Of a stretch of 64,000 nucleotides of DNA, positions 1 to 64,000 are shown piece after piece (positions within the stretch are counted from its first letter, which is position 1; the number at the start of each line of letters is the position of its first letter). This DNA comes from Ignavibacteriota bacterium (GTDB lineage: Bacteria; Bacteroidota; Ignavibacteria; UBA10030). The position numbers and the translations under genes are program-made. The notes below the pieces were generated by a model that did no database searches, was not told where the DNA came from, and saw only the letters and a list, made by a program, of their open reading frames with translations. The stretch is from positions 2,368,001 through 2,432,000 of the forward strand of contig OY969585.1 in assembly GCA_963701295.1 (NCBI GenBank). The letters are read 5' to 3'.

Positions 1-75
1 CAAAGTCGGATTTATCAGTCCTCGAAATAATTATTAAAAATATTGCTGATTCATTAAATTAGAAGGAATCCCACT

Positions 76-1218
76 ATGTTTCAATTTGAATTCACCGAAG
101 AACAACGTATGCTGCGCGATATGGCGCGAGATTTTGTAAACACAGAGGTCAAGCCTCTTGCTCAGAAGATGGATGAAGAAGAAAAACTATCTCCTGAATT
201 AATTTGTAAAATTGCAAATATAGGTTTCCTTGGTGCATCATTCCCTCAAGAGTATGGCGGCGGGGGATTCGGTGAAGTTGGTTATTGCGTCATTCAAGAG
301 GAAATGGGAAGAGGTGATCTTGCAACCTCCACATTTATTGGAGCACATCAATCCATTGGAGCAAATGCAATCTTTATTGGCGGTTCCGAAGAATTAAAGA
401 AGAAGTATCTTGTTCCGCTTGCTGAAGGGAAATATATTGGAGGATTTGCATTAACAGAAGCTTCTGCCGGTTCCGATTCATTTAATTTACGAACGAAAGC
501 ACGCCTTGATGGAAACGAATGGGTCATTAATGGTGAAAAACTGTGGATCACGAATGGCGGTTTTGCGGATATCCTTTCGGTTTTTGCTCGGACAGAACGA
601 GGTATTAGCGCTTTCGTAGTTGAAACAAAAACTCCGGGATTCACTGCAGGTCCTAAAGAAAAGAAAATGGGTATTCGCGCCAGCATGACAAATGCGTTGA
701 CGTTTGAGAATGTTCGAATCCCAAAAGATAACATCATTGGTGATGACGGTCGTGGATTTCTCATTGCAATGAAAACATTAGATGCCGGTCGTCTTGGTTT
801 AGGGGCTGCCTGTCTCGGTGCTATGAAAGAACTCTTAGAACTCAGTACAAAATATGCAAAAGAACGGAGGCAATTCGATGCACCGCTGTCACAATTCCAG
901 GCGATTCAATTTATGCTTGCAGATATGGCAATGGCAATCTATACTTTGGAATCAATCGTCTACCGTACGGCTCAAGATTATGATGAAAAGAAATCGGTCT
1001 CTCGGCAGGCAGCGTATGTAAAATTGTACGCTTCAGAACAACTCTGCAAAGTAGTTGATAAAGCAGTTCAGATCCATGGAGGCATGGGGTATTCTAGGGA
1101 GCTGCCCATCGAGCGTTACTATCGAGACGCTCGCATCAATCCTATATTTGAAGGGACAAGTGAGGTACAAAGACTTGTGATAGCGCGCGATGTTCTCAAA
1201 AAGAATGGGAAAGTATAA
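76..1218 (+). CDS. Acyl-CoA dehydrogenase family protein
   Basis: FALTEASAGSD, NGEKLWITNG, QIHGGMGY and IFEGTSEVQR motifs. Confidence 0.95.
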   Translation: MFQFEFTEEQRMLRDMARDFVNTEVKPLAQKMDEEEKLSPELICKIANIGFLGASFPQEYGGGGFGEVGYCVIQEEMGRGDLATSTFIGAHQSIGANAIFIGGSEELKKKYLVPLAEGKYIGGFALTEASAGSDSFNLRTKARLDGNEWVINGEKLWITNGGFADILSVFARTERGISAFVVETKTPGFTAGPKEKKMGIRASMTNALTFENVRIPKDNIIGDDGRGFLIAMKTLDAGRLGLGAACLGAMKELLELSTKYAKERRQFDAPLSQFQAIQFMLADMAMAIYTLESIVYRTAQDYDEKKSVSRQAAYVKLYASEQLCKVVDKAVQIHGGMGYSRELPIERYYRDARINPIFEGTSEVQRLVIARDVLKKNGKV

Positions 1219-1228
1219 GAATCAAATA

Positions 1229-1257
1229 TTGACTTTCAACGAAAAGTCTGGTAGTTT
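1229..1257 (+). promoter_or_regulatory. Sigma70-like promoter for tRNA-Phe
   Basis: TTGACT-N17-TAGTTT. Confidence 0.6.
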
Positions 1258-1303
1258 TAAACAATCTTTTTTGGTCCCGCTGAGGTCCAGCGGGATTTTT
1301 ATT

Positions 1304-1376
1304 GGACAGGTAGCTCAGTTGGTAGAGCAATGGACTGAAAATCCATGTGTCGGGGGTTCAATTCCCTCCCTGTCCA
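1304..1376 (+). tRNA. tRNA-Phe(GAA); island integration site (attL)
   Basis: GGACAGG/CCTGTCC acceptor stem, ATGGA-CTGAAAA-TCCAT anticodon arm, GGTTCAATTCC T-arm. Confidence 0.97.
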
Positions 1377-1412
1377 CTCAAAATCGCCATTTCTGACGCT
1401 AAGTGTTACGCA

Positions 1413-1436
1413 CTGCTAACAGTGTGCTAACACTTT
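1413..1436 (+). repeat. Arm-type repeat (2x TGCTAACA), identical to 52092-52115
   Basis: CTGCTAACAGTGTGCTAACACTTT at both island ends. Confidence 0.8.
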
Positions 1437-1456
1437 TTTGCGTACTGGAGGTAAGT

Positions 1457-2019
1457 ATGGCGTCCCTCATTCAACGTTCCAACGGCTTCTATTATCTTGT
1501 TACCTATCTCAATGGTAAACGTATCTGGCAATCGACTGGATCAAAAACAAAGCCGGGAGCAATTCGATTTATAAAAAGTAAAAAACGAAAATCCAGAAAA
1601 ACGAATAATCTTACTCTAAGTCAATTTAAAACACAATATGTCACCTTTGCTACTGCGAATCTCGCTCCTTCTACCGTCACTCTGTATTCAGGAGCTATCT
1701 CTTCATTCTTAAAATACAGCGGGGATCGTAATCTCTCAGATTATTCTCCTCAAGTGATCGAACAATTTAAAGTCTCTCATTTAAAAAGAGTCTCTTCGAC
1801 AAAAGTTAATATTGATTTTCGATCTCTGAAATCTGTATTTGGAACAGCGGTAAATTGGGGATTGCTACCAGAAAAACCCATTTAAAAGATGTAAGCAACT
1901 GCGACTTCCTCAAATGAGCCCTATTTATCTTACTCCAGAAGATTTCCAGAAATTACTTGCTGTGATTCAATACGATTGGTTCCGAGATATAGTTCGATTT
2001 GCTGTTTCTACGATGATGC
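1457..2019 (+). pseudogene. Phage-type tyrosine integrase, frameshifted (~1880) and truncated by IS3
   Basis: N-terminal arm/SAM-like region; alternate frame continues NPFKRCKQLRLPQMSPIYLTPEDFQKLL...FAVSTMM and stops just before the box I Arg. Confidence 0.85.
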
Positions 2020-2129
2020 TGACCTGACCCCGTTGAGTGTGCCAATGATAAGTTAGATTTTTTTCAATATCAAGCATTGGTACTTGCCCCCATCGCAGGT
2101 CCAAGTTCAATGTAAGTTTTTTTGTGATT

Positions 2130-2948
2130 TTATGCTGCAAAGGCTTCAGCATTGCTTGTTTTCATCCTACCTTCCAACGGTGTTCTATAACCTAAAGAGC
2201 TGTGCGGCCTCTGGGTATTGTATTCGTTTCGCCAGGCAGAAAGTTTCTCTTTTGCATCTTCCAGCGACAGGAACCAATGCTGATTTAAACACTCTTGTCT
2301 AAAACGAGAGTTGAACGCTTCCACCAGTGCATTGTCCGATGGTCTGCCCGGACGACTAAAATCCAATTCAACATGATTCCAGTACGCCCATCGATCTAAA
2401 TCCTTCGAGATAAATTCCGGTCCATTGTCCACCTTGATCTGTTTCGGAAATCCATGTTCACGTGTGATTTGTTCTAACGTCGTTGCCACATCGATACCTC
2501 GTATCTTTGCATTTACTTCAAGTGCTAAACATTGCCTGGTGTAATTCTCTAAGATCACCAGCACTCTTAGACGTCTATTGTCAAATAGTTGATCAGAGAC
2601 AAAGTCCATACTCCAACACTCATTCCTCGTCAATGCCGCCGGGCGTATCTCCCGCTTTACACAAGCCACTCTTCGTCGAGGTATTTTCTTACGTATTGAC
2701 AGGCCTTCCATACGATATAGCCTATACACTCTTTTGTGGTTGATCTGCCAACCTTCACGTCTTAAAAGCACATGAAGCCGACGATATCCGTATGCTATGC
2801 GTGTTGCTGCTAACTCCCGCAAGCGCAACCGTAATGGCAGTTGCGGATCTCGAGCGCTTTTTTGGCGATGTGTTGACCGTGGCCATTTCATTACTCTCAA
2901 AGCCCGCCGTTCACTTGCTCCATAGATTGCCTGCACCTCCTGGATCAA
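2130..2948 (-). CDS. IS3 transposase OrfB (DDE)
   Basis: WSMDF, VDNGPEF, DNALVEAFN, RPHSSLGY. Confidence 0.95.
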   Translation of the reverse strand: MIQEVQAIYGASERRALRVMKWPRSTHRQKSARDPQLPLRLRLRELAATRIAYGYRRLHVLLRREGWQINHKRVYRLYRMEGLSIRKKIPRRRVACVKREIRPAALTRNECWSMDFVSDQLFDNRRLRVLVILENYTRQCLALEVNAKIRGIDVATTLEQITREHGFPKQIKVDNGPEFISKDLDRWAYWNHVELDFSRPGRPSDNALVEAFNSRFRQECLNQHWFLSLEDAKEKLSAWRNEYNTQRPHSSLGYRTPLEGRMKTSNAEAFAA

Positions 2949-2968
2949 CTCCCGGCGAAGGGCAGGCT

Positions 2969-3232
2969 TTAGAGCTTTTTTGATAATACTTCCTGCAGCA
3001 TTTGCTTATCGAGTGTCAAATCTGCCACAAGTTGTTTCAATCGGCGATTATCTTCCTCCAGCTGCTTCAGGCGCCGTATCTCCGATACTTCTAAATTTGC
3101 ATAGAGCTTTTTCCATCGATAGAATGTCACATCCGAGACTCCCATCTTTCGGGTGATCTCTCCAATGGGTATCCCTGATGACGCCTGTCTCAAGGCAAAT
3201 GCTATCTGTGCTTCCGTGAATCGTTTCTTCAT
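2969..3232 (-). CDS. IS3 transposase OrfA (HTH) with A6G frameshift site
   Basis: MKKRFTEAQI...LSKKL; AAAAAAG slippery site. Confidence 0.95.
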   Translation of the reverse strand: MKKRFTEAQIAFALRQASSGIPIGEITRKMGVSDVTFYRWKKLYANLEVSEIRRLKQLEEDNRRLKQLVADLTLDKQMLQEVLSKKL

Positions 3233-3314
3233 GGTCTGTTCCTCCTAGCTCCAATAATGTGAATGTAACAAAAAACTAACATTCAAATTGGACCATGATT
3301 CGGGGGGCAGTACC

Positions 3315-4126
3315 CATTGGCCACCTGATAGGGAATAAATATTTCTGGTGCTGGTGGACGATAACCCAAAGCGCTATGCGGCCTGATCCTGTTGTAATGG
3401 TTCCTCCACTGTTCTATGATTACCCGTGCCTCGATAACTGTATCAAATATTTCTCCGTTTAATAATTCATCTCTGAACTTTCCGTTAAATGATTCGATGT
3501 ATCCGTTTTCCCAGGGACTGCCAGGTTCGATGAAAGCAGTATGAATATTTAAATCTTTCAGCCATTGCCGTATGAGCTGTGCAACAAACTCAGGTCCATT
3601 ATCAGATCGAATGAACTGCGGCGTTCCACGCTGAATAAATACATCAGCTAAGGTGTCAAACATCATTGGCTGTAATCTTTCTGTCTACACGGATAGCCAA
3701 ACATTCCATGGTATATTCATCGATGATGTTCAGCATACGTAAAACTCTTCCATCACTTGTTCGTTCAACGACAAAATCATAACTCCATACGTGATCTTTG
3801 TGTGTCGGACGAAGCCTCACACAAGAACCATCATTGAACCACAGCCGTCTGCGCTTGGGCTGCTTTTGTGGCACTTTTAAGCCCTCTTGTCGCCATATTC
3901 GTGCTACACGTTTATGATTCACTCGCCATCCTTCTGTTCTTAACAGTATTGTTATACGTCTGTATCCATATCGACCGTATTGACATGCAAGTTCTGTAAT
4001 ACGCTTCCTAAGGCGTTCTGTAACCTCGTTCACTTTTGGTTCCTGCCTCTGTGTCGATCTGGGTTGTTCTAATACCCGACAAACTCGTCGTTCTGATACC
4101 ACTATCTGTTCCAGGACTTCTTCCAC
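3315..4126 (-). pseudogene. IS3 OrfB (outer element), split by a frameshift near 3660
   Basis: Two ORFs carry WSYDF and RSDNGPEF/WENGYIESFN. Confidence 0.9.
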
Positions 4127-4149
4127 TGCCCGGCGCTTTTTATCCGGGC

Positions 4150-4427
4150 TCAGTAGTTTCCCCGGGCTGCCTCCTTGAGAATCGAATTATCGATCGTCAG
4201 ATCAGCTATCACCTTGCGTAAGCGTTGATTCTCTTGCTCCAACTCCTTATACCGTTTGGCTTGATTTACTTGAAGTCCACCGTATTCTTTCCGCCATTTA
4301 TAATAGGTCGCATCGCTGATGCCCAATTGGCGCATTACTTCTTCGATAGTCTGACCTTTTGCAATCATAACATCTGCTTCTCGAAGCTTTGATACAATTG
4401 TTTCCACTGTGTGTCTTTTTTGCCCAT
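4150..4427 (-). pseudogene. IS3 OrfA (outer element); likely ATG at 4427 is out of frame
   Basis: LGISDATYYKWRKEYGG HTH; 1-nt slip in an A-run. Confidence 0.8.
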
Positions 4428-4502
4428 TTTGTATATCTCCTTTGACCCATAATACACTTTTTTCTAACTTGTTATGGATCGTTTTATTGGGGCAAGGTCA
4501 TT

Positions 4503-5366
4503 ATGAAATATCTTCTATTGATGATTATAACGATAGCATTGTATGGTTGTGCAAATGTTCCAGGAGTGAGAAATGAAGCCCCGACGATTTCTGATCAACC
4601 ACAATGTAGATCGGTAGTTGAAGCTTTTCTGCGAACTGATACTGTATATCATCCTAAACCACCATACATCGTTCTTAAGAAAAGTCAAGATTTCAATGGG
4701 ACTCGAACCTATCGTGGTGGTATAATCGAGTTGAATGATTCAGGGGTTGTATTTCTTCGTTCAAAAGATGGACAATACTCTGTAGAAACCAAATTCTATC
4801 CTTTCTCAGATATTGAATGCCTAATTGATTCTAATAATCAGATTGTCATTGGTGAATGGAAAAAGAAAATTGGTTTTTGGAATATCGAACTTATGTGTCA
4901 AAAGGAGGGTAATCCAGATGCAGAACTGTTTTCAATAGTTCTTCAACCAAACCAGAAGGTTTCCTATTGTATAGAGCCAGGCGAATACAGAATAGTCTAT
5001 CTACGATTCAGAAGTACTGATAATTACCTGGACTGCAGCGACTCACTATGCTGTAGTCGTTTTACAGTTGCGCGGAATGCAATTACATATATTGGCACTT
5101 TCGAATTAGAATATCGATGGAAACCGTCTTCGGGCATGACGATGATTCCATTTAAAGTTCTTCATCACCAAGGAATGAATTCTACGTATCCACCAATGGG
5201 TTTGGTGGGCGGAGCTTTACAATATTATGCAGATAAAGAGAAGGCTGAAAAGGAGGCGAAAGAAACTCCATTTCATGCTCTTAAAATAATCAACGATTCT
5301 TCTTACGTTCCTTTATTCAAAGAACATTTGCCATTGAATTTTTGTCCTGTCGGAATTCAGAAATAA
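4503..5366 (+). CDS. Hypothetical lipoprotein (cassette)
   Basis: Lipobox LYGC; followed by attC. Confidence 0.75.
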   Translation: MKYLLLMIITIALYGCANVPGVRNEAPTISDQPQCRSVVEAFLRTDTVYHPKPPYIVLKKSQDFNGTRTYRGGIIELNDSGVVFLRSKDGQYSVETKFYPFSDIECLIDSNNQIVIGEWKKKIGFWNIELMCQKEGNPDAELFSIVLQPNQKVSYCIEPGEYRIVYLRFRSTDNYLDCSDSLCCSRFTVARNAITYIGTFELEYRWKPSSGMTMIPFKVLHHQGMNSTYPPMGLVGGALQYYADKEKAEKEAKETPFHALKIINDSSYVPLFKEHLPLNFCPVGIQK

Positions 5367-5372
5367 TAAGCG

Positions 5373-5530
5373 GCCTAACCAGAAACTCAAACTGACGGTT
5401 GCCAGCTGGGTACGTTAAACATGGCGAACATAGGTTTCAGTTTTAATAATAACTTTTTCAGCATGAACTCATTTCGTTGGGTGCATGTTGCAAATTTGCA
5501 ATGCCGCAGCTTAGCGCCAATCCGTTAGCC
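5373..5530 (+). repeat. attC site
   Basis: GCCTAAC..CTCAAACTGACG...CGCAGCTTAG..GTTAGCC. Confidence 0.9.
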
Positions 5531-5552
5531 CGCAGGCATAAATTATAGTCAA

Positions 5553-6656
5553 ATGAAAATGAATCATCCTATAAAAATTCTACTTTTCCTCATCATTACC
5601 TTCCTAGAATTAGGATTTGGTACGACAAGTAAACAAAATATTTCAAAATCACTCGATAAAATAAATAAGCTTAGTCATATCCTTCATACAAATCTTGACA
5701 GTATATTTACAAAAGAATATGTAAAGGCTTTTGGACGAGCGGACGCATCCAATTTATTAAGTCGTGTCGTCGTTTCTTCAAAGAAAGCTCAATATCGGTC
5801 GAATACTAAGAAAGATTATTTTATCCAATTCGATGATATAGTAAATTCAAGAGTTATCTATTTTGGTTTTATTTATCGTTCAAATCAATATGTCTTTTAT
5901 TATCGGCTATGCCTTGAGGGGAAAAATATTACCATTAATTCAATCAACAGAACACTAAAACTGGACTTCGAACAAGAGATTGAAAAAGAAATTGACAAAT
6001 ATCAAACTAAATACGCCAATGATACTCTAGATGACCTTGCCAATGATGCTATATGTACGATAAGGCCGGTCAATTTCACACATAACTCTGGCAACCATTC
6101 TGATTTTCTTGTGTATGTAGAATTCTTTGGAAGCGACATTAGCATGTCTTTTGGATTTGTTTTAGAAAACGGTCAATATTATCCTCGATTCAAATACGTT
6201 GGCGCAGGGAAATCTGCAGTGACCCCTAAGCTTATCGATATTGACTCAGATGGCAAAATGGAGCTTCTTCTAATTGCAGACGAGGCAGGCAATCAAAGTG
6301 GTAAGGACTTTATTACGATCTGGCGATACCAGAGAAAAAGGTTTGAAGAAATATTCAGAGAAGGGCTTTCTGAAGGTTACATGTATTGTCCATATTTCTA
6401 TCATAATAGTTATTCATTTATAAAAAATCCTATCAATAATAAGATGCTCGATATATCATTTCACGTCAGCACAGATACAGAGTTTTTCGATGTGAAGGAG
6501 CCGATTTCCTTTTATAAGAGATATGGAAATTTTTTACCTAAAAAGGATTCTACGATCTTTGTTTTTAATGGCACGAAATATATTCCCAAGAAGAAGTTTT
6601 ATGATTATCGTGCTTTTTTCAGACGATGGTGTAAAGAAAATAATTTTAGAGAATAA
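5553..6656 (+). CDS. Hypothetical secreted protein (cassette)
   Basis: Signal-like N-terminus, DIDSDGKMEL loop; bounded by GTTAGCCCGC/GCGGGCTAAC. Confidence 0.75.
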   Translation: MKMNHPIKILLFLIITFLELGFGTTSKQNISKSLDKINKLSHILHTNLDSIFTKEYVKAFGRADASNLLSRVVVSSKKAQYRSNTKKDYFIQFDDIVNSRVIYFGFIYRSNQYVFYYRLCLEGKNITINSINRTLKLDFEQEIEKEIDKYQTKYANDTLDDLANDAICTIRPVNFTHNSGNHSDFLVYVEFFGSDISMSFGFVLENGQYYPRFKYVGAGKSAVTPKLIDIDSDGKMELLLIADEAGNQSGKDFITIWRYQRKRFEEIFREGLSEGYMYCPYFYHNSYSFIKNPINNKMLDISFHVSTDTEFFDVKEPISFYKRYGNFLPKKDSTIFVFNGTKYIPKKKFYDYRAFFRRWCKENNFRE

Positions 6657-6664
6657 TGCCAGCG

Positions 6665-6784
6665 GGCTAACCAGGCGCTCAAGCTCGACCTGACTGGTAT
6701 CGGGAGATAAATGAGCAGGCGAAGGAGAATTGAATTGTAATTAACCTATTTTAAGTGCTACAGCTTAGTTGCCAACCGTTAGGC
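6665..6784 (+). repeat. attC site
   Basis: GGCTAAC..CTCAAGCT...CAGCTTAG..GTTAGGC. Confidence 0.85.
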
Positions 6785-6833
6785 GCAATAACTGTATCAA
6801 AAAAAATACATATAGTTATTTATATTTTTATAA

Positions 6834-7247
6834 ATGAAGAAGGCAATTCTTATGGATATAATGGAGAATAAAGAAACGTTATATAAATGTATAGAAATAT
6901 ATAACAAATGTACCCTAGAATGGGTTGATACTTTTTACTCAAAAGATTTAATTTGGAAAGAGTTACCAACAACAACTTTTCCAAAAGGAAGATCAGGAGG
7001 GTTTAAAGAATTTCGTGAAGCAGCCGAACAACGATTAAGGCTATTCCCTAAAAATTCTTTAACTGTAGTAAAATGTGTTGCAGAAAACGATTATGTTGTA
7101 TCTGAACAAGACTTGAAAGGGACACTTGCTATTTCAGTAGGAAACTATAAAGCAGGTGATGAAAGCAGATTAAAGATTGTTACATTTTTTAAATTAAAAA
7201 ATAATCAAATTATTGAACACACTGACTTTGTTGTTTCAATTCAATAA
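6834..7247 (+). CDS. NTF2/SnoaL-like protein
   Basis: Size and pattern (FYSKDLIW...FFKLKNNQIIEHTDF). Confidence 0.7.
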   Translation: MKKAILMDIMENKETLYKCIEIYNKCTLEWVDTFYSKDLIWKELPTTTFPKGRSGGFKEFREAAEQRLRLFPKNSLTVVKCVAENDYVVSEQDLKGTLAISVGNYKAGDESRLKIVTFFKLKNNQIIEHTDFVVSIQ

Positions 7248-7281
7248 AACTAAAAATAATATCAATTATTAATACCATTAC

Positions 7282-7409
7282 TATGCCACACAGTGCGTTA
7301 GGATACCGTCCAACAGCACTAGAAACTTATTTCCCTTGTCAAGTGGCAAGTGCTTGATATTGAAAAAAATCCAACTTATCATTAGCTCATATTCTGAGGA
7401 GTAGGTCAG
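7282..7409 (+). mobile_element. IS3 3'-end remnant
   Basis: Encodes HSALGYRP...QVASA*; tail matches the outer IS3 end, finishing AGGTCA. Confidence 0.8.
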
Positions 7410-7521
7410 AGATTTCGTGTTCTTTGCGGTCAAGCCACAAAGGCCGCCAGAAAAAAAACATGTCTTCCGAAGTACACAAAAGGAAGGTTCAAGGGTCACT
7501 TTTTATGGGAATCTGCGAATC

Positions 7522-9951
7522 ATGAAAAAATATTTGATCATCCTGCTTTTTCTGATCGAACAGCTCGACGCACAAACGATTGATCAGATCGAAAAAAACC
7601 GGATCATTCTTCCCAACGGGTGGTCATTAACCCCGGTGGGGAAAAGTCTGCCTCTCGGTGATCTCCCGCTTAATCTTGCTGTCTCACCAGATAAAAAAAT
7701 GCTCGCAGTCACCAACAATGGACAAAGCACGCAGAGTATCCAGCTTATTAATATCTTCAAAGGCATGATCACCGACACGAAAGAGGTTCGAATTGCTTGG
7801 CTGGGACTTGCATGGAGTAACGATTCCAGAACACTTTACGCCTCGGGCGGCAACGGGAATTACATAATGCAGTTCGATGTTCGAAACGGCAAAATCATGC
7901 CCCGTGACAGCATCGTCGTTGGAAGACCGTGGCCCGAAGAAATCTCCGTCGCCGGAATCGCGCTTGATGATGACCGTCATCTACTGTATGCCGTGACAAA
8001 AGAAAACAATTCGCTCTACGTGATCAATGTGAAAGAGAAAAAGGTTGTGAAAACCATTCCCCTCGGTGGTGAAGGATATACATGCATTCTTTCGCCGGAT
8101 AAAAAGATGCTCTATGCTTCCTGCTGGGGTTGTGATAAAGTAGTGATATTCGATACACAAAAAATGGCGATTGCCGGATCGGTTGTTGTCGGCGATAATC
8201 CGAATGAGCTGCTTTTAAACTCTAACGGTTCACTGCTCTATGTGGCGAATGTAAACGACAATTCGGTCTCAGTCATCGATAGACGCCGGCGGAAAGTGAT
8301 TGAAACGTTAAACGCTGCCCTCTACCCTGATGCGCCGAGCGGATCGACCACAAACGGCATTGCTCTGAGTAAGGACGAAAAAACACTTTACGTCGCCAAC
8401 GCCGATAATAATTGTTTGGCGGTGTTTGATGTGGCACGACCCGGCCATAGCAAAAGCAGGGGGTTTATTCCGACCGGGTGGTATCCCACCTGTGTCCGTG
8501 TTGTGGACAATACAATTTTTGTCGCCAATGGAAAAGGATATTCCTCCCTGCCGAACCCGCACGGTCCGAATCCGATGAAGAAAGAAACAAAAGTGGAATA
8601 CCAGAAAGGAATCGAGTCTGCCGAAAAAGAGCAGTACATCGCAGGCTTGTTCATCGGCCGACTTGGCATTATTCAAGTTCCTAATGAAAAACAGCTTTCC
8701 AAGTATTCACAGGTCGTTTATCGAAACACACCCTATTCGAAAGAAAAAGAGACACAAAGCTCTGGGCGACCGGGTAATCCGATCCCCATGAAATCAGGCG
8801 ACACTTCACCAATCAAGCATGTCTTCTATATCATCAAGGAAAACCGGACATACGACCAGGTGTTGAGTGATATCCCCGGAGGAAATAGCGACACTTCTCT
8901 GCTCCTTTTTGGTGAAAAAGTGACGCCGAACCAGCATGCACTTGTAAAAGAATTTGTCCTCTTCGATAATTTCTATGTCGATGGAGAGGTCAGTGCCGAC
9001 GGCCATAACTGGAGCCTCGGCGCATATGCAACGGATTATCTCGAAAAGAACTGGCCCACGGTTTATGGAAATCGCGGCGGTTCGTTTGACGCAGCAGGAA
9101 CGCGCGATATTGCGAATAATAAAAATGGATTTATCTGGGATTTCTGCAAACGGTACGGGATCACGTATCGGACATACGGCGAATTCATGGACGACTATAA
9201 ACCGAATATCCCGGCGCTTGAAAATCACTTCTGCCCGTATTACACGAGCTGGGACCAGACGGTGATGGACACAACCAGGTTACGACAGTGGAAACGGGAA
9301 TTCGATTCGCTCCTCACAATCGGAGCAGTTCCGCAACTCAACACGCTCTGGTTCATCAACGACCATACCGAAGGACTTAAACTCGGGCGACCGACACCGA
9401 TAGCCGAAGTAGCAGATAACGATCTGGCAGTCGGTCTTTTTATCGACTATCTGAGTCACAGTAGCATCTGGGACAGTAGCGTCGTCTTCATCGTGGAAGA
9501 TGACGCTCAGGACGGACCCGACCATGTGGACGCACATCGAAGCACATTGTATCTTGCGGGCGGATTTGTAAAACGACACTACATCGATCATACGATGTAT
9601 TCCACGTCGAGTGTATTGCGAACGATCGAACTGATTCTGGGACTACCACCCATGAGTCAATATGATGCCGCCGCTGAACCACTCTGGAGAAGTTTTACAG
9701 ACACTATTAATGTATCCGCCTTCAATTCAATTTATGCAAAAGTGGATTTATTTGAAAAGAATACTGCGATGAATGAATGGCAACGGAAGAGTGACCAGTT
9801 CGATTTCGGTAAAGAAGATCGCGTCCCTAATGTCATGTTTAATGAAGTCCTTTGGGCTGCAATAAAAGGAGGCCGTATCCCGTGTCCATCTCCGCGGCAC
9901 GCTGCCTTTGTGAATTCTGTTGTTGGACAGGAAAACCAAGGTAACGAATAA
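7522..9951 (+). CDS. YVTN/YncE beta-propeller plus phosphoesterase/alkaline-phosphatase-family protein
   Basis: LYVAN repeats; KHVFYIIKENRTYDQ; EDDAQDGPDHVDAHRS. Confidence 0.88.
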   Translation: MKKYLIILLFLIEQLDAQTIDQIEKNRIILPNGWSLTPVGKSLPLGDLPLNLAVSPDKKMLAVTNNGQSTQSIQLINIFKGMITDTKEVRIAWLGLAWSNDSRTLYASGGNGNYIMQFDVRNGKIMPRDSIVVGRPWPEEISVAGIALDDDRHLLYAVTKENNSLYVINVKEKKVVKTIPLGGEGYTCILSPDKKMLYASCWGCDKVVIFDTQKMAIAGSVVVGDNPNELLLNSNGSLLYVANVNDNSVSVIDRRRRKVIETLNAALYPDAPSGSTTNGIALSKDEKTLYVANADNNCLAVFDVARPGHSKSRGFIPTGWYPTCVRVVDNTIFVANGKGYSSLPNPHGPNPMKKETKVEYQKGIESAEKEQYIAGLFIGRLGIIQVPNEKQLSKYSQVVYRNTPYSKEKETQSSGRPGNPIPMKSGDTSPIKHVFYIIKENRTYDQVLSDIPGGNSDTSLLLFGEKVTPNQHALVKEFVLFDNFYVDGEVSADGHNWSLGAYATDYLEKNWPTVYGNRGGSFDAAGTRDIANNKNGFIWDFCKRYGITYRTYGEFMDDYKPNIPALENHFCPYYTSWDQTVMDTTRLRQWKREFDSLLTIGAVPQLNTLWFINDHTEGLKLGRPTPIAEVADNDLAVGLFIDYLSHSSIWDSSVVFIVEDDAQDGPDHVDAHRSTLYLAGGFVKRHYIDHTMYSTSSVLRTIELILGLPPMSQYDAAAEPLWRSFTDTINVSAFNSIYAKVDLFEKNTAMNEWQRKSDQFDFGKEDRVPNVMFNEVLWAAIKGGRIPCPSPRHAAFVNSVVGQENQGNE

Positions 9952-10328
9952 TGCGAAGACAACGATTGTCATTTTCAGTGCATGGGGATACCTGGCATTA
10001 CGCAATTTGTAAGTGATACTGCAAAACTTATAATAACAGACATGAAAGCATCAACTCGAATGATCGCGGGAACATTTTCATTCCATATAGTGTCTGCCTG
10101 GTCTGACTCAGTTTTAGTTTTCTCCGATGCCGAGAAATCGTCAGCTTTTGCTATAGGAGCATATAAATTTCAGCCATTGCAATAGTTTACAACAAAAGAG
10201 GGATCGCAGGTCTAATGCTTAATCAAAAGAATAAAGCGCTGATGGATTTTAAAAGAGCGATAGAATTGGGATATCAGATCTCTTCATGAGACTCTGGATT
10301 TGTGTGGGCAAAAGTGAGTATATGGTCA

Positions 10329-10508
10329 TTTTGCCATCTCGCCAGATGCCTTAGGGGTTGTGACAGTATGGCGAAATGTCGAATATGGGACCCGCTTTTA
10401 AGCCTTACAGGAGTTTCAGGAGTATCTTCTGCTTCGATATACCAGAGGAATCAATGTCGAGGGGATGGCGAAAGTGGTTTTGCTATAATTTTTTTGGAAA
10501 TTATTTTC
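10329..10508. repeat. Unclassified ~180-bp repeat, copy 1
   Basis: ~64-bp near-identical core plus GAAAGTGGTTTTGCTATAATTTT shared with 19569-19756. Confidence 0.8.
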
Positions 10509-10936
10509 ATTCCCTATGGCGGATCGTTTTCTAAATTTTTGTTTGTATTTAGAAAAAGGTCATTATATGCTCCATTTATAGGCTATTGCGCAGTCTTTGC
10601 AAGCAACAAAAATATCTCTTGCATTTGAAATTGAAAGTATTTACTTTTTTGCCAGCTGTTTACGAACGCCGGCTTGTCCGCCATAATTAGCTTATCTCCT
10701 GATAGCGGATGGACAATCCCGAAAACAGCTCCGACGCCGACGAATTCCTGATAGAAATTTTCTGAATACACACTGATCTGCCGCATGATGGTTTACGGTG
10801 GACGAATGTGTTCCAGCAATGTTCCTTAAAGGGGAAAATCTTTTCGTGCCAATGCTTTTTCGTTATTTTGAGGAATACGCCAAAGAGGTTAGACAACTTC
10901 GCGAAATTATGACGAACCAATATAGGAGGGAATTTT

Positions 10937-12190
10937 ATGCGTAAACGATTTAAGTATGATAAACCGATAACACCCACAATTTCAACAGTCCTCAAGTGTA
11001 TCTTATTAACCTTCATAGTCTTGTCTATCACTAGTTGCTATTCATGGTGGGTAGGGGAAAAGAATACAAACTGGGGAGGGAAAAATCCTCAGATAGATAC
11101 AACTAGGCGCCAGAAAATATATAGTGATCTAAAGCGTGGTTCGAAAGACTGGGTTGATGCTGCCCACGAATATTATGGCGATACCTATGACGATAAGTTA
11201 CCGGACCTAATTGTTTCCATTGACTCATTAAATGAAATTAGTGCATCGTTAATTCAACGAAGTGATTCCCAAAGTGTGCTGTATGGAGAGAATAAGTTTT
11301 GGGTGCTTATCATCAGCAAAATCCAATATCCGGTTGTCCGCCGAGATACAGTATCACTTCCGCAGAAAATTGTTGTCACAAGCGACAAATCCACCTTACA
11401 CCACGTAAAAGACGTGAATACCGCTGATTCTGTCTATGTAAAATATGACACCACTACTACCACGGAGAAAGATGTGTCGCCTCCATATTCACTTCAAGTA
11501 AGCAGAGAAGTCCTCTATTACTCTCGTGGGCCAAGAGAACTTTCGATATCGAATATCATAGGAGGGATTCTTGCTATATTCAAAGTGAATATAGCACCAT
11601 CCGATAACTCGTCGAAGGCTCCGAGTGATTCCGTAGTGTTTGTTAACTTACAGCCCTTGGGTAATGAAAAGGATAGTTCAAAGTTAAAGTACCCATTATA
11701 TGGCATCAATGCCGGTATAAACCTTTTTCCTGACACATACAACCGCGTTGCTATTCATTCCAGTGACACAACAAAATATTCATACAATTTCAACTTCATT
11801 AATACGGAAAGCATTCTTTTTAATACGAGTATCGGTGTTGGTCTAACACTTTGGGGGGTGCAGGACTCCCTTGTGCACCGACCTTCATTTCTTTTCCTGG
11901 GGAATATAAATCTTTGGCATTCGCATGCGCCGATTGATTCCAGAAGTCTTAGTCTATCCTTCGGGATTTCACCAACTAGTTTGGACGATATTTTCTCAAA
12001 GCTTTTTCTAGGAGGCAGAGTGAGCTTGGGATATTTTGAGAATGTAATCGGACGTGCCACCGAAGGTAAAACTAAGTACGAGTATTCCGACCACACGTCC
12101 ATCTTGGGTGAAAGCGGTTTGATATTTGGAATTGTCACTGGGCATCGCATCAAACCGCTAGTTTTAATTGGAATTGACTTTAGACTCTGA
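10937..12190 (+). CDS. Hypothetical lipoprotein
   Basis: AGGAGG RBS; lipobox ITSC; C-terminal beta-strand-like DFRL. Confidence 0.7.
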   Translation: MRKRFKYDKPITPTISTVLKCILLTFIVLSITSCYSWWVGEKNTNWGGKNPQIDTTRRQKIYSDLKRGSKDWVDAAHEYYGDTYDDKLPDLIVSIDSLNEISASLIQRSDSQSVLYGENKFWVLIISKIQYPVVRRDTVSLPQKIVVTSDKSTLHHVKDVNTADSVYVKYDTTTTTEKDVSPPYSLQVSREVLYYSRGPRELSISNIIGGILAIFKVNIAPSDNSSKAPSDSVVFVNLQPLGNEKDSSKLKYPLYGINAGINLFPDTYNRVAIHSSDTTKYSYNFNFINTESILFNTSIGVGLTLWGVQDSLVHRPSFLFLGNINLWHSHAPIDSRSLSLSFGISPTSLDDIFSKLFLGGRVSLGYFENVIGRATEGKTKYEYSDHTSILGESGLIFGIVTGHRIKPLVLIGIDFRL

Positions 12191-12318
12191 AATAGATGAC
12201 AAAGGAGAATTGCTTATTTTATACTATAGTGATTTTTGAAAACCTCATCTATATGGGAATATCAAATCATTGCATACAACAGATTTGCTTTCATCGCAAC
12301 TAAATTAGGAGGAGAGAA

Positions 12319-12960
12319 ATGAAAACAAAAGTTATGTTATGTTTGCTTATTGGCTTGTTAGTATCAAGCTTTGCAAATCGTTCGGTTGCCCAAGTTCCTG
12401 TAAACCAGGACAAGATTGCTATTCCTGCTGCTATTCCTCAACATGCAGATCATTCGAATCAACAATCGACAGCTCCTGTACCTTGGTGGATAATTCCAAT
12501 TTATGTGATTGCAATAATAATACTTGCAGGCTTTCCAGAGATCTTGGATATATTAATGGCGTATCGATCAAAAAACAAGGCACAAGACATCTCAAAAAGG
12601 TTAATAGAGTATAAACTAGGAATCGATAAGGAAAGCGGAAAAGGGCTTTCGAGCACACAAGGGCTTTCTCGAATCAAGACTCTTGGAAAATTAGAGTTTG
12701 ATGAACTGAGGGAATTCATAAAGGAAAGTGAAAAATCACCTCCGGGCATTCAGGGTCTTACTCGGGGCATTATCGCTGTTACTGTAATAGTGGTCTTAGG
12801 TATAGCCGTGTTTCATATATTAGTTTACGGTATTCCTGAGAATGATTCCCCAATCATTAACAATATCTTGAGCATGTTTGCAGGGCTTTTAGCTGCTATA
12901 ACTGGGTTCTACTTTGGTGTTAGACAGGCGGAAGAGAAAGTGAAGACGAAAACGGATTAA
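12319..12960 (+). CDS. Hypothetical membrane protein
   Basis: RBS, signal peptide, 3 TM segments, GFYFG end. Confidence 0.75.
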   Translation: MKTKVMLCLLIGLLVSSFANRSVAQVPVNQDKIAIPAAIPQHADHSNQQSTAPVPWWIIPIYVIAIIILAGFPEILDILMAYRSKNKAQDISKRLIEYKLGIDKESGKGLSSTQGLSRIKTLGKLEFDELREFIKESEKSPPGIQGLTRGIIAVTVIVVLGIAVFHILVYGIPENDSPIINNILSMFAGLLAAITGFYFGVRQAEEKVKTKTD

Positions 12961-13166
12961 ATAATTGAGAGGAAAACTGCACTGTCCCAATTGCCTGTTA
13001 GAAATAAACGCGACTCATTTTGAGGTGTGGGAGTCAGAGGGGTCTGGAGTGAAGAAGACTGTTGAAGAAACTCCTATCGAAAATTTAAGAATCTTAATTA
13101 TTCTAAAGAAAATCCGTAAATATTAGTAGCCAAAAACATTAATCCAATAATAAATAGTTTATAAAA

Positions 13167-13295
13167 GGGGGTAAGTTGATATCAATCCCCCGATGATATC
13201 AAAGGCTATTTTTCAGTAGCATTACTGTGTTGGCGCTCGGTGATTTTTTACCCCCTCCCCCTTGACCCTGACATTTAAGCGTCGGGTTTTTTATT
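13167..13295 (+). ncRNA. Putative cloverleaf RNA plus terminator, copy 1
   Basis: Four stems with compensatory changes relative to 55472-55600. Confidence 0.5.
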
Positions 13296-13407
13296 CGCTA
13301 TTGGAAAGTAGATATTGTAGGTTTTAGTTAGATGTATTGGGTTTTGGGGACTTGTGGGAGTGGTCACTCAATGTATCAATCCTTTTTGTTCCCATTGTTA
13401 TTAATGT

Positions 13408-13433
13408 GGCAGCTTAGCCGCTATCCGTTAGGC
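13408..13433 (+). repeat. attC right half
   Basis: GGCAGCTTAG..GTTAGGC. Confidence 0.75.
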
Positions 13434-13470
13434 GGCATACCAATCCATAATAAGAAAGAACAATTACAAG

Positions 13471-13989
13471 ATGAAAATTACAGGTAAGGTTGTCGCCCTT
13501 ATAGTCGGTGCGTCATTGGCTATTTCAATCATCATAGATTACTCAATTATACAACATCAGTTACCTTGGCTACACAGGATACTGGCTATAGAGGTTATCA
13601 TCACACATTGGGCGGGAGGAGACATAACAATACCACGACTCTCGCTACTTCCTCTTTTGGCTATTCCTTCAATCGTAATGGTTCTTATGTTTGTTCCCTA
13701 CACCTCTCTCCACAATCGTGAATCTTGGAGAGCGTTCGGAGTCAAACTCAAAACTATATTTCGCACTTGCTTTTGGGTTCTTGTTCTTTTAATCGTTGGC
13801 GAATTAATCTTCCTTTTTGCTAAGAAGTATTTGCTTGATGCAATAGGGCAGCTCCCAAAAATATTGTCGGTCGGACTTAAATTGTATTCATTTGATTTTC
13901 GATTTCTTTCTATCACCTTTACACCGGCAGGTATCATTGGAATGCTTGTCGGGATGTGGATATGGTATCGGACAGGCATCAAGAAATAA
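13471..13989 (+). CDS. Hypothetical membrane protein (cassette)
   Basis: 4 TM; bounded by GTTAGGCGGCATA/TATGCCACCTAAC. Confidence 0.75.
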   Translation: MKITGKVVALIVGASLAISIIIDYSIIQHQLPWLHRILAIEVIITHWAGGDITIPRLSLLPLLAIPSIVMVLMFVPYTSLHNRESWRAFGVKLKTIFRTCFWVLVLLIVGELIFLFAKKYLLDAIGQLPKILSVGLKLYSFDFRFLSITFTPAGIIGMLVGMWIWYRTGIKK

Positions 13990-14021
13990 TCTAGACCGAA
14001 TGTGATTATCGCCGATATGCC

Positions 14022-14145
14022 ACCTAACCATTTTAAAAAGAAAAGAGTCAAGTACATAACATTCTCCCGATGCGTCCCACAGAGTGGGATTCAAGTGTTA
14101 ACAACTGAACATAACCGGCAAAGAGCGATGATATAAGCCGCAACT
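14022..14145 (-). mobile_element. attC R'' followed by an orphan IS110 end
   Basis: ACCTAAC+CATTTTAAAAAGAAAAGAGTCAAG...CTCCCGATGCG, as in the full elements. Confidence 0.8.
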
Positions 14146-14203
14146 TCGTTAAAGTTACATTCTTTTTGAGTCAATGCGGATGAAGGATTACGAAAAAGTG
14201 TTC

Positions 14204-14232
14204 TTGACTTCAATTCTATCATTTTGTATACT
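14204..14232 (+). promoter_or_regulatory. Sigma70-like promoter
   Basis: TTGACT-N17-TATACT. Confidence 0.65.
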
Positions 14233-14301
14233 TCGCGGGTCGAAATGACACTGCAATAAAGCAGTTGCTCAATCATTTTACTAACCACAGGAGGATGTAC
14301 T

Positions 14302-14670
14302 ATGAAACACATCGCAATTATCGCTGCATGCCGCGTTCTCTTTTGCGCCTTCGGCGTAGTCGCACACAGCCAGGAAATCCAGGTGGGAACATTCAGCATC
14401 ACGCCTACTATAGAAGGCTATTCGCTGAACAACGGAAGCGGTGATCGAACCGTATCGGTTGAAGTGGCTTTCCCGAAGCCGTTCGAAGTAAAACCGGATA
14501 TCGTATTGAATCTCAACTCTATCGATGTAGACAAGACGGCTAATCTGCGCATCTCGATGAAACCTGTTTCGATCTCGCGCGACGGATTTACGATCCAAGT
14601 GAAAACGTGGGCAGATTCGAAGATCAATCTAGTCGGCGGCACATGGATTGCAGTTGCTCAGAAAAAGTAA
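14302..14670 (+). CDS. Secreted H-type lectin domain protein
   Basis: Signal peptide; VAFPKPFEVKP, NLRI, GFTIQVKTWADS. Confidence 0.8.
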   Translation: MKHIAIIAACRVLFCAFGVVAHSQEIQVGTFSITPTIEGYSLNNGSGDRTVSVEVAFPKPFEVKPDIVLNLNSIDVDKTANLRISMKPVSISRDGFTIQVKTWADSKINLVGGTWIAVAQKK

Positions 14671-14749
14671 CGCAGCATCTGTTTCTTTGAATGTAGAGGG
14701 TTTGGGTCGCTTGGCATCAGCGACCCATTTTTTTTATCTACCGACAATT

Positions 14750-14859
14750 CATGGCGAGCTTAGGTTTAGTACAGAATTGAAAGTTATCAGTATGAACTTG
14801 TTTCGTTGGGTGCATTTTGCAAATTATCAGCGCTGCAGCTTAACGCCAGTTCGTTAGGG
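14750..14859 (+). repeat. attC, 5'-truncated
   Basis: CATGGCGAGC...ATGAACTTGTTTCGTT...GCAGCTTAA..GTTAGGG. Confidence 0.8.
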
Positions 14860-14937
14860 CGCACGAACAGAGATTTAATAACGACTATATTTATAAATAA
14901 CTATCTTAAGTACAATTGATAAAATATTGAGAAAATA

Positions 14938-15639
14938 ATGACTGAAATTGGAAAAAGTAAAATCGCATTCAAATTGGAATTGATTTTTAAGGCATTGTTG
15001 TTTTGTATTTTGTCTGTAATATTTTTTGGTTTACCGCTTTTCTTGTCTGCTGGTAACATACAATTCTGGAATGCATGGTTGTTTCTAGAGGCATTTTCCA
15101 TTCCTGTGTTCCTTATTTTTATTTACTTGTCTATAAAGAATCCGGATCTATTTGAAAAGAGAATGAAAACAAATGAAAAAGAAGTATCACAAAATGTATA
15201 TAAAACTCTTTTGGCGTTTGTTTTCATTATATCGCTTGTAGTTTCCGGTTTCGACTATAGATACCATTTGTCGACGGTTCCAATATTGGTTGTTAGCATT
15301 TTCACAATAGTAATGCTATGTGGATTATTAATGCTCTTCATCGTTATGAAACAGAACAGTTATGCGTCGCGCGTAGTGGAAATTCAAGAGGGGCAGAAAC
15401 TAATAGACACCGGATTATATTCTGTTGTTCGGCATCCGATGTATCTGGCATTTTCAATTATCTTCTGCTTTTCACCATTTGTTTTGGGGTCATTTTATGC
15501 TCTCATCCCGATAGTATTCATGCCTTTGCTTATCGCCATGAGAATAAAAAATGAAGAGATAATATTACAAAGAGGATTAAAAGGATATGACTCATATATG
15601 AAGAAAGTAAAATATCGTTTGATACCTTATATCTGGTAA
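14938..15639 (+). CDS. Isoprenylcysteine carboxyl methyltransferase family protein
   Basis: TGLYSVVRHPMY, RIKNEE, YRLIPYIW. Confidence 0.9.
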   Translation: MTEIGKSKIAFKLELIFKALLFCILSVIFFGLPLFLSAGNIQFWNAWLFLEAFSIPVFLIFIYLSIKNPDLFEKRMKTNEKEVSQNVYKTLLAFVFIISLVVSGFDYRYHLSTVPILVVSIFTIVMLCGLLMLFIVMKQNSYASRVVEIQEGQKLIDTGLYSVVRHPMYLAFSIIFCFSPFVLGSFYALIPIVFMPLLIAMRIKNEEIILQRGLKGYDSYMKKVKYRLIPYIW

Positions 15640-15741
15640 AATGAAAACCACTAAGGTGCTAAATTGGGATAATATAAATAGTATCCCAGTGTTTAAATAT
15701 AATAACGTACGGTATCTTTAAATTATTCTTCGGTAGTTACA

Positions 15742-16568
15742 ATGAGTAACGAATTGAATCTCAACTCAAAAGAAAAACTATATTATTACTTGACATTAGT
15801 TTCTATTGGGACAATGTCATACATAATCGCAGATATTGCCTATGAAGCAATAGGACATGGAGGAGCATGTTTAATTGCAGGTGGAAAAATTACTTTGCTG
15901 ACTTCTGTTTATTTTAGAAGTGAGACACATAGTTTTATTACAGACACTTTTGGACCGCTTGCTAACCTTGCAATGGGATTGCTACTTTGGACACTGCTGC
16001 GAAGAGCAAATCACTTTAAAGCCTATTCTCAATTGCTACTATTGCATACCATGACATTCAACTTGTTTTGGTTTTTCATGGCTATGTTTTTACGCAGGCA
16101 TAACGAATAAAGGCGATTTTTGCATTTGATATTAGAGGAGCTATTGAACTTCTGACATGGAGAATATTATTAATAGTTATTGGTTTTTTCTCTTATCGTA
16201 TCTTTTTTTATTTAATTGTTAGTGCAGCCCTAAAAATATTCAACACCTTTAGAAATAGTTCTTTAACACGTCGATTATGGCAATTATTTCTATATCCGTA
16301 TTTGTCACCAGGAGTTTCAACATTAATTGCAGTTTCATTTTTTAGCCCACGTTCAATTGACACTTTTATAGAAGCAATTAACTTTCCAATGTTCTTCCCA
16401 CTGCTATTAACACCAAGATATTTACGAAAATCTGATAAATATTTTCATCGGGAGACGAACAATTTAAATCAACCTTTCTTAACTAAACAACAACTGAATT
16501 TTAATTTCTATGGCGTAATCATATTTATAATATTTTGTTGGACAATGGGACGTGGAATACGTTTTTGA
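15742..16568 (+). pseudogene. Frameshifted membrane protein (M50-like region)
   Basis: Hydrophobic fragments in different frames; YEAIGHG, GPLANL. Confidence 0.55.
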
Positions 16569-16582
16569 TTTATTGGCAAGTG

Positions 16583-16737
16583 GTATAACCGGCTGTTTAA
16601 GTTAACCGGAAAAACGTGAGTGCATTAAGAATGGTGCGAATATGTTTCGTATATTTTGAAGGCTATAATCTTGAACTCGTTTCGTTATCAGCAACTTGAT
16701 AATTATCAACGCCGCAGCTTAGCGCCGGTCGTTAGGC
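16583..16737 (+). repeat. attC site (left arm degenerate)
   Basis: GTATAAC...CGCAGCTTAG..GTTAGGC. Confidence 0.8.
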
Positions 16738-16760
16738 GGCATTCTTAAATAAGGAGAAAT

Positions 16761-16964
16761 ATGAAAATGAGAACTTTGAGTTTTATTCTTATGATTATTA
16801 GCTCGCTATGCTATTTGATTATCATGGGAGTTATCATTAGGGCTGGAGAAGCTTCTGGTTATCTTTTGTATCTTAATATTATCTTTGGATTATTATTTAT
16901 TGTACTAGCTTGGTATAGGTTTTATAAAAACAGACCGAAGAAAGAAACACAATCGATTAAATAA
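16761..16964 (+). CDS. Small 2-TM protein (cassette)
   Basis: AAGGAG RBS; complementary cassette ends. Confidence 0.75.
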   Translation: MKMRTLSFILMIISSLCYLIIMGVIIRAGEASGYLLYLNIIFGLLFIVLAWYRFYKNRPKKETQSIK

Positions 16965-16974
16965 TTTAAATGCC

Positions 16975-17114
16975 ACCTAACCATTTTAAAAAGGAAAGAG
17001 TCAAGTAAATAGTAATCTCCCGATGCGTTCCGCAATAGTGATGTGAATGAACTTATTTCGTTATGTGTATATTGAAAATCATCGGCGCCGCAGCTTAGCG
17101 CCGTTCCGTTAGAA
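16975..17114 (+). repeat. attC fused to an orphan IS110 end
   Basis: ACCTAAC + IS end (16982-~17045) + attC right half GTTAGAA. Confidence 0.85.
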
Positions 17115-17185
17115 CGCACAGACAGTTTACGGTAAATTCATATAAATAAATTGCAACTATTTTGTTTACACCATTGGAGAAGAAT

Positions 17186-18307
17186 ATGAATAATCGCATA
17201 ATCCTTTTTTTCGTTACGGTCATTATAATAGTTGTATTCAGTATCAACGCTCTAAATGCCTGCACGACATTTGTCATCCATCAGAAGAACCATTTACTTT
17301 TCGGACGAAATCTTGATTGGCCAACTGGAACAGGTCTTGTTATGATCAACCAAAGGAATCTTGAAAAAGTAGCCCTTGTTGATTCGTCCGAAAAACCTGC
17401 CAAATGGATTTCCAAATTCGGAAGTATCACGTTTAATCAAGTCGGAAGAGACTTGCCATACGGTGGTATGAACGAAAACGGCCTCGTAATGGAACAAATG
17501 ACATTAGATCAAACAGTGTACCCTTCCAGAGATAACCGATCCGGAATAGGTGCATGTCAATGGATACAGTATCAACTGGATAATTACTCTACCATTGAAG
17601 AAGTTATTCAAAGCAATACAATATTGAGAATTGTCGATGGCATTTCGAAACTCCATTTTCTAGTTTGTGATCGATCCGGCCACACAGTATCCATAGAGTT
17701 TCTCAACGGCAAAATGGTATGCCATACCGAAAGTGACCTTCCCGTTCAGGTGTTAGCCAATAGTACGTATGCAGAATCGATGATTTGTTACAACGACAAT
17801 GGCGATACACAATCTAACCGGTCACTCTATAATTTCGTCACCGCTGCACATCAAGTCAAGCACCCTGATTTTCCAGACGATACTTCAGCTATTTCCTATG
17901 CTTTCAGCGTATTACATTCCGTTAGTCAGGGTCTTGCTACAAAATGGAGCATTGTTTACGATATTACAAACATGAAGATACACTTCAAGATCTTTGAAAC
18001 ACCTACCATTGTTTGTGAACAAAAGATTTTCACCAAGCAACCGCCGTATGATCCAGTAACGAAGATTGTAGATTTCAAAGGATTGAATTTTGATTGCTCT
18101 GCGAAGATGAAAGTTCTCGATTTGAATTGTGATATCGAAGGGATAGTGAATCAGTCCCTGACAAACTATTCTACAGATATTAACAAGGAATTCATTGCAA
18201 AGGCTTTTACCTTCTTCAAGAACTGGGGAATACCTATTGAATTGAAGGAGCAGGAATTAGTCTATCTAGCAAAGTATCCCGAATCATTTAGATGTGTTAC
18301 GAAATAG
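17186..18307 (+). CDS. Linear amide C-N hydrolase (choloylglycine hydrolase/penicillin V acylase family)
   Basis: Signal peptide then CTTF; GRNLDW; GGMNENGL. Confidence 0.9.
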   Translation: MNNRIILFFVTVIIIVVFSINALNACTTFVIHQKNHLLFGRNLDWPTGTGLVMINQRNLEKVALVDSSEKPAKWISKFGSITFNQVGRDLPYGGMNENGLVMEQMTLDQTVYPSRDNRSGIGACQWIQYQLDNYSTIEEVIQSNTILRIVDGISKLHFLVCDRSGHTVSIEFLNGKMVCHTESDLPVQVLANSTYAESMICYNDNGDTQSNRSLYNFVTAAHQVKHPDFPDDTSAISYAFSVLHSVSQGLATKWSIVYDITNMKIHFKIFETPTIVCEQKIFTKQPPYDPVTKIVDFKGLNFDCSAKMKVLDLNCDIEGIVNQSLTNYSTDINKEFIAKAFTFFKNWGIPIELKEQELVYLAKYPESFRCVTK

Positions 18308-18344
18308 TATTTATGCTTGGTATTTGGATATTTATATACGTGCG

Positions 18345-18655
18345 CCCTAACCAGGCGCTCAAGCTGACGGTTGCCAGCTGGCAGTAACCCAATCAGAAAA
18401 ATTCTAATCACGTTCATCACATTTAAGAGGAGATGATAATGCACAATTTCTTTGAACCAATCCTAATTCTTATCATTCTTTTAATCGTTGTTGGTCCAAT
18501 CGGATTTATGCGCTATAGACTTTTCATACGCTTTATCCAAGTACAAGAGTCAATCGCACAGAGTTTGCAAAAACTTGTTGAGAATCAAACGAAAGCCAAA
18601 TAACCTCTATTTAGGTTTCAAGTATAATGCGGCAGCTTAGCGCCGGTCCTTAGGC
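18345..18655 (+). repeat. attC halves separated by a small ORF
   Basis: CCCTAAC..CTCAAGCTGACG ... GCAGCTTAG..CTTAGGC. Confidence 0.75.
18439..18603 (+). CDS. 54-aa single-TM protein (not in ORF track)
   Basis: GAGGAG RBS; MHNFFEPILILIILLIVVGPIGFMRYRLF...KAK*. Confidence 0.6.
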   Translation: MHNFFEPILILIILLIVVGPIGFMRYRLFIRFIQVQESIAQSLQKLVENQTKAK

Positions 18656-18717
18656 GGCCCAGGCGCAAACAAACAGTAGGAGAAAACCATGATTCTTATA
18701 CTCGAAGGAGATAGCAA

Positions 18718-19521
18718 TTGACCGATTGGAGCACAGGAAACTGCGAAACGAACGGAATTAACATACACTACACAAGAACTGGAGGAAGCAAGCCCCCTAT
18801 AATTTTGCTACACGGATTAACTGCTAATGGAGCCTGCTGGGCTGCGTTGGCCCATGCTATAGAGGGAGATTATGACGTAATCATGCCGGATGCCAGAGGC
18901 CATGGCAAGTCGAGTGTGCCTAACTATGGGTACCGATACGAAGACCTTGCAAACGATGTCGTTGGTCTTATATGGGCTCTACGACTTTCGCCTCCGATCC
19001 TCATCGGACACTCCATGGGAGGTATGATTGCCGCCGTGGTGGCAAGTCATAACCCAGAGCTTCTTCGTTGTCTAATCTTAGCTGATCCAACGTTCTTGAG
19101 TCCAAAAGTTCAGCGCGAAATACGAGACAGCGACGTGGCAGATAGGCATCGGCGATATCTCAATATGTCATTGGATGACGTCGTGGCAGAAGCACGGATT
19201 AGACACCCTGATCGGTCATTAGATACAATCGAGCTGATCGCCCGGGCACGACTTCAAACCAGTATGGGCGCTTTCGACGTTCTCACGCCACCGAACCCTG
19301 ACTATGTGCAGGTAGTCAGTGCCATTGAAGTTCCAAGCCTACTTGTGATTGGTGGTTCAGCAGGCGTGGTTTCGCCTGATGTTGCCGCAGATCTGCAACG
19401 TCTTAATCCGCGACTTCAAGTTGAACAAATTCCGGAAGTCGGCCACGGGCTCCATTATGACCAGCCTGAGCGATTTGCGGTTGTCGTCAAATCCTTCTTA
19501 CGTTCAATTGGCGCCACCTAA
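18718..19521 (+). CDS. Alpha/beta hydrolase
   Basis: LLHG, DARGHG, GHSMGG; stop codon lies within R''. Confidence 0.92.
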   Translation: MTDWSTGNCETNGINIHYTRTGGSKPPIILLHGLTANGACWAALAHAIEGDYDVIMPDARGHGKSSVPNYGYRYEDLANDVVGLIWALRLSPPILIGHSMGGMIAAVVASHNPELLRCLILADPTFLSPKVQREIRDSDVADRHRRYLNMSLDDVVAEARIRHPDRSLDTIELIARARLQTSMGAFDVLTPPNPDYVQVVSAIEVPSLLVIGGSAGVVSPDVAADLQRLNPRLQVEQIPEVGHGLHYDQPERFAVVVKSFLRSIGAT

Positions 19522-19565
19522 CCATTTTAAAAAGGAATAATATTCTCCTGATGGGTTCCGCAAGG
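19516..19565 (-). mobile_element. attC R'' followed by an orphan IS110 end
   Basis: ACCTAAC+CATTTTAAAAAGGAA. Confidence 0.75.
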
Positions 19566-19568
19566 TCG

Positions 19569-19756
19569 TTTTGCCATCTCGCCAGATGCCTTTAGGGTTG
19601 TGACAGTATGGCGAAATGTCGAATATGGGACCCAAGAGCCTCAATCCCGTGACTCCGGAGGGATCGTTATGGTTGCTTCTACTTCGAGATAGGAGAGAAA
19701 TCAATCTAAACCGAAAAGGAAAGTGGTTTTGCTATAATTTTTTCTGGAATAATTTT
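19569..19756. repeat. Unclassified ~180-bp repeat, copy 2
   Basis: Homologous to 10329-10508. Confidence 0.8.
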
Positions 19757-20023
19757 AGTGTCTCTCAGGGCTTTTTCTTGACTCTTTTAAAATGATTATG
19801 TAACGTCTTGCATACTTAGCAGTTGGGAAGAAGTAGAAGCGGAGACGTATGGTTCCCCTAGCTTGTTCCTTCAGCTTTGGCGCCAAAACGTATCCTGATA
19901 AGAGTATAGAGAAGTATACGAATGAAATTAGCTTTGTCAACCCAGCTAATTGTTAGGTCAAATTATGCAGTCTAACATACGAAAAACTCATGTTAGACTG
20001 TAATATGCAATCCAATCTTCCCA

Positions 20024-20230
20024 ATGGAAGAAACTGAAATATTTGCTCAAGAAGCCGCTGATGTTGGCGCGCAGGCGATTAAGCAAGGTGTTGCGCGAAT
20101 TCAACTCAGTCATCAAGAAATTTACGATACAACACTTCGCGATATAAAAGAGGCTCGCAGTATATTAGATTTGTTAATGAAAGAAAATTTTATTAAAAAC
20201 CCGATATTGCATTTATCGAAGAAGCAGTGA
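20024..20230 (+). pseudogene. C-terminal fragment of a malic enzyme-like protein
   Basis: EAADVGAQAIKQGVAR resembles the malic enzyme C-terminus. Confidence 0.55.
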
Positions 20231-20373
20231 AAAAGGCAATTGAATCAGTTACATAAATCTATAGATAATGCATAGAAAATCGTTTTCTACTATATTGAAA
20301 CAAAACTGAAAATGATACAATTAATTATTCGTATTTGAAATACGAATTGTATTAGTATAAGACGAGGTGTAAT

Positions 20374-22599
20374 ATGAAGAAGATAATTATTAAGATATTT
20401 TTCCCAATTATTGGATTAATATCACTTATCTGGTTTTTATTTCGTGTCGTTCCCAAACCAAGTCGTGCCACGTATCCCTGCATGCGTGTCGCCTATCCTA
20501 TAGCTTCTTCTTTTGTGATCTACTTTCTTGGATTGGTTACTTCTGCTTTTGCTTTTGGCAAAATGAAAGAGCGTTGGAAATATTCACACTATTGGACTAT
20601 GATCGGCTTTTTGGTGATTGCACTAATAACAGGATTTTTCTCTTTTCAGGCAGATCAACCTCCAGTATATGCTAATACAAGCAATCTTGGTGCAGCTAAC
20701 GCACCTATTGGCGAAGCAAAAGGAATATACCCAGGAAGAGTAGTTTGGGTGCATGATTCTGCCGCTACAAATCAAAATTGTGTTCCCGGTTCTTACGGTC
20801 ATGGATGGTTTTTGCCGGAGAACAATAATCAGACAGTTGTAGACGGGATGGTTTCTTCTGCTATTCAAAAACTGACAGGACAGATTACAGATAGTGCTGC
20901 TTGGAAGGCGATATTTGAATATCATAATACGACACGCGGCAAGGGAGCTGTCAATTATGCAGCCGGAGAAAAAATCTTTATAAAAATAAACGCTACAAGC
21001 GGCTGGAGTGGAAACTATAATACATCGGATCTATCAAAGGTATACAATTCAAATTACGGTATCTCCGAAACTTCCCCGGCGATTGTGCTGTCAGTGCTGC
21101 GTCACCTCGTGAGCAAGGTGCGTGTTTCACAGACCGATATCTATATTGGCGATCCGATGAAGCACATCTACAAACACTGCTATGACCTCTGGCATGCGGA
21201 ATTTCCGAACGTCCACTATCTCGATAACAGCTACTCCACGCTGGGAAGAGAAAAAGCAACCGCAAGCACTACAGCAAAAATATATTATTCCGATCACGGA
21301 GCCGTGTTGCGCGCGAACGTTTGGGACCCGGGGAGACCCGGGGGAAGTCCTATCTATAATGATTATCTTTACACAATATTATCAACCGCGGAATATGTTA
21401 TCAACCTGCCGATGTTAAAAGGACACCAGCGGGCGGGCATAACGGCTTTTGCTAAGAATAATTTCGGTTCACAAACCAGAGCAGACGCGTCACAGCTACA
21501 TGACGGTCTTGTGGCTCCGATGCAAATGGAGAATGGCATAACAAGACCTGGATACGGTTTATATCGCGTTCAGGTCGATTTCATGACACATTCACTCACC
21601 GGAAAAAAGAACCTATTTTACTTGATGGATGCCCTGTGGGCGACCGACTACGAAGCGGACGTCCCTTTAAAATGGCAAATGGCTCCGTTCAATAACGACT
21701 GGATGTCTTCGGTATTCGCATCGTTCGATCCTGTCGCTATCGAATCTGTTGGGTACGATTTTCTCCGTTCTGAATTTACTGCCGCGCGCGGCAACTGCTC
21801 TACTGTTGTTCAAATGGATGGAGTTGATGACTATTTACATCAGGCAGCGGATTCGTTGAATTGGGCAAGCGGTATTAAATATGATCCCGACAGTAATGGG
21901 GTACATATTAAGAGCCTTGGAACGCATGAACACTGGAATAATGCTACCGATAAACAATACACAAGGAATCTCGGAATAGGTGAAGGAATAGAATTAATTT
22001 CTATTGATAATTCTTCCCTTCTCGTCCAACTCGTTTCTTTTGAGGTTACGCTTAAAGAAACTCAAATATTGCTTGTATGGAAAACTGCATCAGAAGAGAA
22101 TAACTATGGATTTGAAGTAGAGAGAAGAGCGGTTGTCAGTGATCAGTCATCGATGACCAATACTTGGCAGAAAATCGGGTTTGTTGCCGGTAACGGTTCC
22201 AGCAATATTACGCATGAGTATTCTTTCAGTGATCCCAAGCTTATGGTAGGCAGGTATGCCTATCGTTTGAAACAGATTGATAATGATGGGACGTTTACAT
22301 ATTCGACAAGTGTAGAAGTGAAGATTGGAGCGCCGGCTGTTTTCTCTTTGTCTCAGAATTATCCCAATCCCTTCAATCCTTCTACAAGTATTTCGTTTAA
22401 CCTTCCCACAAAATCATTTGTGTCACTCAAAGTATTTGATTTGATGGGAAAAGAGGTGGTAACACTGGCCGCACAAGAAATGAGCGCGGGAAATCATGCT
22501 CTGCAATGGAATGCGAGTAACCTATCGAGCGGTGTCTATTTTTATCGCTTGCATGCTGGTTCATTTTCTGAAACAAAGAAACTCGTTTTGCTGCGATAA
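20374..22599 (+). CDS. DUF362-like protein with T9SS C-terminal sorting domain
   Basis: RVVPKPSRATYPC, PGRVVWVHD, INLPMLKGH, DPVAIES; QNYPNPFNPST CTD. Confidence 0.8.
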   Translation: MKKIIIKIFFPIIGLISLIWFLFRVVPKPSRATYPCMRVAYPIASSFVIYFLGLVTSAFAFGKMKERWKYSHYWTMIGFLVIALITGFFSFQADQPPVYANTSNLGAANAPIGEAKGIYPGRVVWVHDSAATNQNCVPGSYGHGWFLPENNNQTVVDGMVSSAIQKLTGQITDSAAWKAIFEYHNTTRGKGAVNYAAGEKIFIKINATSGWSGNYNTSDLSKVYNSNYGISETSPAIVLSVLRHLVSKVRVSQTDIYIGDPMKHIYKHCYDLWHAEFPNVHYLDNSYSTLGREKATASTTAKIYYSDHGAVLRANVWDPGRPGGSPIYNDYLYTILSTAEYVINLPMLKGHQRAGITAFAKNNFGSQTRADASQLHDGLVAPMQMENGITRPGYGLYRVQVDFMTHSLTGKKNLFYLMDALWATDYEADVPLKWQMAPFNNDWMSSVFASFDPVAIESVGYDFLRSEFTAARGNCSTVVQMDGVDDYLHQAADSLNWASGIKYDPDSNGVHIKSLGTHEHWNNATDKQYTRNLGIGEGIELISIDNSSLLVQLVSFEVTLKETQILLVWKTASEENNYGFEVERRAVVSDQSSMTNTWQKIGFVAGNGSSNITHEYSFSDPKLMVGRYAYRLKQIDNDGTFTYSTSVEVKIGAPAVFSLSQNYPNPFNPSTSISFNLPTKSFVSLKVFDLMGKEVVTLAAQEMSAGNHALQWNASNLSSGVYFYRLHAGSFSETKKLVLLR

Positions 22600-22609
22600 A
22601 ACAATTGCA

Positions 22610-22767
22610 ACCTAACCAGACGCTCAAGCTGACGGATGCCAGCTGAGTACGTTAAGCATGGCGAGCATAGGTTATAGTTTTTAATTGAAAGTTGGTATAA
22701 TGAACTTGTTTTGTTTAGTATGTTTTGAAAGTTATCAGCGCCGCAGCTTAGCACCGGTCCGTTAGGC
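22610..22767 (+). repeat. attC site
   Basis: ACCTAAC...GTTAGGC with full L boxes. Confidence 0.92.
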
Positions 22768-22813
22768 ACAATGCGCGATTCGGAGTCAGTGTCAAATAAA
22801 AAAGGAAATCACG

Positions 22814-23206
22814 ATGAACAACAAATATTTCATTCCCGCCACAACCATGTTTGGAGGTCTTTTCGTTTGGGTAGCCTTCCTTATCTTTCATGAAACGAAC
22901 GGTGCGATCAATGTGTCGTCGTTGTGGCTAGGAGCGGGACTATGTTTGGTGGCGGGTGGCCTGGTCTTTTTCTCTGCTGTTCGTTGCCGCCAGGTAGGAG
23001 GTCCCCGCATCGGTAATATCGTCCGAACTGTTCTTCTGATTGTGATGACAACAATTACCTACTGGAGAGTCGGTACTGTTGTTGCAGGCGTGCTGGCGGT
23101 AGCAGCGATCACGACTGGATCATTGCTTCTGATGGGAAGCTATCAGTCGAAGGTGGCGGAAGGCTCGGTTTCTTCAGCCGTGCAGGCGAGGAACAAATTC
23201 AATTAG
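22814..23206 (+). CDS. Hypothetical membrane protein (cassette)
   Basis: 4 TM segments between attC sites. Confidence 0.75.
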   Translation: MNNKYFIPATTMFGGLFVWVAFLIFHETNGAINVSSLWLGAGLCLVAGGLVFFSAVRCRQVGGPRIGNIVRTVLLIVMTTITYWRVGTVVAGVLAVAAITTGSLLLMGSYQSKVAEGSVSSAVQARNKFN

Positions 23207-23216
23207 GTGCGCATGT

Positions 23217-23375
23217 ACCTAATCAGCGGCTCAAGCTGACCGGATGAGCGTTGGTACTTTTAACATGGCGAGCATAGGTTTCGGTTTTTAATAATAAATA
23301 TTTCAGCATGAACTTGTTTCGTTTGGTACAGTTTGAAGGTTGTCAGTGCGGCAGCTTAACCGCCGTCCGGTAGGT
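23217..23375 (+). repeat. attC site (mutated cores)
   Basis: ACCTAAT...GGTAGGT. Confidence 0.85.
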
Positions 23376-23406
23376 GGCGTTTTAACTACTGATCAATAGG
23401 AGAAGA

Positions 23407-23955
23407 ATGAAAGTATTATTAATCATTGATATGCAAGTAGGATCATTTAAACCTGAAACGCCGTGTTATGATACTGATGGTGTTGTTCAAAGAATAAATT
23501 CATTATCAAATTATTTCCGACAAAATGGAGATAAAGTCATTTTTATCCAACATGATGGAACAAAGGAAAACTATTATATCCCTGGTACGTTCGATTGGAA
23601 TATTTTACCAACTCTAATTCAAAGTACAGACGATATTATCATTGGCAAAACGGCTAATGATTCATTTTATCATACAGATTTAGAAAGTGTATTGAATAAA
23701 AACGATATAACTGATTTATTTATTACAGGTTGTGCAACCGATTATTGTGTCAATGCAACAGTACATTCTGCTTTAATCAAAGATTATAATATCTTCATTG
23801 TTCAAGATTGTCACACAACAAAAAATCGTAAGTATTTGAACGCTGAACAAGTGATTCAATATCATAATTGGTTATGGGAAAATCTGACTCCTACGAATGG
23901 AAAAGTAAAATTAGTTTTATCAAAGGATTTGATAAAAACTCAAAACGCCACCTAA
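23407..23955 (+). CDS. Isochorismatase-family cysteine hydrolase
   Basis: LLIIDMQ, KTANDSF, GCATDYCV. Confidence 0.92.
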   Translation: MKVLLIIDMQVGSFKPETPCYDTDGVVQRINSLSNYFRQNGDKVIFIQHDGTKENYYIPGTFDWNILPTLIQSTDDIIIGKTANDSFYHTDLESVLNKNDITDLFITGCATDYCVNATVHSALIKDYNIFIVQDCHTTKNRKYLNAEQVIQYHNWLWENLTPTNGKVKLVLSKDLIKTQNAT

Positions 23956-24108
23956 CCCGCGGCTCAAGCTGACCAAATGAGCGTTTGTGCAATTTGCATT
24001 TCGCAGTTAAGTTTCGGTTCTTAATAAATAATATTTCAGAATGAACGCAGTTTGTTATCTACAATTTGAAAGTATTCAGTGCGGCAGCTTAGCCGCAATC
24101 CGTTAGGC
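23950..24108 (+). repeat. attC site
   Basis: ACCTAAC-CCGCGG-CTCAAGCTGAC...GCAGCTTAG-CCGC..GTTAGGC. Confidence 0.92.
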
Positions 24109-24150
24109 GGCAAAACATTGAGAAGTAAATCAATTAACAATGGAGCAAAA

Positions 24151-24792
24151 ATGAAAAACTCATTGATTGTGTTATTTCTTCTACCCTGTTTTGCTTTTTC
24201 TCAACCTTCTTCAAAAGTTGCTAACCCTGTCTCATCATCCTCATCTAAAGACTCTACTTTGCTATTAGAAATAAAGAAAAGCTATTCAAGGCAGATCGGG
24301 GCCGCGTTTAAAATGCTGGAGCATGTAATTGATAATGCCAATGATACAGCATGGACGGCAAGAATAAGCAACGTGCCGTTCTGGCAGATATCTTATCATG
24401 TTCTATGGTTTACTGATTTTTATTTTCACGCCAATGAAGCAACTTTTCAACCTCAGAGTTTTGACATGAAAGGAATTCATAATTATTGGGTCTATCCAGA
24501 TTCTCAAATGGTTGAGAATCAAAAGCATCCAATCTCAAAAAGTAATATGAAAGCTTATTGCAAATATGTAAGACAAAAAGCAAATCAATTCATTCAAAAT
24601 ATAAATGTTACATATTTTACTACTCCTTCACCATTTGAGTGGCATGGTTTCCCTAAAATTGACTTAGTGGATTACAATCTCCGTCATCTTCAACATCATG
24701 TTGGACAGTTGGATATTATATTAAGAAGAGATCAAAATATGGGAAATCCTTGGATTATGTTTGATGATTTATCGGAAACACCGAAGAACTAA
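24151..24792 (+). CDS. DinB-family protein with signal peptide
   Basis: FWQISYH; NLRHLQHHVGQL. Confidence 0.85.
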   Translation: MKNSLIVLFLLPCFAFSQPSSKVANPVSSSSSKDSTLLLEIKKSYSRQIGAAFKMLEHVIDNANDTAWTARISNVPFWQISYHVLWFTDFYFHANEATFQPQSFDMKGIHNYWVYPDSQMVENQKHPISKSNMKAYCKYVRQKANQFIQNINVTYFTTPSPFEWHGFPKIDLVDYNLRHLQHHVGQLDIILRRDQNMGNPWIMFDDLSETPKN

Positions 24793-24809
24793 GCCTTTTA
24801 TCGTTTGTG

Positions 24810-24991
24810 GTCTAACCAGCAACTCAAGCTGACGGAATGAGCCCGCCAAAAAGACGGCGGGCAGGCGTGGTACGTTAAGCATGGCTAATAGAGGTTCAGA
24901 TGTTTAATAATAAACTATTCAGAATGAACTCGGCTCGTTTTCAGCAACTTGCGGCTTCTCGTTGCCGCAGCTTAGCACCGGTCCCTTAGGC
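24810..24991 (+). repeat. attC with REP-like insert
   Basis: GTCTAAC...CTTAGGC. Confidence 0.85.
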
Positions 24992-25036
24992 ACACGAGCA
25001 TGAAAATATTATGAATAATTCCATGATTACTCAAAG

Positions 25037-26025
25037 ATGAAGCACCGGTTTACCGAGCAGCAGATTACTTTTGCCTTGAGGCAAGCAGCATCAGGCACAC
25101 CTGTGGTAGAGATAGCACGAAAAATGGCAATTAGTGAGCCTACATTTTACCGATGGAAGACACAATACACAGGATTGGAAGGCTCTGAGATTCATTGGTT
25201 GAAATCACTCGAAGATGAGAATCGGCGGCTGAAGCAACTAGTGGCAAATCTGACACTGGACAAGCAGATGCTTCAGGAGGTGCTGTCAAAAAAGCTCTGA
25301 AGCCTGTCACATGCAGAGAACTGGTAAAAGAGTTGGTGGAAACGTACCAGACAAGCGAACGTCAGGCCTGTGCAGCATTAGGATGACCACGCACGACCCA
25401 TCATTATAGAAGTAAGGCTGATCCTCAAGAGGCATTAAGGATGAGATTGAAAGATTTAGCTGGAGGACGGGTAGGATATGGATATCGAAGGCTTCACATA
25501 TTACTCAAGCGAGAAGGATGGGAAGTTAATCATAAGCGTATTTATCGTCTGTATCGGCACGAAGGGCTGGCATTGCGTAAAAAGCGGCCACGGCGAAGAG
25601 TGGCATGAGTGAAGCGTGAAGTACAACCCACAGCGAAGGAACACAATGAATGTTGGAGTATGGATTTTGTTTCTGATCAGTTGTTCGATGGACGCAGGGT
25701 ACGGATATGAGTGATAGTCGACAACCACACACGTGAGAGCTTGGCATTAGAACCGAGCCAGAGGATCCGTGGGATCGATGTCGTTGCTGTTTTGGAACGA
25801 ATTACTCGTATACGAAGCCTGGCGTCAGGATTACGATGCACAGAAACCTCATAGTGCTTTGGGGTACCTTTCACCAATAGAATTTATTGATGATCAGAAG
25901 AAAAACAAAGCTGCATGAATAAAAATAAACAGCTAAATTATCACCCAATCTGGATCAAAGATGGGGAGCAGTACAAAATGGATAAATATTAACTCATCAT
26001 TGGCACACAATCCGGGTGCAGGCCA
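25037..26025 (+). mobile_element. Degenerate IS3 (OrfA 25037-25300; OrfB with stops and deletion) plus a second IS3 end
   Basis: Similar to 2079-3314; ends GGGGAGCAGTACA (25975) and GGGTGCAGGCCA (26025). Confidence 0.88.
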
Positions 26026-26096
26026 TGTTATGGGAAATTTCTTACAAACCAAAGAATTAGCATAACATAATACGTACAGAAATCAGTATAACCGAT

Positions 26097-28307
26097 ATGA
26101 AGCATTTTGCTAAATCAAATTATTCTAAAGTAAAATTTTTGTATCGTTTATTTATCATCATAGGTCTTCAATGTCTGTTGATTTTCTCCATGCATGCCCA
26201 ATTAAATCAATATCCGCAGAAAAGCTATATACTAGACGATTTTGATCACGATACAACATCAGGTTTCAACGATTTCTTCGGTATGCGTGGAATATGGAAT
26301 AATAATACCGCTATCATCAACCCAAGTTATATTCCTACTGGAGGCAAAAACTATTATTTAAAACTTACCTATGACGTAAGTGATTCTTCTGCTCAAGGTG
26401 GGTGGTGGGAACAGTTTGCATATAACTATTCTAACAATCCGATATTTGATATAAGTGATTTTGATGAATTCAGGTTTTCGGTCAAAGGCGGAAGCACGTA
26501 CACCACCAGATTCTATATTGAATTTGACCAGGGGCAATTCGAAAAAGTGAAACGCATTGAAATCGATGGTGTCACTACGAGCTTTCAGGAAAAAATAATT
26601 CCGCTAAAGGATTCCCTGGTGGGATTCGATTTTACCAGAATGAGGCAGGTCGCTATTGTGCTGGATAGTTCTGCTACTGAAAAAGCGGGAACTCTTTATT
26701 TTGACAATTTTTATTTTGTTAACAAACACGAAAGTTATTCGACCATAGATGATTTGCTGGATTTAATTAGTAAGAAGGCGTGTAAATACTTTTTTGATCA
26801 TGTGCATCCTACAACAGGACTGGTTCGCGATCATTCCAGTGATGTGAATGTATCGAGCATTGCAGCCGTCGGTTTTCAACTTACCGCATTAGGTATTGGA
26901 GCTGAGAGGACTTGGGTGACTAGAAGTGACGCAGCTTCAAATACAAAGAAAATTCTGAAGACCCTTAGTGCCAACCAAGACTCAAACGCAAGTGGAAGTA
27001 ATGGATATAAAGGATTTTATTATCATATGCTCGGAATAAATACAGGATTGAGAGACGGGACGAGTGAGCTTTCATCGATCGATGCGTCTATTTTCTTTGC
27101 GGGTGTAATTTTTGCAAGAGAGTATTTTCATGATTCTACTTCCGATGAAATTCAAATACGGGCGTTGGCTGATAGTATTGTTAATAGAGTAGATTGGAGA
27201 TGGATGCTTGATACACTCAAAAATCAATTTTACATGGACTGGAAGCCTTCTATCGGGTTCGGTCCTTCTCATTGGGATAATTATACCGATGAAGCAATCC
27301 TCATCTCATTTTTAGCTATTGGCTCAGGAAAAGTTGATTCAAGCGTCTTCTATGCGTGGACAAGAGTTCGGGGCACGTACGGAGCTTATACTTTCCGACA
27401 AAGCTATTGGGGTTCACTCTTTACGTATTTGTATGCACATTGTTGGATAGATTTTAAAAAATGCGGTTACGATCATTGTTCTGATTCGGTGAATTGGTGG
27501 AATAATTCTGAACAAGCTGTTAAAGCAAACAGGCAGTTCTGCATTGATAATTCAGCGAATTATTCGACCTATAGCGATAGCAGCTGGGGATTGACTGCTT
27601 GCTTCGGACCCGGTGGATATAACGGTGGAGTATCAAAAAGCTATGGAGCTTTTCCGTTAGCTGATCCCCCGCCTAATCACGACGGGACCATTCCACCGTA
27701 CGGCGCCGGTAGCAGCATAATATTCTTCGACTCGATTCAAAATGAATCAGTAAAGGCTCTAAAAAATTACTACGACAACTATCCCAGGCTATGGGGGCTT
27801 TATGGATTTAAGGATGCATTTAATTTAGGACGGGCTTCCGATTCTACAGATGATTGGTATGCAAACGACTATGTAGGAATTGATATTGGGACATTGTTAG
27901 TCATGATCGAGAACTACAGAACTGGTCTAGTATGGAATTATTTTTTGAAGAATAAGTATGTCGCAACTGCAATAAAAACAATCTTCAAAAAAGATATATC
28001 AGCCTTGTCACTCTCCGTCGAATTCAATGTTAGTAATATACCGGAAAGTGCTTTCCTGCAACAAAACTATCCTAATCCATTTAATCCTTCAACGACAATT
28101 TCATTTAGTCTTCCATCACAATCATTTGTATCATTGAGAATATTTGATCTATTAGGAAGAGAAGTGGCAACTATTGTCTCTGAAGAAATGTCAGCTGGTA
28201 ATTATTCCAAACGATGGAATGCGGCAAATATATCGAGTGGAATTTATTTTTATCGGTTACAGGCAGGCACATTAACTGAGACCAAAAAACTCCTTTTGCT
28301 GAGATGA
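26097..28307 (+). CDS. GH144/glucoamylase-like hydrolase with N-terminal CBM-like domain and T9SS CTD
   Basis: SSIAAVGF, GFYYH, ELSSID, YGFKDAFN, GIDIG; CTD. Confidence 0.8.
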   Translation: MKHFAKSNYSKVKFLYRLFIIIGLQCLLIFSMHAQLNQYPQKSYILDDFDHDTTSGFNDFFGMRGIWNNNTAIINPSYIPTGGKNYYLKLTYDVSDSSAQGGWWEQFAYNYSNNPIFDISDFDEFRFSVKGGSTYTTRFYIEFDQGQFEKVKRIEIDGVTTSFQEKIIPLKDSLVGFDFTRMRQVAIVLDSSATEKAGTLYFDNFYFVNKHESYSTIDDLLDLISKKACKYFFDHVHPTTGLVRDHSSDVNVSSIAAVGFQLTALGIGAERTWVTRSDAASNTKKILKTLSANQDSNASGSNGYKGFYYHMLGINTGLRDGTSELSSIDASIFFAGVIFAREYFHDSTSDEIQIRALADSIVNRVDWRWMLDTLKNQFYMDWKPSIGFGPSHWDNYTDEAILISFLAIGSGKVDSSVFYAWTRVRGTYGAYTFRQSYWGSLFTYLYAHCWIDFKKCGYDHCSDSVNWWNNSEQAVKANRQFCIDNSANYSTYSDSSWGLTACFGPGGYNGGVSKSYGAFPLADPPPNHDGTIPPYGAGSSIIFFDSIQNESVKALKNYYDNYPRLWGLYGFKDAFNLGRASDSTDDWYANDYVGIDIGTLLVMIENYRTGLVWNYFLKNKYVATAIKTIFKKDISALSLSVEFNVSNIPESAFLQQNYPNPFNPSTTISFSLPSQSFVSLRIFDLLGREVATIVSEEMSAGNYSKRWNAANISSGIYFYRLQAGTLTETKKLLLLR

Positions 28308-28324
28308 AACAATTGCCACCGAAC

Positions 28325-29733
28325 CACTTTAAAAAGGAATAAGTCAAGAGAAAAGAGTACTCCCGAGGCATCAAGTGATCTATGATGCCGTGTTTGTTCT
28401 TTGAATTAGTTGTCACCGATACACGCCCGCCACAAGATACCGCACGGCGGGCAAGCCGCAGTGCCGATAGATTTATCGAGCGGACAGCCATACCGAAGCA
28501 ATGACGTCCAAACCATTTTTCGGATTAACCTCCAATTCATCAAAATACCGATGGTGGAAGCATGTCTCGTCCAAGCGAGAGGTTCCAGATATTTTCACGG
28601 CGCAACGCCTGACTTCCCAATCCAGCGGACGATGCTCTTACGGCATCAGTGAGGAAAGCGGGCTTGTCAGGCGCGGCCATTGCTGAGATTTCTGTCGGTT
28701 GATCGGCTGCCCTTTGAGACCATTATATGATGTTTTGTTCTTTAAGACATAGTAAACAATCTTTGCAAGCTCCTTCGCAAGAACAGCATAGGCGGTTGGC
28801 TCGTTAGATCGACGAGCTAATTTCTGAAAGAGACGTTTGTATTCAGGATAATACTGAACAGCATGGACAGCGGCATCAGAGAAGGCGATTTTGAGATACT
28901 TATTGCCGTCTTTGCTGGAACGGTGGTGCACGGAACGATTGGGGTTATCAGCCGCAGGGACAAGTCGGCAGTACGAGACAAATCTCTTATCAGAGTCGAA
29001 GCGTTCGATACCGTCGATCTCAAGATACACCGTGAAGGCTGAGAGCTTGCCGATCCCTGGGATGTGCAGGAGACGTTGAATATCGTCATTGGGGATCAGG
29101 ATCGGATGGAGAGATTTTTCCAGAGCGAGGATCTGAGAGGTGAACATATCGCGAGTATGTTCCAGCACAGCAGTCTGGAAGCGATAGGGATCATGGACAG
29201 AGCCGTTAAATTTGGCGTGAATGCTGTAGAGACGCAGCAGACAGGCAGAGCGTTGCTGAACGAGCCGTAAGCGAATGCGCATGGTATCTCGTAAGCCGCG
29301 AAGATCGCGGCTGATTTTATGAGCTTGGGGAATGAGTCCCTGCCGTAAGAGGATAGCGAGAGTTTGCGAATCAACTTTATCGGTCTTAACTTTAGCATAG
29401 CTGATGGCTTTGAGATATTTTGCGTGAGCAAGGACGAGATCGATGCCGTGGTCTTCGAGTAAATCGTTGAGCCAGTACCACCCGGTGGTAGACTCGACGA
29501 CAGCCTGATGGGAACCAGGCAAGGAATGGAAGTAATCGAGAACCACCTCGTTGCTATTCTCGACGCGTTGTTGTTTGATGACAGCACCGGTGTCATCGAC
29601 AGTGGTGATATAACTATTATCAGAGTGCAAATCGATACCTGAGTAATACATGGGAATCTCCTATTGTTGATGATGAATGTTTAATTCTTCAAGCTAAACA
29701 TACAAAATCGGGAGGTTCCTTTTTGGTAATATC
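28325..29733 (-). mobile_element. IS110/IS1111-family attC-targeting element, copy 1
   Basis: Subterminal IRs AAAAAGGAA/TTCCTTTTT; ~310-nt non-coding region downstream of tnp. Confidence 0.92.
28638..29651 (-). CDS. IS110-family recombinase (putative catalytic Ser to Pro)
   Basis: GIDLH, VVEST, KTDKVD, IPGIG. Confidence 0.95.
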   Translation of the reverse strand: MYYSGIDLHSDNSYITTVDDTGAVIKQQRVENSNEVVLDYFHSLPGSHQAVVESTTGWYWLNDLLEDHGIDLVLAHAKYLKAISYAKVKTDKVDSQTLAILLRQGLIPQAHKISRDLRGLRDTMRIRLRLVQQRSACLLRLYSIHAKFNGSVHDPYRFQTAVLEHTRDMFTSQILALEKSLHPILIPNDDIQRLLHIPGIGKLSAFTVYLEIDGIERFDSDKRFVSYCRLVPAADNPNRSVHHRSSKDGNKYLKIAFSDAAVHAVQYYPEYKRLFQKLARRSNEPTAYAVLAKELAKIVYYVLKNKTSYNGLKGQPINRQKSQQWPRLTSPLSSLMP

Positions 29734-29972
29734 TAACAACTCAAGCTGACGAAATGAGCGCCCGCCCAAAGATAAAGCTTGGCGGGTAAATGGGTACGTT
29801 AAGCATGGCTGGTGGTAGGTTATCGTTATTATTATTAAGTTCTTTGTACCTTATATATTTTTGTGTAATTAATTTTGTTATCAGCATGAACTTGTTTCGT
29901 GTTCAATATATTGAAAGTTTTCAACGCCACCGCTTAGTGCCGATCCGTTAGGCGGTCTCAAAGCTGGCATCA

Positions 29973-30509
29973 ATGGAGGATATTGCAATGCAAGTTTCCG
30001 ATTACCAGAGTCTAATTCACCAAATGGAGTGGGCTGATGCACTGATTTGGAGATCAGTCCTAAATCTTCCTTCATTGGAATTGGATAGACCCATGCGGGA
30101 ACGTTTGCACCACTTCCATTCGACGCAATGGGCATACGGCCAATTGATGCGAGGAATGCCGCTAGACATCCCCGACCTGAGTACTTTCTCGAACTTGAAG
30201 GCAATCGGTCTTTGGGCATGGCAGTTTTACAAAGAGGTATCAGCGCATTTTGACGGGCTGACCGAAACGGATCTTAAACTCAAAATGGAGTTCCCATGGG
30301 CTGCGCAGATAACCAAACGTTTTGGTAGCGTGGGGCCAGCGACCGTAGGGGATAGCATCTTACAACTTGCGCTCCACACGAGCTACCACCGAGGTCAAGT
30401 GGCATTGCAACTGCGTGAAGCCGGCGGCGAACCCCCACTCACTGACTACATTGCTTGGATCTGGATGGAACGACCCACACCGGATTGGGTATTCATTGAT
30501 GCCATCTAA
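29973..30509 (+). CDS. DinB-family protein
   Basis: HTSYHRGQ. Confidence 0.88.
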   Translation: MEDIAMQVSDYQSLIHQMEWADALIWRSVLNLPSLELDRPMRERLHHFHSTQWAYGQLMRGMPLDIPDLSTFSNLKAIGLWAWQFYKEVSAHFDGLTETDLKLKMEFPWAAQITKRFGSVGPATVGDSILQLALHTSYHRGQVALQLREAGGEPPLTDYIAWIWMERPTPDWVFIDAI

Positions 30510-30700
30510 CCAAGCGCTCGAGCTGACGGAATGAGCGCGAGTGCGTTAAGCATGGCTGGTGGTGAGTTTGGGTTTTATTTATTACGTTTATTGTACTTCA
30601 CAACTTTAGTGTCTATAAATTTGGTTTTCATCATGAACTTGTTTCATTGGGTGCAAGTCAATAATTATCAACGCCGCAGCTTAGTGCCCGTCCGTTAGGC
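30504..30700 (+). repeat. attC site (long type)
   Basis: ATCTAAC...GTTAGGC. Confidence 0.9.
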
Positions 30701-30752
30701 CGCCGCATAGAATAAATGTACCCGTCTAATCGTAATTGAGGAGATCGTCTTC

Positions 30753-31226
30753 GTGGAAAAGAATCCTAAAATCTTCGACTATCAACTCCAACTTATTACA
30801 CGACGATGGCAATATTTTGCTACATATCTTGTTATCGTTGGACTTTTTGCTAATATAGTACCAAAGATATATTGGAGTGATAGTACTCAAATTGCTACCA
30901 ATCTCATTCCAATAGAAATCAGGATTTGTATTCCCGTTATTGGAGTTCTTATTGGTATGATCTTTTGTCATTTTATTTCTCTTACTACTTTCAGAATAAA
31001 CTATATAGAATCCTTTTTTACTGAAAAGGAATCAATCACTCACAAGCATATGGATGGGAAATTTTATGGTAAGTCTGAAACTGTATTCACATATATTATC
31101 ATCTATATTATTTCTGTATTTTGGATCGCCTTGCTTTTCAGTGTAAATAAATATATCGCCATAATCATGATAGTTATTGTTAACTTAAATCTTTTCACAC
31201 TAAAGTGGAAAAGACCTATACGGTAG
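30753..31226 (+). CDS. Hypothetical membrane protein (cassette)
   Basis: RBS; 4 TM segments. Confidence 0.7.
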   Translation: MEKNPKIFDYQLQLITRRWQYFATYLVIVGLFANIVPKIYWSDSTQIATNLIPIEIRICIPVIGVLIGMIFCHFISLTTFRINYIESFFTEKESITHKHMDGKFYGKSETVFTYIIIYIISVFWIALLFSVNKYIAIIMIVIVNLNLFTLKWKRPIR

Positions 31227-31265
31227 ATGGAAAATATGAAGGATGAAATTCTTTCAAAAGCGGCG

Positions 31266-31467
31266 CTTTAACCAGGCGCTTAAGCTGACGGAATGAGCGT
31301 TGGTACGTTAAGCAAGGCGAGCATAGGTTCTGTATAAATTTGAAAGTTCTCATAATGAACTCGTTTCGTTTAGTGTACATTGAAAGTTCATAGTGTGGCA
31401 GCTTAGTTTAATCCAAAATATACTTTTTACTAAATTTATATTGGATCACTTTTTTGGGGGCACGTCA
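31266..31467 (+). repeat. attC lacking R', followed by an IS3-like end
   Basis: CTTTAAC...GCAGCTTAG then GGGGGCACGTCA. Confidence 0.75.
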
Positions 31468-31566
31468 CAATTGATTCGATAAATTATTTAAACATGATTG
31501 ATAGAAAATCAACTTGAAATCCCTTTTAAACAAGAATATATTTATTCTATTCATCCGGAGAACAAA

Positions 31567-32742
31567 ATGATAAAGTCGTATTTCCTTTTATTGTTGCTGA
31601 GTTCTGTTGCTCTTGCCCAATCGCCTGTCCCATCCGGCGCGAAATTAATAACAGTATCGACGGGAATAGAACAGCCCGAAGGTCCGGTATGGAAAGATGG
31701 AAATTTGCTCTTCAGCGACATTCAGGGTAATGTCATATATAAATGGTCACCCGTCGACAGTTTGCGGACGGTATTTCTCTCACCATCGTGGAATTCCAAC
31801 GGCTTGACACTTGACAAGCAAGGGCGGTTGATTCTCACCCAGATGGGTCTTCGGCGGGTATCACGTCAGGAGACCGATGGAACAATCACCGTTCTCACTG
31901 CGACGTTCAGAGGAAAACGATACAATAGTCCGAATGATATCGTCGTGAAATCTGATGGATCGATATTCTTTACTGACCCCGACTATAATGTCCCTGCCGG
32001 TCAGTCGCCAGAACTCAATTTTAAAGGCATATACAGGATAAGTCCGTCTGGAGTTGTGACATTGCTCGACAGTACATTTGACAAACCGAATGGTATTTGT
32101 TTTTCTCCCGATGAGAAAAGATTGTATGTCAACGATACACCAGTGCGGAGTATTTATATGTGGGATGTTGTGGACGATTCGACAATTACAAATAGGAGAC
32201 TATTTTACCAAATTCCCTCGAACTCAGGTGGGGTTGATGGAATGAAGGTTGACCAGGGAGGTAATATCTATTGCGCTGGACCAAACGGGTTGTGGATTAT
32301 TTCATCGACCGGAACGTATCTGGATAAAATCCCCATATCTGTTGGTCCTTCAAATTGCGCTTGGGGTGATTCCGATGGAAAGACGTTATATATCACCGGG
32401 GGGTATGGAGACGGAACACTATATAAAATCCACCTTGCTCCGGCCACAGGAGTCGAAGATTATGGAGCTCTTCCCAAAGCGGAGTTTGAGTTATATGCAA
32501 ATTATCCCAATCCTTTTAATCCATCAACAAACATTTCTTTCAGCCTTCCAAAACGATCTTTTGTGTCATTGAAAGTATTTGATCTAATTGGAAGAGAGAT
32601 CACAACGCTTCTTTCTGAAGAATTGCCAGCGGGAAACCACACGCGACAATGGAATGCTAACAGAGAACCAAGTGGAATTTACTTGTATCGTTTGCAGGCT
32701 GGATCATTTACTGAGACGAAGAAATTGATTTTGCTTAAGTAA
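31567..32742 (+). CDS. SMP-30/gluconolactonase with T9SS CTD
   Basis: PEGPVW, NSPND, PNGICFSPD, DGMKVD; CTD. Confidence 0.92.
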   Translation: MIKSYFLLLLLSSVALAQSPVPSGAKLITVSTGIEQPEGPVWKDGNLLFSDIQGNVIYKWSPVDSLRTVFLSPSWNSNGLTLDKQGRLILTQMGLRRVSRQETDGTITVLTATFRGKRYNSPNDIVVKSDGSIFFTDPDYNVPAGQSPELNFKGIYRISPSGVVTLLDSTFDKPNGICFSPDEKRLYVNDTPVRSIYMWDVVDDSTITNRRLFYQIPSNSGGVDGMKVDQGGNIYCAGPNGLWIISSTGTYLDKIPISVGPSNCAWGDSDGKTLYITGGYGDGTLYKIHLAPATGVEDYGALPKAEFELYANYPNPFNPSTNISFSLPKRSFVSLKVFDLIGREITTLLSEELPAGNHTRQWNANREPSGIYLYRLQAGSFTETKKLILLK

Positions 32743-32754
32743 ATGGCAATTGTA

Positions 32755-32790
32755 CGCTAACCTACTGGTCAAGCTAACGGAATGAGTGTG
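32755..32790 (+). repeat. attC left half
   Basis: CGCTAAC..GTCAAGCTAACGGAATGAG. Confidence 0.7.
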
Positions 32791-32955
32791 GACATCAAAA
32801 GACAGGAAAAATGAAAAAGCAAATCAAAGTTTTACCCATAAACTAAGAAATCCTACCCGAATTCCATCGATGAAGATTCTTCTTTAGACTTAGTAGCGGG
32901 GGCAGGTCAAGCGATTCCAAAAAATATTTTTTTTAGAATTTATTTTTTCTCTTTT

Positions 32956-33213
32956 ATGCGATTTTGTTACATTAGGTCTGCAATGTTCTCATTAATCTAT
33001 TCAACCCGACATACTTCGTGTGGTCAACTTGTCCGGATCTCTGACTATCGTTTTCAGTCACGAGAAGATTTGAAGCTGCATCAGAACTTTGAACCATTGA
33101 AGCTCCATTGCCCAAAGTGCTTGTTAGAAATAAACGCTACTCATTTTGAGCCGTGGGAATTCGTGCGTTTAGGAATGGAAAGAATTGCTGATGAAATGCC
33201 TCTTGAACAATAG
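32956..33213 (+). CDS. Small hypothetical protein (HxxC...CxxC)
   Basis: Homologous fragment at ~12975-13090 supports coding. Confidence 0.4.
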   Translation: MRFCYIRSAMFSLIYSTRHTSCGQLVRISDYRFQSREDLKLHQNFEPLKLHCPKCLLEINATHFEPWEFVRLGMERIADEMPLEQ

Positions 33214-33290
33214 TATGAGGTGCGTGGAAAGCTACTACAAATGATATGGTTTTATTTTTAAAAAATATGATTAAGTTACTTATGTTATCT

Positions 33291-33319
33291 TTGACACTCC
33301 TCGTTTCTTTCTCTATATT
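33291..33319 (+). promoter_or_regulatory. Sigma70-like promoter
   Basis: TTGACA-N17-TATATT. Confidence 0.6.
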
Positions 33320-33478
33320 CTTACGCGGTGTAATTTAGTAGAGTGATATCGTAGAGGTAATTTATTTAATCTCATCTCATAATGGAGTAGACCATAGAAA
33401 AGAATGAGATGCAGTAAAAGTAGACCAAAACTGCTTGCTTCAAGTATGAAATAATCCCATCCAAAAGAAGGGAAAAGG

Positions 33479-36400
33479 ATGAAATTTAAGCCGTTTTTGA
33501 TACTGCTTTTTCTCGTTGATAGTTTCCCTATTATTCATGTCCATGCAGCGGTTGATGGTACCACTGGGACACCACTGGGTGGACTTGGAACCGGTGCAGT
33601 GAAGTTCAATGCTGGCTATGGTACTTTCACTTTTAATGATCAAACGCCCACACGGTACGGAGATTATCAGTTGCTTGCCGGAGCTCAGTTTCAGCTTTAT
33701 ACCAAGAGTGCCGGGTCTATTATAACCAGCTATCCTCTCAAAGCTACACAGATGTCGGGCAGGATCGATGACAATGCTGTTTTCCCGACACACCAGGTCA
33801 ATTTCGGGATCTTAAATGGTACCGGAATCAATCTGAATGCATTCGGGCCTTTCGATCCTATTGTCTCTGATAACATGGCATTCCCGGGTGCATTCTACGA
33901 TTTCACGTTTACCAATACTGGCGATTCGGAGTCGGAAATATCTATAGCGTTTCAAATGACAACCGAACAAAATCCGATCATCATTAGCGGAAAAGGATTC
34001 TCAGACGAGACGGGCCTCCATCAAAAATGTGTCTTTGTTTACGACGAACAAGGTTCTGCAGTTGTAAGTGTCGGAAGCGACAGCGCTTTTTTTCAGACCG
34101 GGAATTGTGAGAATAGTATTAGCGGGAAAACAAATAGAGCTGCGGCTTTTTTCAAACTTCCAGTAGGTGGCGTAAAGACGGTTACCTTCATCTTTGCATG
34201 GTACAACAATTCTGATAAGACACGTTATTACTATACAAATTTTTATGGTAAAGCTACCGAAGTGGCAAACGCGGGGTTGATTCATTTGCCGGTATATAAA
34301 CAAGCCGCTTTTTCATTTGTGAACCGCATGCGAGCGTCAAACCTACCGTCATGGATCATTGATCAAACATTAAACTCGCTTGTCAATATCGTAAATAACA
34401 GCATTTACACAGCGGATGGTCGTTACTGCCACAATGAAGGAATGTATCAGATGGATGGCACCATGGATCAGATGTGGCATAGTCGGCAGATCAACGTCCA
34501 ACTTATACCGGAGATTGCCTGGAAAGAACTCGAGTATTGGGCACGGTGTCAGAAAAAAGCCGTAGCTTCAGAGGGTCAAATTCATCATGATTTCGGGAGT
34601 AATGCCACATACACGATCGCTAGTTGGGATGAATCGGAATATCAGGATTATCGCGATATTGATGCATGGGTGGATTTGAATTGCGGTTTTATTATATCTG
34701 TCTATGAAACTTACATTGCTACGGCAGACAGTATAAAACTTGCTTATCTATGGCCGTATGTGAAGAATGCGGGGCAAAGAATTTTAAATCAGGTCGTTCT
34801 CGAAGGTGATAAAACATATCCCTATACGTTTTCGACTTCCTCAAGTTCGTACGATAATGGGGGTGAGTCACAGGCGTTTAATTCGGGTTTGTCGATAGTG
34901 ACCTACAAAGTCCTTCATTCGCTTGCTGAGGAAATGGGTGAAACGGTTCTGGCTTCTACGTATACGGCAGCATGTGATACTGCTATAAAATATTTCTCCC
35001 AACGTTGGCTCGATCAACCATTTATAACAGGAAAAGCCTGTGAGTCTATTTTGGGGGGACCCTGGATAGCGAATTTTCTAAAATTGGATCAAGACTGGGC
35101 ATCATCAAAACTGAATATTCTTTTTTCCACGATTACTAATTTTTATAGTCCCCTTGGAAGCGGGCTAGGATATGCAGGTGGATCATATGAAGAATGGCAA
35201 ACGTACCTTGTTGGTCATCTCGGAGGCTATGCCCTTCAAACTGGTAGAGTCGATATCTGGCGCGCTTTACAGTATGATATGTATGAACGCAACACGCTTG
35301 ATCGCAATCGGGTCTTTAATGAGCCATTGGGCATACCTTCGAAAGTTATGTCCCCGGTTTACATTGCATCGAATTCCAGCAGTGCCGATCAGTACATCAG
35401 CATTCCGGTTTTGTGGCGAAATTATTATGACCTTATCGGATTTCATCGTAATAAGGCAACTGGAGAACTCTGGCTGGAACCGAATCTTCCGGCAGAATTA
35501 AATCATAACCTTTTGAACGCGTGTATTATTTCTCCCGAGGGATACGCCACTATAAGCACCTCTGAAAGCGGAGACTCGTGGCAGAATCAAAGAATCACTT
35601 TTACATCTGATAAGTCGATTCAGGTAAACGCGATTTATGCAAAAGATAAATACAGCGACACTATCCGGTCAGTCCGGGTAAATGGAGCAGACAAGCAGTA
35701 TATTCGGGTGGGGACCGGGTATCAACGGCAACTGAAAATTATCTGGTCTGGCAGCATCGATTCGTCGGGGATCATACTCGAGGTTGTAGGCGATCCGATC
35801 ATGCTTAAAACTCCTGCGGCACCAGATCAACTCAGAGCCACTTCAGTCTCACCGAGTCGCATTGATCTTGTTTGGCGGAATAATGCCGTAGATGCAACCG
35901 GTTATAGAATCGAATGCAAAATCGGGGGCGTATTTACTACAATTGGAACCGTTGGAGCACATGACACAACATTTTCCCATACAACACTTCTGCAAAATAC
36001 GCAATACTTCTACCACGTTGTGGCTTACAACAATGATGGAAACTCAGGTTTTTCAAATGTGGCGAGTGCGATAACAAAGAGTGCTGGAACAGGTGACGTT
36101 GTGATTGCGATTAATTCCGGCGGTCCCTTGTATCTGGGTAAGGAAGGGACCCAATATATAACGGATGTGAATGCTTCATTCTGCGCTGGTGGGACGGCAT
36201 ATTCCACGACAGCAACCGTTTCGGGAACACCAGATGGCTCGCTTTATCAAACTGAACGGTATGGGATTTTTTCTTATGCCTTGTCCATGCAAAACGGCTA
36301 TTATGAAGTAACACTCAAATTCGCGGAAATCTATCAAACAGGTGCCGGGTTGCGACTATTCAATGTCACCATTGAGGATTCTACGGTAATTTCGAATATG

Positions 36401-36847
36401 GATATTTTTGCCTTGGCTGGGGAAAATTCAGCTTATGATGTAACAATTCCTGTTACTCTTGCGGATGGAATACTCAATATCGCGTTCATCTCTGTTAAGG
36501 ATAATGCAAAACTCAGCGCACTCGTCGTACGCAAAGCTTCGCCGACGGGCGTTAAGAATCGTATAGAACAATCGCAAAAGTGCTTTGCATACTCATTATT
36601 TCAAAATCATCCCAACCCGTTTAACCCGTCGACATCGATCTCATTTACTCTTCCATCGCGTTCTTTTGTAACATTGAAAATATTTGATCTGTTAGGAAGA
36701 GAGGTTTCAACAATTGTCTCGGAGGAATTACCTGCAGGAGACCACTCACGGCAATGGAATGCAGAAGATTTTCCAAGCGGCGTTTACTTCTATCGCTTGC
36801 AAGCTGGTTCATTCATTGAAACAAAAAAACTTGTTTTGCTCAAGTGA
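33479..36847 (+). CDS. GH116-like hydrolase with FN3, malectin and T9SS CTD
   Basis: GTPLGGLGTG, GQIHHD, WVDLN; FN3; LYQTERYG/LKFAEIY malectin; CTD. Confidence 0.82.
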   Translation: MKFKPFLILLFLVDSFPIIHVHAAVDGTTGTPLGGLGTGAVKFNAGYGTFTFNDQTPTRYGDYQLLAGAQFQLYTKSAGSIITSYPLKATQMSGRIDDNAVFPTHQVNFGILNGTGINLNAFGPFDPIVSDNMAFPGAFYDFTFTNTGDSESEISIAFQMTTEQNPIIISGKGFSDETGLHQKCVFVYDEQGSAVVSVGSDSAFFQTGNCENSISGKTNRAAAFFKLPVGGVKTVTFIFAWYNNSDKTRYYYTNFYGKATEVANAGLIHLPVYKQAAFSFVNRMRASNLPSWIIDQTLNSLVNIVNNSIYTADGRYCHNEGMYQMDGTMDQMWHSRQINVQLIPEIAWKELEYWARCQKKAVASEGQIHHDFGSNATYTIASWDESEYQDYRDIDAWVDLNCGFIISVYETYIATADSIKLAYLWPYVKNAGQRILNQVVLEGDKTYPYTFSTSSSSYDNGGESQAFNSGLSIVTYKVLHSLAEEMGETVLASTYTAACDTAIKYFSQRWLDQPFITGKACESILGGPWIANFLKLDQDWASSKLNILFSTITNFYSPLGSGLGYAGGSYEEWQTYLVGHLGGYALQTGRVDIWRALQYDMYERNTLDRNRVFNEPLGIPSKVMSPVYIASNSSSADQYISIPVLWRNYYDLIGFHRNKATGELWLEPNLPAELNHNLLNACIISPEGYATISTSESGDSWQNQRITFTSDKSIQVNAIYAKDKYSDTIRSVRVNGADKQYIRVGTGYQRQLKIIWSGSIDSSGIILEVVGDPIMLKTPAAPDQLRATSVSPSRIDLVWRNNAVDATGYRIECKIGGVFTTIGTVGAHDTTFSHTTLLQNTQYFYHVVAYNNDGNSGFSNVASAITKSAGTGDVVIAINSGGPLYLGKEGTQYITDVNASFCAGGTAYSTTATVSGTPDGSLYQTERYGIFSYALSMQNGYYEVTLKFAEIYQTGAGLRLFNVTIEDSTVISNMDIFALAGENSAYDVTIPVTLADGILNIAFISVKDNAKLSALVVRKASPTGVKNRIEQSQKCFAYSLFQNHPNPFNPSTSISFTLPSRSFVTLKIFDLLGREVSTIVSEELPAGDHSRQWNAEDFPSGVYFYRLQAGSFIETKKLVLLK

Positions 36848-36857
36848 AACAATTGCA

Positions 36858-37070
36858 ACATAACCAGCAACTAAAGCTGACGGAATGAGCCCGCCAAAAA
36901 GACGGCGGGCAAGCGTGGTACGTTAAGCATGGCTTTTGGTGGGTTTCAGTTTCATTATTACGTTTTTTGTACTTCATGACTTTTGTGTAATTAATTTTGT
37001 ATTCAGTATGAACTCGTTTTCAAAAATTTGAAAATTATCAGCGCCGCAGCTTAGTGCCAATCCGTTAGAA
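36858..37070 (+). repeat. attC (213 bp, REP-like insert)
   Basis: ACATAAC...GTTAGAA. Confidence 0.9.
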
Positions 37071-37191
37071 CGCACGAATTATATATGGCGTAATTACTCT
37101 AGATTATATGCCGCGCAGCTTGATGATTGGTTTCGCAAAAGAAGTCTGTGGCTTGAACCAATTGAGGAGAACTATACATACTGGAGGCACA

Positions 37192-39216
37192 ATGTCACGA
37201 TTTAATTTATTATTTATGTTTCTGTTTTGTGCGTTTCAACTTAGTCAATCGCAACTGAGGTATGTGACTGCGGCAAATACGAGTACTATAACTAGCTACG
37301 GTTACGAATACCAAATGACGATTCAAAACAAGAGCAATGTTCTGATTGCTTTCAAAAGAGGTACAGGAGCAACTTCAGCAGACAGAGAAATTCGAGTTGC
37401 ATACTCTGCAGATGCCGGTCGTTCTTTTACTGAATCCAATATAACCATTCCTACTAATACTGGTACCTTTAGTCCAGTTATATCTAGCACCACAAGTTCC
37501 GTTGTCGCCATCTATCAGTATGATTCAAGTGTGACAAGAAATGTGTGTTTAGCGCGATCAACAAATGGGGGCAGTTCATTCACCTTGTCTTCTGTAGCCA
37601 ACTCAAATCTAAGTAATGCATGGTTAGAGACATTCATTTCTGATGGTGTTTCGAAATACTATGTTGGTGATAATTTTTACTTGTTCGCTTCGACTGACGA
37701 TGGCGTCTCATTCAAACAAATGAAAACCCCTTCAGATATGTCGTCCGGATCTGTATCTTATGCTCGTTGGGTAGCAACTCCTAATTATTTGTGGGTTGTG
37801 TATAATAAAGAAGCTGGAGATTCAATTTATGTTTATCGATCTAGCGACAACGGTAATACCTATCAATTCATAACCCAATACTTCGTAGATTTTCCATCCA
37901 ATTATCTTTTTTCCTGTTATGCAGTGGGTGATCAATTGTATATTTCTTGGGTTCACGAGGAAGTCGGAACATACTCGCTCAGAATGAGGACCATCACTGG
38001 AACTACAGTTGGCCCAATAAGAGATGTTCTTGTAACAACATCTAGCATCGACAAACCAATTTTGAAGAAAACTTCTGGTCGGGTTTTTATAGGAGTCTCT
38101 GATCAAATATTTCAATCAACAGACTCGGGTAATACTTGGAGTAGGGGTTCTGATGTGACCACGGAGATAAAAAATATAAAAAGCTCTCCAAACCTAAACG
38201 ACTTCATTCCATTGGATGACACGACCATATATTTGCACCTCAATAGTGATTTAACAGGATCATTGACACAGATTCTTTTTGCCAATTGGAAATGGACTGA
38301 TTTTCCAATAACTGATCTGACTGATGATACATTGATTACATTAAGTTCATCCGTCGACATTGGTTGGTGGAATCGTTACGTTGAAACGCCCATATACCGT
38401 TTGCAGATGTCAAATTCTCCGAGTTTTTCTCAGGTCATCTTTGATACTCTTGGAACATACTACTCATACATTCCTATGAAGAAAAGATTCCAAGCAAACG
38501 AAACAAGGTATTACTACCGAGTTCGTGGAGAGGATAATGGATACAATACTTCCTGGTCCCCGACGAAATCTTTCCGCTACGGTTCATCCATCACAGGTTC
38601 ACCTTCTCTCACCGCACCCATAAATGGCAGTACAGTAACCTATCCCAATATTGTCAATTTCCAATGGGGATCTGTAACCAATGCCGATAATTATGTCTTC
38701 CATATGTCGTCCACAACCACTTTTACAGATACACTCAATTATTTTGACTGGTTATCTGAAACTAAGACATCAGCTTTCCCTTGGAAGGGCGGTCTCCCGA
38801 TTTTGAATGGTACTTTCTATTGGCGTGTCAGAGGATTGGAGTATGAAACTGGAAGTACTGGCCCTTGGAGCGTCACGTGGAGCTTCAACTATACCGGGGC
38901 AACAGGGGTGTCTGAGGAACAAGTTGTAATTCCAAAAGACTATTCATTATCTCAGAATTTTCCTAATCCATTCAATCCATCCACAAGGATCACTTTTACA
39001 CTTCCGTTTCGTTCAAGAGTTACAGTCTACATATACAACATACTGGGTCAAGTAGTATCACGACTTTTGGATACCGATCTGGAAAAGGGATTCAAGTCTA
39101 TTGATTGGGAAGCTACGGTTTCCAGCGGAACGTACATCCTTCGCCTTGAGGCTATTTCTCTTCAAAATCCGAATGTCCATTTCGAGAGCACAAGGAAAAT
39201 GATTTTAATGCGATAA
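37192..39216 (+). CDS. Asp-box/BNR repeat protein with Ig/FN3-like domains and T9SS CTD
   Basis: Five SxD/NxGxxF/W repeats; QNFPNPFNPST. Confidence 0.8.
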   Translation: MSRFNLLFMFLFCAFQLSQSQLRYVTAANTSTITSYGYEYQMTIQNKSNVLIAFKRGTGATSADREIRVAYSADAGRSFTESNITIPTNTGTFSPVISSTTSSVVAIYQYDSSVTRNVCLARSTNGGSSFTLSSVANSNLSNAWLETFISDGVSKYYVGDNFYLFASTDDGVSFKQMKTPSDMSSGSVSYARWVATPNYLWVVYNKEAGDSIYVYRSSDNGNTYQFITQYFVDFPSNYLFSCYAVGDQLYISWVHEEVGTYSLRMRTITGTTVGPIRDVLVTTSSIDKPILKKTSGRVFIGVSDQIFQSTDSGNTWSRGSDVTTEIKNIKSSPNLNDFIPLDDTTIYLHLNSDLTGSLTQILFANWKWTDFPITDLTDDTLITLSSSVDIGWWNRYVETPIYRLQMSNSPSFSQVIFDTLGTYYSYIPMKKRFQANETRYYYRVRGEDNGYNTSWSPTKSFRYGSSITGSPSLTAPINGSTVTYPNIVNFQWGSVTNADNYVFHMSSTTTFTDTLNYFDWLSETKTSAFPWKGGLPILNGTFYWRVRGLEYETGSTGPWSVTWSFNYTGATGVSEEQVVIPKDYSLSQNFPNPFNPSTRITFTLPFRSRVTVYIYNILGQVVSRLLDTDLEKGFKSIDWEATVSSGTYILRLEAISLQNPNVHFESTRKMILMR

Positions 39217-39271
39217 TGCACAAAAATGTCAATCGGATCAGAAGTGACAATTGTTCAAGCTGCGCGGCATA

Positions 39272-39406
39272 TAATAACCAAAAGCACTATGCTCACATCA
39301 TTTGATATGGATTATAGAGTTCGCTCAATGCAGTTTGCCGCGTGTTGGTCGATTCGCTCTTTTGATAGCGGCAAACTGTGTTGCGTGCTTTTGGTAAACG
39401 TTATAT
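39272..39406 (+). repeat. attC-like site of a different sequence family
   Basis: TAATAAC-CAAAAGCAC...CAGTTTGCCGC/GCGGCAAACTG...GTGCTTTTG-GTTATAT. Confidence 0.7.
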
Positions 39407-39438
39407 AAAATATGACAATATAAAAGGAGGAAGAAGAA

Positions 39439-40506
39439 ATGGCTAAAATATTTACTATAAATATTGATAAATTGTCAACCATGAATGAAAGGCGACTGGA
39501 AAAAGAAGATGTGCTTCACAACCATCTCGAAAAATTCCCTGAGATTATTGCTGAGGCGTTAGATACGGATAATCCACGCAAGTTCATAGTACTCAATAGA
39601 GAAGCAGGGGTAGTTGGCTTCTCTATGGATTTACTTCTTCTCGACCAGAATTATATATTAACAGTGGTTGAAGCCAAGCGAGCAGAAAGTACAGACTTGA
39701 GAAGGAAAATCATTGGGCAAGGTATTGAATATGCAGCGAACCTTGTGATTGTATGGAAGACAAAAAAAATACTCGAACAAGCGAAGGATTATTGGAACGG
39801 CAAGGGAAAGAAACTTCTCGATGAGATAAATACCACCTTTGAACCAGAAGAACCAATAGAGGACGATAATATACTCCTTCAAAAGGTGCAAGAAGGACTC
39901 GATAACTTGCAGATAATATTTGCAGCAGATGGTCCATTTCCCAATGAACTGAAAACTGCCATAGAGTTCTTAAATAAGAATTTTAAAACTATCAAAGTAT
40001 ATGGTCTTGAAGTAAGATACTTCGGAGAAGAAAAGGGACAGCATATTATAACTCCATTAATCGTCGGCCGAACAACTGAAGCAGAAATTGGTAAGTCAAC
40101 AACAAAACAGTGGACAGAAGAGATGTTCCTTTCTGAATTAAAGAAGATATGCGGGGATGACACTGATAAAATCAGAGTTGCAGAAGATTTGCTTAACTTT
40201 TCTAAAGATGAAGGTTCCAAGAATCCGTTTGAGAAAGGTCCGTCAGTATCAGGCAATTTTAATTTCTACGTTAAAGAAGGGACTAAAGACTATGCGCTAT
40301 TTTATGTAAATGCTTTAGGTAATATTTATTTTTATGGATTACAAAATAAAATTCTCTTCACAAAGGAATTAATAAATATTGGTTTTGAGATTTTACCAGA
40401 GAAAAAGGAGAGTCTATTGAGTCTTGGTATTCTGGAGGATCCTGAAAAACTGAAGAATTTCAAGAACATAATAAGGACATACGTTAAAAGTAAATCTGAA
40501 AATTAG
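39439..40506 (+). CDS. PD-(D/E)xK nuclease-like protein (NucS/DUF91-like)
   Basis: E...MDLLLLD...VVEAKR...IIGQGIEY. Confidence 0.7.
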   Translation: MAKIFTINIDKLSTMNERRLEKEDVLHNHLEKFPEIIAEALDTDNPRKFIVLNREAGVVGFSMDLLLLDQNYILTVVEAKRAESTDLRRKIIGQGIEYAANLVIVWKTKKILEQAKDYWNGKGKKLLDEINTTFEPEEPIEDDNILLQKVQEGLDNLQIIFAADGPFPNELKTAIEFLNKNFKTIKVYGLEVRYFGEEKGQHIITPLIVGRTTEAEIGKSTTKQWTEEMFLSELKKICGDDTDKIRVAEDLLNFSKDEGSKNPFEKGPSVSGNFNFYVKEGTKDYALFYVNALGNIYFYGLQNKILFTKELINIGFEILPEKKESLLSLGILEDPEKLKNFKNIIRTYVKSKSEN

Positions 40507-40632
40507 CATGCAGTTAAAATGAGGCATGCATCAGAGAATAAAATATTATATGGTTATTTTGCTTTTAATTGGATCCAACTAATTCTTTTGCACATGTATT
40601 GAATATAAATATTCTACAGCGTGCGTTCTAAC

Positions 40633-42024
40633 CATTTTAAAAAGGAAAGAGTCAAGTAAATAGTAATCTCCCGATGCGTCCCGCAGCAGCGGGATGCGGA
40701 GTTCTTTGAGAGTGATGACGACCGAACACGGCCGGCAGACAGCGATGAGAGAAGCCGCATTATCTATCGAGCAGAACGCCACGACCAGGCAATGACGTCC
40801 AAACCATTTTTCGGATTAACCTCCAATTCATCAAAATACCGATGGTGGAAGCATGTCTCGTCCAAGCGAGAGGTTCCAGATATTTTCACGGCGCAACGCC
40901 TGACTTCCCAATCCAGCGGACGATGCTCTTACGGCATCAGTGAGGAAAGCGGGCTTGTCAGGCGCGGCCATTGCTGAGATTTCTGTCGGTTGATCGGCTG
41001 CCCTTTGAGACCATTATATGATGTTTTGTTCTTTAAGACATAGTAAACAATCTTTGCAAGCTCCTTCGCAAGAACAGCATAGGCGGTTGGCTCGTTAGAT
41101 CGACGAGCTAATTTCTGAAAGAGACGTTTGTATTCAGGATAATACTGAACAGCATGGACAGCGGCATCAGAGAAGGCGATTTTGAGATACTTATTGCCGT
41201 CTTTGCTGGAACGGTGGTGCACGGAACGATTGGGGTTATCAGCCGCAGGGACAAGTCGGCAGTACGAGACAAATCTCTTATCAGAGTCGAAGCGTTCGAT
41301 ACCGTCGATCTCAAGATACACCGTGAAGGCTGAGAGCTTGCCGATCCCTGGGATGTGCAGGAGACGTTGAATATCGTCATTGGGGATCAGGATCGGATGG
41401 AGAGATTTTTCCAGAGCGAGGATCTGAGAGGTGAACATATCGCGAGTATGTTCCAGCACAGCAGTCTGGAAGCGATAGGGATCATGGACAGAGCCGTTAA
41501 ATTTGGCGTGAATGCTGTAGAGACGCAGCAGACAGGCAGAGCGTTGCTGAACGAGCCGTAAGCGAATGCGCATGGTATCTCGTAAGCCGCGAAGATCGCG
41601 GCTGATTTTATGAGCTTGGGGAATGAGTCCCTGCCGTAAGAGGATAGCGAGAGTTTGCGAATCAACTTTATCGGTCTTAACTTTAGCATAGCTGATGGCT
41701 TTGAGATATTTTGCGTGAGCAAGGACGAGATCGATGCCGTGGTCTTCGAGTAAATCGTTGAGCCAGTACCACCCGGTGGTAGACTCGACGACAGCCTGAT
41801 GGGAACCAGGCAAGGAATGGAAGTAATCGAGAACCACCTCGTTGCTATTCTCGACGCGTTGTTGTTTGATGACAGCACCGGTGTCATCGACAGTGGTGAT
41901 ATAACTATTATCAGAGTGCAAATCGATACCTGAGTAATACATGGGAATCTCCTATTGTTGATGATGAATGTTTAATTCTTCAAGCTAAACATACAAAATC
42001 GGGAGGTTCCTTTTTGGTAATATC
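40633..42024 (-). mobile_element. IS110/IS1111 attC-targeting element, copy 2
   Basis: Same ends and insertion point as copy 1. Confidence 0.92.
40929..41942 (-). CDS. IS110-family recombinase (identical protein to copy 1)
   Basis: Same 337-aa sequence. Confidence 0.95.
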   Translation of the reverse strand: MYYSGIDLHSDNSYITTVDDTGAVIKQQRVENSNEVVLDYFHSLPGSHQAVVESTTGWYWLNDLLEDHGIDLVLAHAKYLKAISYAKVKTDKVDSQTLAILLRQGLIPQAHKISRDLRGLRDTMRIRLRLVQQRSACLLRLYSIHAKFNGSVHDPYRFQTAVLEHTRDMFTSQILALEKSLHPILIPNDDIQRLLHIPGIGKLSAFTVYLEIDGIERFDSDKRFVSYCRLVPAADNPNRSVHHRSSKDGNKYLKIAFSDAAVHAVQYYPEYKRLFQKLARRSNEPTAYAVLAKELAKIVYYVLKNKTSYNGLKGQPINRQKSQQWPRLTSPLSSLMP

Positions 42025-42283
42025 TAACAACTCAAGCTGACGAAATGAGCGCCCGCCCAAAGATAAAGCTTGGCGGGTAAATGGGTACGTTAAGCATGGC
42101 TAATAGAGGTTTAGATGTTTAATAATAAACTTATCAGAATGAACTATAGAAGAGGAAACACGCTGCGCGTGTTACAGTTATGGGGCTCCGCCTGTTATCA
42201 GTAACTTGCGGCTTCTCGTTGACGCAGCTTAGTTGCCAATCGTTAGGGCACAATTACTCATTCATTAGTTAGCTGGAAGATTT

Positions 42284-44890
42284 ATGAAAAACCTTTTATG
42301 CTTTTTTATTCTCCTCGTTTTTGCATCTTTGCTGTGTTATGCCAATCCAGGCAGAGGCAGAGTTAAAATAGCTCACGGTACAATAGTTACCGACAAAGGC
42401 ACTTTACTGCGCGGCTGCGTTGTTGGAACTGATATCGTCGGATATACCCGTGAACAATTCAATTCAATTAAAGAATACGGATTAAATACGTGTCATTTAG
42501 GTGTATGGAACGTGTCTGATGTAGGCACAGAATTAGCAGCTTCTATTGATAGTATAGTAAAATGGACTGAAGAAGACTCACTTTACCTGATTATTACACC
42601 GACATCTGGAGCAGCATGGAATCCATTATTTGGCCTGGTTGATAGTACGAATTATAAATGTACATTGGATTTTTGGAAATTTTACGCCCCGAGGTATAAA
42701 GACAAAACACATGTTATATACGAACTCGTAAATGAACCTTGTCAGTATCTCCATAGTTCAGACACGTTGCCAAGATTTTACAGTGATGGCTATAAGATTA
42801 TGCGTGATTCGGCCCCGGATACACATATTATTTTGCCAATTATTTGGTCAGCTGATTGGGATCCTTGGCATATGAAGGCTTGGGCAAATATTGAAAGTGA
42901 TATTAAAAGGTTAACGGATAGAGGGGTAGATATGTCGAATGTATCCATTTCATTTCATACCTATGGTTTCAGCGGTATAGCCCTGGATAGCATTTTGCTT
43001 TGTTTTAGAGCTTTAGGCCATTCTTTTATTTGTACAGAAATGCCGGCGTTTTTTAATATCTATTTACAAGATGCACATCTTAATTTCAAGGATGTTAAGA
43101 TTTATGAGAAAGACTCTGTGTCGTATGTTTATATACTTTCATTAAGCGATTTGTCACAAAATGAAAAATACAAAGATGTTTTAGAAGATTATGGCATTTC
43201 CTGGGCCCCTGATTTTGGAAAATGGCCTTACACGATAAAATCGGATACCAGGACATGGAATGCCAGTCAGCCTATTGGCGCTGAATGGTTCGATATAGGA
43301 GCGGATTCCAGTATAGCTGGTATATATTCCCAATTATATTATGTTGAAATTTGTCTGCCGAATCTTCCATGGATAATGTTTAAAAAAGTTGATTTCAATA
43401 AAGCAATCGGCTGTAATATCAGGATTGCAAGCACTGATGCCACCAATGATGATAATATCGAATTGCACCTTGATTCACTCACGGGGAAGAAAATTGGTGA
43501 ACTTACCAATTTTTATACAGGTGGGGATGATATCTGGCAAACATTTAGTTTCAAGATTGATACAACGGATGGGATACATGCTATCTATTTCGTAGTCCAT
43601 GGAGAAGCAAAAATCGAATGGTTTTATTTTAGCCAGGAAAGTGGAACCAGTCAAATACTGCAAATACCAAAATGCAGTACCCCGCCGGTTATTGATGGCG
43701 TGCTCGATGATATCTGGAATTATACTTATGCAGTCCCGTTATTAAATTATCAGGCAGGTCTTGATACACCGAAGTCATATATCGATCACTTCAGCACTTT
43801 ACGTACCATGTGGGACGATAATTATTTTTATGCATTTGTCCATGTCATGGACGATATAATTTGCGCAGGAAATCCAGCTCCGTGGAAAAATGATGCCATT
43901 GAACTATACTTTGATGGGGGAAATGATAAAACTCCCTTTAATGGGGTTCCCGATTATGATGCTAATGATAGACAATGGATATGGGTTTATGGCATACAGG
44001 ACACCAGTTCACTTCCTGTCAGCAGTTTTTGGAGGGGCCCCGGCAATTGGGTGTGGAAAAAAACTGCTGTGGGTTACGACTTTGAATTAAAAATCCCTAA
44101 AGATTCGCTTACTTTTCCATTGGTTGCGGGCCATGCAATTGGGTTTGAAATAGCAAATGATGATTGTGATAATAATATACAAGGACGTACCAATACTAAC
44201 CAGTGGTGGTCATCAAGCCCAGATGCCTGGAAGGATGCATCGGTATTTGGGACAGCATTGTTGAAGGATGGCAAATTAATTTACAGTTCGCCTCCTGCAC
44301 CTGTTCTTCTTGCTTGTGCACACAATGCAAAAGATCAACCGACAACGTTGACATTAAGCTGGAAACCATCTGCCCGCGCTTCAACCTACCAATTGCAGGT
44401 TGCAACAAGTTCTAATTTCGGGAGCGGACTGGTAGCTAACGATTCAACAATTATTGATCCCGTGAAGAAAGTTGGTTCACTTTCTCTTAATGTAACGTAT
44501 TACTGGAGAGTGCGTGCTGCAAATGCTTCAGGAAAAAGCGGTTGGTCGGAAATTTGGCAATTCACAACTTCAAAAAATACTGGAGTATCTGAGGAAGTGA
44601 ATATTCCATTAATTTACTCTCTAAGTCAAAACTACCCTAACCCGTTCAATCCATCGACGACAATAAAATATTCTCTTCCCGATCGAAGCCAAGTAAGACT
44701 TCAAATATTCAACATTCTTGGACAGATGGTAAAGGAACTTGTTAATAATGAACAAACAGCAGGATATAAATATGTTGTCTGGAATGCAAACGTATCGTCG
44801 GGATTGTATATCTATCGACTTGAGGCAACATCGAAAGACAATCCTTCGAAACGATTTATCAATACGAAGAAAATGATTTTGATAAAATGA
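42284..44890 (+). CDS. GH5-like hydrolase with CBM6, CBM9-like, FN3 and T9SS CTD (cassette)
   Basis: IYELVNEP, SFHTY, CTE; PVIDGVLDDIW; CTD; complementary cassette ends. Confidence 0.85.
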   Translation: MKNLLCFFILLVFASLLCYANPGRGRVKIAHGTIVTDKGTLLRGCVVGTDIVGYTREQFNSIKEYGLNTCHLGVWNVSDVGTELAASIDSIVKWTEEDSLYLIITPTSGAAWNPLFGLVDSTNYKCTLDFWKFYAPRYKDKTHVIYELVNEPCQYLHSSDTLPRFYSDGYKIMRDSAPDTHIILPIIWSADWDPWHMKAWANIESDIKRLTDRGVDMSNVSISFHTYGFSGIALDSILLCFRALGHSFICTEMPAFFNIYLQDAHLNFKDVKIYEKDSVSYVYILSLSDLSQNEKYKDVLEDYGISWAPDFGKWPYTIKSDTRTWNASQPIGAEWFDIGADSSIAGIYSQLYYVEICLPNLPWIMFKKVDFNKAIGCNIRIASTDATNDDNIELHLDSLTGKKIGELTNFYTGGDDIWQTFSFKIDTTDGIHAIYFVVHGEAKIEWFYFSQESGTSQILQIPKCSTPPVIDGVLDDIWNYTYAVPLLNYQAGLDTPKSYIDHFSTLRTMWDDNYFYAFVHVMDDIICAGNPAPWKNDAIELYFDGGNDKTPFNGVPDYDANDRQWIWVYGIQDTSSLPVSSFWRGPGNWVWKKTAVGYDFELKIPKDSLTFPLVAGHAIGFEIANDDCDNNIQGRTNTNQWWSSSPDAWKDASVFGTALLKDGKLIYSSPPAPVLLACAHNAKDQPTTLTLSWKPSARASTYQLQVATSSNFGSGLVANDSTIIDPVKKVGSLSLNVTYYWRVRAANASGKSGWSEIWQFTTSKNTGVSEEVNIPLIYSLSQNYPNPFNPSTTIKYSLPDRSQVRLQIFNILGQMVKELVNNEQTAGYKYVVWNANVSSGLYIYRLEATSKDNPSKRFINTKKMILIK

Positions 44891-45049
44891 GATAATTATG
44901 TCCTAACCAGTTTAAAAAGGAAAGAGTCAAGTAAATAATATACTCCCGATGCGTTCCGCGCAATCGGAATGCAGAGTTCTTTAACATTAAGGACGACCGA
45001 ATCCGTGCCGATGCCGCGTTCTCTATCGAATAGACAGGCGATTACCAGA

Positions 45050-45216
45050 GCAATGCCGTCCAAACCAGTTTACGGATTTACATTCACTCATTGAAGAAAC
45101 GATGGTGAAAGCGTATCTCGTCGAGCGAGATGTTCCAGATATTACCACGGCACAGCGCACTCTCTTCCCAATCCAGCGAACGATCCCGACGCAGTCGGGA
45201 TCAGTTAGGAAAGCGG
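45050..45216 (-). ncRNA. Predicted bridge/seek RNA of IS110 copy 3
   Basis: Four guide-like segments match the target and donor junctions. Confidence 0.65.
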
Positions 45217-46206
45217 GCTTGAGAGGCGCGGCCACTGCTGAGATTTATGCCGGCTGATCGGCTGACCTTTGAGACCTTTATATATTGTTTTGTTTTTTAA
45301 GACATAGTAAACAATCTTCGCAAGTTCTTTGGCAACGACGGTTCGCGCAGTCGCCTCATTGGAGCGACGAGCTAATTTCTGGAATAAGCGTTTGTATTCC
45401 GGATAGTACTGAATAGCATGAACAGCGGCATCGGAGAAGGCGATTTTGAGATACTTATTGCCGTCTTTGCTGGAGCGATGGTGCACAGAGCGATTGGAGT
45501 TATCGGCAGCAGGGACGAGTCGGCAGTAAGAGACAAACTTTTTATCGGAGTCGAATCGTTCAATGCCGTCGATTTCAAGATACACCGTGAATGCGGTGAG
45601 CTTGCCGATACCTGGAATGTGCAAGAGCCGTTGAATATCGTCGTTGGGAATCAGCACAGGATGGAGAGATTTTTCCAGCGAGAGGATCTGAGCAGTAAAA
45701 GTGTCTCTGGTATGTTGCAAGACAGCAAGTTGAAAACGATACGGATCCGGAACAGAGCCGTTAAATTTGGTCTGAATACTGTAGAGACGCAGAAGACTGG
45801 CAGTTCGTTGCTGAACGAGCCGTAGACGAATACGCATGGTATCGCGCAGGCCGCGTAGTTCTCGGCTGATTTTGTGAGCCCGTGGAATGAGTCCCTGTCG
45901 TAAGAGAAGAGCAAGAGTTTGCGAATCGACTTTATCTGTTTTAACTTTAGCATAACTGATGGCTTTGAGATATTTGGCGTGAGCAAGGACAAGCTCGATG
46001 CCGTGATCGCTGAGAAGATCGTTGAGCCAGTACCATCCTGTGGTAGACTCAACGACTGCGTGATGAGGACCGGGCAGAGAGTGGAAGTAATCAAGAACAC
46101 GTTCATTGTTATTCTCGACACGTTGTCGCTTGATGACAGCACCAGTGTCATCAACAGTGGTGATAAAACAATTATCAGAATGCAAATCGATACCTGAGTA
46201 ATACAT
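45205..46206 (-). CDS. IS110-family recombinase
   Basis: DEDD motifs; LVPAADNS keeps the Ser. Confidence 0.95.
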   Translation of the reverse strand: MYYSGIDLHSDNCFITTVDDTGAVIKRQRVENNNERVLDYFHSLPGPHHAVVESTTGWYWLNDLLSDHGIELVLAHAKYLKAISYAKVKTDKVDSQTLALLLRQGLIPRAHKISRELRGLRDTMRIRLRLVQQRTASLLRLYSIQTKFNGSVPDPYRFQLAVLQHTRDTFTAQILSLEKSLHPVLIPNDDIQRLLHIPGIGKLTAFTVYLEIDGIERFDSDKKFVSYCRLVPAADNSNRSVHHRSSKDGNKYLKIAFSDAAVHAIQYYPEYKRLFQKLARRSNEATARTVVAKELAKIVYYVLKNKTIYKGLKGQPISRHKSQQWPRLSSPLS

Positions 46207-46464
46207 GGGAATCTCCTTAGATTGTGGATGTTGGTGACCTAGAGAATTATCAATGTACATAATCGGGAGATTCCTTTTTGGTAATATCCAGCAACTCAAG
46301 CTGACGGAATGAGCGTAAGTAAGTACAAAATTGAAAGAACTAGCATGAACTTGTTTCGTTTAGTATATTTTGAAAGTTATCAGTGTCACAGCTTAACTGC
46401 CATCCGTTAGGCAGCGCAGCGTGCAGTAAGTGCTAATTGAAATAGCAAAAGGAATAAAACGCTT

Positions 46465-47355
46465 ATGATCCGATTATTTGCCATTTTAATGTTTTTATCT
46501 TCTCAAGTTGTGTCTATTGCAACTGCTCAAGATCTCTATTTTCAAAAAAAGACTGCAATAATTCGATGGTCAAATGGGAAAAAAATAGATACTATCTGGC
46601 AGGCACCATTCTCAGTAAATGATATAAGCTTGAGTCAAGATTGCCAATTTATTTGTTTCACAAAATCTGTAGTCAACGATAATTCTCGATCTGAAAGGGA
46701 AGTTGGATACTACTCATTAATCGATAAAAAGTTTACAATAATCAAATCTAATACATTATTTAATTATGGAGCCATTATGTCTCCATCAAATGAACTCATT
46801 GCCTTTAGTTATCTTCCTGGGCGCAGGGAATGGAAAACTGCTCTTTATAATCGAATTAAAAATACTTTGAATTATGATGTTGCCCCTTCAATTGCTGGCG
46901 ATGCCTACAATGCATTCAGCTGGCACTCAGATTCATTACTTTGCTTTGCCACGCTTGATAAGATCATTGAGAAGAATATCCACGATAGCACTACGAAAAT
47001 GTTCACACCGCCTGATTCAGAAATGTCGTTCACAGTGCCTGGTACTCAAATGCTATTTCTAAACGATACAGCTTTTGCCTTCGTTTGTGCTGATGTCAGC
47101 CGCCAAATATCTGCTGAATTCGATGGCCCTCCAACAAATGTCTTTCTTACCATTAGTGGAAGTACTGAGAGGCTTTTCTCAAAAAAAGAAGACGTCAATG
47201 CTTGTTTTATTTCTAACAAGAGCATTTATATCGGTTACACTGACTATGCACTTTCAAAAAAAGGTAGAGAAATGCTTGTGCGATATGATATTCGCTCTAA
47301 AAAAAAGGAATTGATAAAATCACTAGGACTTCTTATCGGTGTGTCTCATAATTAA
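46465..47355 (+). CDS. Hypothetical secreted protein (TolB-like propeller?)
   Basis: Signal peptide; SP/FSW repeats. Confidence 0.7.
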   Translation: MIRLFAILMFLSSQVVSIATAQDLYFQKKTAIIRWSNGKKIDTIWQAPFSVNDISLSQDCQFICFTKSVVNDNSRSEREVGYYSLIDKKFTIIKSNTLFNYGAIMSPSNELIAFSYLPGRREWKTALYNRIKNTLNYDVAPSIAGDAYNAFSWHSDSLLCFATLDKIIEKNIHDSTTKMFTPPDSEMSFTVPGTQMLFLNDTAFAFVCADVSRQISAEFDGPPTNVFLTISGSTERLFSKKEDVNACFISNKSIYIGYTDYALSKKGREMLVRYDIRSKKKELIKSLGLLIGVSHN

Positions 47356-47389
47356 AGAGAACAATATCCGTAGAAAGCACTGGCGCGCC

Positions 47390-47584
47390 TTCTAACAAGG
47401 CGCTCAAGCTGACGGAATGAGGGTATGGACGTTAAGCATGCTGGTGGTGGGTTTTCGTTTTTATTATTCAGTTTGTAGTACCTATGACTTTTGTATTTAT
47501 TAATTTAGTTTTTAGCATGAACTCGTTTCGTTATCAGCAGCTTGAAAATTATTAACGCCGCAGCTTAGCGCCCGTCCGTTAGGC
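47390..47584 (+). repeat. attC site (long type)
   Basis: TTCTAAC...GTTAGGC. Confidence 0.92.
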
Positions 47585-47608
47585 AGCCCTTACAAGGAGA
47601 AAAAACCA

Positions 47609-48358
47609 ATGAAAAAAGCAATCGTTGTCATTTTATTGTTGTCATGTCAGACACTTTATACTCAGCAATCTGAACAAAAAACCAATCAGATTTGTGTGCA
47701 AGGTAGTGTTGAATTGAAAGAAATGGCAGATCAGGCAACTTTAAGTTTTTCCGTTAAGGGAGTCGGTGCAAATCTCCGCCAAGCTGTAGAGAATGCTGAC
47801 AAGAATACAAAAGCTATTACAGATAAACTTATGTCATTGGGTATCAAAGAAAAAGATATTTCAACATCATCGTTCTATAGTGGTGAGAATAAAGGCGACA
47901 AGGCATTTCTATCCTCAAGTAGGGATTATCAGGCACATATAACGACCGTGATTAAAGTTGATAGTTTAAAATTATTGCAACCTATTCTGTTTGCAATAAG
48001 CGAATCTGATGTGCAAAACATATCTCAAATCATATTTTCTTTAAAAGATGAAGTTGGTTTTCGGCGAAGAGCGCGGATTGAAGCTGCTCTCAAAGCAAAA
48101 GAGAAAGCAGAGGACATGACGAAAGCTTTAAATATCACACTGGGAAGAGTGCTTTCTATCGATGAAGTGCAACCAACTCAATCTCGCCCAACATCTTTGT
48201 TGTCAAGAAGCGGAGTACCAAATCCATTTAATCCTATTTCATTCAACACGGTTGTTGGTCTTCAAGCCGGAGGTGTTGATGAGAGCATCGGGTCTGGTTT
48301 CTTTGCTCAGACAATTTCTGTCACGAGTCAGGTTTATGTAATATTTGAAATTAAATAA
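47609..48358 (+). CDS. SIMPL (DUF541) domain protein
   Basis: VQG..ADQATLSFSV; AKEKAEDM..LGRVLSIDE. Confidence 0.88.
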   Translation: MKKAIVVILLLSCQTLYTQQSEQKTNQICVQGSVELKEMADQATLSFSVKGVGANLRQAVENADKNTKAITDKLMSLGIKEKDISTSSFYSGENKGDKAFLSSSRDYQAHITTVIKVDSLKLLQPILFAISESDVQNISQIIFSLKDEVGFRRRARIEAALKAKEKAEDMTKALNITLGRVLSIDEVQPTQSRPTSLLSRSGVPNPFNPISFNTVVGLQAGGVDESIGSGFFAQTISVTSQVYVIFEIK

Positions 48359-48364
48359 GAGCCG

Positions 48365-48523
48365 TCCTAACCAGGCGCTCAAGTTGACCGAATGAGCATG
48401 AGTGCATTAAGCATGGCGAGCATAGGTCTTGGTGTCTAATAATAAACTTTTCAGCATGAACTTGTTTCGTTTTGTGTATTTTGAAAGTTTTCAACATGGA
48501 AGCTTAGCCGCCATCCGTTAGGC
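48365..48523 (+). repeat. attC site
   Basis: TCCTAAC...GTTAGGC. Confidence 0.9.
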
Positions 48524-48551
48524 GCATTTTAAAATTATAGGAGAATGCTTA

Positions 48552-48929
48552 ATGAGCGAAAACGACAATTTTAAATATCTGGAACTATATATGAAGCAAA
48601 GCGAGTTCTTCTGGAAATATCAACAGACCGTTTCATTAGTTGAATTGGCTGCATTTGCAGGATGGTACAAACTATTCAAAGGAAGTGATTACTTTTTGGC
48701 AATGGGGGCACTAATATTGGGAAGTATTGTCTTATTCGTTCTATTTTTAATAATCTTACGAGCTGCACAATATCTAAATGCATTAAGGAAATCAGCGTTA
48801 AAAGCACTTCCATCTGATCTTCAACAACCTTTGCTTCATATCAAGAGTTCTCATATTGGTATTGCTATTCCAATAATTTGTATTGTTTTTAACATTGCTT
48901 TAATTCTTTATCAATTAAAATGCACCTAA
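48552..48929 (+). CDS. Small membrane protein (cassette)
   Basis: RBS; stop codon in R''; complementary cassette ends. Confidence 0.75.
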   Translation: MSENDNFKYLELYMKQSEFFWKYQQTVSLVELAAFAGWYKLFKGSDYFLAMGALILGSIVLFVLFLIILRAAQYLNALRKSALKALPSDLQQPLLHIKSSHIGIAIPIICIVFNIALILYQLKCT

Positions 48930-48978
48930 CCGCGCTCAAGCTGACAGAATGAGCCGAGGTATGTTAAGCATGGCTGGT
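48924..48978 (+). repeat. attC left half
   Basis: ACCTAAC-CGCGCTCAAGCTGAC...GTTAAGCATGGCTGG. Confidence 0.8.
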
Positions 48979-49136
48979 TCTCATGAATAGCAGGTGTGGC
49001 GTCATCATATTTATGAATTTTCCCAATTGCTGTTTAAGTGATGCCAGAAGTTATCGGCTCATTTTTTCAACATGGAAATAGTTGTTTCTTTATAAATTCA
49101 TATACATATACTTTCAATAATGAACATTTAAAAATC

Positions 49137-51776
49137 ATGAAAAATATAAACCTTGGAATTTTACTAATTCTTGTCGTGTCTCTTACATTTAATCTATGTA
49201 AAGGAAGTGAAAAACTGCTTCCTTACCAGGATACCAGTCTTTCTATTGAAGAACGGGTGAACGATTTGGTATCAAGGATGACACTGGATGAAAAGATCAG
49301 CCAAATGATGAATGCCTCTGATTCTATTAGCCGATTGGGTATTCCGGATTATAACTGGTGGAGCGAAGGTTTGCATGGAGTTGCTAATTCTGGCATAGCA
49401 ACGGTCTTTCCGCAGGCAATAGGATTAAGCGCTACATGGAACGAAGATTTAATAAACCAGGTAGCTGATGTTATTTCTACGGAATTCAGAGCCAAATTCA
49501 ATGATTATCAGAAAAAAGGAGATCATAGCATTTTTAAAGGTTTGACAGTCTGGTCTCCCAATATCAATATTTTCCGTGATCCAAGATGGGGCAGAGGACA
49601 AGAAACCTATGGCGAAGATCCTTTTCTTACTTCTCGCATTGGTGTAGCTTTTGTAAAAGGTTTGCAGGGTAATGATCCTAAGTATTTAAAAGTTGTTTCT
49701 ACTCCAAAGCATTATGCAGTGCACAGCGGTCCTGAACCTGAACGTCATCACTTTGATGCTGTAACTGACTATCGCGACTTTGCTGAAACGTATACTCCTG
49801 CTTTCAAGGCTTGCGTCGTAGAGGGCGGTGCATATTCAATTATGGGCGCATACCAGAGATATCTTGGCACACCCTGTTGTGCGAGCGATTTGCTTTTGAA
49901 AGATGTATTGCGTGGAAAATGGAATTTCAAAGGTTACATGGTATCAGATTGCGGTGCAATTTCTGATATTTATTTAAATCATAAATTTGTAAAGACTCCG
50001 GAAGAAGCTGCTGCTTTGGCTGTTTTAGCCGGTTGCGATCTCGAGTGTGGTGATACATACAAATTTCTTAAAAATGCTGTTCAGAAAGGTTTACTTAAAG
50101 AGTCAGACATAGATGTTGCTGTGAAACGCTTATTTACAGCTCGTTTCAAATTAGGTTTGTTCGATCCTCCTGAAATGGTAAAATATGCGCAGATACCAAT
50201 CTCAGATAACGATTCACCGGAACATCGCGCATTGGCTTTAAAAACAGCTCGTGAATCAATAGTATTATTGAAAAATGAAAATAACTTTCTTCCGTTAAAA
50301 AAAGATATCAAAACGATTGCTGTTATCGGGCCTAATGCAAATATCCCGGAAGTTCTATACGGTAATTACAATGGTGTATCGTCAAAACCTATTGCACCAC
50401 TCGAAGGATTAAAAAATAATGCTCCAAAATCTACAAAGATTTTATACGAAGCCGGCTCTAATGCTGCTGATGATTCTCCTATTCTTTCAGCTATCCCTGA
50501 AGATGCTTTATCCACTGGCAACAAGAATGAGAAAGGATTAAAAGCTGAGTATTTTGATAATATGGAATTAAAAGGCACTCCTTTCATTACACGGATTGAT
50601 AAAAAGATTGACTTTGATTTTATCGATAATCCTCCTGCCCGTGGTAAAAGTATGAAATTCTCTGTGCGATGGACTGGCACTCTTTCAGTACCTGTAACAG
50701 ATACCTACTTCATCGGTTTTACCGGAGATGACGGTTATCGTGTCTATATTGACAATAAACTTCTTTTTGAAAGCTGGAAGGATCAAAGTCCTGCATTGAA
50801 AAAAGTTAAAATAGATCTTGTCAAAGAAAAAAAATATGAGATCAAAATTGAGTATTACCAAAACTTGGGTGGAGCTATTGCAAAATTTCAATGGGGGAAA
50901 GCTGATAAAGATTTTTTAAAAAGGGTTATCGATGTGACAAAACAAGCTGATGTTGTTGTTTATGTCGGCGGTATTACTCCATGGCTCGAAGGAGAAGAAA
51001 TGTCGGTTGAAATTGAAGGATTCAAAGGTGGTGACCGTACATCACTTGATTTACCTGCTGTTCAGGATAGAATACTTAAAGCAATCAAAGCTACAGGAAA
51101 ACCCATCGTTCTGATATTATTGAATGGTAGTGCCCTATCGGTAAATTGGGCAAACGAAAATGTAAATGCCATTCTCGAAGCCTGGTATCCGGGTGAAGAA
51201 GGCGGTAATGCAATTGCAGATGTTTTGTTTGGTGATTATAACCCTGCCGGACGTTTGCCTGTGACTTTCTATAAATCTGTTAAAGATTTACCGCCATTCG
51301 AAGATTATAATATGAAAGGTCGAACATATCGCTATTTCAACGGTATCCCTCTGTATGAGTTTGGTTATGGATTAAGCTATACAACTTTCAAATATTCTAA
51401 TATCAACGCACCTAAATCAGTTAAAACAAATGAAGATGTAAAAGTATCAGTTGAAGTTGAGAATACAGGAAAGATTGATGGCGACGAAGTTGTTGAATTG
51501 TATGTTAAAATACGGCACGCTAAAGCGCCTGTTCCTATCCATGCGCTTAAAGATTTCAAACGCATCCATATGAAGGTCGGTGAAAAGAAAACAGTTGAAT
51601 TTATTCTCAAACCTGATCAATTGTCATTGATAGATGATGATAACAAACGAGTAATAGAACCAGGCAAATTTCAAATATTTATCGGTGGTCGTCAACCCAA
51701 TCCTGATGTTCTGGCTTCAGGCGAAGTTCTCAAAGTAGATCTTGAAGTGACTGGAAATGTGAATGTGATAGAATAG
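49137..51776 (+). CDS. GH3 beta-xylosidase/glucosidase with PA14 and FN3-like domains
   Basis: RDPRWGRGQETYGEDP, KHY, VSDCGA, WYPGEEGG. Confidence 0.95.
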   Translation: MKNINLGILLILVVSLTFNLCKGSEKLLPYQDTSLSIEERVNDLVSRMTLDEKISQMMNASDSISRLGIPDYNWWSEGLHGVANSGIATVFPQAIGLSATWNEDLINQVADVISTEFRAKFNDYQKKGDHSIFKGLTVWSPNINIFRDPRWGRGQETYGEDPFLTSRIGVAFVKGLQGNDPKYLKVVSTPKHYAVHSGPEPERHHFDAVTDYRDFAETYTPAFKACVVEGGAYSIMGAYQRYLGTPCCASDLLLKDVLRGKWNFKGYMVSDCGAISDIYLNHKFVKTPEEAAALAVLAGCDLECGDTYKFLKNAVQKGLLKESDIDVAVKRLFTARFKLGLFDPPEMVKYAQIPISDNDSPEHRALALKTARESIVLLKNENNFLPLKKDIKTIAVIGPNANIPEVLYGNYNGVSSKPIAPLEGLKNNAPKSTKILYEAGSNAADDSPILSAIPEDALSTGNKNEKGLKAEYFDNMELKGTPFITRIDKKIDFDFIDNPPARGKSMKFSVRWTGTLSVPVTDTYFIGFTGDDGYRVYIDNKLLFESWKDQSPALKKVKIDLVKEKKYEIKIEYYQNLGGAIAKFQWGKADKDFLKRVIDVTKQADVVVYVGGITPWLEGEEMSVEIEGFKGGDRTSLDLPAVQDRILKAIKATGKPIVLILLNGSALSVNWANENVNAILEAWYPGEEGGNAIADVLFGDYNPAGRLPVTFYKSVKDLPPFEDYNMKGRTYRYFNGIPLYEFGYGLSYTTFKYSNINAPKSVKTNEDVKVSVEVENTGKIDGDEVVELYVKIRHAKAPVPIHALKDFKRIHMKVGEKKTVEFILKPDQLSLIDDDNKRVIEPGKFQIFIGGRQPNPDVLASGEVLKVDLEVTGNVNVIE

Positions 51777-51848
51777 GATTCCTTGTTTTGCCCATAAAAT
51801 AGAAAATCCTCACGGATTTTCATCGATGAGGATTCTCCTTTAGTGTGT

Positions 51849-51887
51849 GTAGCGGGGCAGGACTTGAACCTACAACCTTCGGGTTAT
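51849..51887 (-). other. tRNA-fMet 3'-half remnant (att-like)
   Basis: Reverse complement ATAACCCGAAGGTTGTAGGTTCAAGTCCTGCCCCGCTAC. Confidence 0.7.
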
Positions 51888-52048
51888 ATCATTCTAGGGG
51901 AAAATAGGATGGGAGGGGCTTCTAACCAGAATCATAGATATTTCACTTTCACAAAAATTTCAGCAATTAGAATTGAGAATGTATAAAATTTCATAATTCT
52001 TTTTGATCACGAAGAGAAAAAATGAGACTATAATCCATTTTTTTGTAC

Positions 52049-52077
52049 TTGACAAATTATAAATGAATTATTATACT
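52049..52077 (+). promoter_or_regulatory. Near-consensus promoter facing attR
   Basis: TTGACA-N17-TATACT. Confidence 0.65.
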
Positions 52078-52184
52078 CGTCCACAATTCATCTGCTAACA
52101 GTGTGCTAACACTTTGCTAATGATATGGTAGTAAAAGTGGTAAATTCTTTTCGAATTCGATAGAATTTATGCACAGGGTCGGTT

Positions 52185-52227
52185 TGAAAATCCATATGTC
52201 GGGGACTCAATTCCCTCCCTGTCCACT
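52185..52227 (+). repeat. attR: degenerate tRNA-Phe 3' half
   Basis: Matches 1336-1378 with 3 mismatches. Confidence 0.88.
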
Positions 52228-52280
52228 GAAAAATCTTCTACCTTTATCCGCAATCCTGTCTGCAATTATTTTTGGAATGC

Positions 52281-52402
52281 TAAGACTACGGTGTTCGTTA
52301 GGGTTTATAAGCAGCGGGATGGATTTCCTATCCCTTCTTCAGCTTGCAATACCTCATGAGATTACTCTCTTATTTATTGGCACATAATCTGGGGGCAGGT
52401 CA
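52281..52402 (+). mobile_element. IS3 3'-end remnant
   Basis: ATTGGCACATAATCTGGGGGCAGGTCA end. Confidence 0.6.
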
Positions 52403-52765
52403 CTTCCAGACATTAAACCATTGAAGATGCATTGTCGCAAGTGCTACTTAGAGGTGGAGGTAACAAACCAAGATCTTACAATGTTTTACATAACTCCATC
52501 CTCATATATACGGTGATTACCGTAGATGATACGTATTTTGCCGTAATTTTATAAATAAGGTTTTCCCTTGATCCCTAATGACTTTTTATTCTGTATACTA
52601 ATTCAGTGAATTCAATGATAACATCTTCAAGGGGAAAATTATGGAAAGAAAATAATATTTCTTTTTCATTAGTAATTTTATTGATACAGTTTGATCAACT
52701 AAGCGTAAATATTTACACAATAAAACAGGTTGTGACTCATTTTCATTAACTCTATTAGGGTTTTT

Positions 52766-55402
52766 ATGAAAACCAATAAAAAGAATTCAACAACTGTCTT
52801 AAGCAGATGGACGCGCTTGTCCCGAATGATTCGGGGATTTCTTGAAGTCCCGTTACATGCGGGACTGATATTTGCTTTTATAGCGCCAGTCATTGCTAAA
52901 TCTCAAACTTACTATACAATCAACGAAAATTCATCACCCGTATTTTCTACACTTATCCCAGATGAAGCCTATGTCATAAAGGATAATGTAAATTACAAAC
53001 TCTATTATGCTGGGAATGACTTTACATCAATTAATCTCGCTCAATCACCTGACGGCATAACGTGGACTCCATATAATAGCGGAAATCCTATAATATCAGA
53101 TGCACAATATCATTCAGACGTAAAATACTATAGTACAGGATTCCCAGGAGCAAATAGCGGTACAAATCCAAGCTCATTGACGATGAACTATCGTATATGG
53201 TATCAAGGGTTAAACCAGAATAGCGTAGAAGGATGGAGATATGCTGAATCGCCGGATGGAATAAACTGGTATAATCACATACCCGTTTCCCAATTCGGAG
53301 CACCAGTATATAGTTCCGCCACAGGAGTAACCTATGGAATAGCTGATGTAATCTATACATCGGGAGCATCCAACACAGGAACAGACTGGACATTCAGAAT
53401 ATATGCAAACGTCCAATGGGAACCTGGTCAATACGGTGGAAAGGAACTCGTAGTCATAGCTTTTTCAACAAATGGATATGACTGGACTGGCTATGATCCA
53501 ACATTGGCAGGTTATGCAACACCAGTATTTGCAGGAACTCTAGACACAAGTCGGTTTGACTGCGACCACATAGGATGGTTCAAGGTCATAAAAAACAGTC
53601 CGATAGACTGGCAAGCGTTCTACTCCGGCGGGAAAGGGTCGACGTACCAGGCGTTGAATGGAATAGGCTACGCAACATCGACCGATGGCATAAACTGGAC
53701 ACACAGGCAAACACTCATCACAACAAATGACCCAGTGGCATGGAGAAAACAGAGCGTATGGATGCCATCAGTGGTAAAGTCTGGAAACAACTACGAGCTA
53801 TTTTTCCTCGGATCAGCAGATGTAAGTGACGGAAGTTGGATATGGTGGAAACTCGGAAGAGCTATCTTGACACCCGTTGCTGACCCTTTTGCAGGAATCA
53901 ATTTTGCAGAATATCCCAGCAATCCTTTATTTGGCGGAGATACAGAAGGAGTGGATCGCGCTTATCAAGCATATGTAATAAAAATAGGTGCAGTGTACAA
54001 TATGTGGTACGGGGATCATATTAATGCTAGATATGTCAGTAGTGCATATCCTGATTTCCATGACGTAACATTTCCTGGAACTAAAATCACTGTGCCAAAT
54101 GCAACTCAGCCTTACAAGTTCACAGTATATTATAATTCTGCTGGATGGACTCTTGGAGGAACCAGTTATTCTCAAAAATTAGTCGCCTATTACACTGATA
54201 ATGCAGACAACTTTTCTACAAATCCACAAGTCGCAGTCTCTGATGATGGAATAAATTGGACATATGTAGGGCGGACGAGCGGTGTGATTACCGGCCCACC
54301 TGCTGAGGTTTCAACCGTTTATAGATTATCTGTATTATATGAAGGAAATAATATTTGGAAAGGATATGGCGATCAAGGACAGGCATGGATCCAATATTAT
54401 ACTTCAACCGACGGGATGGCTTGGACAGTACAAGCATGGGACATATTAAATGATCGTAATCCTAGTCTATTACAGCCTTGGGAAATCGGTCCTGGGCCAC
54501 AATATCCTGGAGAAATAAGTCCTTATGTTTTCAAAGTGAATAATACTTATGTGATGACTTATAGCTCTGGCAAAACAAACAACAATCAAGGAATAGGCAT
54601 TGCATATTCTATTGATGGAATAAATTTTACCAAGTCAAGTACAAATCCAATATTTAGTATAGACGATGGCATCGCATGGAAAACTGTTAGAAATTACAAC
54701 GGCTACATAATGCTTGATGCCGGATTGTGGAGAATGTATTTTCAAGGAACAAATGCTGCTGGATTTTATGCTATTGGTATGGCAACTCCAGATGTACCTT
54801 TACCGGTGGAACAGGTATCGTTTACAGCCACAGTGGTAAGCAATGCTGCAACGCTGACATGGCAGACTGCCACGGAAGTCAATAACTATGGCTTTGATGT
54901 TGAACGTCGGTTGGTCAATAGTCAATCGTCAACACTCAATAGTTGGGGAAAGATCGGATTTGTAAAAGGAAGTGGAACGAGTAACATTGCGCATTCATAC
55001 AGCTATACAGATGTGAGTGTTTCGTCGGGAACGTATGCCTATAGGTTAAAGCAAATCGATAACAATGGGACGTATAAGTATTCGAGCGAAGCGGAAGTAA
55101 CGGTTTCGGTGCCGAAAGTATTTGCGCTGAATCAGAACTATCCTAACCCGTTCAACCCGTCGACGACAATCGAATATCAGTTACCAGGAACAGGGACACG
55201 ATTTAATGTGTCCTTAAAAGTGTATGATGTCATTGGGAGGGAGGTTTCAAATCTTGTGAATGAACAGCAGGAACCGGGATATTACCAAAAGACATTTGCT
55301 GCAAGTCGATATGCCAGCGGAATGTATATTTATCGCCTTGTTGCAACAGACGAGCAGAATAAACAGCATATATATCAGAAGAAAATGGTGCTCTTGCGCT
55401 AA
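52766..55402 (+). CDS. Tandem five-bladed propeller (GH32/43/130-like) protein with T9SS CTD
   Basis: SPDGITW/STDGINW repeats, NPIF; PLPVE linker and CTD. Confidence 0.78.
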   Translation: MKTNKKNSTTVLSRWTRLSRMIRGFLEVPLHAGLIFAFIAPVIAKSQTYYTINENSSPVFSTLIPDEAYVIKDNVNYKLYYAGNDFTSINLAQSPDGITWTPYNSGNPIISDAQYHSDVKYYSTGFPGANSGTNPSSLTMNYRIWYQGLNQNSVEGWRYAESPDGINWYNHIPVSQFGAPVYSSATGVTYGIADVIYTSGASNTGTDWTFRIYANVQWEPGQYGGKELVVIAFSTNGYDWTGYDPTLAGYATPVFAGTLDTSRFDCDHIGWFKVIKNSPIDWQAFYSGGKGSTYQALNGIGYATSTDGINWTHRQTLITTNDPVAWRKQSVWMPSVVKSGNNYELFFLGSADVSDGSWIWWKLGRAILTPVADPFAGINFAEYPSNPLFGGDTEGVDRAYQAYVIKIGAVYNMWYGDHINARYVSSAYPDFHDVTFPGTKITVPNATQPYKFTVYYNSAGWTLGGTSYSQKLVAYYTDNADNFSTNPQVAVSDDGINWTYVGRTSGVITGPPAEVSTVYRLSVLYEGNNIWKGYGDQGQAWIQYYTSTDGMAWTVQAWDILNDRNPSLLQPWEIGPGPQYPGEISPYVFKVNNTYVMTYSSGKTNNNQGIGIAYSIDGINFTKSSTNPIFSIDDGIAWKTVRNYNGYIMLDAGLWRMYFQGTNAAGFYAIGMATPDVPLPVEQVSFTATVVSNAATLTWQTATEVNNYGFDVERRLVNSQSSTLNSWGKIGFVKGSGTSNIAHSYSYTDVSVSSGTYAYRLKQIDNNGTYKYSSEAEVTVSVPKVFALNQNYPNPFNPSTTIEYQLPGTGTRFNVSLKVYDVIGREVSNLVNEQQEPGYYQKTFAASRYASGMYIYRLVATDEQNKQHIYQKKMVLLR

Positions 55403-55471
55403 TCACGATTGATATGATTTCTTCTCTGCTGTTCAGACTGCGATTGAAAGTGCAGTGGATAATTTATGGAT

Positions 55472-55600
55472 AGGGGGATAAGTTGATACCCTCCTCAATG
55501 AATGTCGATGGCTGTCTCAAAAAAGCACCACTGTATGTGTGCCCGGTGGTTGTTTGTCTCTCCCCATTAACCCTGACGTTTATGCGTTGGGGTTTTTTGT
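55472..55600 (+). ncRNA. Putative cloverleaf RNA plus terminator, copy 2
   Basis: Homologous to 13167-13295 with covariation. Confidence 0.5.
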
Positions 55601-55705
55601 TTGTTATTAAAAAACAAATATCGTAGATTTTGAGTAAATATATTGGCTTTGACGAATTCGGAGAGGGGTCGCTCAATGTGTTTGTCCTTTTTGTTCCCAT
55701 AGTTT

Positions 55706-55738
55706 TCAGTGCCGCAGCTTAGCGCCCGTCTGTTAGGC
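55706..55738 (+). repeat. attC right half
   Basis: CGCAGCTTAG..GTTAGGC. Confidence 0.8.
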
Positions 55739-55768
55739 GGTGCAATAGAAATAAGGTTGCCATGATTA

Positions 55769-56488
55769 GTGGATAGTATTATTGCGATAATTCACACTGT
55801 TTCACAATTCCAGAGGTGCAACATGATGAATACTTATAGTAAACGGTTATGTCTGATGCTCTCCACTGTATTTGTGTTCTTCCTCAGTGGTTGCGCTACA
55901 TCGGGCTATGTTTCTGAAGAACCCGAGGCAAATACAAATGTAGTCGTTCCTGCCTGGGCACCCCCCTACCAAGATATTCATCTTGTCAGATACTACTACC
56001 TGCCCGACATAGAAGTGTACTATGATGTCTGGAACCAGGAGTTCGTTTATCTTCAAGATGGAAGTTGGATGTTTACGTCATCTTTCCCGCCAATCTATAC
56101 AGGATTCGATTTATACAACTGCTTTGTCGTAGTGCTGGACTACCATGTGTACGAACCCTGGATGCATTATCATTATTATGTTTCCCATTATCCACGTTAT
56201 TACTATCATTCAGTTTACAATGTCACCGATACACATGACCTCAGAGGTTTTAATGAAAACAAGGAAAGCGAAATCCGACTTAAACAGGAAGAAAAGATAA
56301 AGCTCAACGAAGCATCGAATAATAGACCTGAACATGAAAAAGTTCTACCCCTTAATCCAGAACTAAAAAAATCTGAATTCAAACGACCACCACAACGAAT
56401 GAAGTATTATGGACAGGATGTTGGCAAACCCGTCAAAGTTGAAAAACAAATGATGAAGCCACATGAAAATATTCAGAAGAATAAATGA
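55769..56488 (+). CDS. Hypothetical lipoprotein (cassette; true start probably ~55823)
   Basis: LSGC lipobox; RYYYLPDIEVYYD. Confidence 0.75.
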   Translation: MDSIIAIIHTVSQFQRCNMMNTYSKRLCLMLSTVFVFFLSGCATSGYVSEEPEANTNVVVPAWAPPYQDIHLVRYYYLPDIEVYYDVWNQEFVYLQDGSWMFTSSFPPIYTGFDLYNCFVVVLDYHVYEPWMHYHYYVSHYPRYYYHSVYNVTDTHDLRGFNENKESEIRLKQEEKIKLNEASNNRPEHEKVLPLNPELKKSEFKRPPQRMKYYGQDVGKPVKVEKQMMKPHENIQKNK

Positions 56489-56644
56489 TGATGGTGTTTG
56501 CTTGGTAAATCTGAAAGGATGGATATGCCTCTATACTGTAAACCAATGGTCCAATTCGCTACTCTATTCTCGAACAATTAGACAAAGGTGACTTCAATCG
56601 CGAACGTACATTGTTAAAAGTCGTTGGTAATAAATAATTGCATC

Positions 56645-56800
56645 GCCTAACCATGCGCTCAAGCTGACAGAATGAGCGTAAGTACATTTTACATTGCGTG
56701 CAGAGATTTAGTGCAGATTTAAAAGTGAAGTGAATGAACTTGGTTCGTGTAGTACATTTTGAAAGTATTCGTTGAGTCAACTAACCACGTTCCGATAGCC
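56645..56800 (+). repeat. attC (right arm degenerate)
   Basis: GCCTAAC..CTCAAGCTGAC...GATAGCC. Confidence 0.8.
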
Positions 56801-56831
56801 AACGCAAAGGAATATATCAAGGACAAGTAAA

Positions 56832-57236
56832 ATGGAAGACTCTCAACAACAGGTTCATGAAGTGTTGTCAGCAATAAACCAATCATGGCGAACCAATACG
56901 CCTCTTACCATGTCACAGCATTTGCACCCAAATATTATCATGAAATTTCCTGGATTCTCCGGTGAAGTAGTGGGACGTGACGCACTCCTCGCAAGTTTTG
57001 TTGAATTCTGTACCAATGCTCGAGTCCTTGAATATCAAGAGAACAACGAACAAATTAGCGTGATTGGAGATTGTGCCGTAGCGAGTTTTCAATTCGAGAT
57101 GATGTATGAAAGAACAAAGTATCGGGAACGATCAAAGGGACGAGACCTTTGGGTCTTTCAATGTATTTCTGATAAGTGGGTTGCAGTGTGGAGAACAATG
57201 ATGGAGTTAGAAGAATTACGAGAGAACCGTAAATAA
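56832..57236 (+). CDS. NTF2/DUF4440-like protein
   Basis: GRDA...GDCAVA...GRDLWVF...KWVAVWR. Confidence 0.8.
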   Translation: MEDSQQQVHEVLSAINQSWRTNTPLTMSQHLHPNIIMKFPGFSGEVVGRDALLASFVEFCTNARVLEYQENNEQISVIGDCAVASFQFEMMYERTKYRERSKGRDLWVFQCISDKWVAVWRTMMELEELRENRK

Positions 57237-57245
57237 TAATGTGCT

Positions 57246-57279
57246 GCTTAACTGACGGCTTAGCTGCATTCCGCTAGAG
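57246..57279 (+). repeat. Collapsed attC remnant
   Basis: GCTTAAC-TGACG-GCTTAG..CCGCTAGAG. Confidence 0.5.
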
Positions 57280-57371
57280 CACATGCAATTACATATGGAA
57301 TAATTACATACCGTCGAAACATCATTCCCTGGAATCTTTAACATCTTCCTATTTAATCTAAGGAGGTAGAA

Positions 57372-60300
57372 ATGAAGCGCTTAGTTTTTGTCTTTTCATT
57401 ATTCCTTGTTTCAGTTGTATCGTTTGCGAGTTTGAAACAGGGGTACTATAGATCTCCAGCTATTCATGGAGACAAAATAGTTTTCACGGCTGAAGGTGAT
57501 CTTTGGATGATCAGTACTAATGGTGGTATGGCAACGAGAATTACATCAAGTCATGGTACCGAATCACATGCGGTGATTTCACCTGATGGGTCACAGATTG
57601 CATTCTCTGCGCAATACGAAGGACCTACGGAAATTTACACTATGTCAATCGATGGAGGCGTCCCCAAGCGCTTGACATACGAAGGTCAGAGTGCAACAAT
57701 GATCGGATGGAGAGCAGATGGGAAAATAATCTACAGCACAGGGCATTATTCTACCCTGCCGAACGTTCAGCTGATGATTATCGACCCGAAAACTGGAGAG
57801 AAGAATCTAGTCCCTTTATCCCAGGCGAGCGATGGAGTATTTGATACGAGTGGAGACACGCTTTTCTTCACCCGACTTCCGTTCCAGGGCAGTCACACAA
57901 AAAGATATCAAGGAGGAACTGCGCAAAATATTTGGCGGTATGTCAAAGGCGATCAGGAGGCAGTTTCTCTGACAAGTGATTATCCTGGTACAAATAAGAA
58001 TCCTATGCTATGGAACAAGCGCGTGTATTTTCTCAGCGACCGAGATGGTACAATGAACATCTGGTCGATGAACAAAGACGGGAAAAATTTACGGCAAGAA
58101 ACATTCCATAAAGGATTCGATGCCGCATCGGCATCGCTTGACAACGGTAAAGTTGTCTATCAATGCGGTGCAGATATTTATTTATATGATATTACTTTGA
58201 AGTCAGACAATATAGTTCAGATTTCTCTATCTTCGGATTTTGATCAAGAAAGGACACAATGGGTCAAGAAACCAATGGACTATCTTACATCGGTTCATAT
58301 TTCTCCAGATGGCGATAGAGTTGTTCTCACAGCGCGCGGACAGGTTTTTATTGCACCAGTCAGTGATGGACGGTTTGTGGAACTGACACGGGAATCAGGA
58401 GTGAGATATCGAAATGCAAAATTCACTTACGAAGGGAAATCAATCATATTACAATCTGAACAAACGGGTGAAGTTGAGTTTTGGGAATATCCTGCTAACG
58501 GTATCGGGAAAGGGAGGCAGCTTACGAATGATGGGAAGGGTTTCAGAATGGATGGTATTCCTTCTCCTGATGGAAAATTAATTGCTTACACCGATAAAGA
58601 TAACCGGCTTCTTCTTTATGACTTAAACTCAAAAAAGGCAAAAATCATAGCCACATCGCAGTACGGAAGTTTCGAAGATTTGTGCTGGGCACCGGATGGT
58701 AAGTGGCTTGCATTCGTCTCGCCTGCTACCAACAGATTCTATCAGATTGTTATTTACAACATCTCTGATGAAAAGGTAACGTTATTGACCGATGATCGAA
58801 CAGACAGTTACCACCCGGTATGGAGTCCTGATGGAAAGTGGATGTATTTCTTGTCGGACAGAAATTTTCAATCTTCGGTTGAAAGTCCGTGGGGACCTCG
58901 GGAACCTGAACCATTCTTTGCGAATACGACAAAGATTTACGCAATCGCGCTCGTTAAGGATATTAGGTTTCCGTTTAGTCCTCCTGATGAGCTGCATTCC
59001 TCTTCCAAAACTTCTGATGAATCAAAAGGAAAATCTGATGATACGAAGGGAAAAGATTCCGAATCAAAGGAAAAGTCAAAAAGTGTAGAAGTGAAAATTG
59101 ATCTTGACGGAATACAAACAAGGATTTATCAGGTTCCGGTTGCAGCCGGAGATTATTCAAACCTCACTATGAACGATAAGATGCTCTTCGTAACTGAGAC
59201 CCCTCTAGCGGCAGAACGCAAAACAAAACTCGATGCTATTGAGATCATGAACAAAGATGTCTCTGTAAAATCGATCGTGGAAGATATTAAAAGTTATGAA
59301 CTTTCTGCAGATGGGAAGAAGATAATGGTGAGGAAGGGAGACGGCATTAATGTCATCGATGCATCCTCATCTCCGGTGACCGATTTCTCGAAAAACGCTA
59401 TCAACCTTAGCAAATGGACATTTTCATTTGACCCGCGTGAAGAATGGCGGCAAATGTTCATCGAAGCGTGGCGGCTTGAGCGCGACTTTTTCTATGACCC
59501 TGGTATGCAAGGTGTAGATTATGAAAAAACTCTGGTAAGATTTTTACCGTTAATTGATAGAGTAAGAGATAGAGATGAGTTGAATGACCTAATCGGTCAG
59601 ATTGTCGGCGAACTCTCAGCGTTGCATATTTTCGTCGTGGGTGGCGATGTAAGGAAACAGGAACTTCAAGTATCAGTTGGTTCACTTGGTGCGGAACTCC
59701 TTCATGATGATAAAAACGGTGGTTATAAAATCAATCAAATTTACAAATCCGATCCCGATTATCTCGAAGATATTTCACCGCTCGCAAGGACAGGATCCAA
59801 TATCAATGAAGGAGATATAATTCTCTCGATCAATGGAGTTTCAATTGATTCGGTTGCTTCGCCGAATGTACTCCTTGAGAACCAGGTTGGTCAGCAGGTG
59901 CTTCTGCATTTAAAGTCCGGTTCAACAGGAAAAGAATTTGATGCTGTCGTTGTTCCTATTTCACAGGAAGCCGCATTCAGCCTCCGGTACTATGAATGGG
60001 AATACACAAGAAGGCTTATCGTTGAAAAGGAAAGCGACAACCAGATTGGATATGTTCATCTTCGCGCTATGGGCGGTGGAAATTATACTGAATGGACAAA
60101 AGAATTTTATCCTGTTTTTGATCGGCAAGGCTTAATAATCGATGTGCGTCACAATAACGGCGGCAACATCGATAGTTGGATACTTGAAAAACTTCTTCGA
60201 AAAGCTTGGATGTATTGGAAAGACCGCGTCGGAGTGCCTACCTGGAATATGCAATATGCTTTTCGAGGTCATCTTGTCGTACTATGTGATCAAAATACAG

Positions 60301-60653
60301 CATCGGATGGTGAAGCATTCACCGAAGGTTTTAAGCGCCTCGGACTCGGCAAGGTAATAGGAATGAGAACGTGGGGCGGTGAGATTTGGTTGTCATTCGA
60401 CAATTGGCTGCGGGATAAAGGAATTGCTTCAGCCGCAGAATATGGAGTTTATGGTCCCGAAGGAAAATGGCTCATCGAAGGTCATGGGGTTGATCCGGAT
60501 ATCGTGGTTGATGATACTCCCCATCAAACATTTAGCGGACAAGATACCCAGCTTGAGGCGGCAATAAATTATTTGAGACAGGAAATTAAAGACCATCCTA
60601 TTCAAGTGCCTCTTCCTCCTGCATATCCAAATAAAGCTATGGATTATAAATGA
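57372..60653 (+). CDS. Tricorn protease (S41, PDZ)
   Basis: PD40 repeats; GELSALH; DVRHNNGG; ASDGE; RTWGG. Confidence 0.95.
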   Translation: MKRLVFVFSLFLVSVVSFASLKQGYYRSPAIHGDKIVFTAEGDLWMISTNGGMATRITSSHGTESHAVISPDGSQIAFSAQYEGPTEIYTMSIDGGVPKRLTYEGQSATMIGWRADGKIIYSTGHYSTLPNVQLMIIDPKTGEKNLVPLSQASDGVFDTSGDTLFFTRLPFQGSHTKRYQGGTAQNIWRYVKGDQEAVSLTSDYPGTNKNPMLWNKRVYFLSDRDGTMNIWSMNKDGKNLRQETFHKGFDAASASLDNGKVVYQCGADIYLYDITLKSDNIVQISLSSDFDQERTQWVKKPMDYLTSVHISPDGDRVVLTARGQVFIAPVSDGRFVELTRESGVRYRNAKFTYEGKSIILQSEQTGEVEFWEYPANGIGKGRQLTNDGKGFRMDGIPSPDGKLIAYTDKDNRLLLYDLNSKKAKIIATSQYGSFEDLCWAPDGKWLAFVSPATNRFYQIVIYNISDEKVTLLTDDRTDSYHPVWSPDGKWMYFLSDRNFQSSVESPWGPREPEPFFANTTKIYAIALVKDIRFPFSPPDELHSSSKTSDESKGKSDDTKGKDSESKEKSKSVEVKIDLDGIQTRIYQVPVAAGDYSNLTMNDKMLFVTETPLAAERKTKLDAIEIMNKDVSVKSIVEDIKSYELSADGKKIMVRKGDGINVIDASSSPVTDFSKNAINLSKWTFSFDPREEWRQMFIEAWRLERDFFYDPGMQGVDYEKTLVRFLPLIDRVRDRDELNDLIGQIVGELSALHIFVVGGDVRKQELQVSVGSLGAELLHDDKNGGYKINQIYKSDPDYLEDISPLARTGSNINEGDIILSINGVSIDSVASPNVLLENQVGQQVLLHLKSGSTGKEFDAVVVPISQEAAFSLRYYEWEYTRRLIVEKESDNQIGYVHLRAMGGGNYTEWTKEFYPVFDRQGLIIDVRHNNGGNIDSWILEKLLRKAWMYWKDRVGVPTWNMQYAFRGHLVVLCDQNTASDGEAFTEGFKRLGLGKVIGMRTWGGEIWLSFDNWLRDKGIASAAEYGVYGPEGKWLIEGHGVDPDIVVDDTPHQTFSGQDTQLEAAINYLRQEIKDHPIQVPLPPAYPNKAMDYK

Positions 60654-60836
60654 AAACGATGGAACTCATTTCATGATAAAAATTTTTAAACTTCCATTAA
60701 GCCTAGTTTATATTTTTAAGTGGACTTTTTGATCTAACAAGGAGAGAATCTTTTTTAGTAACAAGTTTATGGAGTATATGGCAAATAGTGTATGCATTGG
60801 TTAAGGATGCAATATAGAACTAAATAATATTCTGCC

Positions 60837-60990
60837 GCCCAACTAAACACTCAAGCTGACCATATGAACTAGATATGTTAAGCATGGCGAGCATAGGTCT
60901 TATGCAATCTGAAAAATTCTACATGAACCTGTTTCGTTTTGTGTATATCAAAAGTTTTCAGTGGCGCAGCTTAGGCGCCATTCGTTAGGA
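60837..60990 (+). repeat. attC site
   Basis: GCCCAAC..CTCAAGCTGAC...CGCAGCTTAG..GTTAGGA. Confidence 0.85.
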
Positions 60991-61037
60991 ACGCATTGCC
61001 ACCATATAGACTTGAATACATTTTCATGGAGGTCACA

Positions 61038-62714
61038 ATGAAAAAACGACTTATCCTTTTCTGTTTATTCGTTCTTCTGCTTCCAGACTTTCTTTATACT
61101 CAAGCGAGGAACGGGATGGTTGTTTCGGCTGAGTCGAGCGCTTCTCAAGTTGGGATCGAAATATTAAAGAATGGTGGAAATGCAGTCGATGCTGCAGTTG
61201 CTGTCGGTTTTGCGCTTGCCGTTACCTATCCACAAGCAGGAAATATTGGCGGCGGTGGATTTATGGTTATCCGCTTGGCAGACGGGCGGATAACAACGAT
61301 TGATTACCGTGAAAAAGCGCCATTAAAAGCATGGAAGGATATGTTTCTTGATGATAAAGGGAACTATCTCCCCGAAAAAAGTCAAGAAGGATACTTGTCG
61401 TGCGGTGTTCCTGGCTCAGTCGCAGGATTGCTTCTGGCACTTGAACGATATGGAACGTTGAACAGAGATAAAATACTGCAACCTGCAATCGAATTAGCAG
61501 AAAAAGGAATTAAGGTGAGCGGAACATTCGCAGATGATATCAAATCGTCTCTCAGTCGCTTTACACGTTATAAATCGACTTGTCGGATTTTTCTAAAAAG
61601 CGGTAAACCGTATCGGTCGGGAGATACACTCTTTCAGCGTGACCTCGCAGCGACATTGAAACGCATTGTGTGCAATGGAAGAGATGGCTTCTACAAAGGA
61701 ACAACAGCCGATCTGATTGTTGCGGAAATGCAACGAGGTAATGGATTGATTTCGTATGATGATCTTGCTTCGTACCAAGCAATTGAAAGACCACCGGTTA
61801 TCGGCAAGTATCATGGTTATGAAATTATTTCTATGGGACCACCAAGCTCAGGTGGAATATTACTTATCCACCTGCTCAACTTATTAGAACCATACGATCT
61901 TAAGACATCAGGATTTGCATCAACGCGAACTATTGCTTTGATGGCAGAAGCGATGAAACTTGCATATGCTGATCGAGCGGAATTCTTTGGGGATATCGAT
62001 TTCTATCCGGTTCCTGTCGCAAAGCTGATTTCAAAATCATATGCTGATGAACGAAGAAAACTCATCGATTCAAGTTTAGCGAAACCAAGCAGCGCTATCT
62101 CACATGGCTCCTTTCAGCAACATGAACTTAGCGAGACGACGCATTACTCGGTGGTTGATCAATGGGGAAATGCGGTAAGTGTAACGACAACAATCAATGA
62201 TTGGTTTGGTAACAGTATCGTTGTCGATAGTGCAGGCTTTTTCCTCAACAATGAAATGGATGATTTTGCCGCAAAACCTGGTGTGCCGAATATGTTTGGT
62301 GTGACTGGAAGTGTAGCAAATGCAATCCAGCCTCAAAAGCGAATTCTTAGCAGTATGACACCGTCGATTGTTGTGAAAGATGAAAAACCATATCTCATCA
62401 TCGGTTCACCTGGAGGTCCGACTATTGTCACAACAGTTCTGCAGGTAATTCTCAATGTTATTGATCACCATATGAATATTCAGCAAGCAATTGACGCACT
62501 ACGGATTCATCACCAATGGTTGCCGGATACCCTTTGGTATGAAAAGTCGGGACTCACAGATGAGGTTGTACTGAATTTGAAACATCTTGGATTCAGCGTA
62601 ATTGAACGACACGGTTATCAAGGCAATGTTGAAGCTATTCTGATTGATCCACAAACACGATTGTATTATGGTATTGCTGATCGACGTGGATATGGAGCAG
62701 CGGTCGGATATTAA
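61038..62714 (+). CDS. ggt: Gamma-glutamyltransferase
   Basis: GGNAVDAA, DYRE, ETTHYS, NNEMDDF, SSMTP, GSPGG. Confidence 0.96.
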   Translation: MKKRLILFCLFVLLLPDFLYTQARNGMVVSAESSASQVGIEILKNGGNAVDAAVAVGFALAVTYPQAGNIGGGGFMVIRLADGRITTIDYREKAPLKAWKDMFLDDKGNYLPEKSQEGYLSCGVPGSVAGLLLALERYGTLNRDKILQPAIELAEKGIKVSGTFADDIKSSLSRFTRYKSTCRIFLKSGKPYRSGDTLFQRDLAATLKRIVCNGRDGFYKGTTADLIVAEMQRGNGLISYDDLASYQAIERPPVIGKYHGYEIISMGPPSSGGILLIHLLNLLEPYDLKTSGFASTRTIALMAEAMKLAYADRAEFFGDIDFYPVPVAKLISKSYADERRKLIDSSLAKPSSAISHGSFQQHELSETTHYSVVDQWGNAVSVTTTINDWFGNSIVVDSAGFFLNNEMDDFAAKPGVPNMFGVTGSVANAIQPQKRILSSMTPSIVVKDEKPYLIIGSPGGPTIVTTVLQVILNVIDHHMNIQQAIDALRIHHQWLPDTLWYEKSGLTDEVVLNLKHLGFSVIERHGYQGNVEAILIDPQTRLYYGIADRRGYGAAVGY

Positions 62715-62878
62715 GACTTAATTAGTTTTTAGAAACTCTACAAGTTATTGATAGTTTAACGTTCTTTTCGTAGTAATTCTGTGATTTCTGTTTTTAGTGG
62801 ATCAAAGGGAAGTTGCTCAATAAGGTCGGTACTAGCTGTATTATATTTATGATCCTAAATAGGAGTTCTTGAGACTTT

Positions 62879-62895
62879 GTCGCCATTCGTTAGGA
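62879..62895 (+). repeat. attC R' remnant
   Basis: CGCCATTCGTTAGGA, identical to 60976-60990. Confidence 0.45.
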
Positions 62896-62903
62896 TGTCG
62901 TTT

Positions 62904-63110
62904 TCATTGCCTACTATCTTTTTGCAAAAGGAAATGATTTGTGAATATGACGTTGAGATCACCCAATACATACTCGATCGAATGTTCGACCGAAGAGATA
63001 AGCTGCTTACTCGTTCTCGTGAATACTGTCACGCGATGTCCCCGTGGAATGAGCTTACGACCGATCCGTGAACCGATGAAACTTATTCTCCCCAAAACAA
63101 GCGCTTTCAA
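62904..63110 (-). pseudogene. NAD-dependent epimerase N-terminal fragment
   Basis: MKALVLG..FIGS....GHRVTVFTR. Confidence 0.55.
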
Positions 63111-63274
63111 GGTTGGCCTCTTTCGATGAGGTTCACTCTCATTCCTGTTTTCTCTTGGTGTCTTGAACGGTTTGGTCGATCACAGACGATTCCACCATGC
63201 CCCGTCAATATGGAGTTGGATTCTTTCAGCATGGATTGTCGACTTCTTTTTCACTGCTTGAGACCATCAGTCTG

Positions 63275-64000
63275 TTAACGTCTTTTTCGAGGTTCTACGG
63301 TATGACTTGCAGATCCCTTTCTGTACCAATCAGCCCGGCTGAGGGGCATTCCGCTAACCCCTTGGTCTGGCTTCACGAGGAGGGATTGATAGACATTCGT
63401 CTGTTCGATCTCAAACCCGTGTGCTGCGGCCGACATAAAGAGTCGCCACACCCGATACGTTGTTTCATCCGTTGCGCGGATCGCCGCGGCGCGATGCGCT
63501 TCCAAGCGGGAGACCCAGTGACGAAGTGTCAAAAGATAATGTTCGCGCAGACTCTCAACATCGCGCACTTCAAATCCCACACGTTCAGCGATACTGGTAC
63601 TCTCACTAATGGGAACTGGCTCGCTGTCTGGGAAAACATAGCTTTGCGAAAACGTTGGACCACGGTGGTCAAGATTATCCGCAATTCCGTGATTCAAAAA
63701 AACACCACCCGGTCGAAGCAGGCGCCAGGCATTCCTAAAGTACTCGGGTAACATTGACCTACCAACGTGCTCGACCATCCCGATACTCGCGATTTTGTCA
63801 AACGGTTCTGAAAGTACAAGTTCTCTGTAGTCCAGCACCTCTGTCCGACATTTCCGGCTCAAGCCTCGCTGTTTGATTCGCTCATTGGCAAGTTTGGCTT
63901 GTGGTTCGCTAAGCGTAATCCCCAGTGCCGAGACTCCGTAATGTTTTGCCGCGTGCATGATCAGAGCACCCCACCCGCATCCGATATCTAGAAGACGCTC
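63275..64000 (-). CDS. cfa: Cyclopropane-fatty-acyl-phospholipid synthase (5' part beyond the window)
   Basis: LDIGCGWG at the window edge; ITLSEPQ, SIGMVEHVG, REHY. Confidence 0.9.
   Translation of the reverse strand, partial: ERLLDIGCGWGALIMHAAKHYGVSALGITLSEPQAKLANERIKQRGLSRKCRTEVLDYRELVLSEPFDKIASIGMVEHVGRSMLPEYFRNAWRLLRPGGVFLNHGIADNLDHRGPTFSQSYVFPDSEPVPISESTSIAERVGFEVRDVESLREHYLLTLRHWVSRLEAHRAAAIRATDETTYRVWRLFMSAAAHGFEIEQTNVYQSLLVKPDQGVSGMPLSRADWYRKGSASHTVEPRKRR

What the first reader, a model, noticed from the sequence alone, without database searches (positions are those of the whole stretch)
5373..62895. ~57-kb integron-like cassette array with ~27 attC sites and no intI in the window
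Seen: repeated R''(NNNTAAC), L''(CTCAAGCTGACG), L'(CGCAGCTTAG) and R'(GTTAGGC). L'' versus L' leaves an unpaired C and A, i.e. the canonical extrahelical G and T on the bottom strand. Cassette ends are individually complementary (GTTAGCCCGC/GCGGGCTAAC; GTTAGGCGCATTTTAA/TTAAAATGCACCTAAC). All cargo genes are co-oriented. Inference: a superintegron-like or CALIN array in an Ignavibacteriota-like host, a lineage where I do not recall integrons being well characterised. The intI may have been deleted by IS3 or may lie elsewhere.
Basis: partly seen in the sequence, partly recalled or inferred. Interest (0 to 1): 0.8.

Follow-up and report, generated by a model that had tools for sequence, protein, structure and literature searches.

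The report
Scattered integron arrays swapping secretion tails
The repeats are real gene-cassette recombination sites in a decayed, integrase-less array, one of nine arrays in this genome that are likely served by a single distant integrase, and one large secreted-enzyme gene in it is a chromosomal gene from a relative joined to a cassette's secretion-signal tail, which would be one way new cassettes get made.

Summary
The attC sites are real: about 27 sites or remnants, only 10 complete. It is not one clean 57-kb superintegron. It is a decayed, mosaic CALIN, mostly inside a tRNA-Phe genomic island (1336-52226), with non-cassette DNA and three attC-targeting IS1111 copies. The genome has 156 attC 3' arms in nine main arrays, seven near-identical attI sites and one intact intI, 1.13 Mb away. 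Intact identical cassettes occur in different intI-less arrays, which suggests service in trans. Unexpected: 23 of 105 T9SS-signal (CTD) genes end in an attC R'' box, and 11 are true cassettes, up to about 3 kb. Window 20022-22385 is 97% identical to a resident, attC-free gene of a relative. Identity stops at the NYPNPFNPST codons, where a cassette-type CTD tail plus attC takes over. A second, reciprocal swap lies at 55168. Tail swapping as a route to new cassettes is inferred, not shown. Integrons in Ignavibacteriae, CALINs and IS1111-attC are published. My searches found no report of attI-bearing satellite arrays or CTD cassettes. The scan earlier noted a cassette family in another array of this genome.

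The parts
1304..1377 (+). tRNA-Phe(GAA); left border of the island that holds most of the array
   Evidence: core DNA upstream is 77-92% identical in relatives, DNA downstream is variable
1403..1885 (+). Truncated phage-type tyrosine integrase N-terminus (island integrase stub, not IntI)
   Evidence: Phage_int_SAM hits only; no TIGR02249 match
2079..4500 (-). Two IS3-family elements that cut off the head of the array
   Evidence: rve and HTH_Tnp_1; 2079-3314 is 100% identical to C1:535532-536767
5373..5530 (+). attC, complete (158 nt)
6665..6784 (+). attC, complete, variant L'' (120 nt); cassette 5524-6671 has 11/12 complementary ends
10324..10544 (+). Repeated 'leader' sequence also found upstream of attI platforms at C1:2834k and 3446k
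13400..13433 (+). attC 3' arm only, preceded by a ~250-nt repeated element
14022..14859 (+). R'' plus IS1111 end remnant, H-lectin gene, then the 3' part of an attC
16583..16737 (+). attC, complete but with a degenerate 5' arm
16975..17114 (+). attC with its 5' arm replaced by an IS1111 end remnant
18345..18655 (+). attC arms 311 nt apart, R' mutated (CTT)
19564..19756 (+). Second copy of the platform leader, after an R'' plus IS1111 end at 19516
19950..20017 (+). Degenerate attI remnant (two of the attI direct repeats), cut at or near its core site
   Evidence: attI profile E=2.8e-7; alignment with relatives' attI
20022..22385 (+). Segment from a relative's chromosome: frameshifted 3' end of malic enzyme, spacer, and a DUF362 gene up to the NYPNPFNPST codons
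   Evidence: 97% to G011:C39:56532-58896, whereas the genome's own malic enzyme gene is about 80%; same borders in contigs of 4 runs
22386..22767 (+). Cassette-type T9SS CTD tail (to the stop at 22599) and complete attC 22610-22767
   Evidence: tail 74-77% to other attC-linked tails, about 50% to the G011 allele
23217..24991 (+). Three attC sites (23217-23375 mutated core, 23950-24108 complete, 24810-24991 mutated R') with isochorismatase and DinB cassettes
26097..28307 (+). Glucoamylase-like CTD gene ending in R''; no matching 5' end (IS3 remnant upstream)
28328..29732 (-). IS1111-type IS110 element inserted in attC between R'' and L''
   Evidence: NF033542; ends
30504..30700 (+). attC, complete (197 nt)
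31266..32790 (+). attC lacking R', gluconolactonase-like CTD gene, attC 5' arm only
33479..37070 (+). GH116-malectin CTD gene (1122 aa) and complete attC 36858-37070; no matching 5' end
   Evidence: the 68% homologue in G004's tRNA-Phe island has no attC
37064..40632 (+). 3.57-kb two-gene interval with 12/12 complementary ends (BNR-CTD gene and a PDC-S11-like gene)
40636..42023 (-). IS1111-type element in attC
42242..44907 (+). 2.67-kb true cassette: GH5-CBM6-CBM9-CTD gene, ends 12/14 complementary
44911..46287 (-). IS1111-type element in attC; its non-coding end holds predicted target and donor guides
47390..48980 (+). Complete attC sites 47390-47584 and 48365-48523, then a 5' arm only at 48924
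52185..52226 (+). Direct repeat of the tRNA-Phe 3' part (42 nt, 93%): right border of the island
52766..55402 (+). CTD gene about 90% identical to a G011 allele up to 55168 (NYPNPFNP), then a different tail; the G011 tail ends in a cassette-type R''
55700..62895 (+). Outside the island: attC 3' arm (55732), decayed attC (56645), complete attC 60837-60990 and an R' remnant (62889), among tricorn protease and gamma-glutamyltransferase genes

Best explanation
The window holds a decayed, integrase-less integron cassette array inside a tRNA-Phe island; it is one of nine arrays of one attC family that are likely serviced in trans by the genome's only IntI, and at least one of its large secreted-protein genes likely gained its attC by homologous exchange at the conserved start of the T9SS sorting domain. 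Shown: attC anatomy and covariation; one intI; seven near-identical attI sites, six without intI; identical cassettes in different arrays; IS1111 copies all at one position in attC; two alleles whose identity with a relative ends at the NYPNPFNPST codons. Inferred: IntI folds and recombines the bottom strand as in other integrons. tRNA-targeting islands likely spread attI/promoter platforms and arrays around the chromosome. About 100 CTD-coding tails per genome would act as portable homology, so that a chromosomal CTD gene recombining with a CTD cassette acquires the tail and attC. A second crossover near the 5' end, or excision from the next upstream att site, would turn such a hybrid into a new large cassette.
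For: attC: strand-biased motifs. The consensus bottom strand folds with extrahelical G and T. Four arm pairs covary, 77-86% Watson-Crick, for example CG 38 / AT 16 / GC 10 among 83 sites. Cassette ends are complementary at >=10/12 in 69% of 140 intervals, against 13% shuffled, maximum 22%. IntI; found in 12 of 15 genus genomes, with the attC pattern in 13 of 15. attI: seven exact-core copies. Of 27 genus hits, 6 have a full intI, 1 a partial one and 20 none, two of these with short flanks. One intI-less platform lies at an orthologous locus in five genomes, with different first-cassette ends. Cassettes of 442, 314 and 290 bp are 100% identical between intI-less arrays. 128 of 156 3' arms have the top strand as leading strand, the bias reported for sedentary integrons (PMC5371416). 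CTD: SprA is present. 23 of 105 CTD genes end in R'' and 11 have matching 5' ends. 18 of the 23 tails fall in one 23-row clade, 97/85 support, 10 label changes against 21 shuffled, with unrelated cargo. In metagenomes 22 of 33 hits follow a CTD and 15 of those 22 have a matching R'. Swaps. None of 10 other DUF362 homologues has an attC. The relative's allele, with the malic-enzyme frame intact, recurs with the same borders in 4 runs from 4 studies.
Against: No recombination was assayed. Only 5 of 13 window sites fold into the R+L stem as minimum-energy structure, and whole-site z-scores run from -2.6 to +1.6. The window array is decayed, so it may be frozen. Identical cassettes could also move by RecA recombination or predate intI loss. 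Only two clean swaps were found. Four further searches gave no close allele to test, and the GH116, SGL, GH16 and YCF48 homologues (67-72%) are too distant to place a breakpoint. The proven hybrid has no complementary 5' end, so it is not a finished cassette. The second swap runs the other way: the window allele has the non-cassette tail. G011's DUF362 tail also ends in ACAATTG, so it may itself descend from a cassette. Tails also differ among non-cassette CTD genes, so swapping is not specific to integrons. The tail tree's bootstrap had not settled (correlation 0.87), and related sequences inflate covariation.
Confidence: 0.62

Rival explanations
1. The window is an ordinary decaying CALIN. 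CTD cassettes are old cassette families, and the tail swaps are dead-end by-products of recombination among repeated CTD sequences that create no new mobile cassettes.
For: Half-sites, IS damage and 8 of 18 matching ends. The proven hybrid lacks a matching 5' end and carries a frameshifted passenger fragment. Most metagenomic CTD cassettes carry related beta-propeller cargo. Tails also vary among non-cassette genes.
Against: Unrelated cargo (multicopper oxidase, Reg_prop propeller, GLUG, unknown domains) sits in the same 12-14-nt complementary frame with the same tail type. That is hard to explain without cargo replacement inside working cassettes.
Confidence: 0.4
2. Each attI-bearing array is a formerly complete integron that lost intI and has been frozen since; there is no service in trans.
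For: The 224-kb platform is orthologous to the intI locus of two relatives, with intI gone from the start codon on. The 2465-kb platform keeps the first codons of intI. PMC4889954 names this scenario as hard to tell apart.
Against: 100% identical cassettes have different neighbours in different intI-less arrays. An orthologous intI-less platform has different first cassettes in five genomes. The attI cores stay 92-97% identical.
Confidence: 0.2
3. The repeats are REP-like or non-coding RNA repeats, not attC sites.
For: They are long (median 159 nt, range 97-234) with weakly folding centres.
Against: The same family runs directly from attI beside intI here and in relatives. Ends are complementary cassette by cassette. 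No Rfam match in the window but the tRNA.
Confidence: 0.02
4. The hybrid at 20022-22385 is an assembly chimera of co-occurring strains.
For: The genome is likely a metagenome assembly, and no laid contig spans either junction.
Against: The segment differs from contigs of four runs by the same 63 letters and 9 gaps, including a frameshift in the malic-enzyme fragment, which points to an older transfer. The junction keeps the reading frame at a conserved motif.
Confidence: 0.07

Closest known systems
CALIN elements (Cury et al. 2016, PMC4889954; Neron et al. 2022, PMC9024848)
   Same: A cluster of attC sites with no intI nearby, damaged by IS; an integron elsewhere could mobilise it. Integrons are already listed for Ignavibacteriae.
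   Different: Six of the genome's arrays keep a near-identical attI, five of them without intI; the window has only a remnant. Those surveys could match only class 1-3 attI.
Sedentary chromosomal integrons of Vibrio and Xanthomonas (PMC5371416; bioRxiv 10.1101/2025.06.18.660453)
   Same: A genus-specific attC family, more than 150 sites, weak folding, and bottom strand on the leading-strand template (128 of 156).
   Different: Split over nine arrays, several beside tRNA genes or tRNA repeats. attC is longer (modes near 158 and 196 nt). Cassettes reach 2-3.6 kb, against a median SCI CDS of 362 bp, and carry T9SS cargo.
IS1111-attC group (ISKpn4, ISPst6; PMC11187229)
   Same: IS110-family transposase, sub-terminal inverted repeats, downstream non-coding region, fixed insertion point in attC.
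   Different: New members. The predicted guide varies with the attC subtype hit: TCGCTGG with CAGC-type sites, TCGCCTGG with CAGGCGC sites.
T9SS type A C-terminal sorting domain (TIGR04183 / PF18962; PMC11285876)
   Same: Signal peptide plus C-terminal domain; SprA present in the genome.
   Different: Here the CTD-coding DNA is linked to attC and exchanged between alleles. I found no such report.

Membership tests
Integron attC site | R'' (RYYYAAC) and R' (GTTRRRY) boxes with L''/L' inner repeats | tested here: met
   10 complete sites in the window, 120 paired sites in the genome
Integron attC site | Bottom-strand hairpin with extrahelical G and T and an unpaired central spacer | tested here: met
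   consensus fold and four covarying pairs; minimum-energy structure in only 5 of 13 window sites
Integron attC site | Recombined by IntI | not testable with these tools
   indirect only: shared identical cassettes; differing first cassettes at attI
CALIN | [quoted passage not shown] | tested here: met
   nearest intI is 1.13 Mb away
Complete sedentary integron (this window) | Adjacent intI, attI and Pc | tested here: not met
   only a degenerate internal attI at 19950-20017; met at C1:3533-3568 kb for intI and attI; Pc not tested
Integron integrase (C1:3566706) | TIGR02249 over cut-off, with RKHRHY residues | tested here: met
   453 bits against 265; residues read from the translation
Gene cassette (large CTD genes) | 5' GTT end complementary to its own R'' | tested here: inconclusive
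   met for 11 of 23 in the genome, including 42242-44907; not met for 20374, 26097, 31498, 33479
IS1111-attC group | IS110 transposase, sub-terminal inverted repeats, 3' non-coding region | tested here: met
   NF033542; AAAAAGGAA/TTCCTTTTT ends
IS1111-attC group | Fixed insertion point in attC, opposite to the array | tested here: met
   11 of 11 full copies
IS1111-attC group | RNA-guided targeting | not testable with these tools
   guides predicted from sequence only
T9SS cargo | CTD plus a T9SS in the host | tested here: inconclusive
   PF18962 in 7 window proteins and SprA present; other T9SS genes and secretion not tested

The most novel reading that the evidence does not exclude
This genus runs a distributed integron, with one integrase and many attI platforms spread by tRNA-targeting islands. 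It makes new giant cassettes by swapping cargo at the conserved start of the T9SS sorting domain: the CTD-attC tail is a reusable chassis that captures chromosomal secreted enzymes from relatives, and window 20022-22767 is a capture caught half-way.
Probability: 0.35. Interest if true: 0.85.

Novelty: new variant of a known kind. Interest (0 to 1): 0.62.

Why it matters
How cassettes are first made is an open question (stated in PMC4889954 and PMC5371416), and cassette genes are usually short. Here a chromosomal gene of a relative is joined, at a defined codon motif, to a cassette tail and attC. That gives a concrete, testable route for a whole class of large cassettes, and a way for these bacteria to shuffle their secreted enzymes. 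The attI-bearing satellite arrays make the idea that CALINs are serviced in trans testable in one genome. The long attC sites (39 of 120 are 187-234 nt) and the uncatalogued attI suggest that standard scans under-read this lineage. If the swaps are dead ends, what remains is a well-documented new member of known classes.

Tried and rejected
Rfam at gathering score found only the tRNA. My first attC pattern had one N too many and missed even this genome; it was redone. The end-match score was off by one base and was recomputed. The first attI profile rested on one sequence and was rebuilt. One of 24 CTD-R'' hits (C1:790039) was dropped as a false match, and 6 of 105 tails lacking the motif were left out of the tree. 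The idea that IntI made the 20022 junction at the attI crossover was not accepted: the remnant aligns equally with the upstream repeats and there is no GTT. Searches for more close alleles of hybrid-looking CTD genes gave none above about 74% over the gene. No RNA holder was listed. The laid contigs came from relatives, so their joints at attC say nothing on excision in this strain. PADLOC matched 1 of 15 small cargo proteins, weakly. Earlier scan notes: none on relatives and none by words. Literature searches for Ignavibacteria integrons, T9SS cassettes, CTD shuffling, multiple attI and cassette genesis found no description of attI satellites or CTD cassettes. One search was swamped by unrelated words, and the library lacks most subscription papers. 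No supplements were read; IntegronFinder supplementary tables may list Ignavibacteriae arrays.
Full report
1. Observation. The motifs are in the window and on one strand only. Arm profiles hit 19 times (5' arm) and 20 times (3' arm). Reading the spacers gives about 27-28 sites or remnants. Ten are complete with intact AAC/GTT; the others have mutated cores, are split or cut by IS1111, or are half-sites. Across the genome 120 paired sites measure 97-234 nt, median 159. In the 83 with canonical spacing, four arm pairs covary and the consensus bottom strand folds with extrahelical G and T (related sequences, so not independent). Whole sites fold weakly: 5 of 13 window sites give the R+L stem as minimum-energy structure. 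Cassette ends are complementary at >=10/12 in 69% of 140 intervals, against 13% when shuffled. The window scores 8 of 18, against 23 of 27 and 18 of 23 in the cleanest arrays.

2. Setting. The window is C1:2368001-2432000 of a single-contig 3.64-Mb genome. Relatives with the same attI are titled Ignavibacteriae, Ignavibacteriota or Bacteroidota MAGs. The array follows tRNA-Phe, a phage-type integrase stub and two IS3 copies. In relatives the core gene before the tRNA is conserved and the island differs. G009's island has attC arms and an attI but shares no cassette gene with the window; several others have no attC there.

3. The system. One intact IntI lies 1.13 Mb away (TIGR02249, 453 bits), with attI and an array on the opposite strand. 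The genome has 156 attC 3' arms, 148 of them in nine main clusters. Seven places carry a near-identical attI core, and only one has intI. Degenerate copies lie at window 19950-20017, C1:1210437 and C1:1406895. Four satellites keep the intI promoter region up to the start codon. In the genus IntI occurs in 12 of 15 genomes and the attC pattern in 13 of 15. Of 27 attI hits, 6 have a full intI, 1 a partial one and 20 none. One intI-less platform is orthologous in five genomes, with different first cassettes. Cassettes of 442, 314 and 290 bp are 100% identical between intI-less arrays. I infer service in trans, a possibility already raised for CALINs (passages of PMC4889954, PMC9668308 and bioRxiv 10.1101/2025.06.18.660453). 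GC skew puts the origin near 1.0 Mb and the terminus near 2.7 Mb. For 128 of 156 arms the bottom strand is the leading-strand template, as in most sedentary integrons (PMC5371416, passages). Several arrays abut tRNA genes or tRNA fragments, so islands likely spread them.

4. IS1111. All 11 full IS110-family copies of this group sit between R'' and L'', opposite to the array, with sub-terminal repeats and a shared CCAG-type core. Three are in the window. The downstream non-coding region has two loops that match target and donor ends. The TCGCTGG variant hit CAGC-type sites in 8 of 9 copies; such sites are 28 of 109 overall, and two of the copies are one event duplicated. A TCGCCTGG variant in G012 hit CAGGCGC sites in 2 of 2. 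This is the known IS1111-attC kind (PMC11187229, passages).

5. CTD cassettes. Seven window proteins end in a T9SS sorting domain, and SprA is present. T9SS is thought possible in Ignavibacteriota (PMC11285876, passage). Of 105 CTD genes, 23 end in R'' and 11 have a matching 5' end. Eighteen of the 23 tails group in one clade of 23 rows (97/85; 10 changes against 21 shuffled; bootstrap not settled). Their cargo is unrelated: DUF362, glucoamylase, GH116, GH16, GLUG, FG-GAP, RHS repeats and propellers. In metagenomes a 19-nt end motif gave 33 loci: 22 follow a CTD, and 15 of those are true cassettes of 0.8-2.3 kb.

6. The swaps. Window 20022-22385 is 97% identical to G011:C39:56532-58896. There an intact malic enzyme gene precedes a DUF362-CTD gene with no attC. 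This genome's own malic enzyme gene is only about 80% identical. Identity falls from 0.93-1.0 to 0.5 just after the NYPNPFNPST codons, and the window continues with a cassette-type tail and attC. None of 10 other homologues has an attC. Contigs from four runs of four studies match exactly these borders, keep the malic-enzyme frame and run on in other sequence (X8 in two pieces). The window allele is therefore most likely the derived one. Gene 52766-55402 shows the reverse: about 90% to a G011 allele up to 55168, with the cassette-type end on the G011 side. Against a strong reading: the hybrid has no matching 5' end, further cases could not be resolved, and tails also vary among non-cassette genes.

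7. Mechanism and verdict. The attC/CALIN identity is about 97% likely. Service in trans by the one IntI is about 75% likely. The two swaps are about 90% likely to be real. That swapping yields new mobile cassettes is about 35-45% likely. Integrons in Ignavibacteriae are on record (PMC9024848, passages), and attC taxon models in PMC8352920 do not mention this lineage (term search). Nine literature searches showed no account of attI satellites or CTD cassettes; I saw listings and passages only, no supplements. Verdict: a new variant of a known kind, interest 0.62.

Noticed in passing
window 13154-13435 and 55459-55740: A ~250-nt repeated element precedes two lone attC 3' arms; partial copies occur at six other genome places and in relatives. 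No Rfam match. It could be a long attC variant, a MITE or a structured RNA.
   Followed up: partly
window 10324-10544 and 19564-19756: A repeated leader sequence, also upstream of attI platforms at C1:2834k and 3446k and in relatives' tRNA-Phe islands; possibly an island end.
   Followed up: partly
window 32850-32910 and 51785-51959: 3' fragments of tRNA-Met with a terminator-like hairpin on the minus strand; the same sequence ends the arrays at C1:1811k, 2819k and 3133k.
   Followed up: partly
window 39439-40506: A 355-aa gene with a weak PADLOC PDC-S11 match (E=7.5e-10), inside a 3.57-kb interval with perfectly complementary ends.
   Followed up: partly
window 18345-18655: A short ORF lies between the two arms of one attC.
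   Followed up: no
window 28328-29732: This IS1111 copy has a transposase identical to the 40636 copy but a different right end, so it is likely recombinant.
   Followed up: partly
window 15739-16572: 94% identical to C1:1045309-1046142 beside a lone attC arm; the gene is broken in the window.
   Followed up: no
G000:C1:1653630-1667933: Tandem non-cassette CTD genes of different lengths share near-identical 3' tails (97-98% over about 550 nt).
   Followed up: partly
L081, L082, L087, L097 (attI platforms): An ATTCCC...GGGAAT palindrome stands where intI would start in several intI-less platforms.
   Followed up: no
G000:C1:225000-261500: The only large array oriented against the replication bias; GC skew is flat there.
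   Followed up: no
L154, L155: CTD cassettes sit in first position behind attI-like variants in metagenomic contigs.
   Followed up: no

Follow-up and report, generated by a model that had tools for sequence, protein, structure and literature searches.

The window analysed here, a 64,000-nt stretch (G000:C1:2368001-2432000) of a 3.64-Mb single-contig genome, is a section of a long gene-cassette array with attC sites of ~130-250 bp. A regular-expression search returned 134 attC right halves, a count that includes some false calls and some missed left halves. Several genes in the cassette region (window 7417-60653) encode large secreted enzymes, glycoside hydrolases or proteases, that bear a type IX secretion tail, and at 700-1100 aa they are unusually long for an attC array. 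Three IS110-family copies of IS1111-type layout lie on the minus strand (28638-29651, 40929-41942 and 45205-46299). All three have inserted at the R'' end of an attC site; they carry AAAAAGG/CCTTTTT as sub-terminal repeats and have a long non-coding stretch 3' of the transposase. Remnants of the same family occur near 14025, 17040 and 19519, where decayed right ends are joined to attC halves.

Two copies of a composite module

The module under study occurs twice in the window, both times on the + strand. Copy 1 opens with a cloverleaf of a closing stem and three arms (13167..13255), recognized from sequence, predicted fold and family alignment. The closing stem (13167-13175/13247-13255) encloses arm A with its C-rich loop (13176-13202), arm B, whose length varies in the family (13205-13220), and arm C (13221-13244), which carries a UUGGCGC loop at ~13228-13237. 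An unpaired C-rich linker and an intrinsic-terminator-like hairpin with a T-tract follow (13256..13292; terminator 13266-13292). Next comes a predicted sigma-70-type promoter, TCGCTA-17-TAGGTT (13295..13323); across the family the hexamers and the 17-bp spacing are kept and the spacer letters vary. A generic promoter scan did not list this site. The leader, with a predicted stem-loop (13330..13395), ends in CCTTTTTGTTCCCAT and runs into an attC right half (13396..13433; L' 13409-13418, R' 13427-13433) that is identical to the right halves of intact attC sites and has no left half. The first cassette-type ORF beyond it (13471..13989, + strand, 172 aa, no Pfam or NCBIfam family) is likely transcribed from the module's promoter.

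Copy 2 (55474-55738) has the same layout. Its cloverleaf (55474..55560) has a mutated loop C and four broken pairs, and is followed by the linker and terminator-like hairpin (55561..55598), a predicted promoter, TTGTTA-17-TAGATT (55601..55629), scoring 8.6 and thus above the 95th percentile of random 80-nt windows, and the leader with its attC right half (55636..55738; L' 55714-55723, R' 55732-55738). Directly 5' of it we found the 3'-end remnant of an island non-specific endonuclease gene (55416..55468, + strand). The local alignment behind this call stops at the nuclease stop codon and outscores 100 of 100 shuffles.

The original prediction had described a repeated cloverleaf RNA-like element with covariation, fused to an attC right half. 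Every stem that it described was found in place in both copies, and the two are homologous from the closing stem to R', with CCTTTTTGTTCCCAT ending at 13395 before the attC half. Between the copies, the cloverleaves are 63% identical, the terminators 84%, the promoter stretches 65%, the leaders 76% and the attC halves 71%; the 100-nt flanks reach only 37% and 45%. Across the 30 cloverleaf pairs, 17 are the same in both copies, six have a one-sided change and two a compensatory one; four are broken in copy 2 alone and one in both. Against dinucleotide shuffles, the fold of copy 1 with its terminator reached a z of -4.1 and that of copy 2 a z of -2.0. The predicted fold of copy 2 is a cloverleaf no more, and its covariance-model score is 97 bits, where the genome's other full copies score 118-134. 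Because its fold is weaker and its third loop mutated, we regard copy 2 as decaying.

We then found that the portion from promoter to attC half is separable from the cloverleaf. Fusion to an attC right half holds for both window copies, but only these two of the six full copies in the genome run into such a half, so homologues do not always precede one. At nine other loci promoter and leader recur without a full cloverleaf; in three of these a reduced arm C precedes them. The half site itself cannot fold as attC: long-range L'-R' pairing probability on the bottom strand is 0.01-0.03 in the window copies (0.01 in copy 1) versus 0.13-0.77 in five intact attC sites. On these three grounds the attC fusion is secondary. 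Across 31 loci, 19 have a sigma-70-like promoter with a 17-bp spacer 3' of the terminator, of two kinds: one (family consensus TTGCTA-17-TAGATT) leads to the leader and attC half, and the other (TTGACA-17-TA..AT/CT) leads in most cases to a second small RNA. The leader is conserved in six of 15 other genomes of the genus. It has its own stem-loop (window 13330-13395; L071-L085), in which a 12-bp palindrome GAGTR-NN-YRCTC varies. We also noted that L041, L043, L046, L053, L056, L062, L064, L065 and G000:2217600 are one orthologous locus after a HAD-family gene, at which the genes 3' of the promoter-leader-attC half differ by genome even though the half site cannot fold as attC.

The claim that the module is non-coding and heads cassette sub-arrays was supported, with a promoter-like site of fixed 17-bp spacing 3' of the terminator; the fused unit would likely give cassette sub-arrays a terminator and a promoter. 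We interpret the window copies as island relics joined to a separate promoter-leader-attC-half unit.

Cloverleaf family, spread and island setting

A covariance model at E <=0.001 matched 13 of 86 family genomes. On inspection these comprised seven with full copies, one diverged, two truncated, and three with the second RNA or unclear matches; the weak matches in G007 and G094 are the second RNA and that in G005 is ambiguous. The core model matched seven of 151 genomes sampled across the order, all seven within this family, and pattern scans added ten genome loci (one without a model match) and 20 metagenome loci. In these searches nearly all cloverleaves came from one genus. Among sequencing runs, none from RNA was listed as a holder of the element, a result that counts neither for nor against. 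The genome that holds the window (G000) has six full cloverleaf-terminator copies, a degenerate seventh and two partial copies by the covariance model.

In an alignment of 27 distinct full copies, fitted to the model and composed of copies related to one another, 97.3% of cells are paired and 14 of 41 pairs show double-sided changes (6/30 in the cloverleaf, 8/11 in the terminator). None of 500 shuffles reached this result, and slid controls were 35-50% paired. The covariation first claimed between the two window copies is mostly decay of copy 2 (two of 30 pairs compensatory), but pairing is kept in the wider family. G-U cells exceed A-C cells across family pairs (134 versus 10), which indicates the + strand and agrees with an RNA. 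Conservation is concentrated in loop A (UCCC), the linker (UCCCC) and loop C (UGUUGGCGC). Loop C is retained in copies that have lost or rebuilt other arms, and truncated copies keep arm C with arm A rebuilt. Rfam gave no family match for the window at the gathering cut-off, for copy 1 at E <=10 or for 12 loci at E <=1, in line with the prediction of an unannotated structured RNA-like element. We conclude that this is very probably a folded RNA element separate from attC.

Three pattern scans of viral contigs gave one, zero and nine matches, none of them a cloverleaf. Two distinct contigs show the loop hairpin, as a terminator ahead of an integrase gene, and the remainder look like chance. In these phage contigs (L021:3001-3021 and L100:1501-1516) a hairpin with a TGTTGGCGCG loop forms a terminator opposite the 5' end of an integrase-like gene, which suggests cis-antisense control of the integrase by the phage hairpins. 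Since unrelated phage terminators share this loop motif, it may be a generic one.

The cloverleaf is carried in the heads of this genus's integrative islands. At two loci, tRNA-Gly, integrase, nuclease, cloverleaf, terminator, promoter and second RNA follow one another in that order, and AbiEi/AbiEii, DUF6577, methylase or restriction genes come next in several loci. At six of 31 loci the cloverleaf lies 4-12 nt past the end of an intact lipoprotein Endonuclease_NS gene, and at nine more it is preceded by a 3' remnant of one, including window copy 2 and excluding copy 1; six of these nine are one orthologous locus. A different Endonuclease_NS gene lies upstream at L052 and L057, and a ComEC-type MBL-domain gene at L059 and L066 (E 9e-28, below the cut-off). 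The link to nucleases is not obligate, as a cloverleaf follows three of five intact close nuclease genes, and both nuclease activity and export are predictions from Pfam and N-terminal sequence. Across loci we found no consistent promoter 5' of the cloverleaf; TTGAAA-17-TAAATT is well placed 5' of three nuclease-linked copies.

Complementarity to comM and a second RNA

The exported nucleases suggested anti-transformation islands, and we therefore compared six seeds with the starts of competence genes. The match that emerged was to comM (TIGR00368), where a 9-bp hairpin covers part of the Shine-Dalgarno (SD) sequence and the start codon. Its loop, GCGCCAA, is the complement of UUGGCGC and is predicted to be unpaired at 0.9. 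Compared against 2565 gene starts, loop C gave comM a rank of 0.001, and comM is one of three starts of 2565 with a 6-nt loop C complement in a hairpin loop. This match is post hoc, with six genes and six seeds screened and a rough p of ~0.04-0.1. The starts of comEA, dprA and radC lack a conserved site for the seeds, and the match in comEC falls within conserved codons. For comEA, comEC and dprA, targeting by anti-SD pairing was discarded, their starts being without SD-like sequence.

The comM site is conserved in one part of the genus. Seven of seven group-A genomes, with comM genes that are 78-95% identical, share the same 19 nt ahead of the comM ATG; by comparison, invariance holds at 7/181 fourfold (silent) sites in group-A comM and at 0/41 positions further upstream. 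At seven other starts in the loci retrieved, 2-9 of 11 positions are invariant, the high values apparently where coding sequence lies upstream. As group A was first defined by the comM start sequence, we checked the grouping with trees: it corresponds to one side of the independent ComEC and DprA trees (99/98 and 98/97; midpoint root), with G009 added, a genome in which comM was not found. The cloverleaf is present in six of eight group-A and two of eight group-B genomes, counts to which we attach no p-value since related genomes are not independent, and the two cloverleaf-bearing group-B genomes have a comM without the site. In G008 (86% complete) the invariant comM site is present and no cloverleaf was found, and in G013 the site is accompanied by a decayed remnant only, so something else may hold the comM site fixed. 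Outside the genus, two of 25 comM starts rank <=0.06 for loop C, a set from which two unparsable loci and one duplicate were left out. About half of these 25 starts (L171-L197) have a run of at least four G, not GGAGG, that is complementary to the C-rich loops.

Thermodynamic scans were less specific. Whole-molecule co-folding, in which kissing loops are not modelled, gave comM no special place for either RNA (ranks 1879, 572 and 457 of 2565, the first for the cloverleaf), and a 7-nt kiss could form only if arm C opened three weak pairs at its tip. An intergenic scan for better antisense partners of the comM start yielded no clear candidate, with cloverleaf copies at positions 17-23 among 4082 prefiltered windows. 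Of the chaperones sought, Hfq was not found in the genome, nor was ProQ/FinO (PF04352) in this 99% complete assembly, a search whose control matched in one of 14 genomes.

Downstream of many cloverleaf copies, and under its own promoter, lies a second unannotated RNA of 75 nt. It has a hairpin with a UCUCCCC loop, a AGCCUCCCU linker (invariant anti-SD) and a terminator with a UCUGGUAGUG loop. Copies were located at G000:C1 3016944-3017032(-), 3641229-3641319(+), 3620256-3620343(-), 546667-546758(-) and 3509984-3510072(-), and at L218-L247. Double-sided changes affect 14 of its 19 pairs (18 sequences), and Rfam holds no match. It occurs in all 16 genomes of the genus (3-19 hits each) and in 43 of 86 family genomes, at core loci and as island copies, the latter before AbiE genes. 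We take the core loci to follow an acyl-CoA-synthetase-like gene and to adjoin a citrate-synthase-like one. One core copy (L253, L255, L258, L259 and G000:3510030) is preceded by GGAAC...CGTT, presumably an ECF-sigma-type promoter, and differs in this from the TTGACA promoter of other copies.

The terminator loop of this RNA ranks comM at <=0.06 in seven of eight group-B genomes versus three of 25 genomes outside the genus. In G015, its complement ACTACCA stands at the starts of comEC (L128), dprA (L148) and comM (L161) and not of comEA. This three-of-four pattern at competence starts is found in one of 16 genomes, G015, whose 4.0 Mb hold 29 ACTACCA motifs within 14 nt of any ATG. The best-scoring second-RNA copy there has a changed loop, and the citrate-synthase-type copy fits. 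The motif in G015 resembles a regulon box that arose in one lineage. As sequence matches, with the multi-gene pattern in one genome, these results support the idea that such loops may address competence genes in the genus.

Competing readings and wider meaning

Our leading reading, held tentatively and with a little less than even confidence, is that the cloverleaf RNA represses comM by loop-loop pairing. The RNA would be made by read-through from the upstream gene or from a promoter overlapping its stop codon; its UUGGCGC loop would kiss the GCGCCAA loop of comM through a YUNR U-turn, in the manner of CopA/CopT. Pairing at the start would repress, and not activate, this DNA-uptake helicase, and RNA and exported nucleases together may shield the island from curing by transformation. 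Copy 1 retains loop C and could still act in this way, and copy 2, with loop C lost, would be left with a role as terminator and promoter only.

We weighed this against two readings in which comM plays little part. The cloverleaf may instead be a cis-acting 3'-end structure that stabilizes or ends the upstream mRNA and, with the terminator and promoter, insulates the next unit, with no target in trans. That it begins 4-20 nt past a stop codon in many loci, has no consistent promoter, nearly always precedes a terminator and promoter, and shows compensatory change mostly in the terminator (8/11 pairs) all fit such a role. We nevertheless consider it somewhat unlikely, because the cloverleaf outlasts decay of the upstream gene, its loops hold their sequence where stems vary or are lost, and the invariant comM loop is left unexplained. 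Alternatively, the cloverleaf could be a multicopy sibling RNA whose C-rich loop A and linker act as anti-SD sequences and block many mRNAs, with comM one target or a chance match. The model here is LhrC of Listeria, which likewise exists in several copies and places UCCC in a loop as well as in the unpaired linker that precedes the terminator (PMC4132741). The cloverleaf shares multiple copies (six or more in the genome) and redundant, conserved unpaired UCCC motifs, and SD sequences stand at 35% of scored starts versus a 7% background, and at 48% of cassette starts. Against this, the best-ranked targets predicted for the C-rich seeds do not fall into a functional group and truncated copies keep arm C while rebuilding arm A; moreover, the cloverleaf differs from LhrC in its extra arms, island location, lack of any shared regulator site seen and lack of an Rfam match. 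We judge this reading improbable.

Two further possibilities fared worse, the first of them raised by the original prediction. In the C4/CI system, complementary target sites flank the RNA in the same transcript, and the RNA is processed by RNase P from a precursor. The cloverleaf resembles C4/CI of P1, P7 and P4 as a multi-armed small RNA in mobile elements (PMC3632133), and differs in lacking an Rfam match, flanking cis targets, a conserved 3' CCA after the closing stem in the family alignment and, among the neighbours seen, genes of icd/ant/kil type. The three-armed shape and mobile-element context would suit either such an immunity RNA or a type I antitoxin with its target in an adjacent transcript, as when loop A pairs with the downstream leader, and loop A is complementary over 8-10 nt to that leader in six loci. 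These six are one orthologous lineage, however, both window copies match over 5 nt only, and the leader stretch pairs in cis. Loop C has a cis target in one of 29 loci at p 0.01, Rfam gives no C4/isrK match, and no conserved small toxin-like ORF was found on either strand (12-75 aa, SD-like site, ~400 nt, 31 loci), which makes this reading very improbable. Weaker still is the case for a DNA element, be it an IS1111-type end or MITE inserting in attC, a tRNA remnant or an attI-like site. IS1111-attC elements combine a DEDD transposase with a downstream non-coding region and sub-terminal inverted repeats (PMC11187229). In favour, the IS110-family copies of the window insert at attC and share a 9-nt end motif with the leader, and at one orthologous locus different genes follow the attC half in different genomes. 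But local IS homology is absent beyond short chance words (best E 0.15 among the matches listed; three copies), and none of the modules examined has an identified IS110 transposase next to it. Neither ARAGORN nor Rfam places a tRNA at the copies, the window's sole Rfam tRNA being at 1304-1376. The integron-type integrase and its adjoining attI candidate lie ~1.1 Mb from the window (G000:3566-3567k), and the stretch there contains repeats of GTTAGGC and lacks the module. The half site, for its part, is unable to fold as attC. We regard the DNA-element reading as largely refuted, with scarcely any probability left to it.

Returning to repression of comM, precedents for its parts exist in other systems. 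RocRp, on Legionella conjugative elements, silences comM and other genes (10.1101/623074). Like RocR/RocRp, the cloverleaf is a small RNA of mobile elements predicted to act on the comM start region, and element-borne and chromosomal copies appear to coexist, most clearly for the second RNA. The differences are that a ProQ/FinO chaperone of RocC type was not found in this genome, that among the gene starts that could be placed, which leaves comF aside, the cloverleaf site is conserved at comM and not at comEA, comEC or radC, and that the cloverleaf is larger, with a four-way junction; a sequence relation is not expected. As for the RocR-type combination of core and element copies, the cloverleaf is patchy, with none intact in G008 and G013. 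As in CopA/CopT, the proposed contact would join hairpin loops through a central GGC/GCC, with a YUNR motif (UUGG) in one of the two (PMC10798244, PMC4485353); here, by contrast, the partner would lie in trans and complementarity would span 7-9 nt instead of a full antisense. We place the cloverleaf in none of the RocRp, CopA/CopT and LhrC families. Element-borne DNases also have a precedent: IdeA, SxnA and Dns lower transformation, and such DNases and comM inactivation are common (PMC12378983). The exported non-specific nuclease genes predicted in our island heads are alike in kind, and differ in adjoining a structured RNA.

A broader proposal, which we think unlikely, is that the islands might constitute an anti-transformation kit of an exported nuclease and two small RNAs, whose U-turn loops, UUGGCG and UGGUAG, would each fit the comM hairpin of one host branch. 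One RNA would mimic a host competence regulator, the other would answer a host escape allele, and decayed heads would be recycled as terminator-promoter units for cassette arrays. If true, this would amount to an RNA-level arms race over comM. Literature searches returned no report of competence control in this phylum, and among the papers listed none mentions Ignavibacteria. Were repression of comM true, element-borne RNA silencing of DNA uptake would have arisen more than once, here through an RNA structurally unrelated to RocRp, in a distant phylum, with loop-loop recognition of comM independent of ProQ or Hfq. The module also shows how long cassette arrays far from intI could acquire internal promoters from island debris.

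Follow-up and report, generated by a model that had tools for sequence, protein, structure and literature searches.

How does an ordinary chromosomal gene become a mobile gene cassette of an integron? The molecular genesis of cassettes is named as a remaining gap in the accessible part of a 2026 paper (PMC12901181). The question arises in a 64,000-nt stretch of DNA, here called the window, from an Ignavibacteriota bacterium (GCA_963701295.1, contig OY969585.1, positions 2,368,001-2,432,000, forward strand), where an earlier note had seen one T9SS C-terminal domain (CTD) with an attC behind it reused in unrelated genes. We conclude that the DUF362 gene of the window is probably a relative's chromosomal gene, joined at the secretion-signal motif to a CTD and attC tail, likely via recombination through the motif, and that three other genes likely arose in the same way.

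Genome and integron arrays

The genome (labelled G000) is a single contig with a completeness of 99.3% and a contamination of 0.23%. It holds recA, dprA, comEC and sprA together with a full intI (TIGR02249, 453 bits against a cut-off of 265). SprA_N scores 150.7 bits in a 2037-residue frame, indicating that the host codes for the T9SS translocon, of which SprA alone was looked for. Large T9SS genes precede about one ninth of the attC left arms in the genome. The features of the window are given in Table 1. The decayed attI-like site keeps its repeats and L box and has lost its R box. The promoter beside it may possibly have driven a lost integrase gene. The arrays are in decay, with attC sites interrupted by IS110, half sites, and an IS3-like remnant ahead of the GH144 gene. 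Several array genes carry frameshifts.

Table 1. Features of the window (positions within the 64,000 nt)
Feature	Position	Strand	Details and basis
Sigma-70-like promoter, TTGACA-16-TATACT	19913..19940	-	Read from sequence; directed away from the array
Decayed attI-like site	19951..20017	+	67 nt at 73% identity with the attI next to the genome's intI (E 0.003)
Tract like an attC-free chromosomal locus of G011	20022..22385	+	Malic-enzyme 3' end, spacer and gene; 2369 nt, 96.96%
Malic-enzyme 3' remnant	20022..20257	+	Frameshifted (gene whole in G011); sequence comparison
DUF362 + Ig-like + CTD gene, chimeric at CTD motif	20374..22599	+	Pfam, comparison with relatives
Crossover zone	22329..22385	+	Final exact match of 27 nt (22329-22355), followed by 4 silent differences within the NYPNPFNPST motif
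Module tail: attC-type CTD, stop, CAATTG spacer, R''	22357..22616	+	70% to 15 module CTDs vs 54% for donor CTD
Complete attC after DUF362 gene	22610..22767	+	Bottom strand: canonical hairpin is lowest-energy fold, -14.2 kcal/mol
Broken remnant, presumably IS3-like	25037..26026	+	Where the GH144 gene head would be; sequence
GH144-like gene, module CTD, spacer, mutated R''	26097..28324	+	Pfam, CTD profile
IS110-family element	28326..29730	-	Splits attC just past GH144 R''; transposase 28638-29651
attC cut after L' and spacer	31269..31414	+	152 nt of other DNA in place of R', ahead of SGL start
SGL (gluconolactonase-like) gene, module CTD, spacer, attC left arm	31567..32791	+	Pfam, CTD profile
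Copy of tRNA-Met 3' end and downstream hairpin	32832..32906	-	Closes the SGL array; sequence comparison
GH116-like + fn3 + malectin gene, module CTD, spacer, R''	33479..36864	+	Pfam; head without R'
Complete attC after GH116 gene	36858..37070	+	Canonical fold -21.2 vs minimum -21.8 kcal/mol
Two-gene cassette, matching ends	37064..40632	+	CTD gene 37108-39216 in first place, without module tail
GH5 CTD cassette, matching ends	42242..44907	+	Non-module CTD; Pfam and CTD profile
CTD gene not directly before attC	52766..55402	+	Right arm only, 300 nt downstream

Four unrelated enzyme genes end in one type of tail

The four tails quoted in the earlier note are found exactly at 22597-22616, 28305-28324, 32740-32761 and 36845-36864. 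Its enzyme families agree with Pfam: DUF362, Glycoamylase (PF10091, which we take to be its 'GH144-like' family), SGL and GH116. Por_Secre_tail, the T9SS type A CTD, lies above the Pfam cut-off in all four genes. The close likeness of the CTDs is also real. DNA identity is 68-73% in the six pairs among the four, compared with 52-59% for pairs with the other three CTDs of the window, and it is just 41-49% in the 240 nt upstream of the CTD motif. A complementary R' is absent from all four heads, as had been observed. The count of six CTD genes out of seven followed by an attC has to be reduced to five that stand directly before R''; the genes at 37108-39216 and 52766-55402 do not.

Whole attC sites with the core boxes R'' (RYYYAAC) and R' (GTTRRRY) are found behind the DUF362 and GH116 genes. 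An IS110 element interrupts the site behind the GH144 gene, and of the SGL site just the left arm is present. None of the four genes combines an upstream att site with R' and an intact downstream attC, as a single excisable cassette does. Both whole sites are predicted to form attC hairpins with paired L boxes and extrahelical bases, the GH116 site within 0.6 kcal/mol of its minimum; the hairpin is seen when folds are cut at the core boxes, and unconstrained folds with long flanks did not yield it. The SGL site was also considered as a long attC variant, which we rejected because the DNA that follows is the tRNA 3' copy.

The DUF362 gene is chimeric at the CTD motif

Two checks proposed in the earlier note give a clear result. 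The break in homology falls at the CTD start, and for the DUF362 gene there is an attC-free orthologue, which departs from the window sequence exactly within the CTD motif. The tract that matches the locus in the relative G011 adjoins the decayed attI at its 5' end and finishes within the motif NYPNPFNPST, with an attC-linked CTD beyond. A search of 40 kb around the donor locus in G011 gave no attC match. Orthologues flanking the donor locus are only 69-80% identical, and identity between the malic gene native to the genome and that of G011 is 80%. Malic enzyme stands ahead of DUF362 homologues in the G011-type locus only, among 18 and 29 loci. In contigs of all four sequencing runs examined, which come from four studies, the match to the window stops at 20022-20024 and 22385.

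The protein differences follow the same boundary. Before the motif (662 residues) the window sequence differs from the donor-type sequences P0122 and P0001 at 16 and 22 positions, and these differ from each other at 28. After it (70 residues) the corresponding numbers are 37, 35 and 13. A higher rate of change in the CTD than in the remainder of the protein is also seen when the two donor-type strains are compared (13/70 vs 28/662). In a soil strain 91% identical to G011, the match continues through the same attC-free tail. This more distant strain places the swap on the lineage of the window, and on sequence comparison the attC-free tail is shown to be the older state. Since CAATTG also follows its stop, the donor DUF362 gene may itself have gone through an array earlier.

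We consider it very improbable that the swap ran in reverse, with an ancestor that had the CTD and attC of the window and was replaced in the G011 lineage. CAATTG, a mark of the module, does follow the G011 tail stop, and the gene is located at a synteny break. However, before the motif the window sequence is closer to each donor-type sequence than these two are to one another, yet the attC-free CTD is common to both, so this direction would need two parallel losses to the same CTD. Either direction requires a swap through the motif.

Could the chimera be an assembly error, in which a gene from a co-occurring organism was misjoined to the array at the repeated motif? The motif occurs about 100 times in the genome, several array genes are frameshifted, and the joined form is not found in any run examined. 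A search of 4 of 20 candidate runs did not find the chimeric junction; such an absence proves nothing by itself, but the evidence for both joins is thereby confined to a single assembly. A metagenome scan with the 26-nt stretch ahead of the junction gave one match (L049), which is 100% identical to G011 over 8026 nt and is thus not an independent case. Yet such an error would take two independent misjoins, one of them (malic gene to attI) at a place without a repeat. The single, nearly complete and hardly contaminated contig also speaks against it, as do the in-frame join, the window copy's own substitutions relative to both donor types and like switches in other genome pairs. A misassembly is therefore highly unlikely. 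We also sought a copy of the window's tail, as recipient cassette, in five relatives, where the best match is 78%.

The CTD-CAATTG-attC module across the genome

Of the 24 CTD genes directly before R'', 15 have CAATTG within 22 nt past the stop, compared with none of 86 other CTD genes (Fisher p 1e-12), with these labels assigned by eye and three genes with degenerate sites kept separate (CAATTG in one). The spacer and CTD subtype are thus not as common without attC in this genome, the outcome on which the earlier note had made its idea depend. Ahead of R'', CAATTG is found in 12 of 19 CTD left arms and in 1 of 159 non-CTD left arms. It also follows the donor (G011-type) tail stop and some attC-free genes in the relative G004, which means that in the genus as a whole the spacer is not confined to attC genes. 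A 5' leader is likewise common to unrelated cargoes, with 81% identity over 53 nt between GLUG and esterase cassettes.

The attC-linked CTDs do not form the single clade that had been envisaged. They are clustered, with at least four changes forced on the tree. The attC label takes 10 changes, compared with 20.8 when shuffled (0 of 500 shuffles), on a poorly resolved tree of 258 columns from which 17 of 113 CTD matches were omitted as weak, partial or motif-less. On a module profile made from attC-linked genes (leave-one-out), seven of the 23 attC-linked CTDs stay below a score of 30, and since the profile draws on such genes their scores are partly circular; four module-like unlinked CTDs were excluded from the profile background and are reported separately. 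Two mosaic CTDs, 3157497 and 3543623, are of module type in the last block only.

The low profile scores and the forced tree changes indicate that attC joined CTDs more than once, as expected if it was added past the stop by a CTD-independent process (IntI or a group IIC-attC intron) and the similar CTDs reflect one donor lineage. The three resolved 5' joins, which fall at att boxes, hint at IntI. Against this, unrelated cargoes are followed by the same spacer, and no group II intron reverse transcriptase is found in the genome (TIGR04416, 0 matches; the control matched in 3/14). The change in the DUF362 gene begins 215 nt before the stop, within the gene, which makes addition past the stop already unlikely there. 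We give this process little probability overall.

Counted by eye, the heads of the 24 module-linked genes are complementary in 14, mismatched in 3 and without R' in 7, so the lack of R' is no general trait of the module. The 14 are plain complete cassettes without trace of their making, and complete T9SS cassettes of a widespread beta-propeller family bear the module tail in many copies. For the GH144, SGL and GH116 genes no close donor is found in a DNA search of 30 relatives, and their protein clusters have one member each. Three distant GH116 and SGL homologues (66-70% DNA identity), all that were examined, have other tails and no attC. The matching ends, the decay of the arrays and the three genes without donor would suit old cassettes, once complete, whose 5' ends disappeared through IS insertions and deletions, with the common tail coming from an old shared ancestor. 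Taken singly, each of these three genes has a substantial, though less than even, chance of such a history by our own estimate. As a general account it is unlikely: it cannot explain a malic-enzyme remnant and native spacer 97% like another species' chromosome, and some way to place unrelated cargoes on one tail would still be required.

Tail switches in other genes

Two further genes have a tail swap at the same CTD motif, as seen in genome pairs. Among nine CTD genes of this genome with a close relative, the tail switches at the motif in three, further upstream in two and not at all in four. As the search for such pairs extended over the window and 5 of 14 regions of the genome (L064, L065, L066, L067 and L069), nine pairs is a lower bound. 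In G011, a 90%-identical copy of the gene at 52766..55402 switches at the same motif to a different CTD, then CAATTG and an R''-like box.

A proposed route from gene to cassette

The DUF362 gene likely captures one route from normal gene to mobile gene cassette. A crossover in the short conserved motif would give an in-frame protein, predicted to be still secreted, with attC behind its gene. The 5' end could have formed together with this crossover, through an illegitimate join close to the resident att site, or in a second step, through IntI acting at a secondary site; the two-step course would leave an identical sequence. If the join fell within the leader of the resident cassette, the product would be a new cassette whose ends match; if it fell upstream of R', headless genes like those of the window would result. 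Since the route starts from an existing cassette, it recruits T9SS genes into arrays and does not create attC.

The shared anchor spans only some 30 nt, about 85% of them identical, and in the remainder of the CTD identity is 51%. Anchors usual for homology-facilitated recombination are far longer, and RecA needs over about 150 nt. Ordinary long-homology recombination is not demonstrated by so short a stretch. The idea first proposed, that a CTD-attC tail is reused when recombination takes place within the CTD, is supported by the break at the CTD start, the attC-free DUF362 orthologue and the distribution of the spacer in this genome, with direct evidence for one of four genes. The DUF362 tract has a homologous anchor (22357-22385) and a non-homologous join in the malic gene at about 20022, the two joins of homology-facilitated illegitimate recombination. 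As the anchor falls short of RecA length, we describe the case as resembling this process and do not class it as such.

A wider reading, which we hold tentatively, is that the T9SS C-terminal signal may be a built-in recombination handle turning any secreted-protein gene, even another species', into an integron cassette. The motif would give the 3' join to a founder attC and the att boxes the 5' join. The DUF362 gene, first behind attI, would be a snapshot of this, and the arrays a shuffled library of secreted enzymes. The route itself predicts that a shared domain beside attC suffices to recruit chromosomal genes, that cassette pools are enriched in genes with a 3' domain common to a founder cassette, and that T9SS signals are freely swapped at one motif. 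Cassettes without a common domain, and the first attC, are left unexplained by the route. The route is testable, as the locus supplies donor, product and both junctions. We found no description of a CTD-tail swap in the literature searched; most subscription papers and supplements lay outside the search, and supplements may list such cassettes.

Comparison with known systems

Sedentary integrons and CALINs are known from Ignavibacteriae (PMC9024848, in the part consulted). IntI, attI, homogeneous attC sites and many integrase-less arrays are shared with them; unlike what that part describes, 19 of 178 left arms here follow a large T9SS gene, many with one common tail. Unusual cassettes with truncated, IS-interrupted or delta-attI sites, and attG insertion, are described in the accessible part of PMC12901181. 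Half sites, IS-split sites and attI L box joins occur here as well, whereas the cases in that part change the sites of existing cassettes and bring in no chromosomal gene.

Homology-facilitated illegitimate recombination is proposed for T6SS effector and Rhs modules in the sections available of PMC5361080. There too, one conserved anchor and one non-homologous join insert foreign DNA and swap variable domains on a constant one. In contrast to those sections, the anchor here is a very short 3' secretion signal rather than a 5' carrier, and the product gains an integrase site. In the group IIC-attC intron model of cassette formation (Leon and Roy 2009, as summarised in the text available of PMC7923331), as here, a repeat common to gene and attC lets homologous recombination put attC on the 3' end of a gene. 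Unlike the model in that summary, the repeat here lies within the coding sequence, as a protein domain, nothing has to be spliced out, no intron reverse transcriptase was found in the genome, and a natural pair displays the gene before and after.

The shared CTD and its spacer

The T9SS C-terminal secretion tail (CTD, Por_Secre_tail) is shared by four genes of the window that encode DUF362, GH144-like, SGL (gluconolactonase-like) and GH116-like proteins. The four tails quoted in the earlier note match exactly where it placed them, and the cargo families agree with Pfam. The CTDs are closely similar, as claimed: DNA identity is 68–73%, versus 41–49% over the upstream 240 nt, which demonstrates the identity of the tails. 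R'' directly follows five of the seven CTD genes in the window, not the claimed six. Two of the four genes have whole attC sites, one has a site split by IS110 and one has a left arm. As each of the four at present lacks an intact site on at least one side, they are not classed as excisable cassettes.

The earlier note would have given up its reading of a reused tail if the CAATTG spacer and this CTD subtype were equally common in CTD genes without attC. In the source genome (G000) the spacer follows the stop codon in 15 of 24 R''-linked CTD genes and in 0 of 86 others. It lies ahead of R'' in 12/19 CTD left arms versus 1/159 non-CTD left arms of this genome, and a single cassette family has it as its flank. 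At the head of the 24 R''-linked genes, the complementary flank is present in 14, mismatched in 3 and absent in 7. Two IS110 types, which we take to be of the IS1111-attC type, insert just 3′ of R'' on the opposite strand, in the window and elsewhere; one of them has at least nine near-identical copies.

Tail replacement in the DUF362 gene

An attC-free orthologue of the DUF362 gene, a comparison the earlier note had proposed, is found in G011, a genome of another species of the same genus, 3′ of an intact malic-enzyme gene. The search for attC around this locus gave no match in 40 kb. Flanking orthologues of the two genomes are 69–80% identical, and 2369 nt are 97% identical to the window. 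Both ends of this tract are demonstrated. At the right end, the 2364 nt up to position 22384 contain 73 differences and the 215 nt that follow contain 101. The homology break can be mapped here: the last exact match is followed by four silent changes in the CTD motif NYPNPFNPST (binomial p 0.013 versus background), placing the crossover at or just before the motif. Past the motif, similarity to 15 module CTDs is 70% for the window CTD and 54% for the donor CTD. On the left, the tract begins within the malic gene, next to a decayed attI without an R box, so the DUF362 gene occupies the first position of a former integron. G000 additionally has a complete malic gene of its own, which shares 80% identity with the G011 gene; the 97% tract is therefore foreign.

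The 90% protein cluster of this gene has five members. Before the motif (of 662), the window protein differs from P0122 and P0001, two donor-type proteins with the attC-free tail, at 16 and 22 positions, with 28 differences between those two. In the 70 positions past the motif, the counts are 37, 35 and 13. Contigs from four runs in four studies match the tract and stop matching at its ends, and one strain, at 91% identity, extends across the tail and flank of G011 type. The protein counts and this strain demonstrate the direction of the swap: judged from sequence, the attC-free tail is the older state. However, CAATTG is also found 3′ of the stop in the attC-free donor-type tail, and the donor gene may have had earlier contact with the module, which counts against this simple picture.

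We infer that the crossover occurred through the short CTD motif. The 5′ join would date from that event or from a later action of IntI, and the DNA would have entered by uptake; comEC, dprA and recA are present in G000. Three 5′ joins are resolved, all at att boxes and none at a canonical G-TT, a number too small to decide. The shared tail is genuine, and it offers one well-mapped case from nature in which a chromosomal gene probably gained an attC through a common domain; the junctions of that case come from one assembly.

Tail exchange in other genes

Among the nine G000 CTD genes with a close relative found, three switch tail at the motif, the DUF362 gene among them, two diverge further upstream and four show no switch. 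Within the genus, exchange of CTDs at the motif is thus common, with the attC tail among the tails available. The window gene at 52766-55402 switches relative to G011:C74 (90%), with CAATTG and an R''-like box on the relative's side; the gene at 3145458 switches relative to G004:C87 and G008:C11, from two related genomes. For the GH144, SGL and GH116 genes only distant homologues were found, and the three SGL/GH116 homologues examined carry other tails and no attC.

In G000 and its relatives, 67 module cargoes were collected from loci selected by tail, including four unlinked G000 genes. The commonest is a BNR-type beta-propeller (34/67, in one single-linkage cluster); the remainder are unrelated (GLUG, FG-GAP, S41, GH5, GH16, GH43, esterase and others). 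Within the genus, 12 of 16 genomes match a tail pattern; across the order, a stricter pattern matches 10 of 201, including 3/3 of one other family. In a phylogeny of 96 CTDs, the attC-linked members cluster without forming one clade. Leave-one-out module profile scores exceed 30 in 16/23 attC-linked versus 3/71 unlinked CTDs, and two attC-linked CTDs are mosaic, with the module type in the last block only. Complete cassettes of unrelated cargo also have leader sequence in common past the complementary flank.

Module-type CTDs with decayed or no attC, some of them in ordinary operons, may represent genes that moved back from arrays into the chromosome. In three CTD cassettes the 5′ and 3′ flanks are of different types, which would be expected from tail exchange between cassettes; a minimal attI-like box precedes that at 3337461. 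One headless beta-propeller gene is found in both G000 and locus L146, preceded by a different attC site in each; the two sites are truncated at an identical position behind the L' spacer, as is the site ahead of the SGL gene. Locus L109 (G004:C47) is a run of seven CTD genes, three with nearly the same CTD, where attC is almost gone.

Integron components of the genome

G000, whose positions 2368001-2432000 form the window, is one contig of 3.64 Mb with a single full integron integrase, seven attI-like copies beyond the one at intI and 113 CTD-bearing frames (profile search). Its attC arms at E <0.001 number 146 (left) and 158 (right), and most of them fall into some ten clusters. The 5′ and 3′ flanks are complementary over 12–16 nt in most G000 cassettes, and 81 of 119 non-CTD flank pairs genome-wide match at ≥7/10 positions beyond the core; the match is poorer in the window's array than in other arrays. 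Reverse copies of the tRNA-Met 3′ end, often fused to half attC, end arrays, and the real tRNA-Met lies 150 nt past one of them. Mobility of entire arrays, as blocks or islands, is possible.

Positions of features in the window and in G000
Feature	Window	G000
tRNA-Met 3′ end copy (reverse) with hairpin	32832-32906, 51785-51906	1811366-437, 2440843-894, 2819431-560, 3133080-202
Real tRNA-Met		c1811584-1811657
Full integrase		3566721-3567662
Integrase N-terminal fragment, next to IS3-like remnants where array starts	1403-1885	
attI copy heading integrase-less array	19951	224104, 1796905, 2464753, 2834172, 3172114, 3446594
97% tract	20022-22385	
Last exact match	22329-22355	
IS110	28326-29730, 40634-42021, 44909-46285	
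Tail switch at motif	52766-55402	3145458
Module-type CTD, attC decayed or none		28255-28812, 2434317-2437346, 2555193-2557082, 3073195-3074925
Mixed-flank CTD cassette		3337461, 2823081, 2883398
Headless beta-propeller gene		3148322 (-)
Repeated cassettes (213-314 bp, little or no coding room)		230647, 231081, 232252, 1799599, 2478547, 2478983, 2486248, 3166342-3167226

Comparison with known systems

Integrons of Ignavibacteriae are already on record in a passage of PMC9024848, and cassette genesis is listed as an open gap in part of PMC12901181. No account of CTD-mediated cassette recruitment was found in the openly available main texts that were searched. The intron model, as outlined in an excerpt of PMC7923331, joins attC to a gene via a common repeat. 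A search for group II intron RT found none in G000. An anchor with illegitimate joining is proposed for T6SS and Rhs modules in a section of PMC5361080, and cassettes can be recruited by IntI from transformed single-stranded DNA according to part of PMC12614218. The CTD route is a variation on an already proposed type of route, for T9SS genes only.

What the first reader, a model, noticed from the sequence alone, without database searches (positions are those of the whole stretch)
44901..46292. Readable bridge/seek RNA in an attC-targeting IS110: all four guides match the real junctions
Seen in sequence (minus strand, copy 3): UUCCUAACU (45203-45211), a GAUCCCGAC/GUCGGGAUC hairpin, then CGCUGG (45173-45178). 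These match the target TCCTAA|CC|AGC on opposite strands. Next come UGGUAAUAUC (45138-45147), identical to the IS end at 46279-46288, and UAAACUGGUU (45063-45072), the complement of the other junction at 44905-44914 (10/10 each). In copy 2 guide and junction change together: AACCATTTT at 40802 and at 40630. Established: IS110/IS1111 recombinases use bispecific RNAs (IS621 bridge RNA, seekRNA), and an IS1111-attC subgroup exists. Inference: this is a divergent system with a CC/CT core, programmed for this lineage's attC, whose left target guide overlaps the recombinase stop codon. TTGACT in one end and GATATT in the other could form a circle-junction promoter.
Basis: partly seen in the sequence, partly recalled or inferred. 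Interest (0 to 1): 0.9.

Follow-up and report, generated by a model that had tools for sequence, protein, structure and literature searches.

The report
attC-homing transposon, guide inside its gene
A bacterial jumping gene sits in nine identical copies at the same base of integron cassette junctions; it carries a predicted guide RNA whose four guide segments change in step with the landing sites and ends of its relatives, and whose first guide contains the stop codon of its own enzyme gene, so it is likely a separate lineage of a known RNA-guided mechanism.

Summary
Confirmed. The element (44907-46289) is an intact IS110-family recombinase gene (333 aa, minus strand) followed by a bridge-type RNA with two similar loops. 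Nine identical copies in the genome all sit at TAA[CC] of integron attC sites. Across 160 loci all four guides track their junctions better than shuffles (p 1e-4 each). The right donor guide matches its end in 95 of 106 loci, over six perfectly matched sequence states. Handshake dinucleotides and a fixed junction promoter are present.

Corrections: the left donor guide tracks only about 6 nt plus core; the core is C+(C/A), rarely CT; copies 1 and 2 also carry guide mismatches.

It is not a member of the published IS1111-attC clade (about 23% identity to ISUnCu1, tree test p 8e-6, landing about 7 bp away). Its nearest named relatives are ISGsu4/ISShfr7-like.

The unusual feature is dual coding: the stop codon is the TAA of the left target guide in 99 of 116 loci, and codons 325-331 are also the RNA's main stem. 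RNA expression and circles were not shown. The scan noted attC-aimed bridge RNAs and guide-gene overlap before on other DNA.

The parts
44900..44906 (+). Left target arm (attC R'' box region, ends in TAA), host-derived
44907..44908 (+). Core CC at the element's right end
   Evidence: same in 9 of 9 copies
44909..44913 (+). Right donor arm (5 nt), read by the right donor guide
44914..44922 (-). Subterminal inverted repeat, right end (9 bp, 5 nt from the core)
44925..44930 (-). -35 hexamer TTGACT of the predicted circle-junction promoter
   Evidence: TTGACT at this spacing in 78 of 83 distinct right ends
45063..45072 (-). Right donor guide + core pair GG + handshake UU (45063-45064)
45058..45152 (-). 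Donor-binding loop: CC/GG outer pair, left donor guide, variable inner stems, right donor guide
45137..45147 (-). Left donor guide (about 6 nt plus core track the end)
45155..45229 (-). Target-binding loop: main stem 45221-45229 with 45155-45164, CCC/GGG helix, guides, inner hairpin 45182-45202
45171..45180 (-). Right target guide + core pair GG + handshake AU (45171-45172)
45203..45211 (-). Left target guide; its TAA (45205-45207) is the recombinase stop codon
45205..46206 (-). IS110-family DEDD recombinase, 333 aa; D7, E53, D91, D94, S237; C-terminal extension from about residue 311; codons 325-333 overlap the RNA
46271..46279 (+). Subterminal inverted repeat, left end (8 nt from the core)
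46280..46289 (+). Left donor arm (46280-46287) and core CC (46288-46289); 46283-46288 read on the minus strand is the -10-like GATATT
46290..46412 (+). Rest of the interrupted attC site (right target arm, L boxes, R' box at 46406-46412)
40632..42025 (-). Copy 2: variant element (89% aa identity, 337 aa), stop-removing change in the left target guide, CT at the left-end junction
28324..29734 (-). Copy 1: same as copy 2 up to just past the right donor guide, then a different right end (chimera)

Best explanation
This is an intact IS110-family insertion sequence that has spread into the R'' end of integron attC sites, likely by bridge-RNA-guided recombination. It would excise as a circle; joining its ends would create a promoter (TTGACT, 17 nt, GATATT) that would drive one transcript holding the recombinase gene and then the RNA. 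The RNA is predicted to fold into two like loops, one reading the attC site on both strands and one reading the joined ends. By analogy with IS621, the top (cassette) strands would be cut just after the 2-base core and exchanged, with the AU and UU handshake bases favouring insertion. The element ends up antisense to the cassettes and splits R'' from the rest of attC. Shown here: anatomy, insertion sites, guide-junction covariation, RNA stem covariation, dual constraint on the last codons. Inferred: expression, circle, chemistry. The gene-RNA overlap likely arose when the protein gained a useful tail that ran into the RNA and stopped at the TAA that attC targeting keeps in the guide.
For: Nine identical copies, 9 of 9 at TAA[CC] in attC, at most 8 independent. 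Guides versus junctions on distinct pairs, 10,000-20,000 permutations: right donor 91 of 98 vs 73.3; right target 364 of 544 vs 305.8; left target 454 of 648 vs 416.5; left donor 393 of 572 vs 371.7; p 1e-4 each. Right donor guide equals the end in 95 of 106 loci, one mismatch in 11; the guide state changes at least 15 times on an 81-protein quick tree. A lineage with TG in both core-reading positions has the CA core at both junctions in 13 of 13 loci. Structure: 98.3% of cells paired over 75 sequences, 11 of 20 pairs with two-sided changes, 0 of 500 shuffles as high, slid controls 27-45%. In this genome 8 of 9 insertions are at CC-AGC sites, as the right target guide predicts, against 33 of 88 free CC-AGC or CC-AGG attC sites (p 0.006). 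The second core base travels with the left arm: in 4 of 15 groups of near-identical elements the right-end core varies while the left-end core stays fixed, and never the reverse, as the IS621 top-strand cut predicts (PMC11208158, passages). Catalytic DEDD and serine intact; fold matches IS621 (Foldseek E 7e-16, TM 0.73). An integron integrase (TIGR02249, 453 bits) flanks one of the arrays.
Against: No circle junction was seen in 8 public runs (contigs only) or in 0 of 146 left-end flanks. RNA expression was not shown. Target guides are loose (7-10 of 12 at real sites), unlike the low mismatch tolerance reported for IS621 (PMC11208160, passages). Copies 1 and 2 mismatch at three or four guides. 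Permutation tests ignore kinship, and guide and right end are only about 150 nt apart, so block swaps (L035, L007 vs L008) inflate the count of changes. My parser required a G in the core, T[TC] after it and a GATATT-like left end, so the invariant core, handshake and TAA matches are consistent but not independent tests. At left-donor position -3 guide and end change together without being complementary.
Confidence: 0.88

Rival explanations
1. seekRNA-only model: a short RNA holding just the target loop does the work, the ends are read by protein through the subterminal repeats, and the donor-like matches are bystanders.
For: For IS1111 elements an 82-nt RNA with only target matches supported movement (PMC11187229, parts 1-3 of 9 read). 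The left donor guide is nearly invariant here and its 5' part does not track the end. Elements with one right-donor mismatch exist (11 of 106).
Against: Six different right-end states each have an exactly matching guide; the donor loop copies the target loop's layout with invariant closing pairs and a compensatory pair in 37 of 75 sequences; the core-reading bases switch in both loops together with the core.
Confidence: 0.08
2. Guide pairing alone does not pick attC: the attC hairpin (or exposed single strand) is a second, structural requirement.
For: All 9 copies are in attC although 72 free non-attC sites carry the minimal 9-base consensus against 88 free attC sites (p 0.007 if blind). A target stem-loop gate is reported for ISPpu10 (bioRxiv 10.64898/2026.03.19.712850, abstract only).
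Against: With the stricter CCTAA-CC-AG consensus the split is 60 attC to 18 others (p 0.12). Selection against insertions in genes would give the same picture. This adds to the best explanation rather than replacing it.
Confidence: 0.3
3. The matches are chance or relics of captured flank sequence, and a protein-only enzyme targets attC.
For: The 7-nt matches alone are reached by about 16% of shuffles; a captured R'' box could explain the left target guide.
Against: Joint match 0 of 5000; position-specific covariation in all four guides; compensatory RNA stems.
Confidence: 0.02

Closest known systems
IS1111-attC group: ISKpn4, ISPst6, ISPa25 (PMC11187229: parts 1-3 of 9, passages, supplement passages), ISUnCu1 (named in PMC10232235, passages; locus L168)
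   Same: DEDD recombinase, non-coding region downstream of the gene, subterminal repeats, insertion near the R'' end of attC, antisense to the cassettes, same order of the two target matches.
   Different: About 23% protein identity to ISUnCu1; grouping rejected (AU p 8e-6). Lands at TAA[CC], whereas ISUnCu1 and ISKpn4 (PMC13604230 Table 1 passage) land about 7 bp further in. In ISUnCu1 the target matches begin about 100 nt after the stop codon. ISKpn4 and ISPst6 proteins were not aligned here.
IS621 / ISCro4 bridge recombinases (PMC11208160, PMC11208158, PMC13626964: passages; PDB 8WT6-9, 9T56)
   Same: Fold (TM 0.73), DEDD plus serine, two loops with four guides, 2-base core, handshake dinucleotides set for the post-exchange state, junction promoter.
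   Different: 21-22% identity; RNA at the 3' end and overlapping the gene; element inserted in the opposite orientation relative to the guide-defined top strand; core C(C/A) rather than CT; long subterminal repeats; looser target match.
ISGsu4 / ISShfr7-like branch (L078, L083, L166; L079, L164, L165). ISShfr7 is listed as IS1111 in PMC11187229 supplement file 6
   Same: Nearest named relatives (30-33% identity), sister group with 99/99 support. By eye a similar target-loop scaffold follows the gene, and the Pseudoalteromonas element L079 sits in an attC-like site with a CCTAACT segment after its stop.
   Different: Their proteins end about 20-25 residues earlier and the RNA starts after the stop codon; most are not in attC. 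The ISGsu4 label comes from the plasmid record's annotation, not from the reference sequence.

Membership tests
IS110 family (broad) | DEDD RuvC domain plus Tnp domain with catalytic serine | tested here: met
   PF01548, PF02371; NF033542 169.8 bits over cut-off 140; D7 E53 D91 D94 S237
IS110 family (broad) | One specific target, one orientation, short core at both ends | tested here: met
   9 of 9 copies; 104 of 106 right flanks begin TTA (parser allowed T[TC][AGC])
IS110 family (broad) | Circular intermediate | tested here: inconclusive
   No joint in 8 contig-only runs; 0 of 146 flanks; conserved junction promoter is indirect support
Bridge-RNA systems | Target loop with two guides that covary with the target | tested here: met
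   (p 1e-4 each)
Bridge-RNA systems | Donor loop with two guides that covary with the ends | tested here: met
   Right donor strong; left donor weak, one clearly pairing variable position, tied to clade
Bridge-RNA systems | Handshake guides | tested here: inconclusive
   AU in 104 of 116 and UU in 100 of 106 match the opposite substrate, but the DNA side is invariant, so no covariation can be measured
Bridge-RNA systems | RNA expressed, bound by the recombinase, reprogrammable | not testable with these tools
   Only relatives' contigs in RNA libraries
IS1111 group | Long non-coding region downstream of the gene; top-strand complement before bottom-strand match | tested here: met
   About 290 nt downstream, about 80 nt upstream; order as in PMC11187229
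IS1111 group | Subterminal inverted repeats | tested here: met
   9 bp here; 7-14 bp in most of 100 loci; inside the 7-17 bp of PMC11208160, under the usual 11-13 bp of PMC11187229
IS1111 group | Terminal extensions of 7 (or 6) and 3 bp | tested here: not met
   8 and 5 nt beyond the core in 89 of 100 loci
IS1111 group | Transposase related over its length to the core IS1111 clade | tested here: not met
   24% to ISEc11, 22% to IS5075; long branch apart
IS1111-attC group | Insertion in attC, antisense | tested here: met
IS1111-attC group | Same position in attC | tested here: not met
   About 7 bp apart
IS1111-attC group | Common descent with the group | tested here: not met
   AU p 8.5e-6 against ISUnCu1 only (long-branch warning given); other members not aligned

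The most novel reading that the evidence does not exclude
The overlap is a built-in switch. A ribosome finishing the recombinase must unwind the RNA's main stem and stops on the guide's own TAA, so each transcript is either message or guide; recombinase binding to the folded loop on its own mRNA would shut off synthesis or load the new enzyme in cis. The guide would also write the protein's last two residues, so natural retargeting edits the enzyme's C-terminus.
Probability: 0.2. Interest if true: 0.75.

Novelty: new variant of a known kind. Interest (0 to 1): 0.45.

Why it matters
It is a second, separately derived RNA-guided invader of integron attC sites, common in Ignavibacteria-type genomes, with enough natural variants to read the guide rules without experiments: which positions are read, which tolerate mismatch, and which arm keeps the core. 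It gives natural evidence that an IS1111-layout element has a working donor loop, a point on which the bridge-RNA and seekRNA papers differ in emphasis. It adds a compact recombinase with a C(C/A) core and, in some relatives, a donor loop about 35-45 nt shorter. Anyone reprogramming it must supply the RNA in trans, because the left target guide holds the stop codon. Insertion likely freezes cassettes in place by separating R'' from the rest of attC.

Tried and rejected
Rfam: nothing credible (one hit at E 0.96). Promoter scan of the linear element did not list the split promoter, as expected. Public runs: 8 laid, contigs only, no joint between the two ends; RNA-library contigs are relatives at 80-95% identity and show neither level nor strand. 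The Tetu and Holmes 2008 paper is not held and Post and Hall 2009 was not read; what I know of them beyond their titles is recalled and not used. A spread search for annotated ISKpn4-type hits found none among 60 rows; ISUnCu1 was used instead. The left-target column was mis-indexed and redone. First parses missed some left or right ends; right-end counts come. Loci whose guides or ends did not parse were dropped (of 160: left end 149, right end 106, right donor guide 119). The careful tree did not finish; the quick tree is cited. Rejected: 'CC/CT core' as the clade rule; a 10-nt left donor guide; the longer TTG-start ORF (46299), which crosses the junction; and the idea that the second core base belongs to the right-hand arm. 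Literature searches for a bridge RNA overlapping the stop codon or coding sequence, and reading 'overlap' passages in PMC11208160, PMC13626964 and PMC13604230, found no such report; subscription papers, picture-only supplements and bioRxiv supplements were not visible and may bear on this.

Full report
Setting. The window lies in a 3.64-Mb single-contig genome. Relatives of the element come mostly from Ignavibacteriota and Bacteroidota records. The window is part of a long cassette array with many attC-like repeats; about 128 free sites of this type were counted genome-wide, and an integron integrase (TIGR02249, 453 bits) flanks another array that holds two copies of the element.

Observation. 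The four longest matches between the non-coding region and the junctions are jointly beyond chance (0 of 5000 shuffles), although the two 7-nt ones alone are not. The element runs core to core from 44907 to 46289. It has a 333-aa IS110-family gene on the minus strand, intact D7/E53/D91/D94/S237, and a model that matches IS621 (pLDDT 93; E 7e-16, TM 0.73). A 9-bp subterminal repeat lies 8 and 5 nt from the cores.

Copies. The genome has nine identical copies and two copies of an 89%-identical variant. All nine sit at TAA[CC] at the R'' end of an attC, antisense to the cassettes; two share both flanks, so at most eight insertions are independent. Real sites match 4-6 of 7 left and 3-4 of 5 right guide bases; the window copy is among the best. 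Eight of nine are CC-AGC sites, as the right target guide predicts, against 33 of 88 free CC-AGC or CC-AGG sites (p 0.006; 0.011 without the duplicate). Whether attC structure adds specificity is open (p 0.007 or 0.12 by choice of consensus).

Covariation. I parsed 160 loci (77 genome, 80 metagenome, 3 window); left ends parsed in 149, right ends in 106. On distinct guide/DNA pairs all four guides beat permutations at p 1e-4. The right donor guide equals the 5-nt end in 95 of 106 loci and differs by one base in 11; six states match exactly, and the guide state needs at least 15 changes on the quick tree, some of them block swaps rather than paired mutations. The right target guide covaries at its four core-proximal positions and at the second core base; the left at three distal positions, its TAA being invariant. 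The left donor guide tracks only about 6 nt plus core: positions -9 to -7 show no signal, and the one clearly pairing variable position follows clades. The core is CC or CA; guides reading TG go with CA at both junctions in 13 of 13 loci; CT occurs only in copies 1 and 2. Handshake AU (104 of 116) and UU (100 of 106) match the opposite substrate as in IS621 (PMC11208158, passages), but the DNA side does not vary and was partly built into my parser. Against: copy 2 mismatches at three guides and copy 1, a chimera, at all four.

Strand rule. Among 15 groups of near-identical elements, four vary in the right-end core with a fixed left-end core, and none the reverse. So the second core base stays with the left arm, which is what a top-strand cut just after the core gives (PMC11208158). 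This is inference from 4 groups.

RNA structure. A hand-set 20-pair model on 75 sequences is paired in 98.3% of cells, with two-sided changes in 11 pairs; shuffles and slid controls are far lower (the model came from these sequences, which favours it over the slid controls). The two loops have the same plan: closing C/G helix, left guide ending CU, inner stem, right guide ending GG, handshake pair, U, closing Gs. Single-sequence folding gives z -2.5. No Rfam family fits. TTGACT lies exactly 17 nt from the future GATATT in 78 of 83 distinct right ends, and 101 of 106 distinct left ends begin GATATT (the left-end parser favoured this).

Dual coding. In 99 of 116 loci with a full-length frame the stop codon is the TAA inside the left target guide. 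Among 38 close proteins, the ratio of amino-acid-changing to silent codon differences is 0.46 for residues 311-324 (0.42 in the RuvC domain), so the tail is under protein selection; silent differences drop from about 0.36 to 0.11 at residues 325-331, the 5' strand of the main stem; and the ratio is 9 at residues 332-333, which are spelled by the guide (pairwise counts, not dN/dS). Residues 311-320 are modelled with confidence (pLDDT 89), the last 13 are not. A subgroup keeps a Q-Y-P-R-like motif while its RNA has moved downstream into another frame, and ISGsu4/ISShfr7-like relatives stop before their RNA. The overlap therefore looks derived. It is not strict: copies 1 and 2, L136 and the shifted subgroup read through the guide. 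The plain reading is that attC targeting keeps TAA in the guide and the tail uses it. A regulatory role is possible and untested.

Comparison. It works like IS621-type bridge systems (PMC11208160, PMC11208158, PMC13626964; passages) and has the IS1111 layout and guide order (PMC11187229; parts 1-3 of 9, passages, supplement passages). It fails the 7/3-bp end rule and is only 22-24% identical to ISEc11 and IS5075. attC-targeting IS1111 elements with seekRNAs are published, but ISUnCu1 is 23% identical, does not group with this clade (AU p 8.5e-6, with a long-branch warning), and lands about 7 bp further in, as does ISKpn4. The nearest named branch is ISGsu4/ISShfr7-like (30-33%); one Pseudoalteromonas member sits in an attC-like site at the same position, so attC targeting may be older than this clade, and database records I could not see may already note it. 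Two searches found no paper on a bridge RNA overlapping its gene's stop codon. Earlier notes of this scan describe attC-aimed bridge RNAs and guide-gene overlap in other genomes; I did not check them and they are not support.

Not shown. No circle junction and no expression evidence came from eight contig-only runs.

Verdict. Real and well supported; a new variant of a known kind. Interest 0.45.

Noticed in passing
window 14025-14110, 16978-17120, 19519-19600; also G000:C1 near 162893, 1810043, 2271823, 3157483, 3160836, 3333610: Solo right-end remnants of related elements sit right after TAA[CC]; at 16978 the remnant runs straight into the right half of an attC, giving a hybrid site. They record earlier waves of insertion and decay.
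   Followed up: partly
window 28324-29811 and 40632-42102: Copies 1 and 2 are identical over the gene, the RNA, the left end and about 75 nt of the adjoining attC, but differ in the right end and the distal attC, which suggests recombination or gene conversion between elements.
   Followed up: partly
L035, L020, L007 vs L008: Natural module swaps: a donor loop and right end of one subgroup behind the recombinase and target loop of another, with guide and end still matching.
   Followed up: partly
L036, L047, L060, L077: Minimal donor loops: the inner multi-stem is reduced to one short hairpin, making the RNA about 155 nt.
   Followed up: no
L133, L135, L138, L141, L143, L144, L146, L149: Subgroup with 365-375-aa proteins that read through the target loop in another frame and have a changed left donor guide position that is not complementary to the end.
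   Followed up: partly
L079 (Pseudoalteromonas plasmid record), L164, L165: ISShfr7-like relatives appear to carry two tandem modules each ending in an ACT-[AG] guide-like segment after the stop codon; L079 interrupts an attC-like site and has an internal stop in its gene.
   Followed up: no
window 33479-39216, 42284-44890, 49038-60653: Unusually large genes inside the attC array (700-1100 aa); the one at 42284-44890 has glycoside hydrolase 5, CBM6, CBM9 and a secretion C-terminal sorting domain. The others were not scanned.
   Followed up: no
window 5369-5534, 22607-22768, 30501-30701, 48362-48524: attC sites of about 125-200 bp, modular in the middle, longer than typical.
   Followed up: no
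window 2130-3232: IS3-type transposase (rve domains) just before the start of the array.
   Followed up: no
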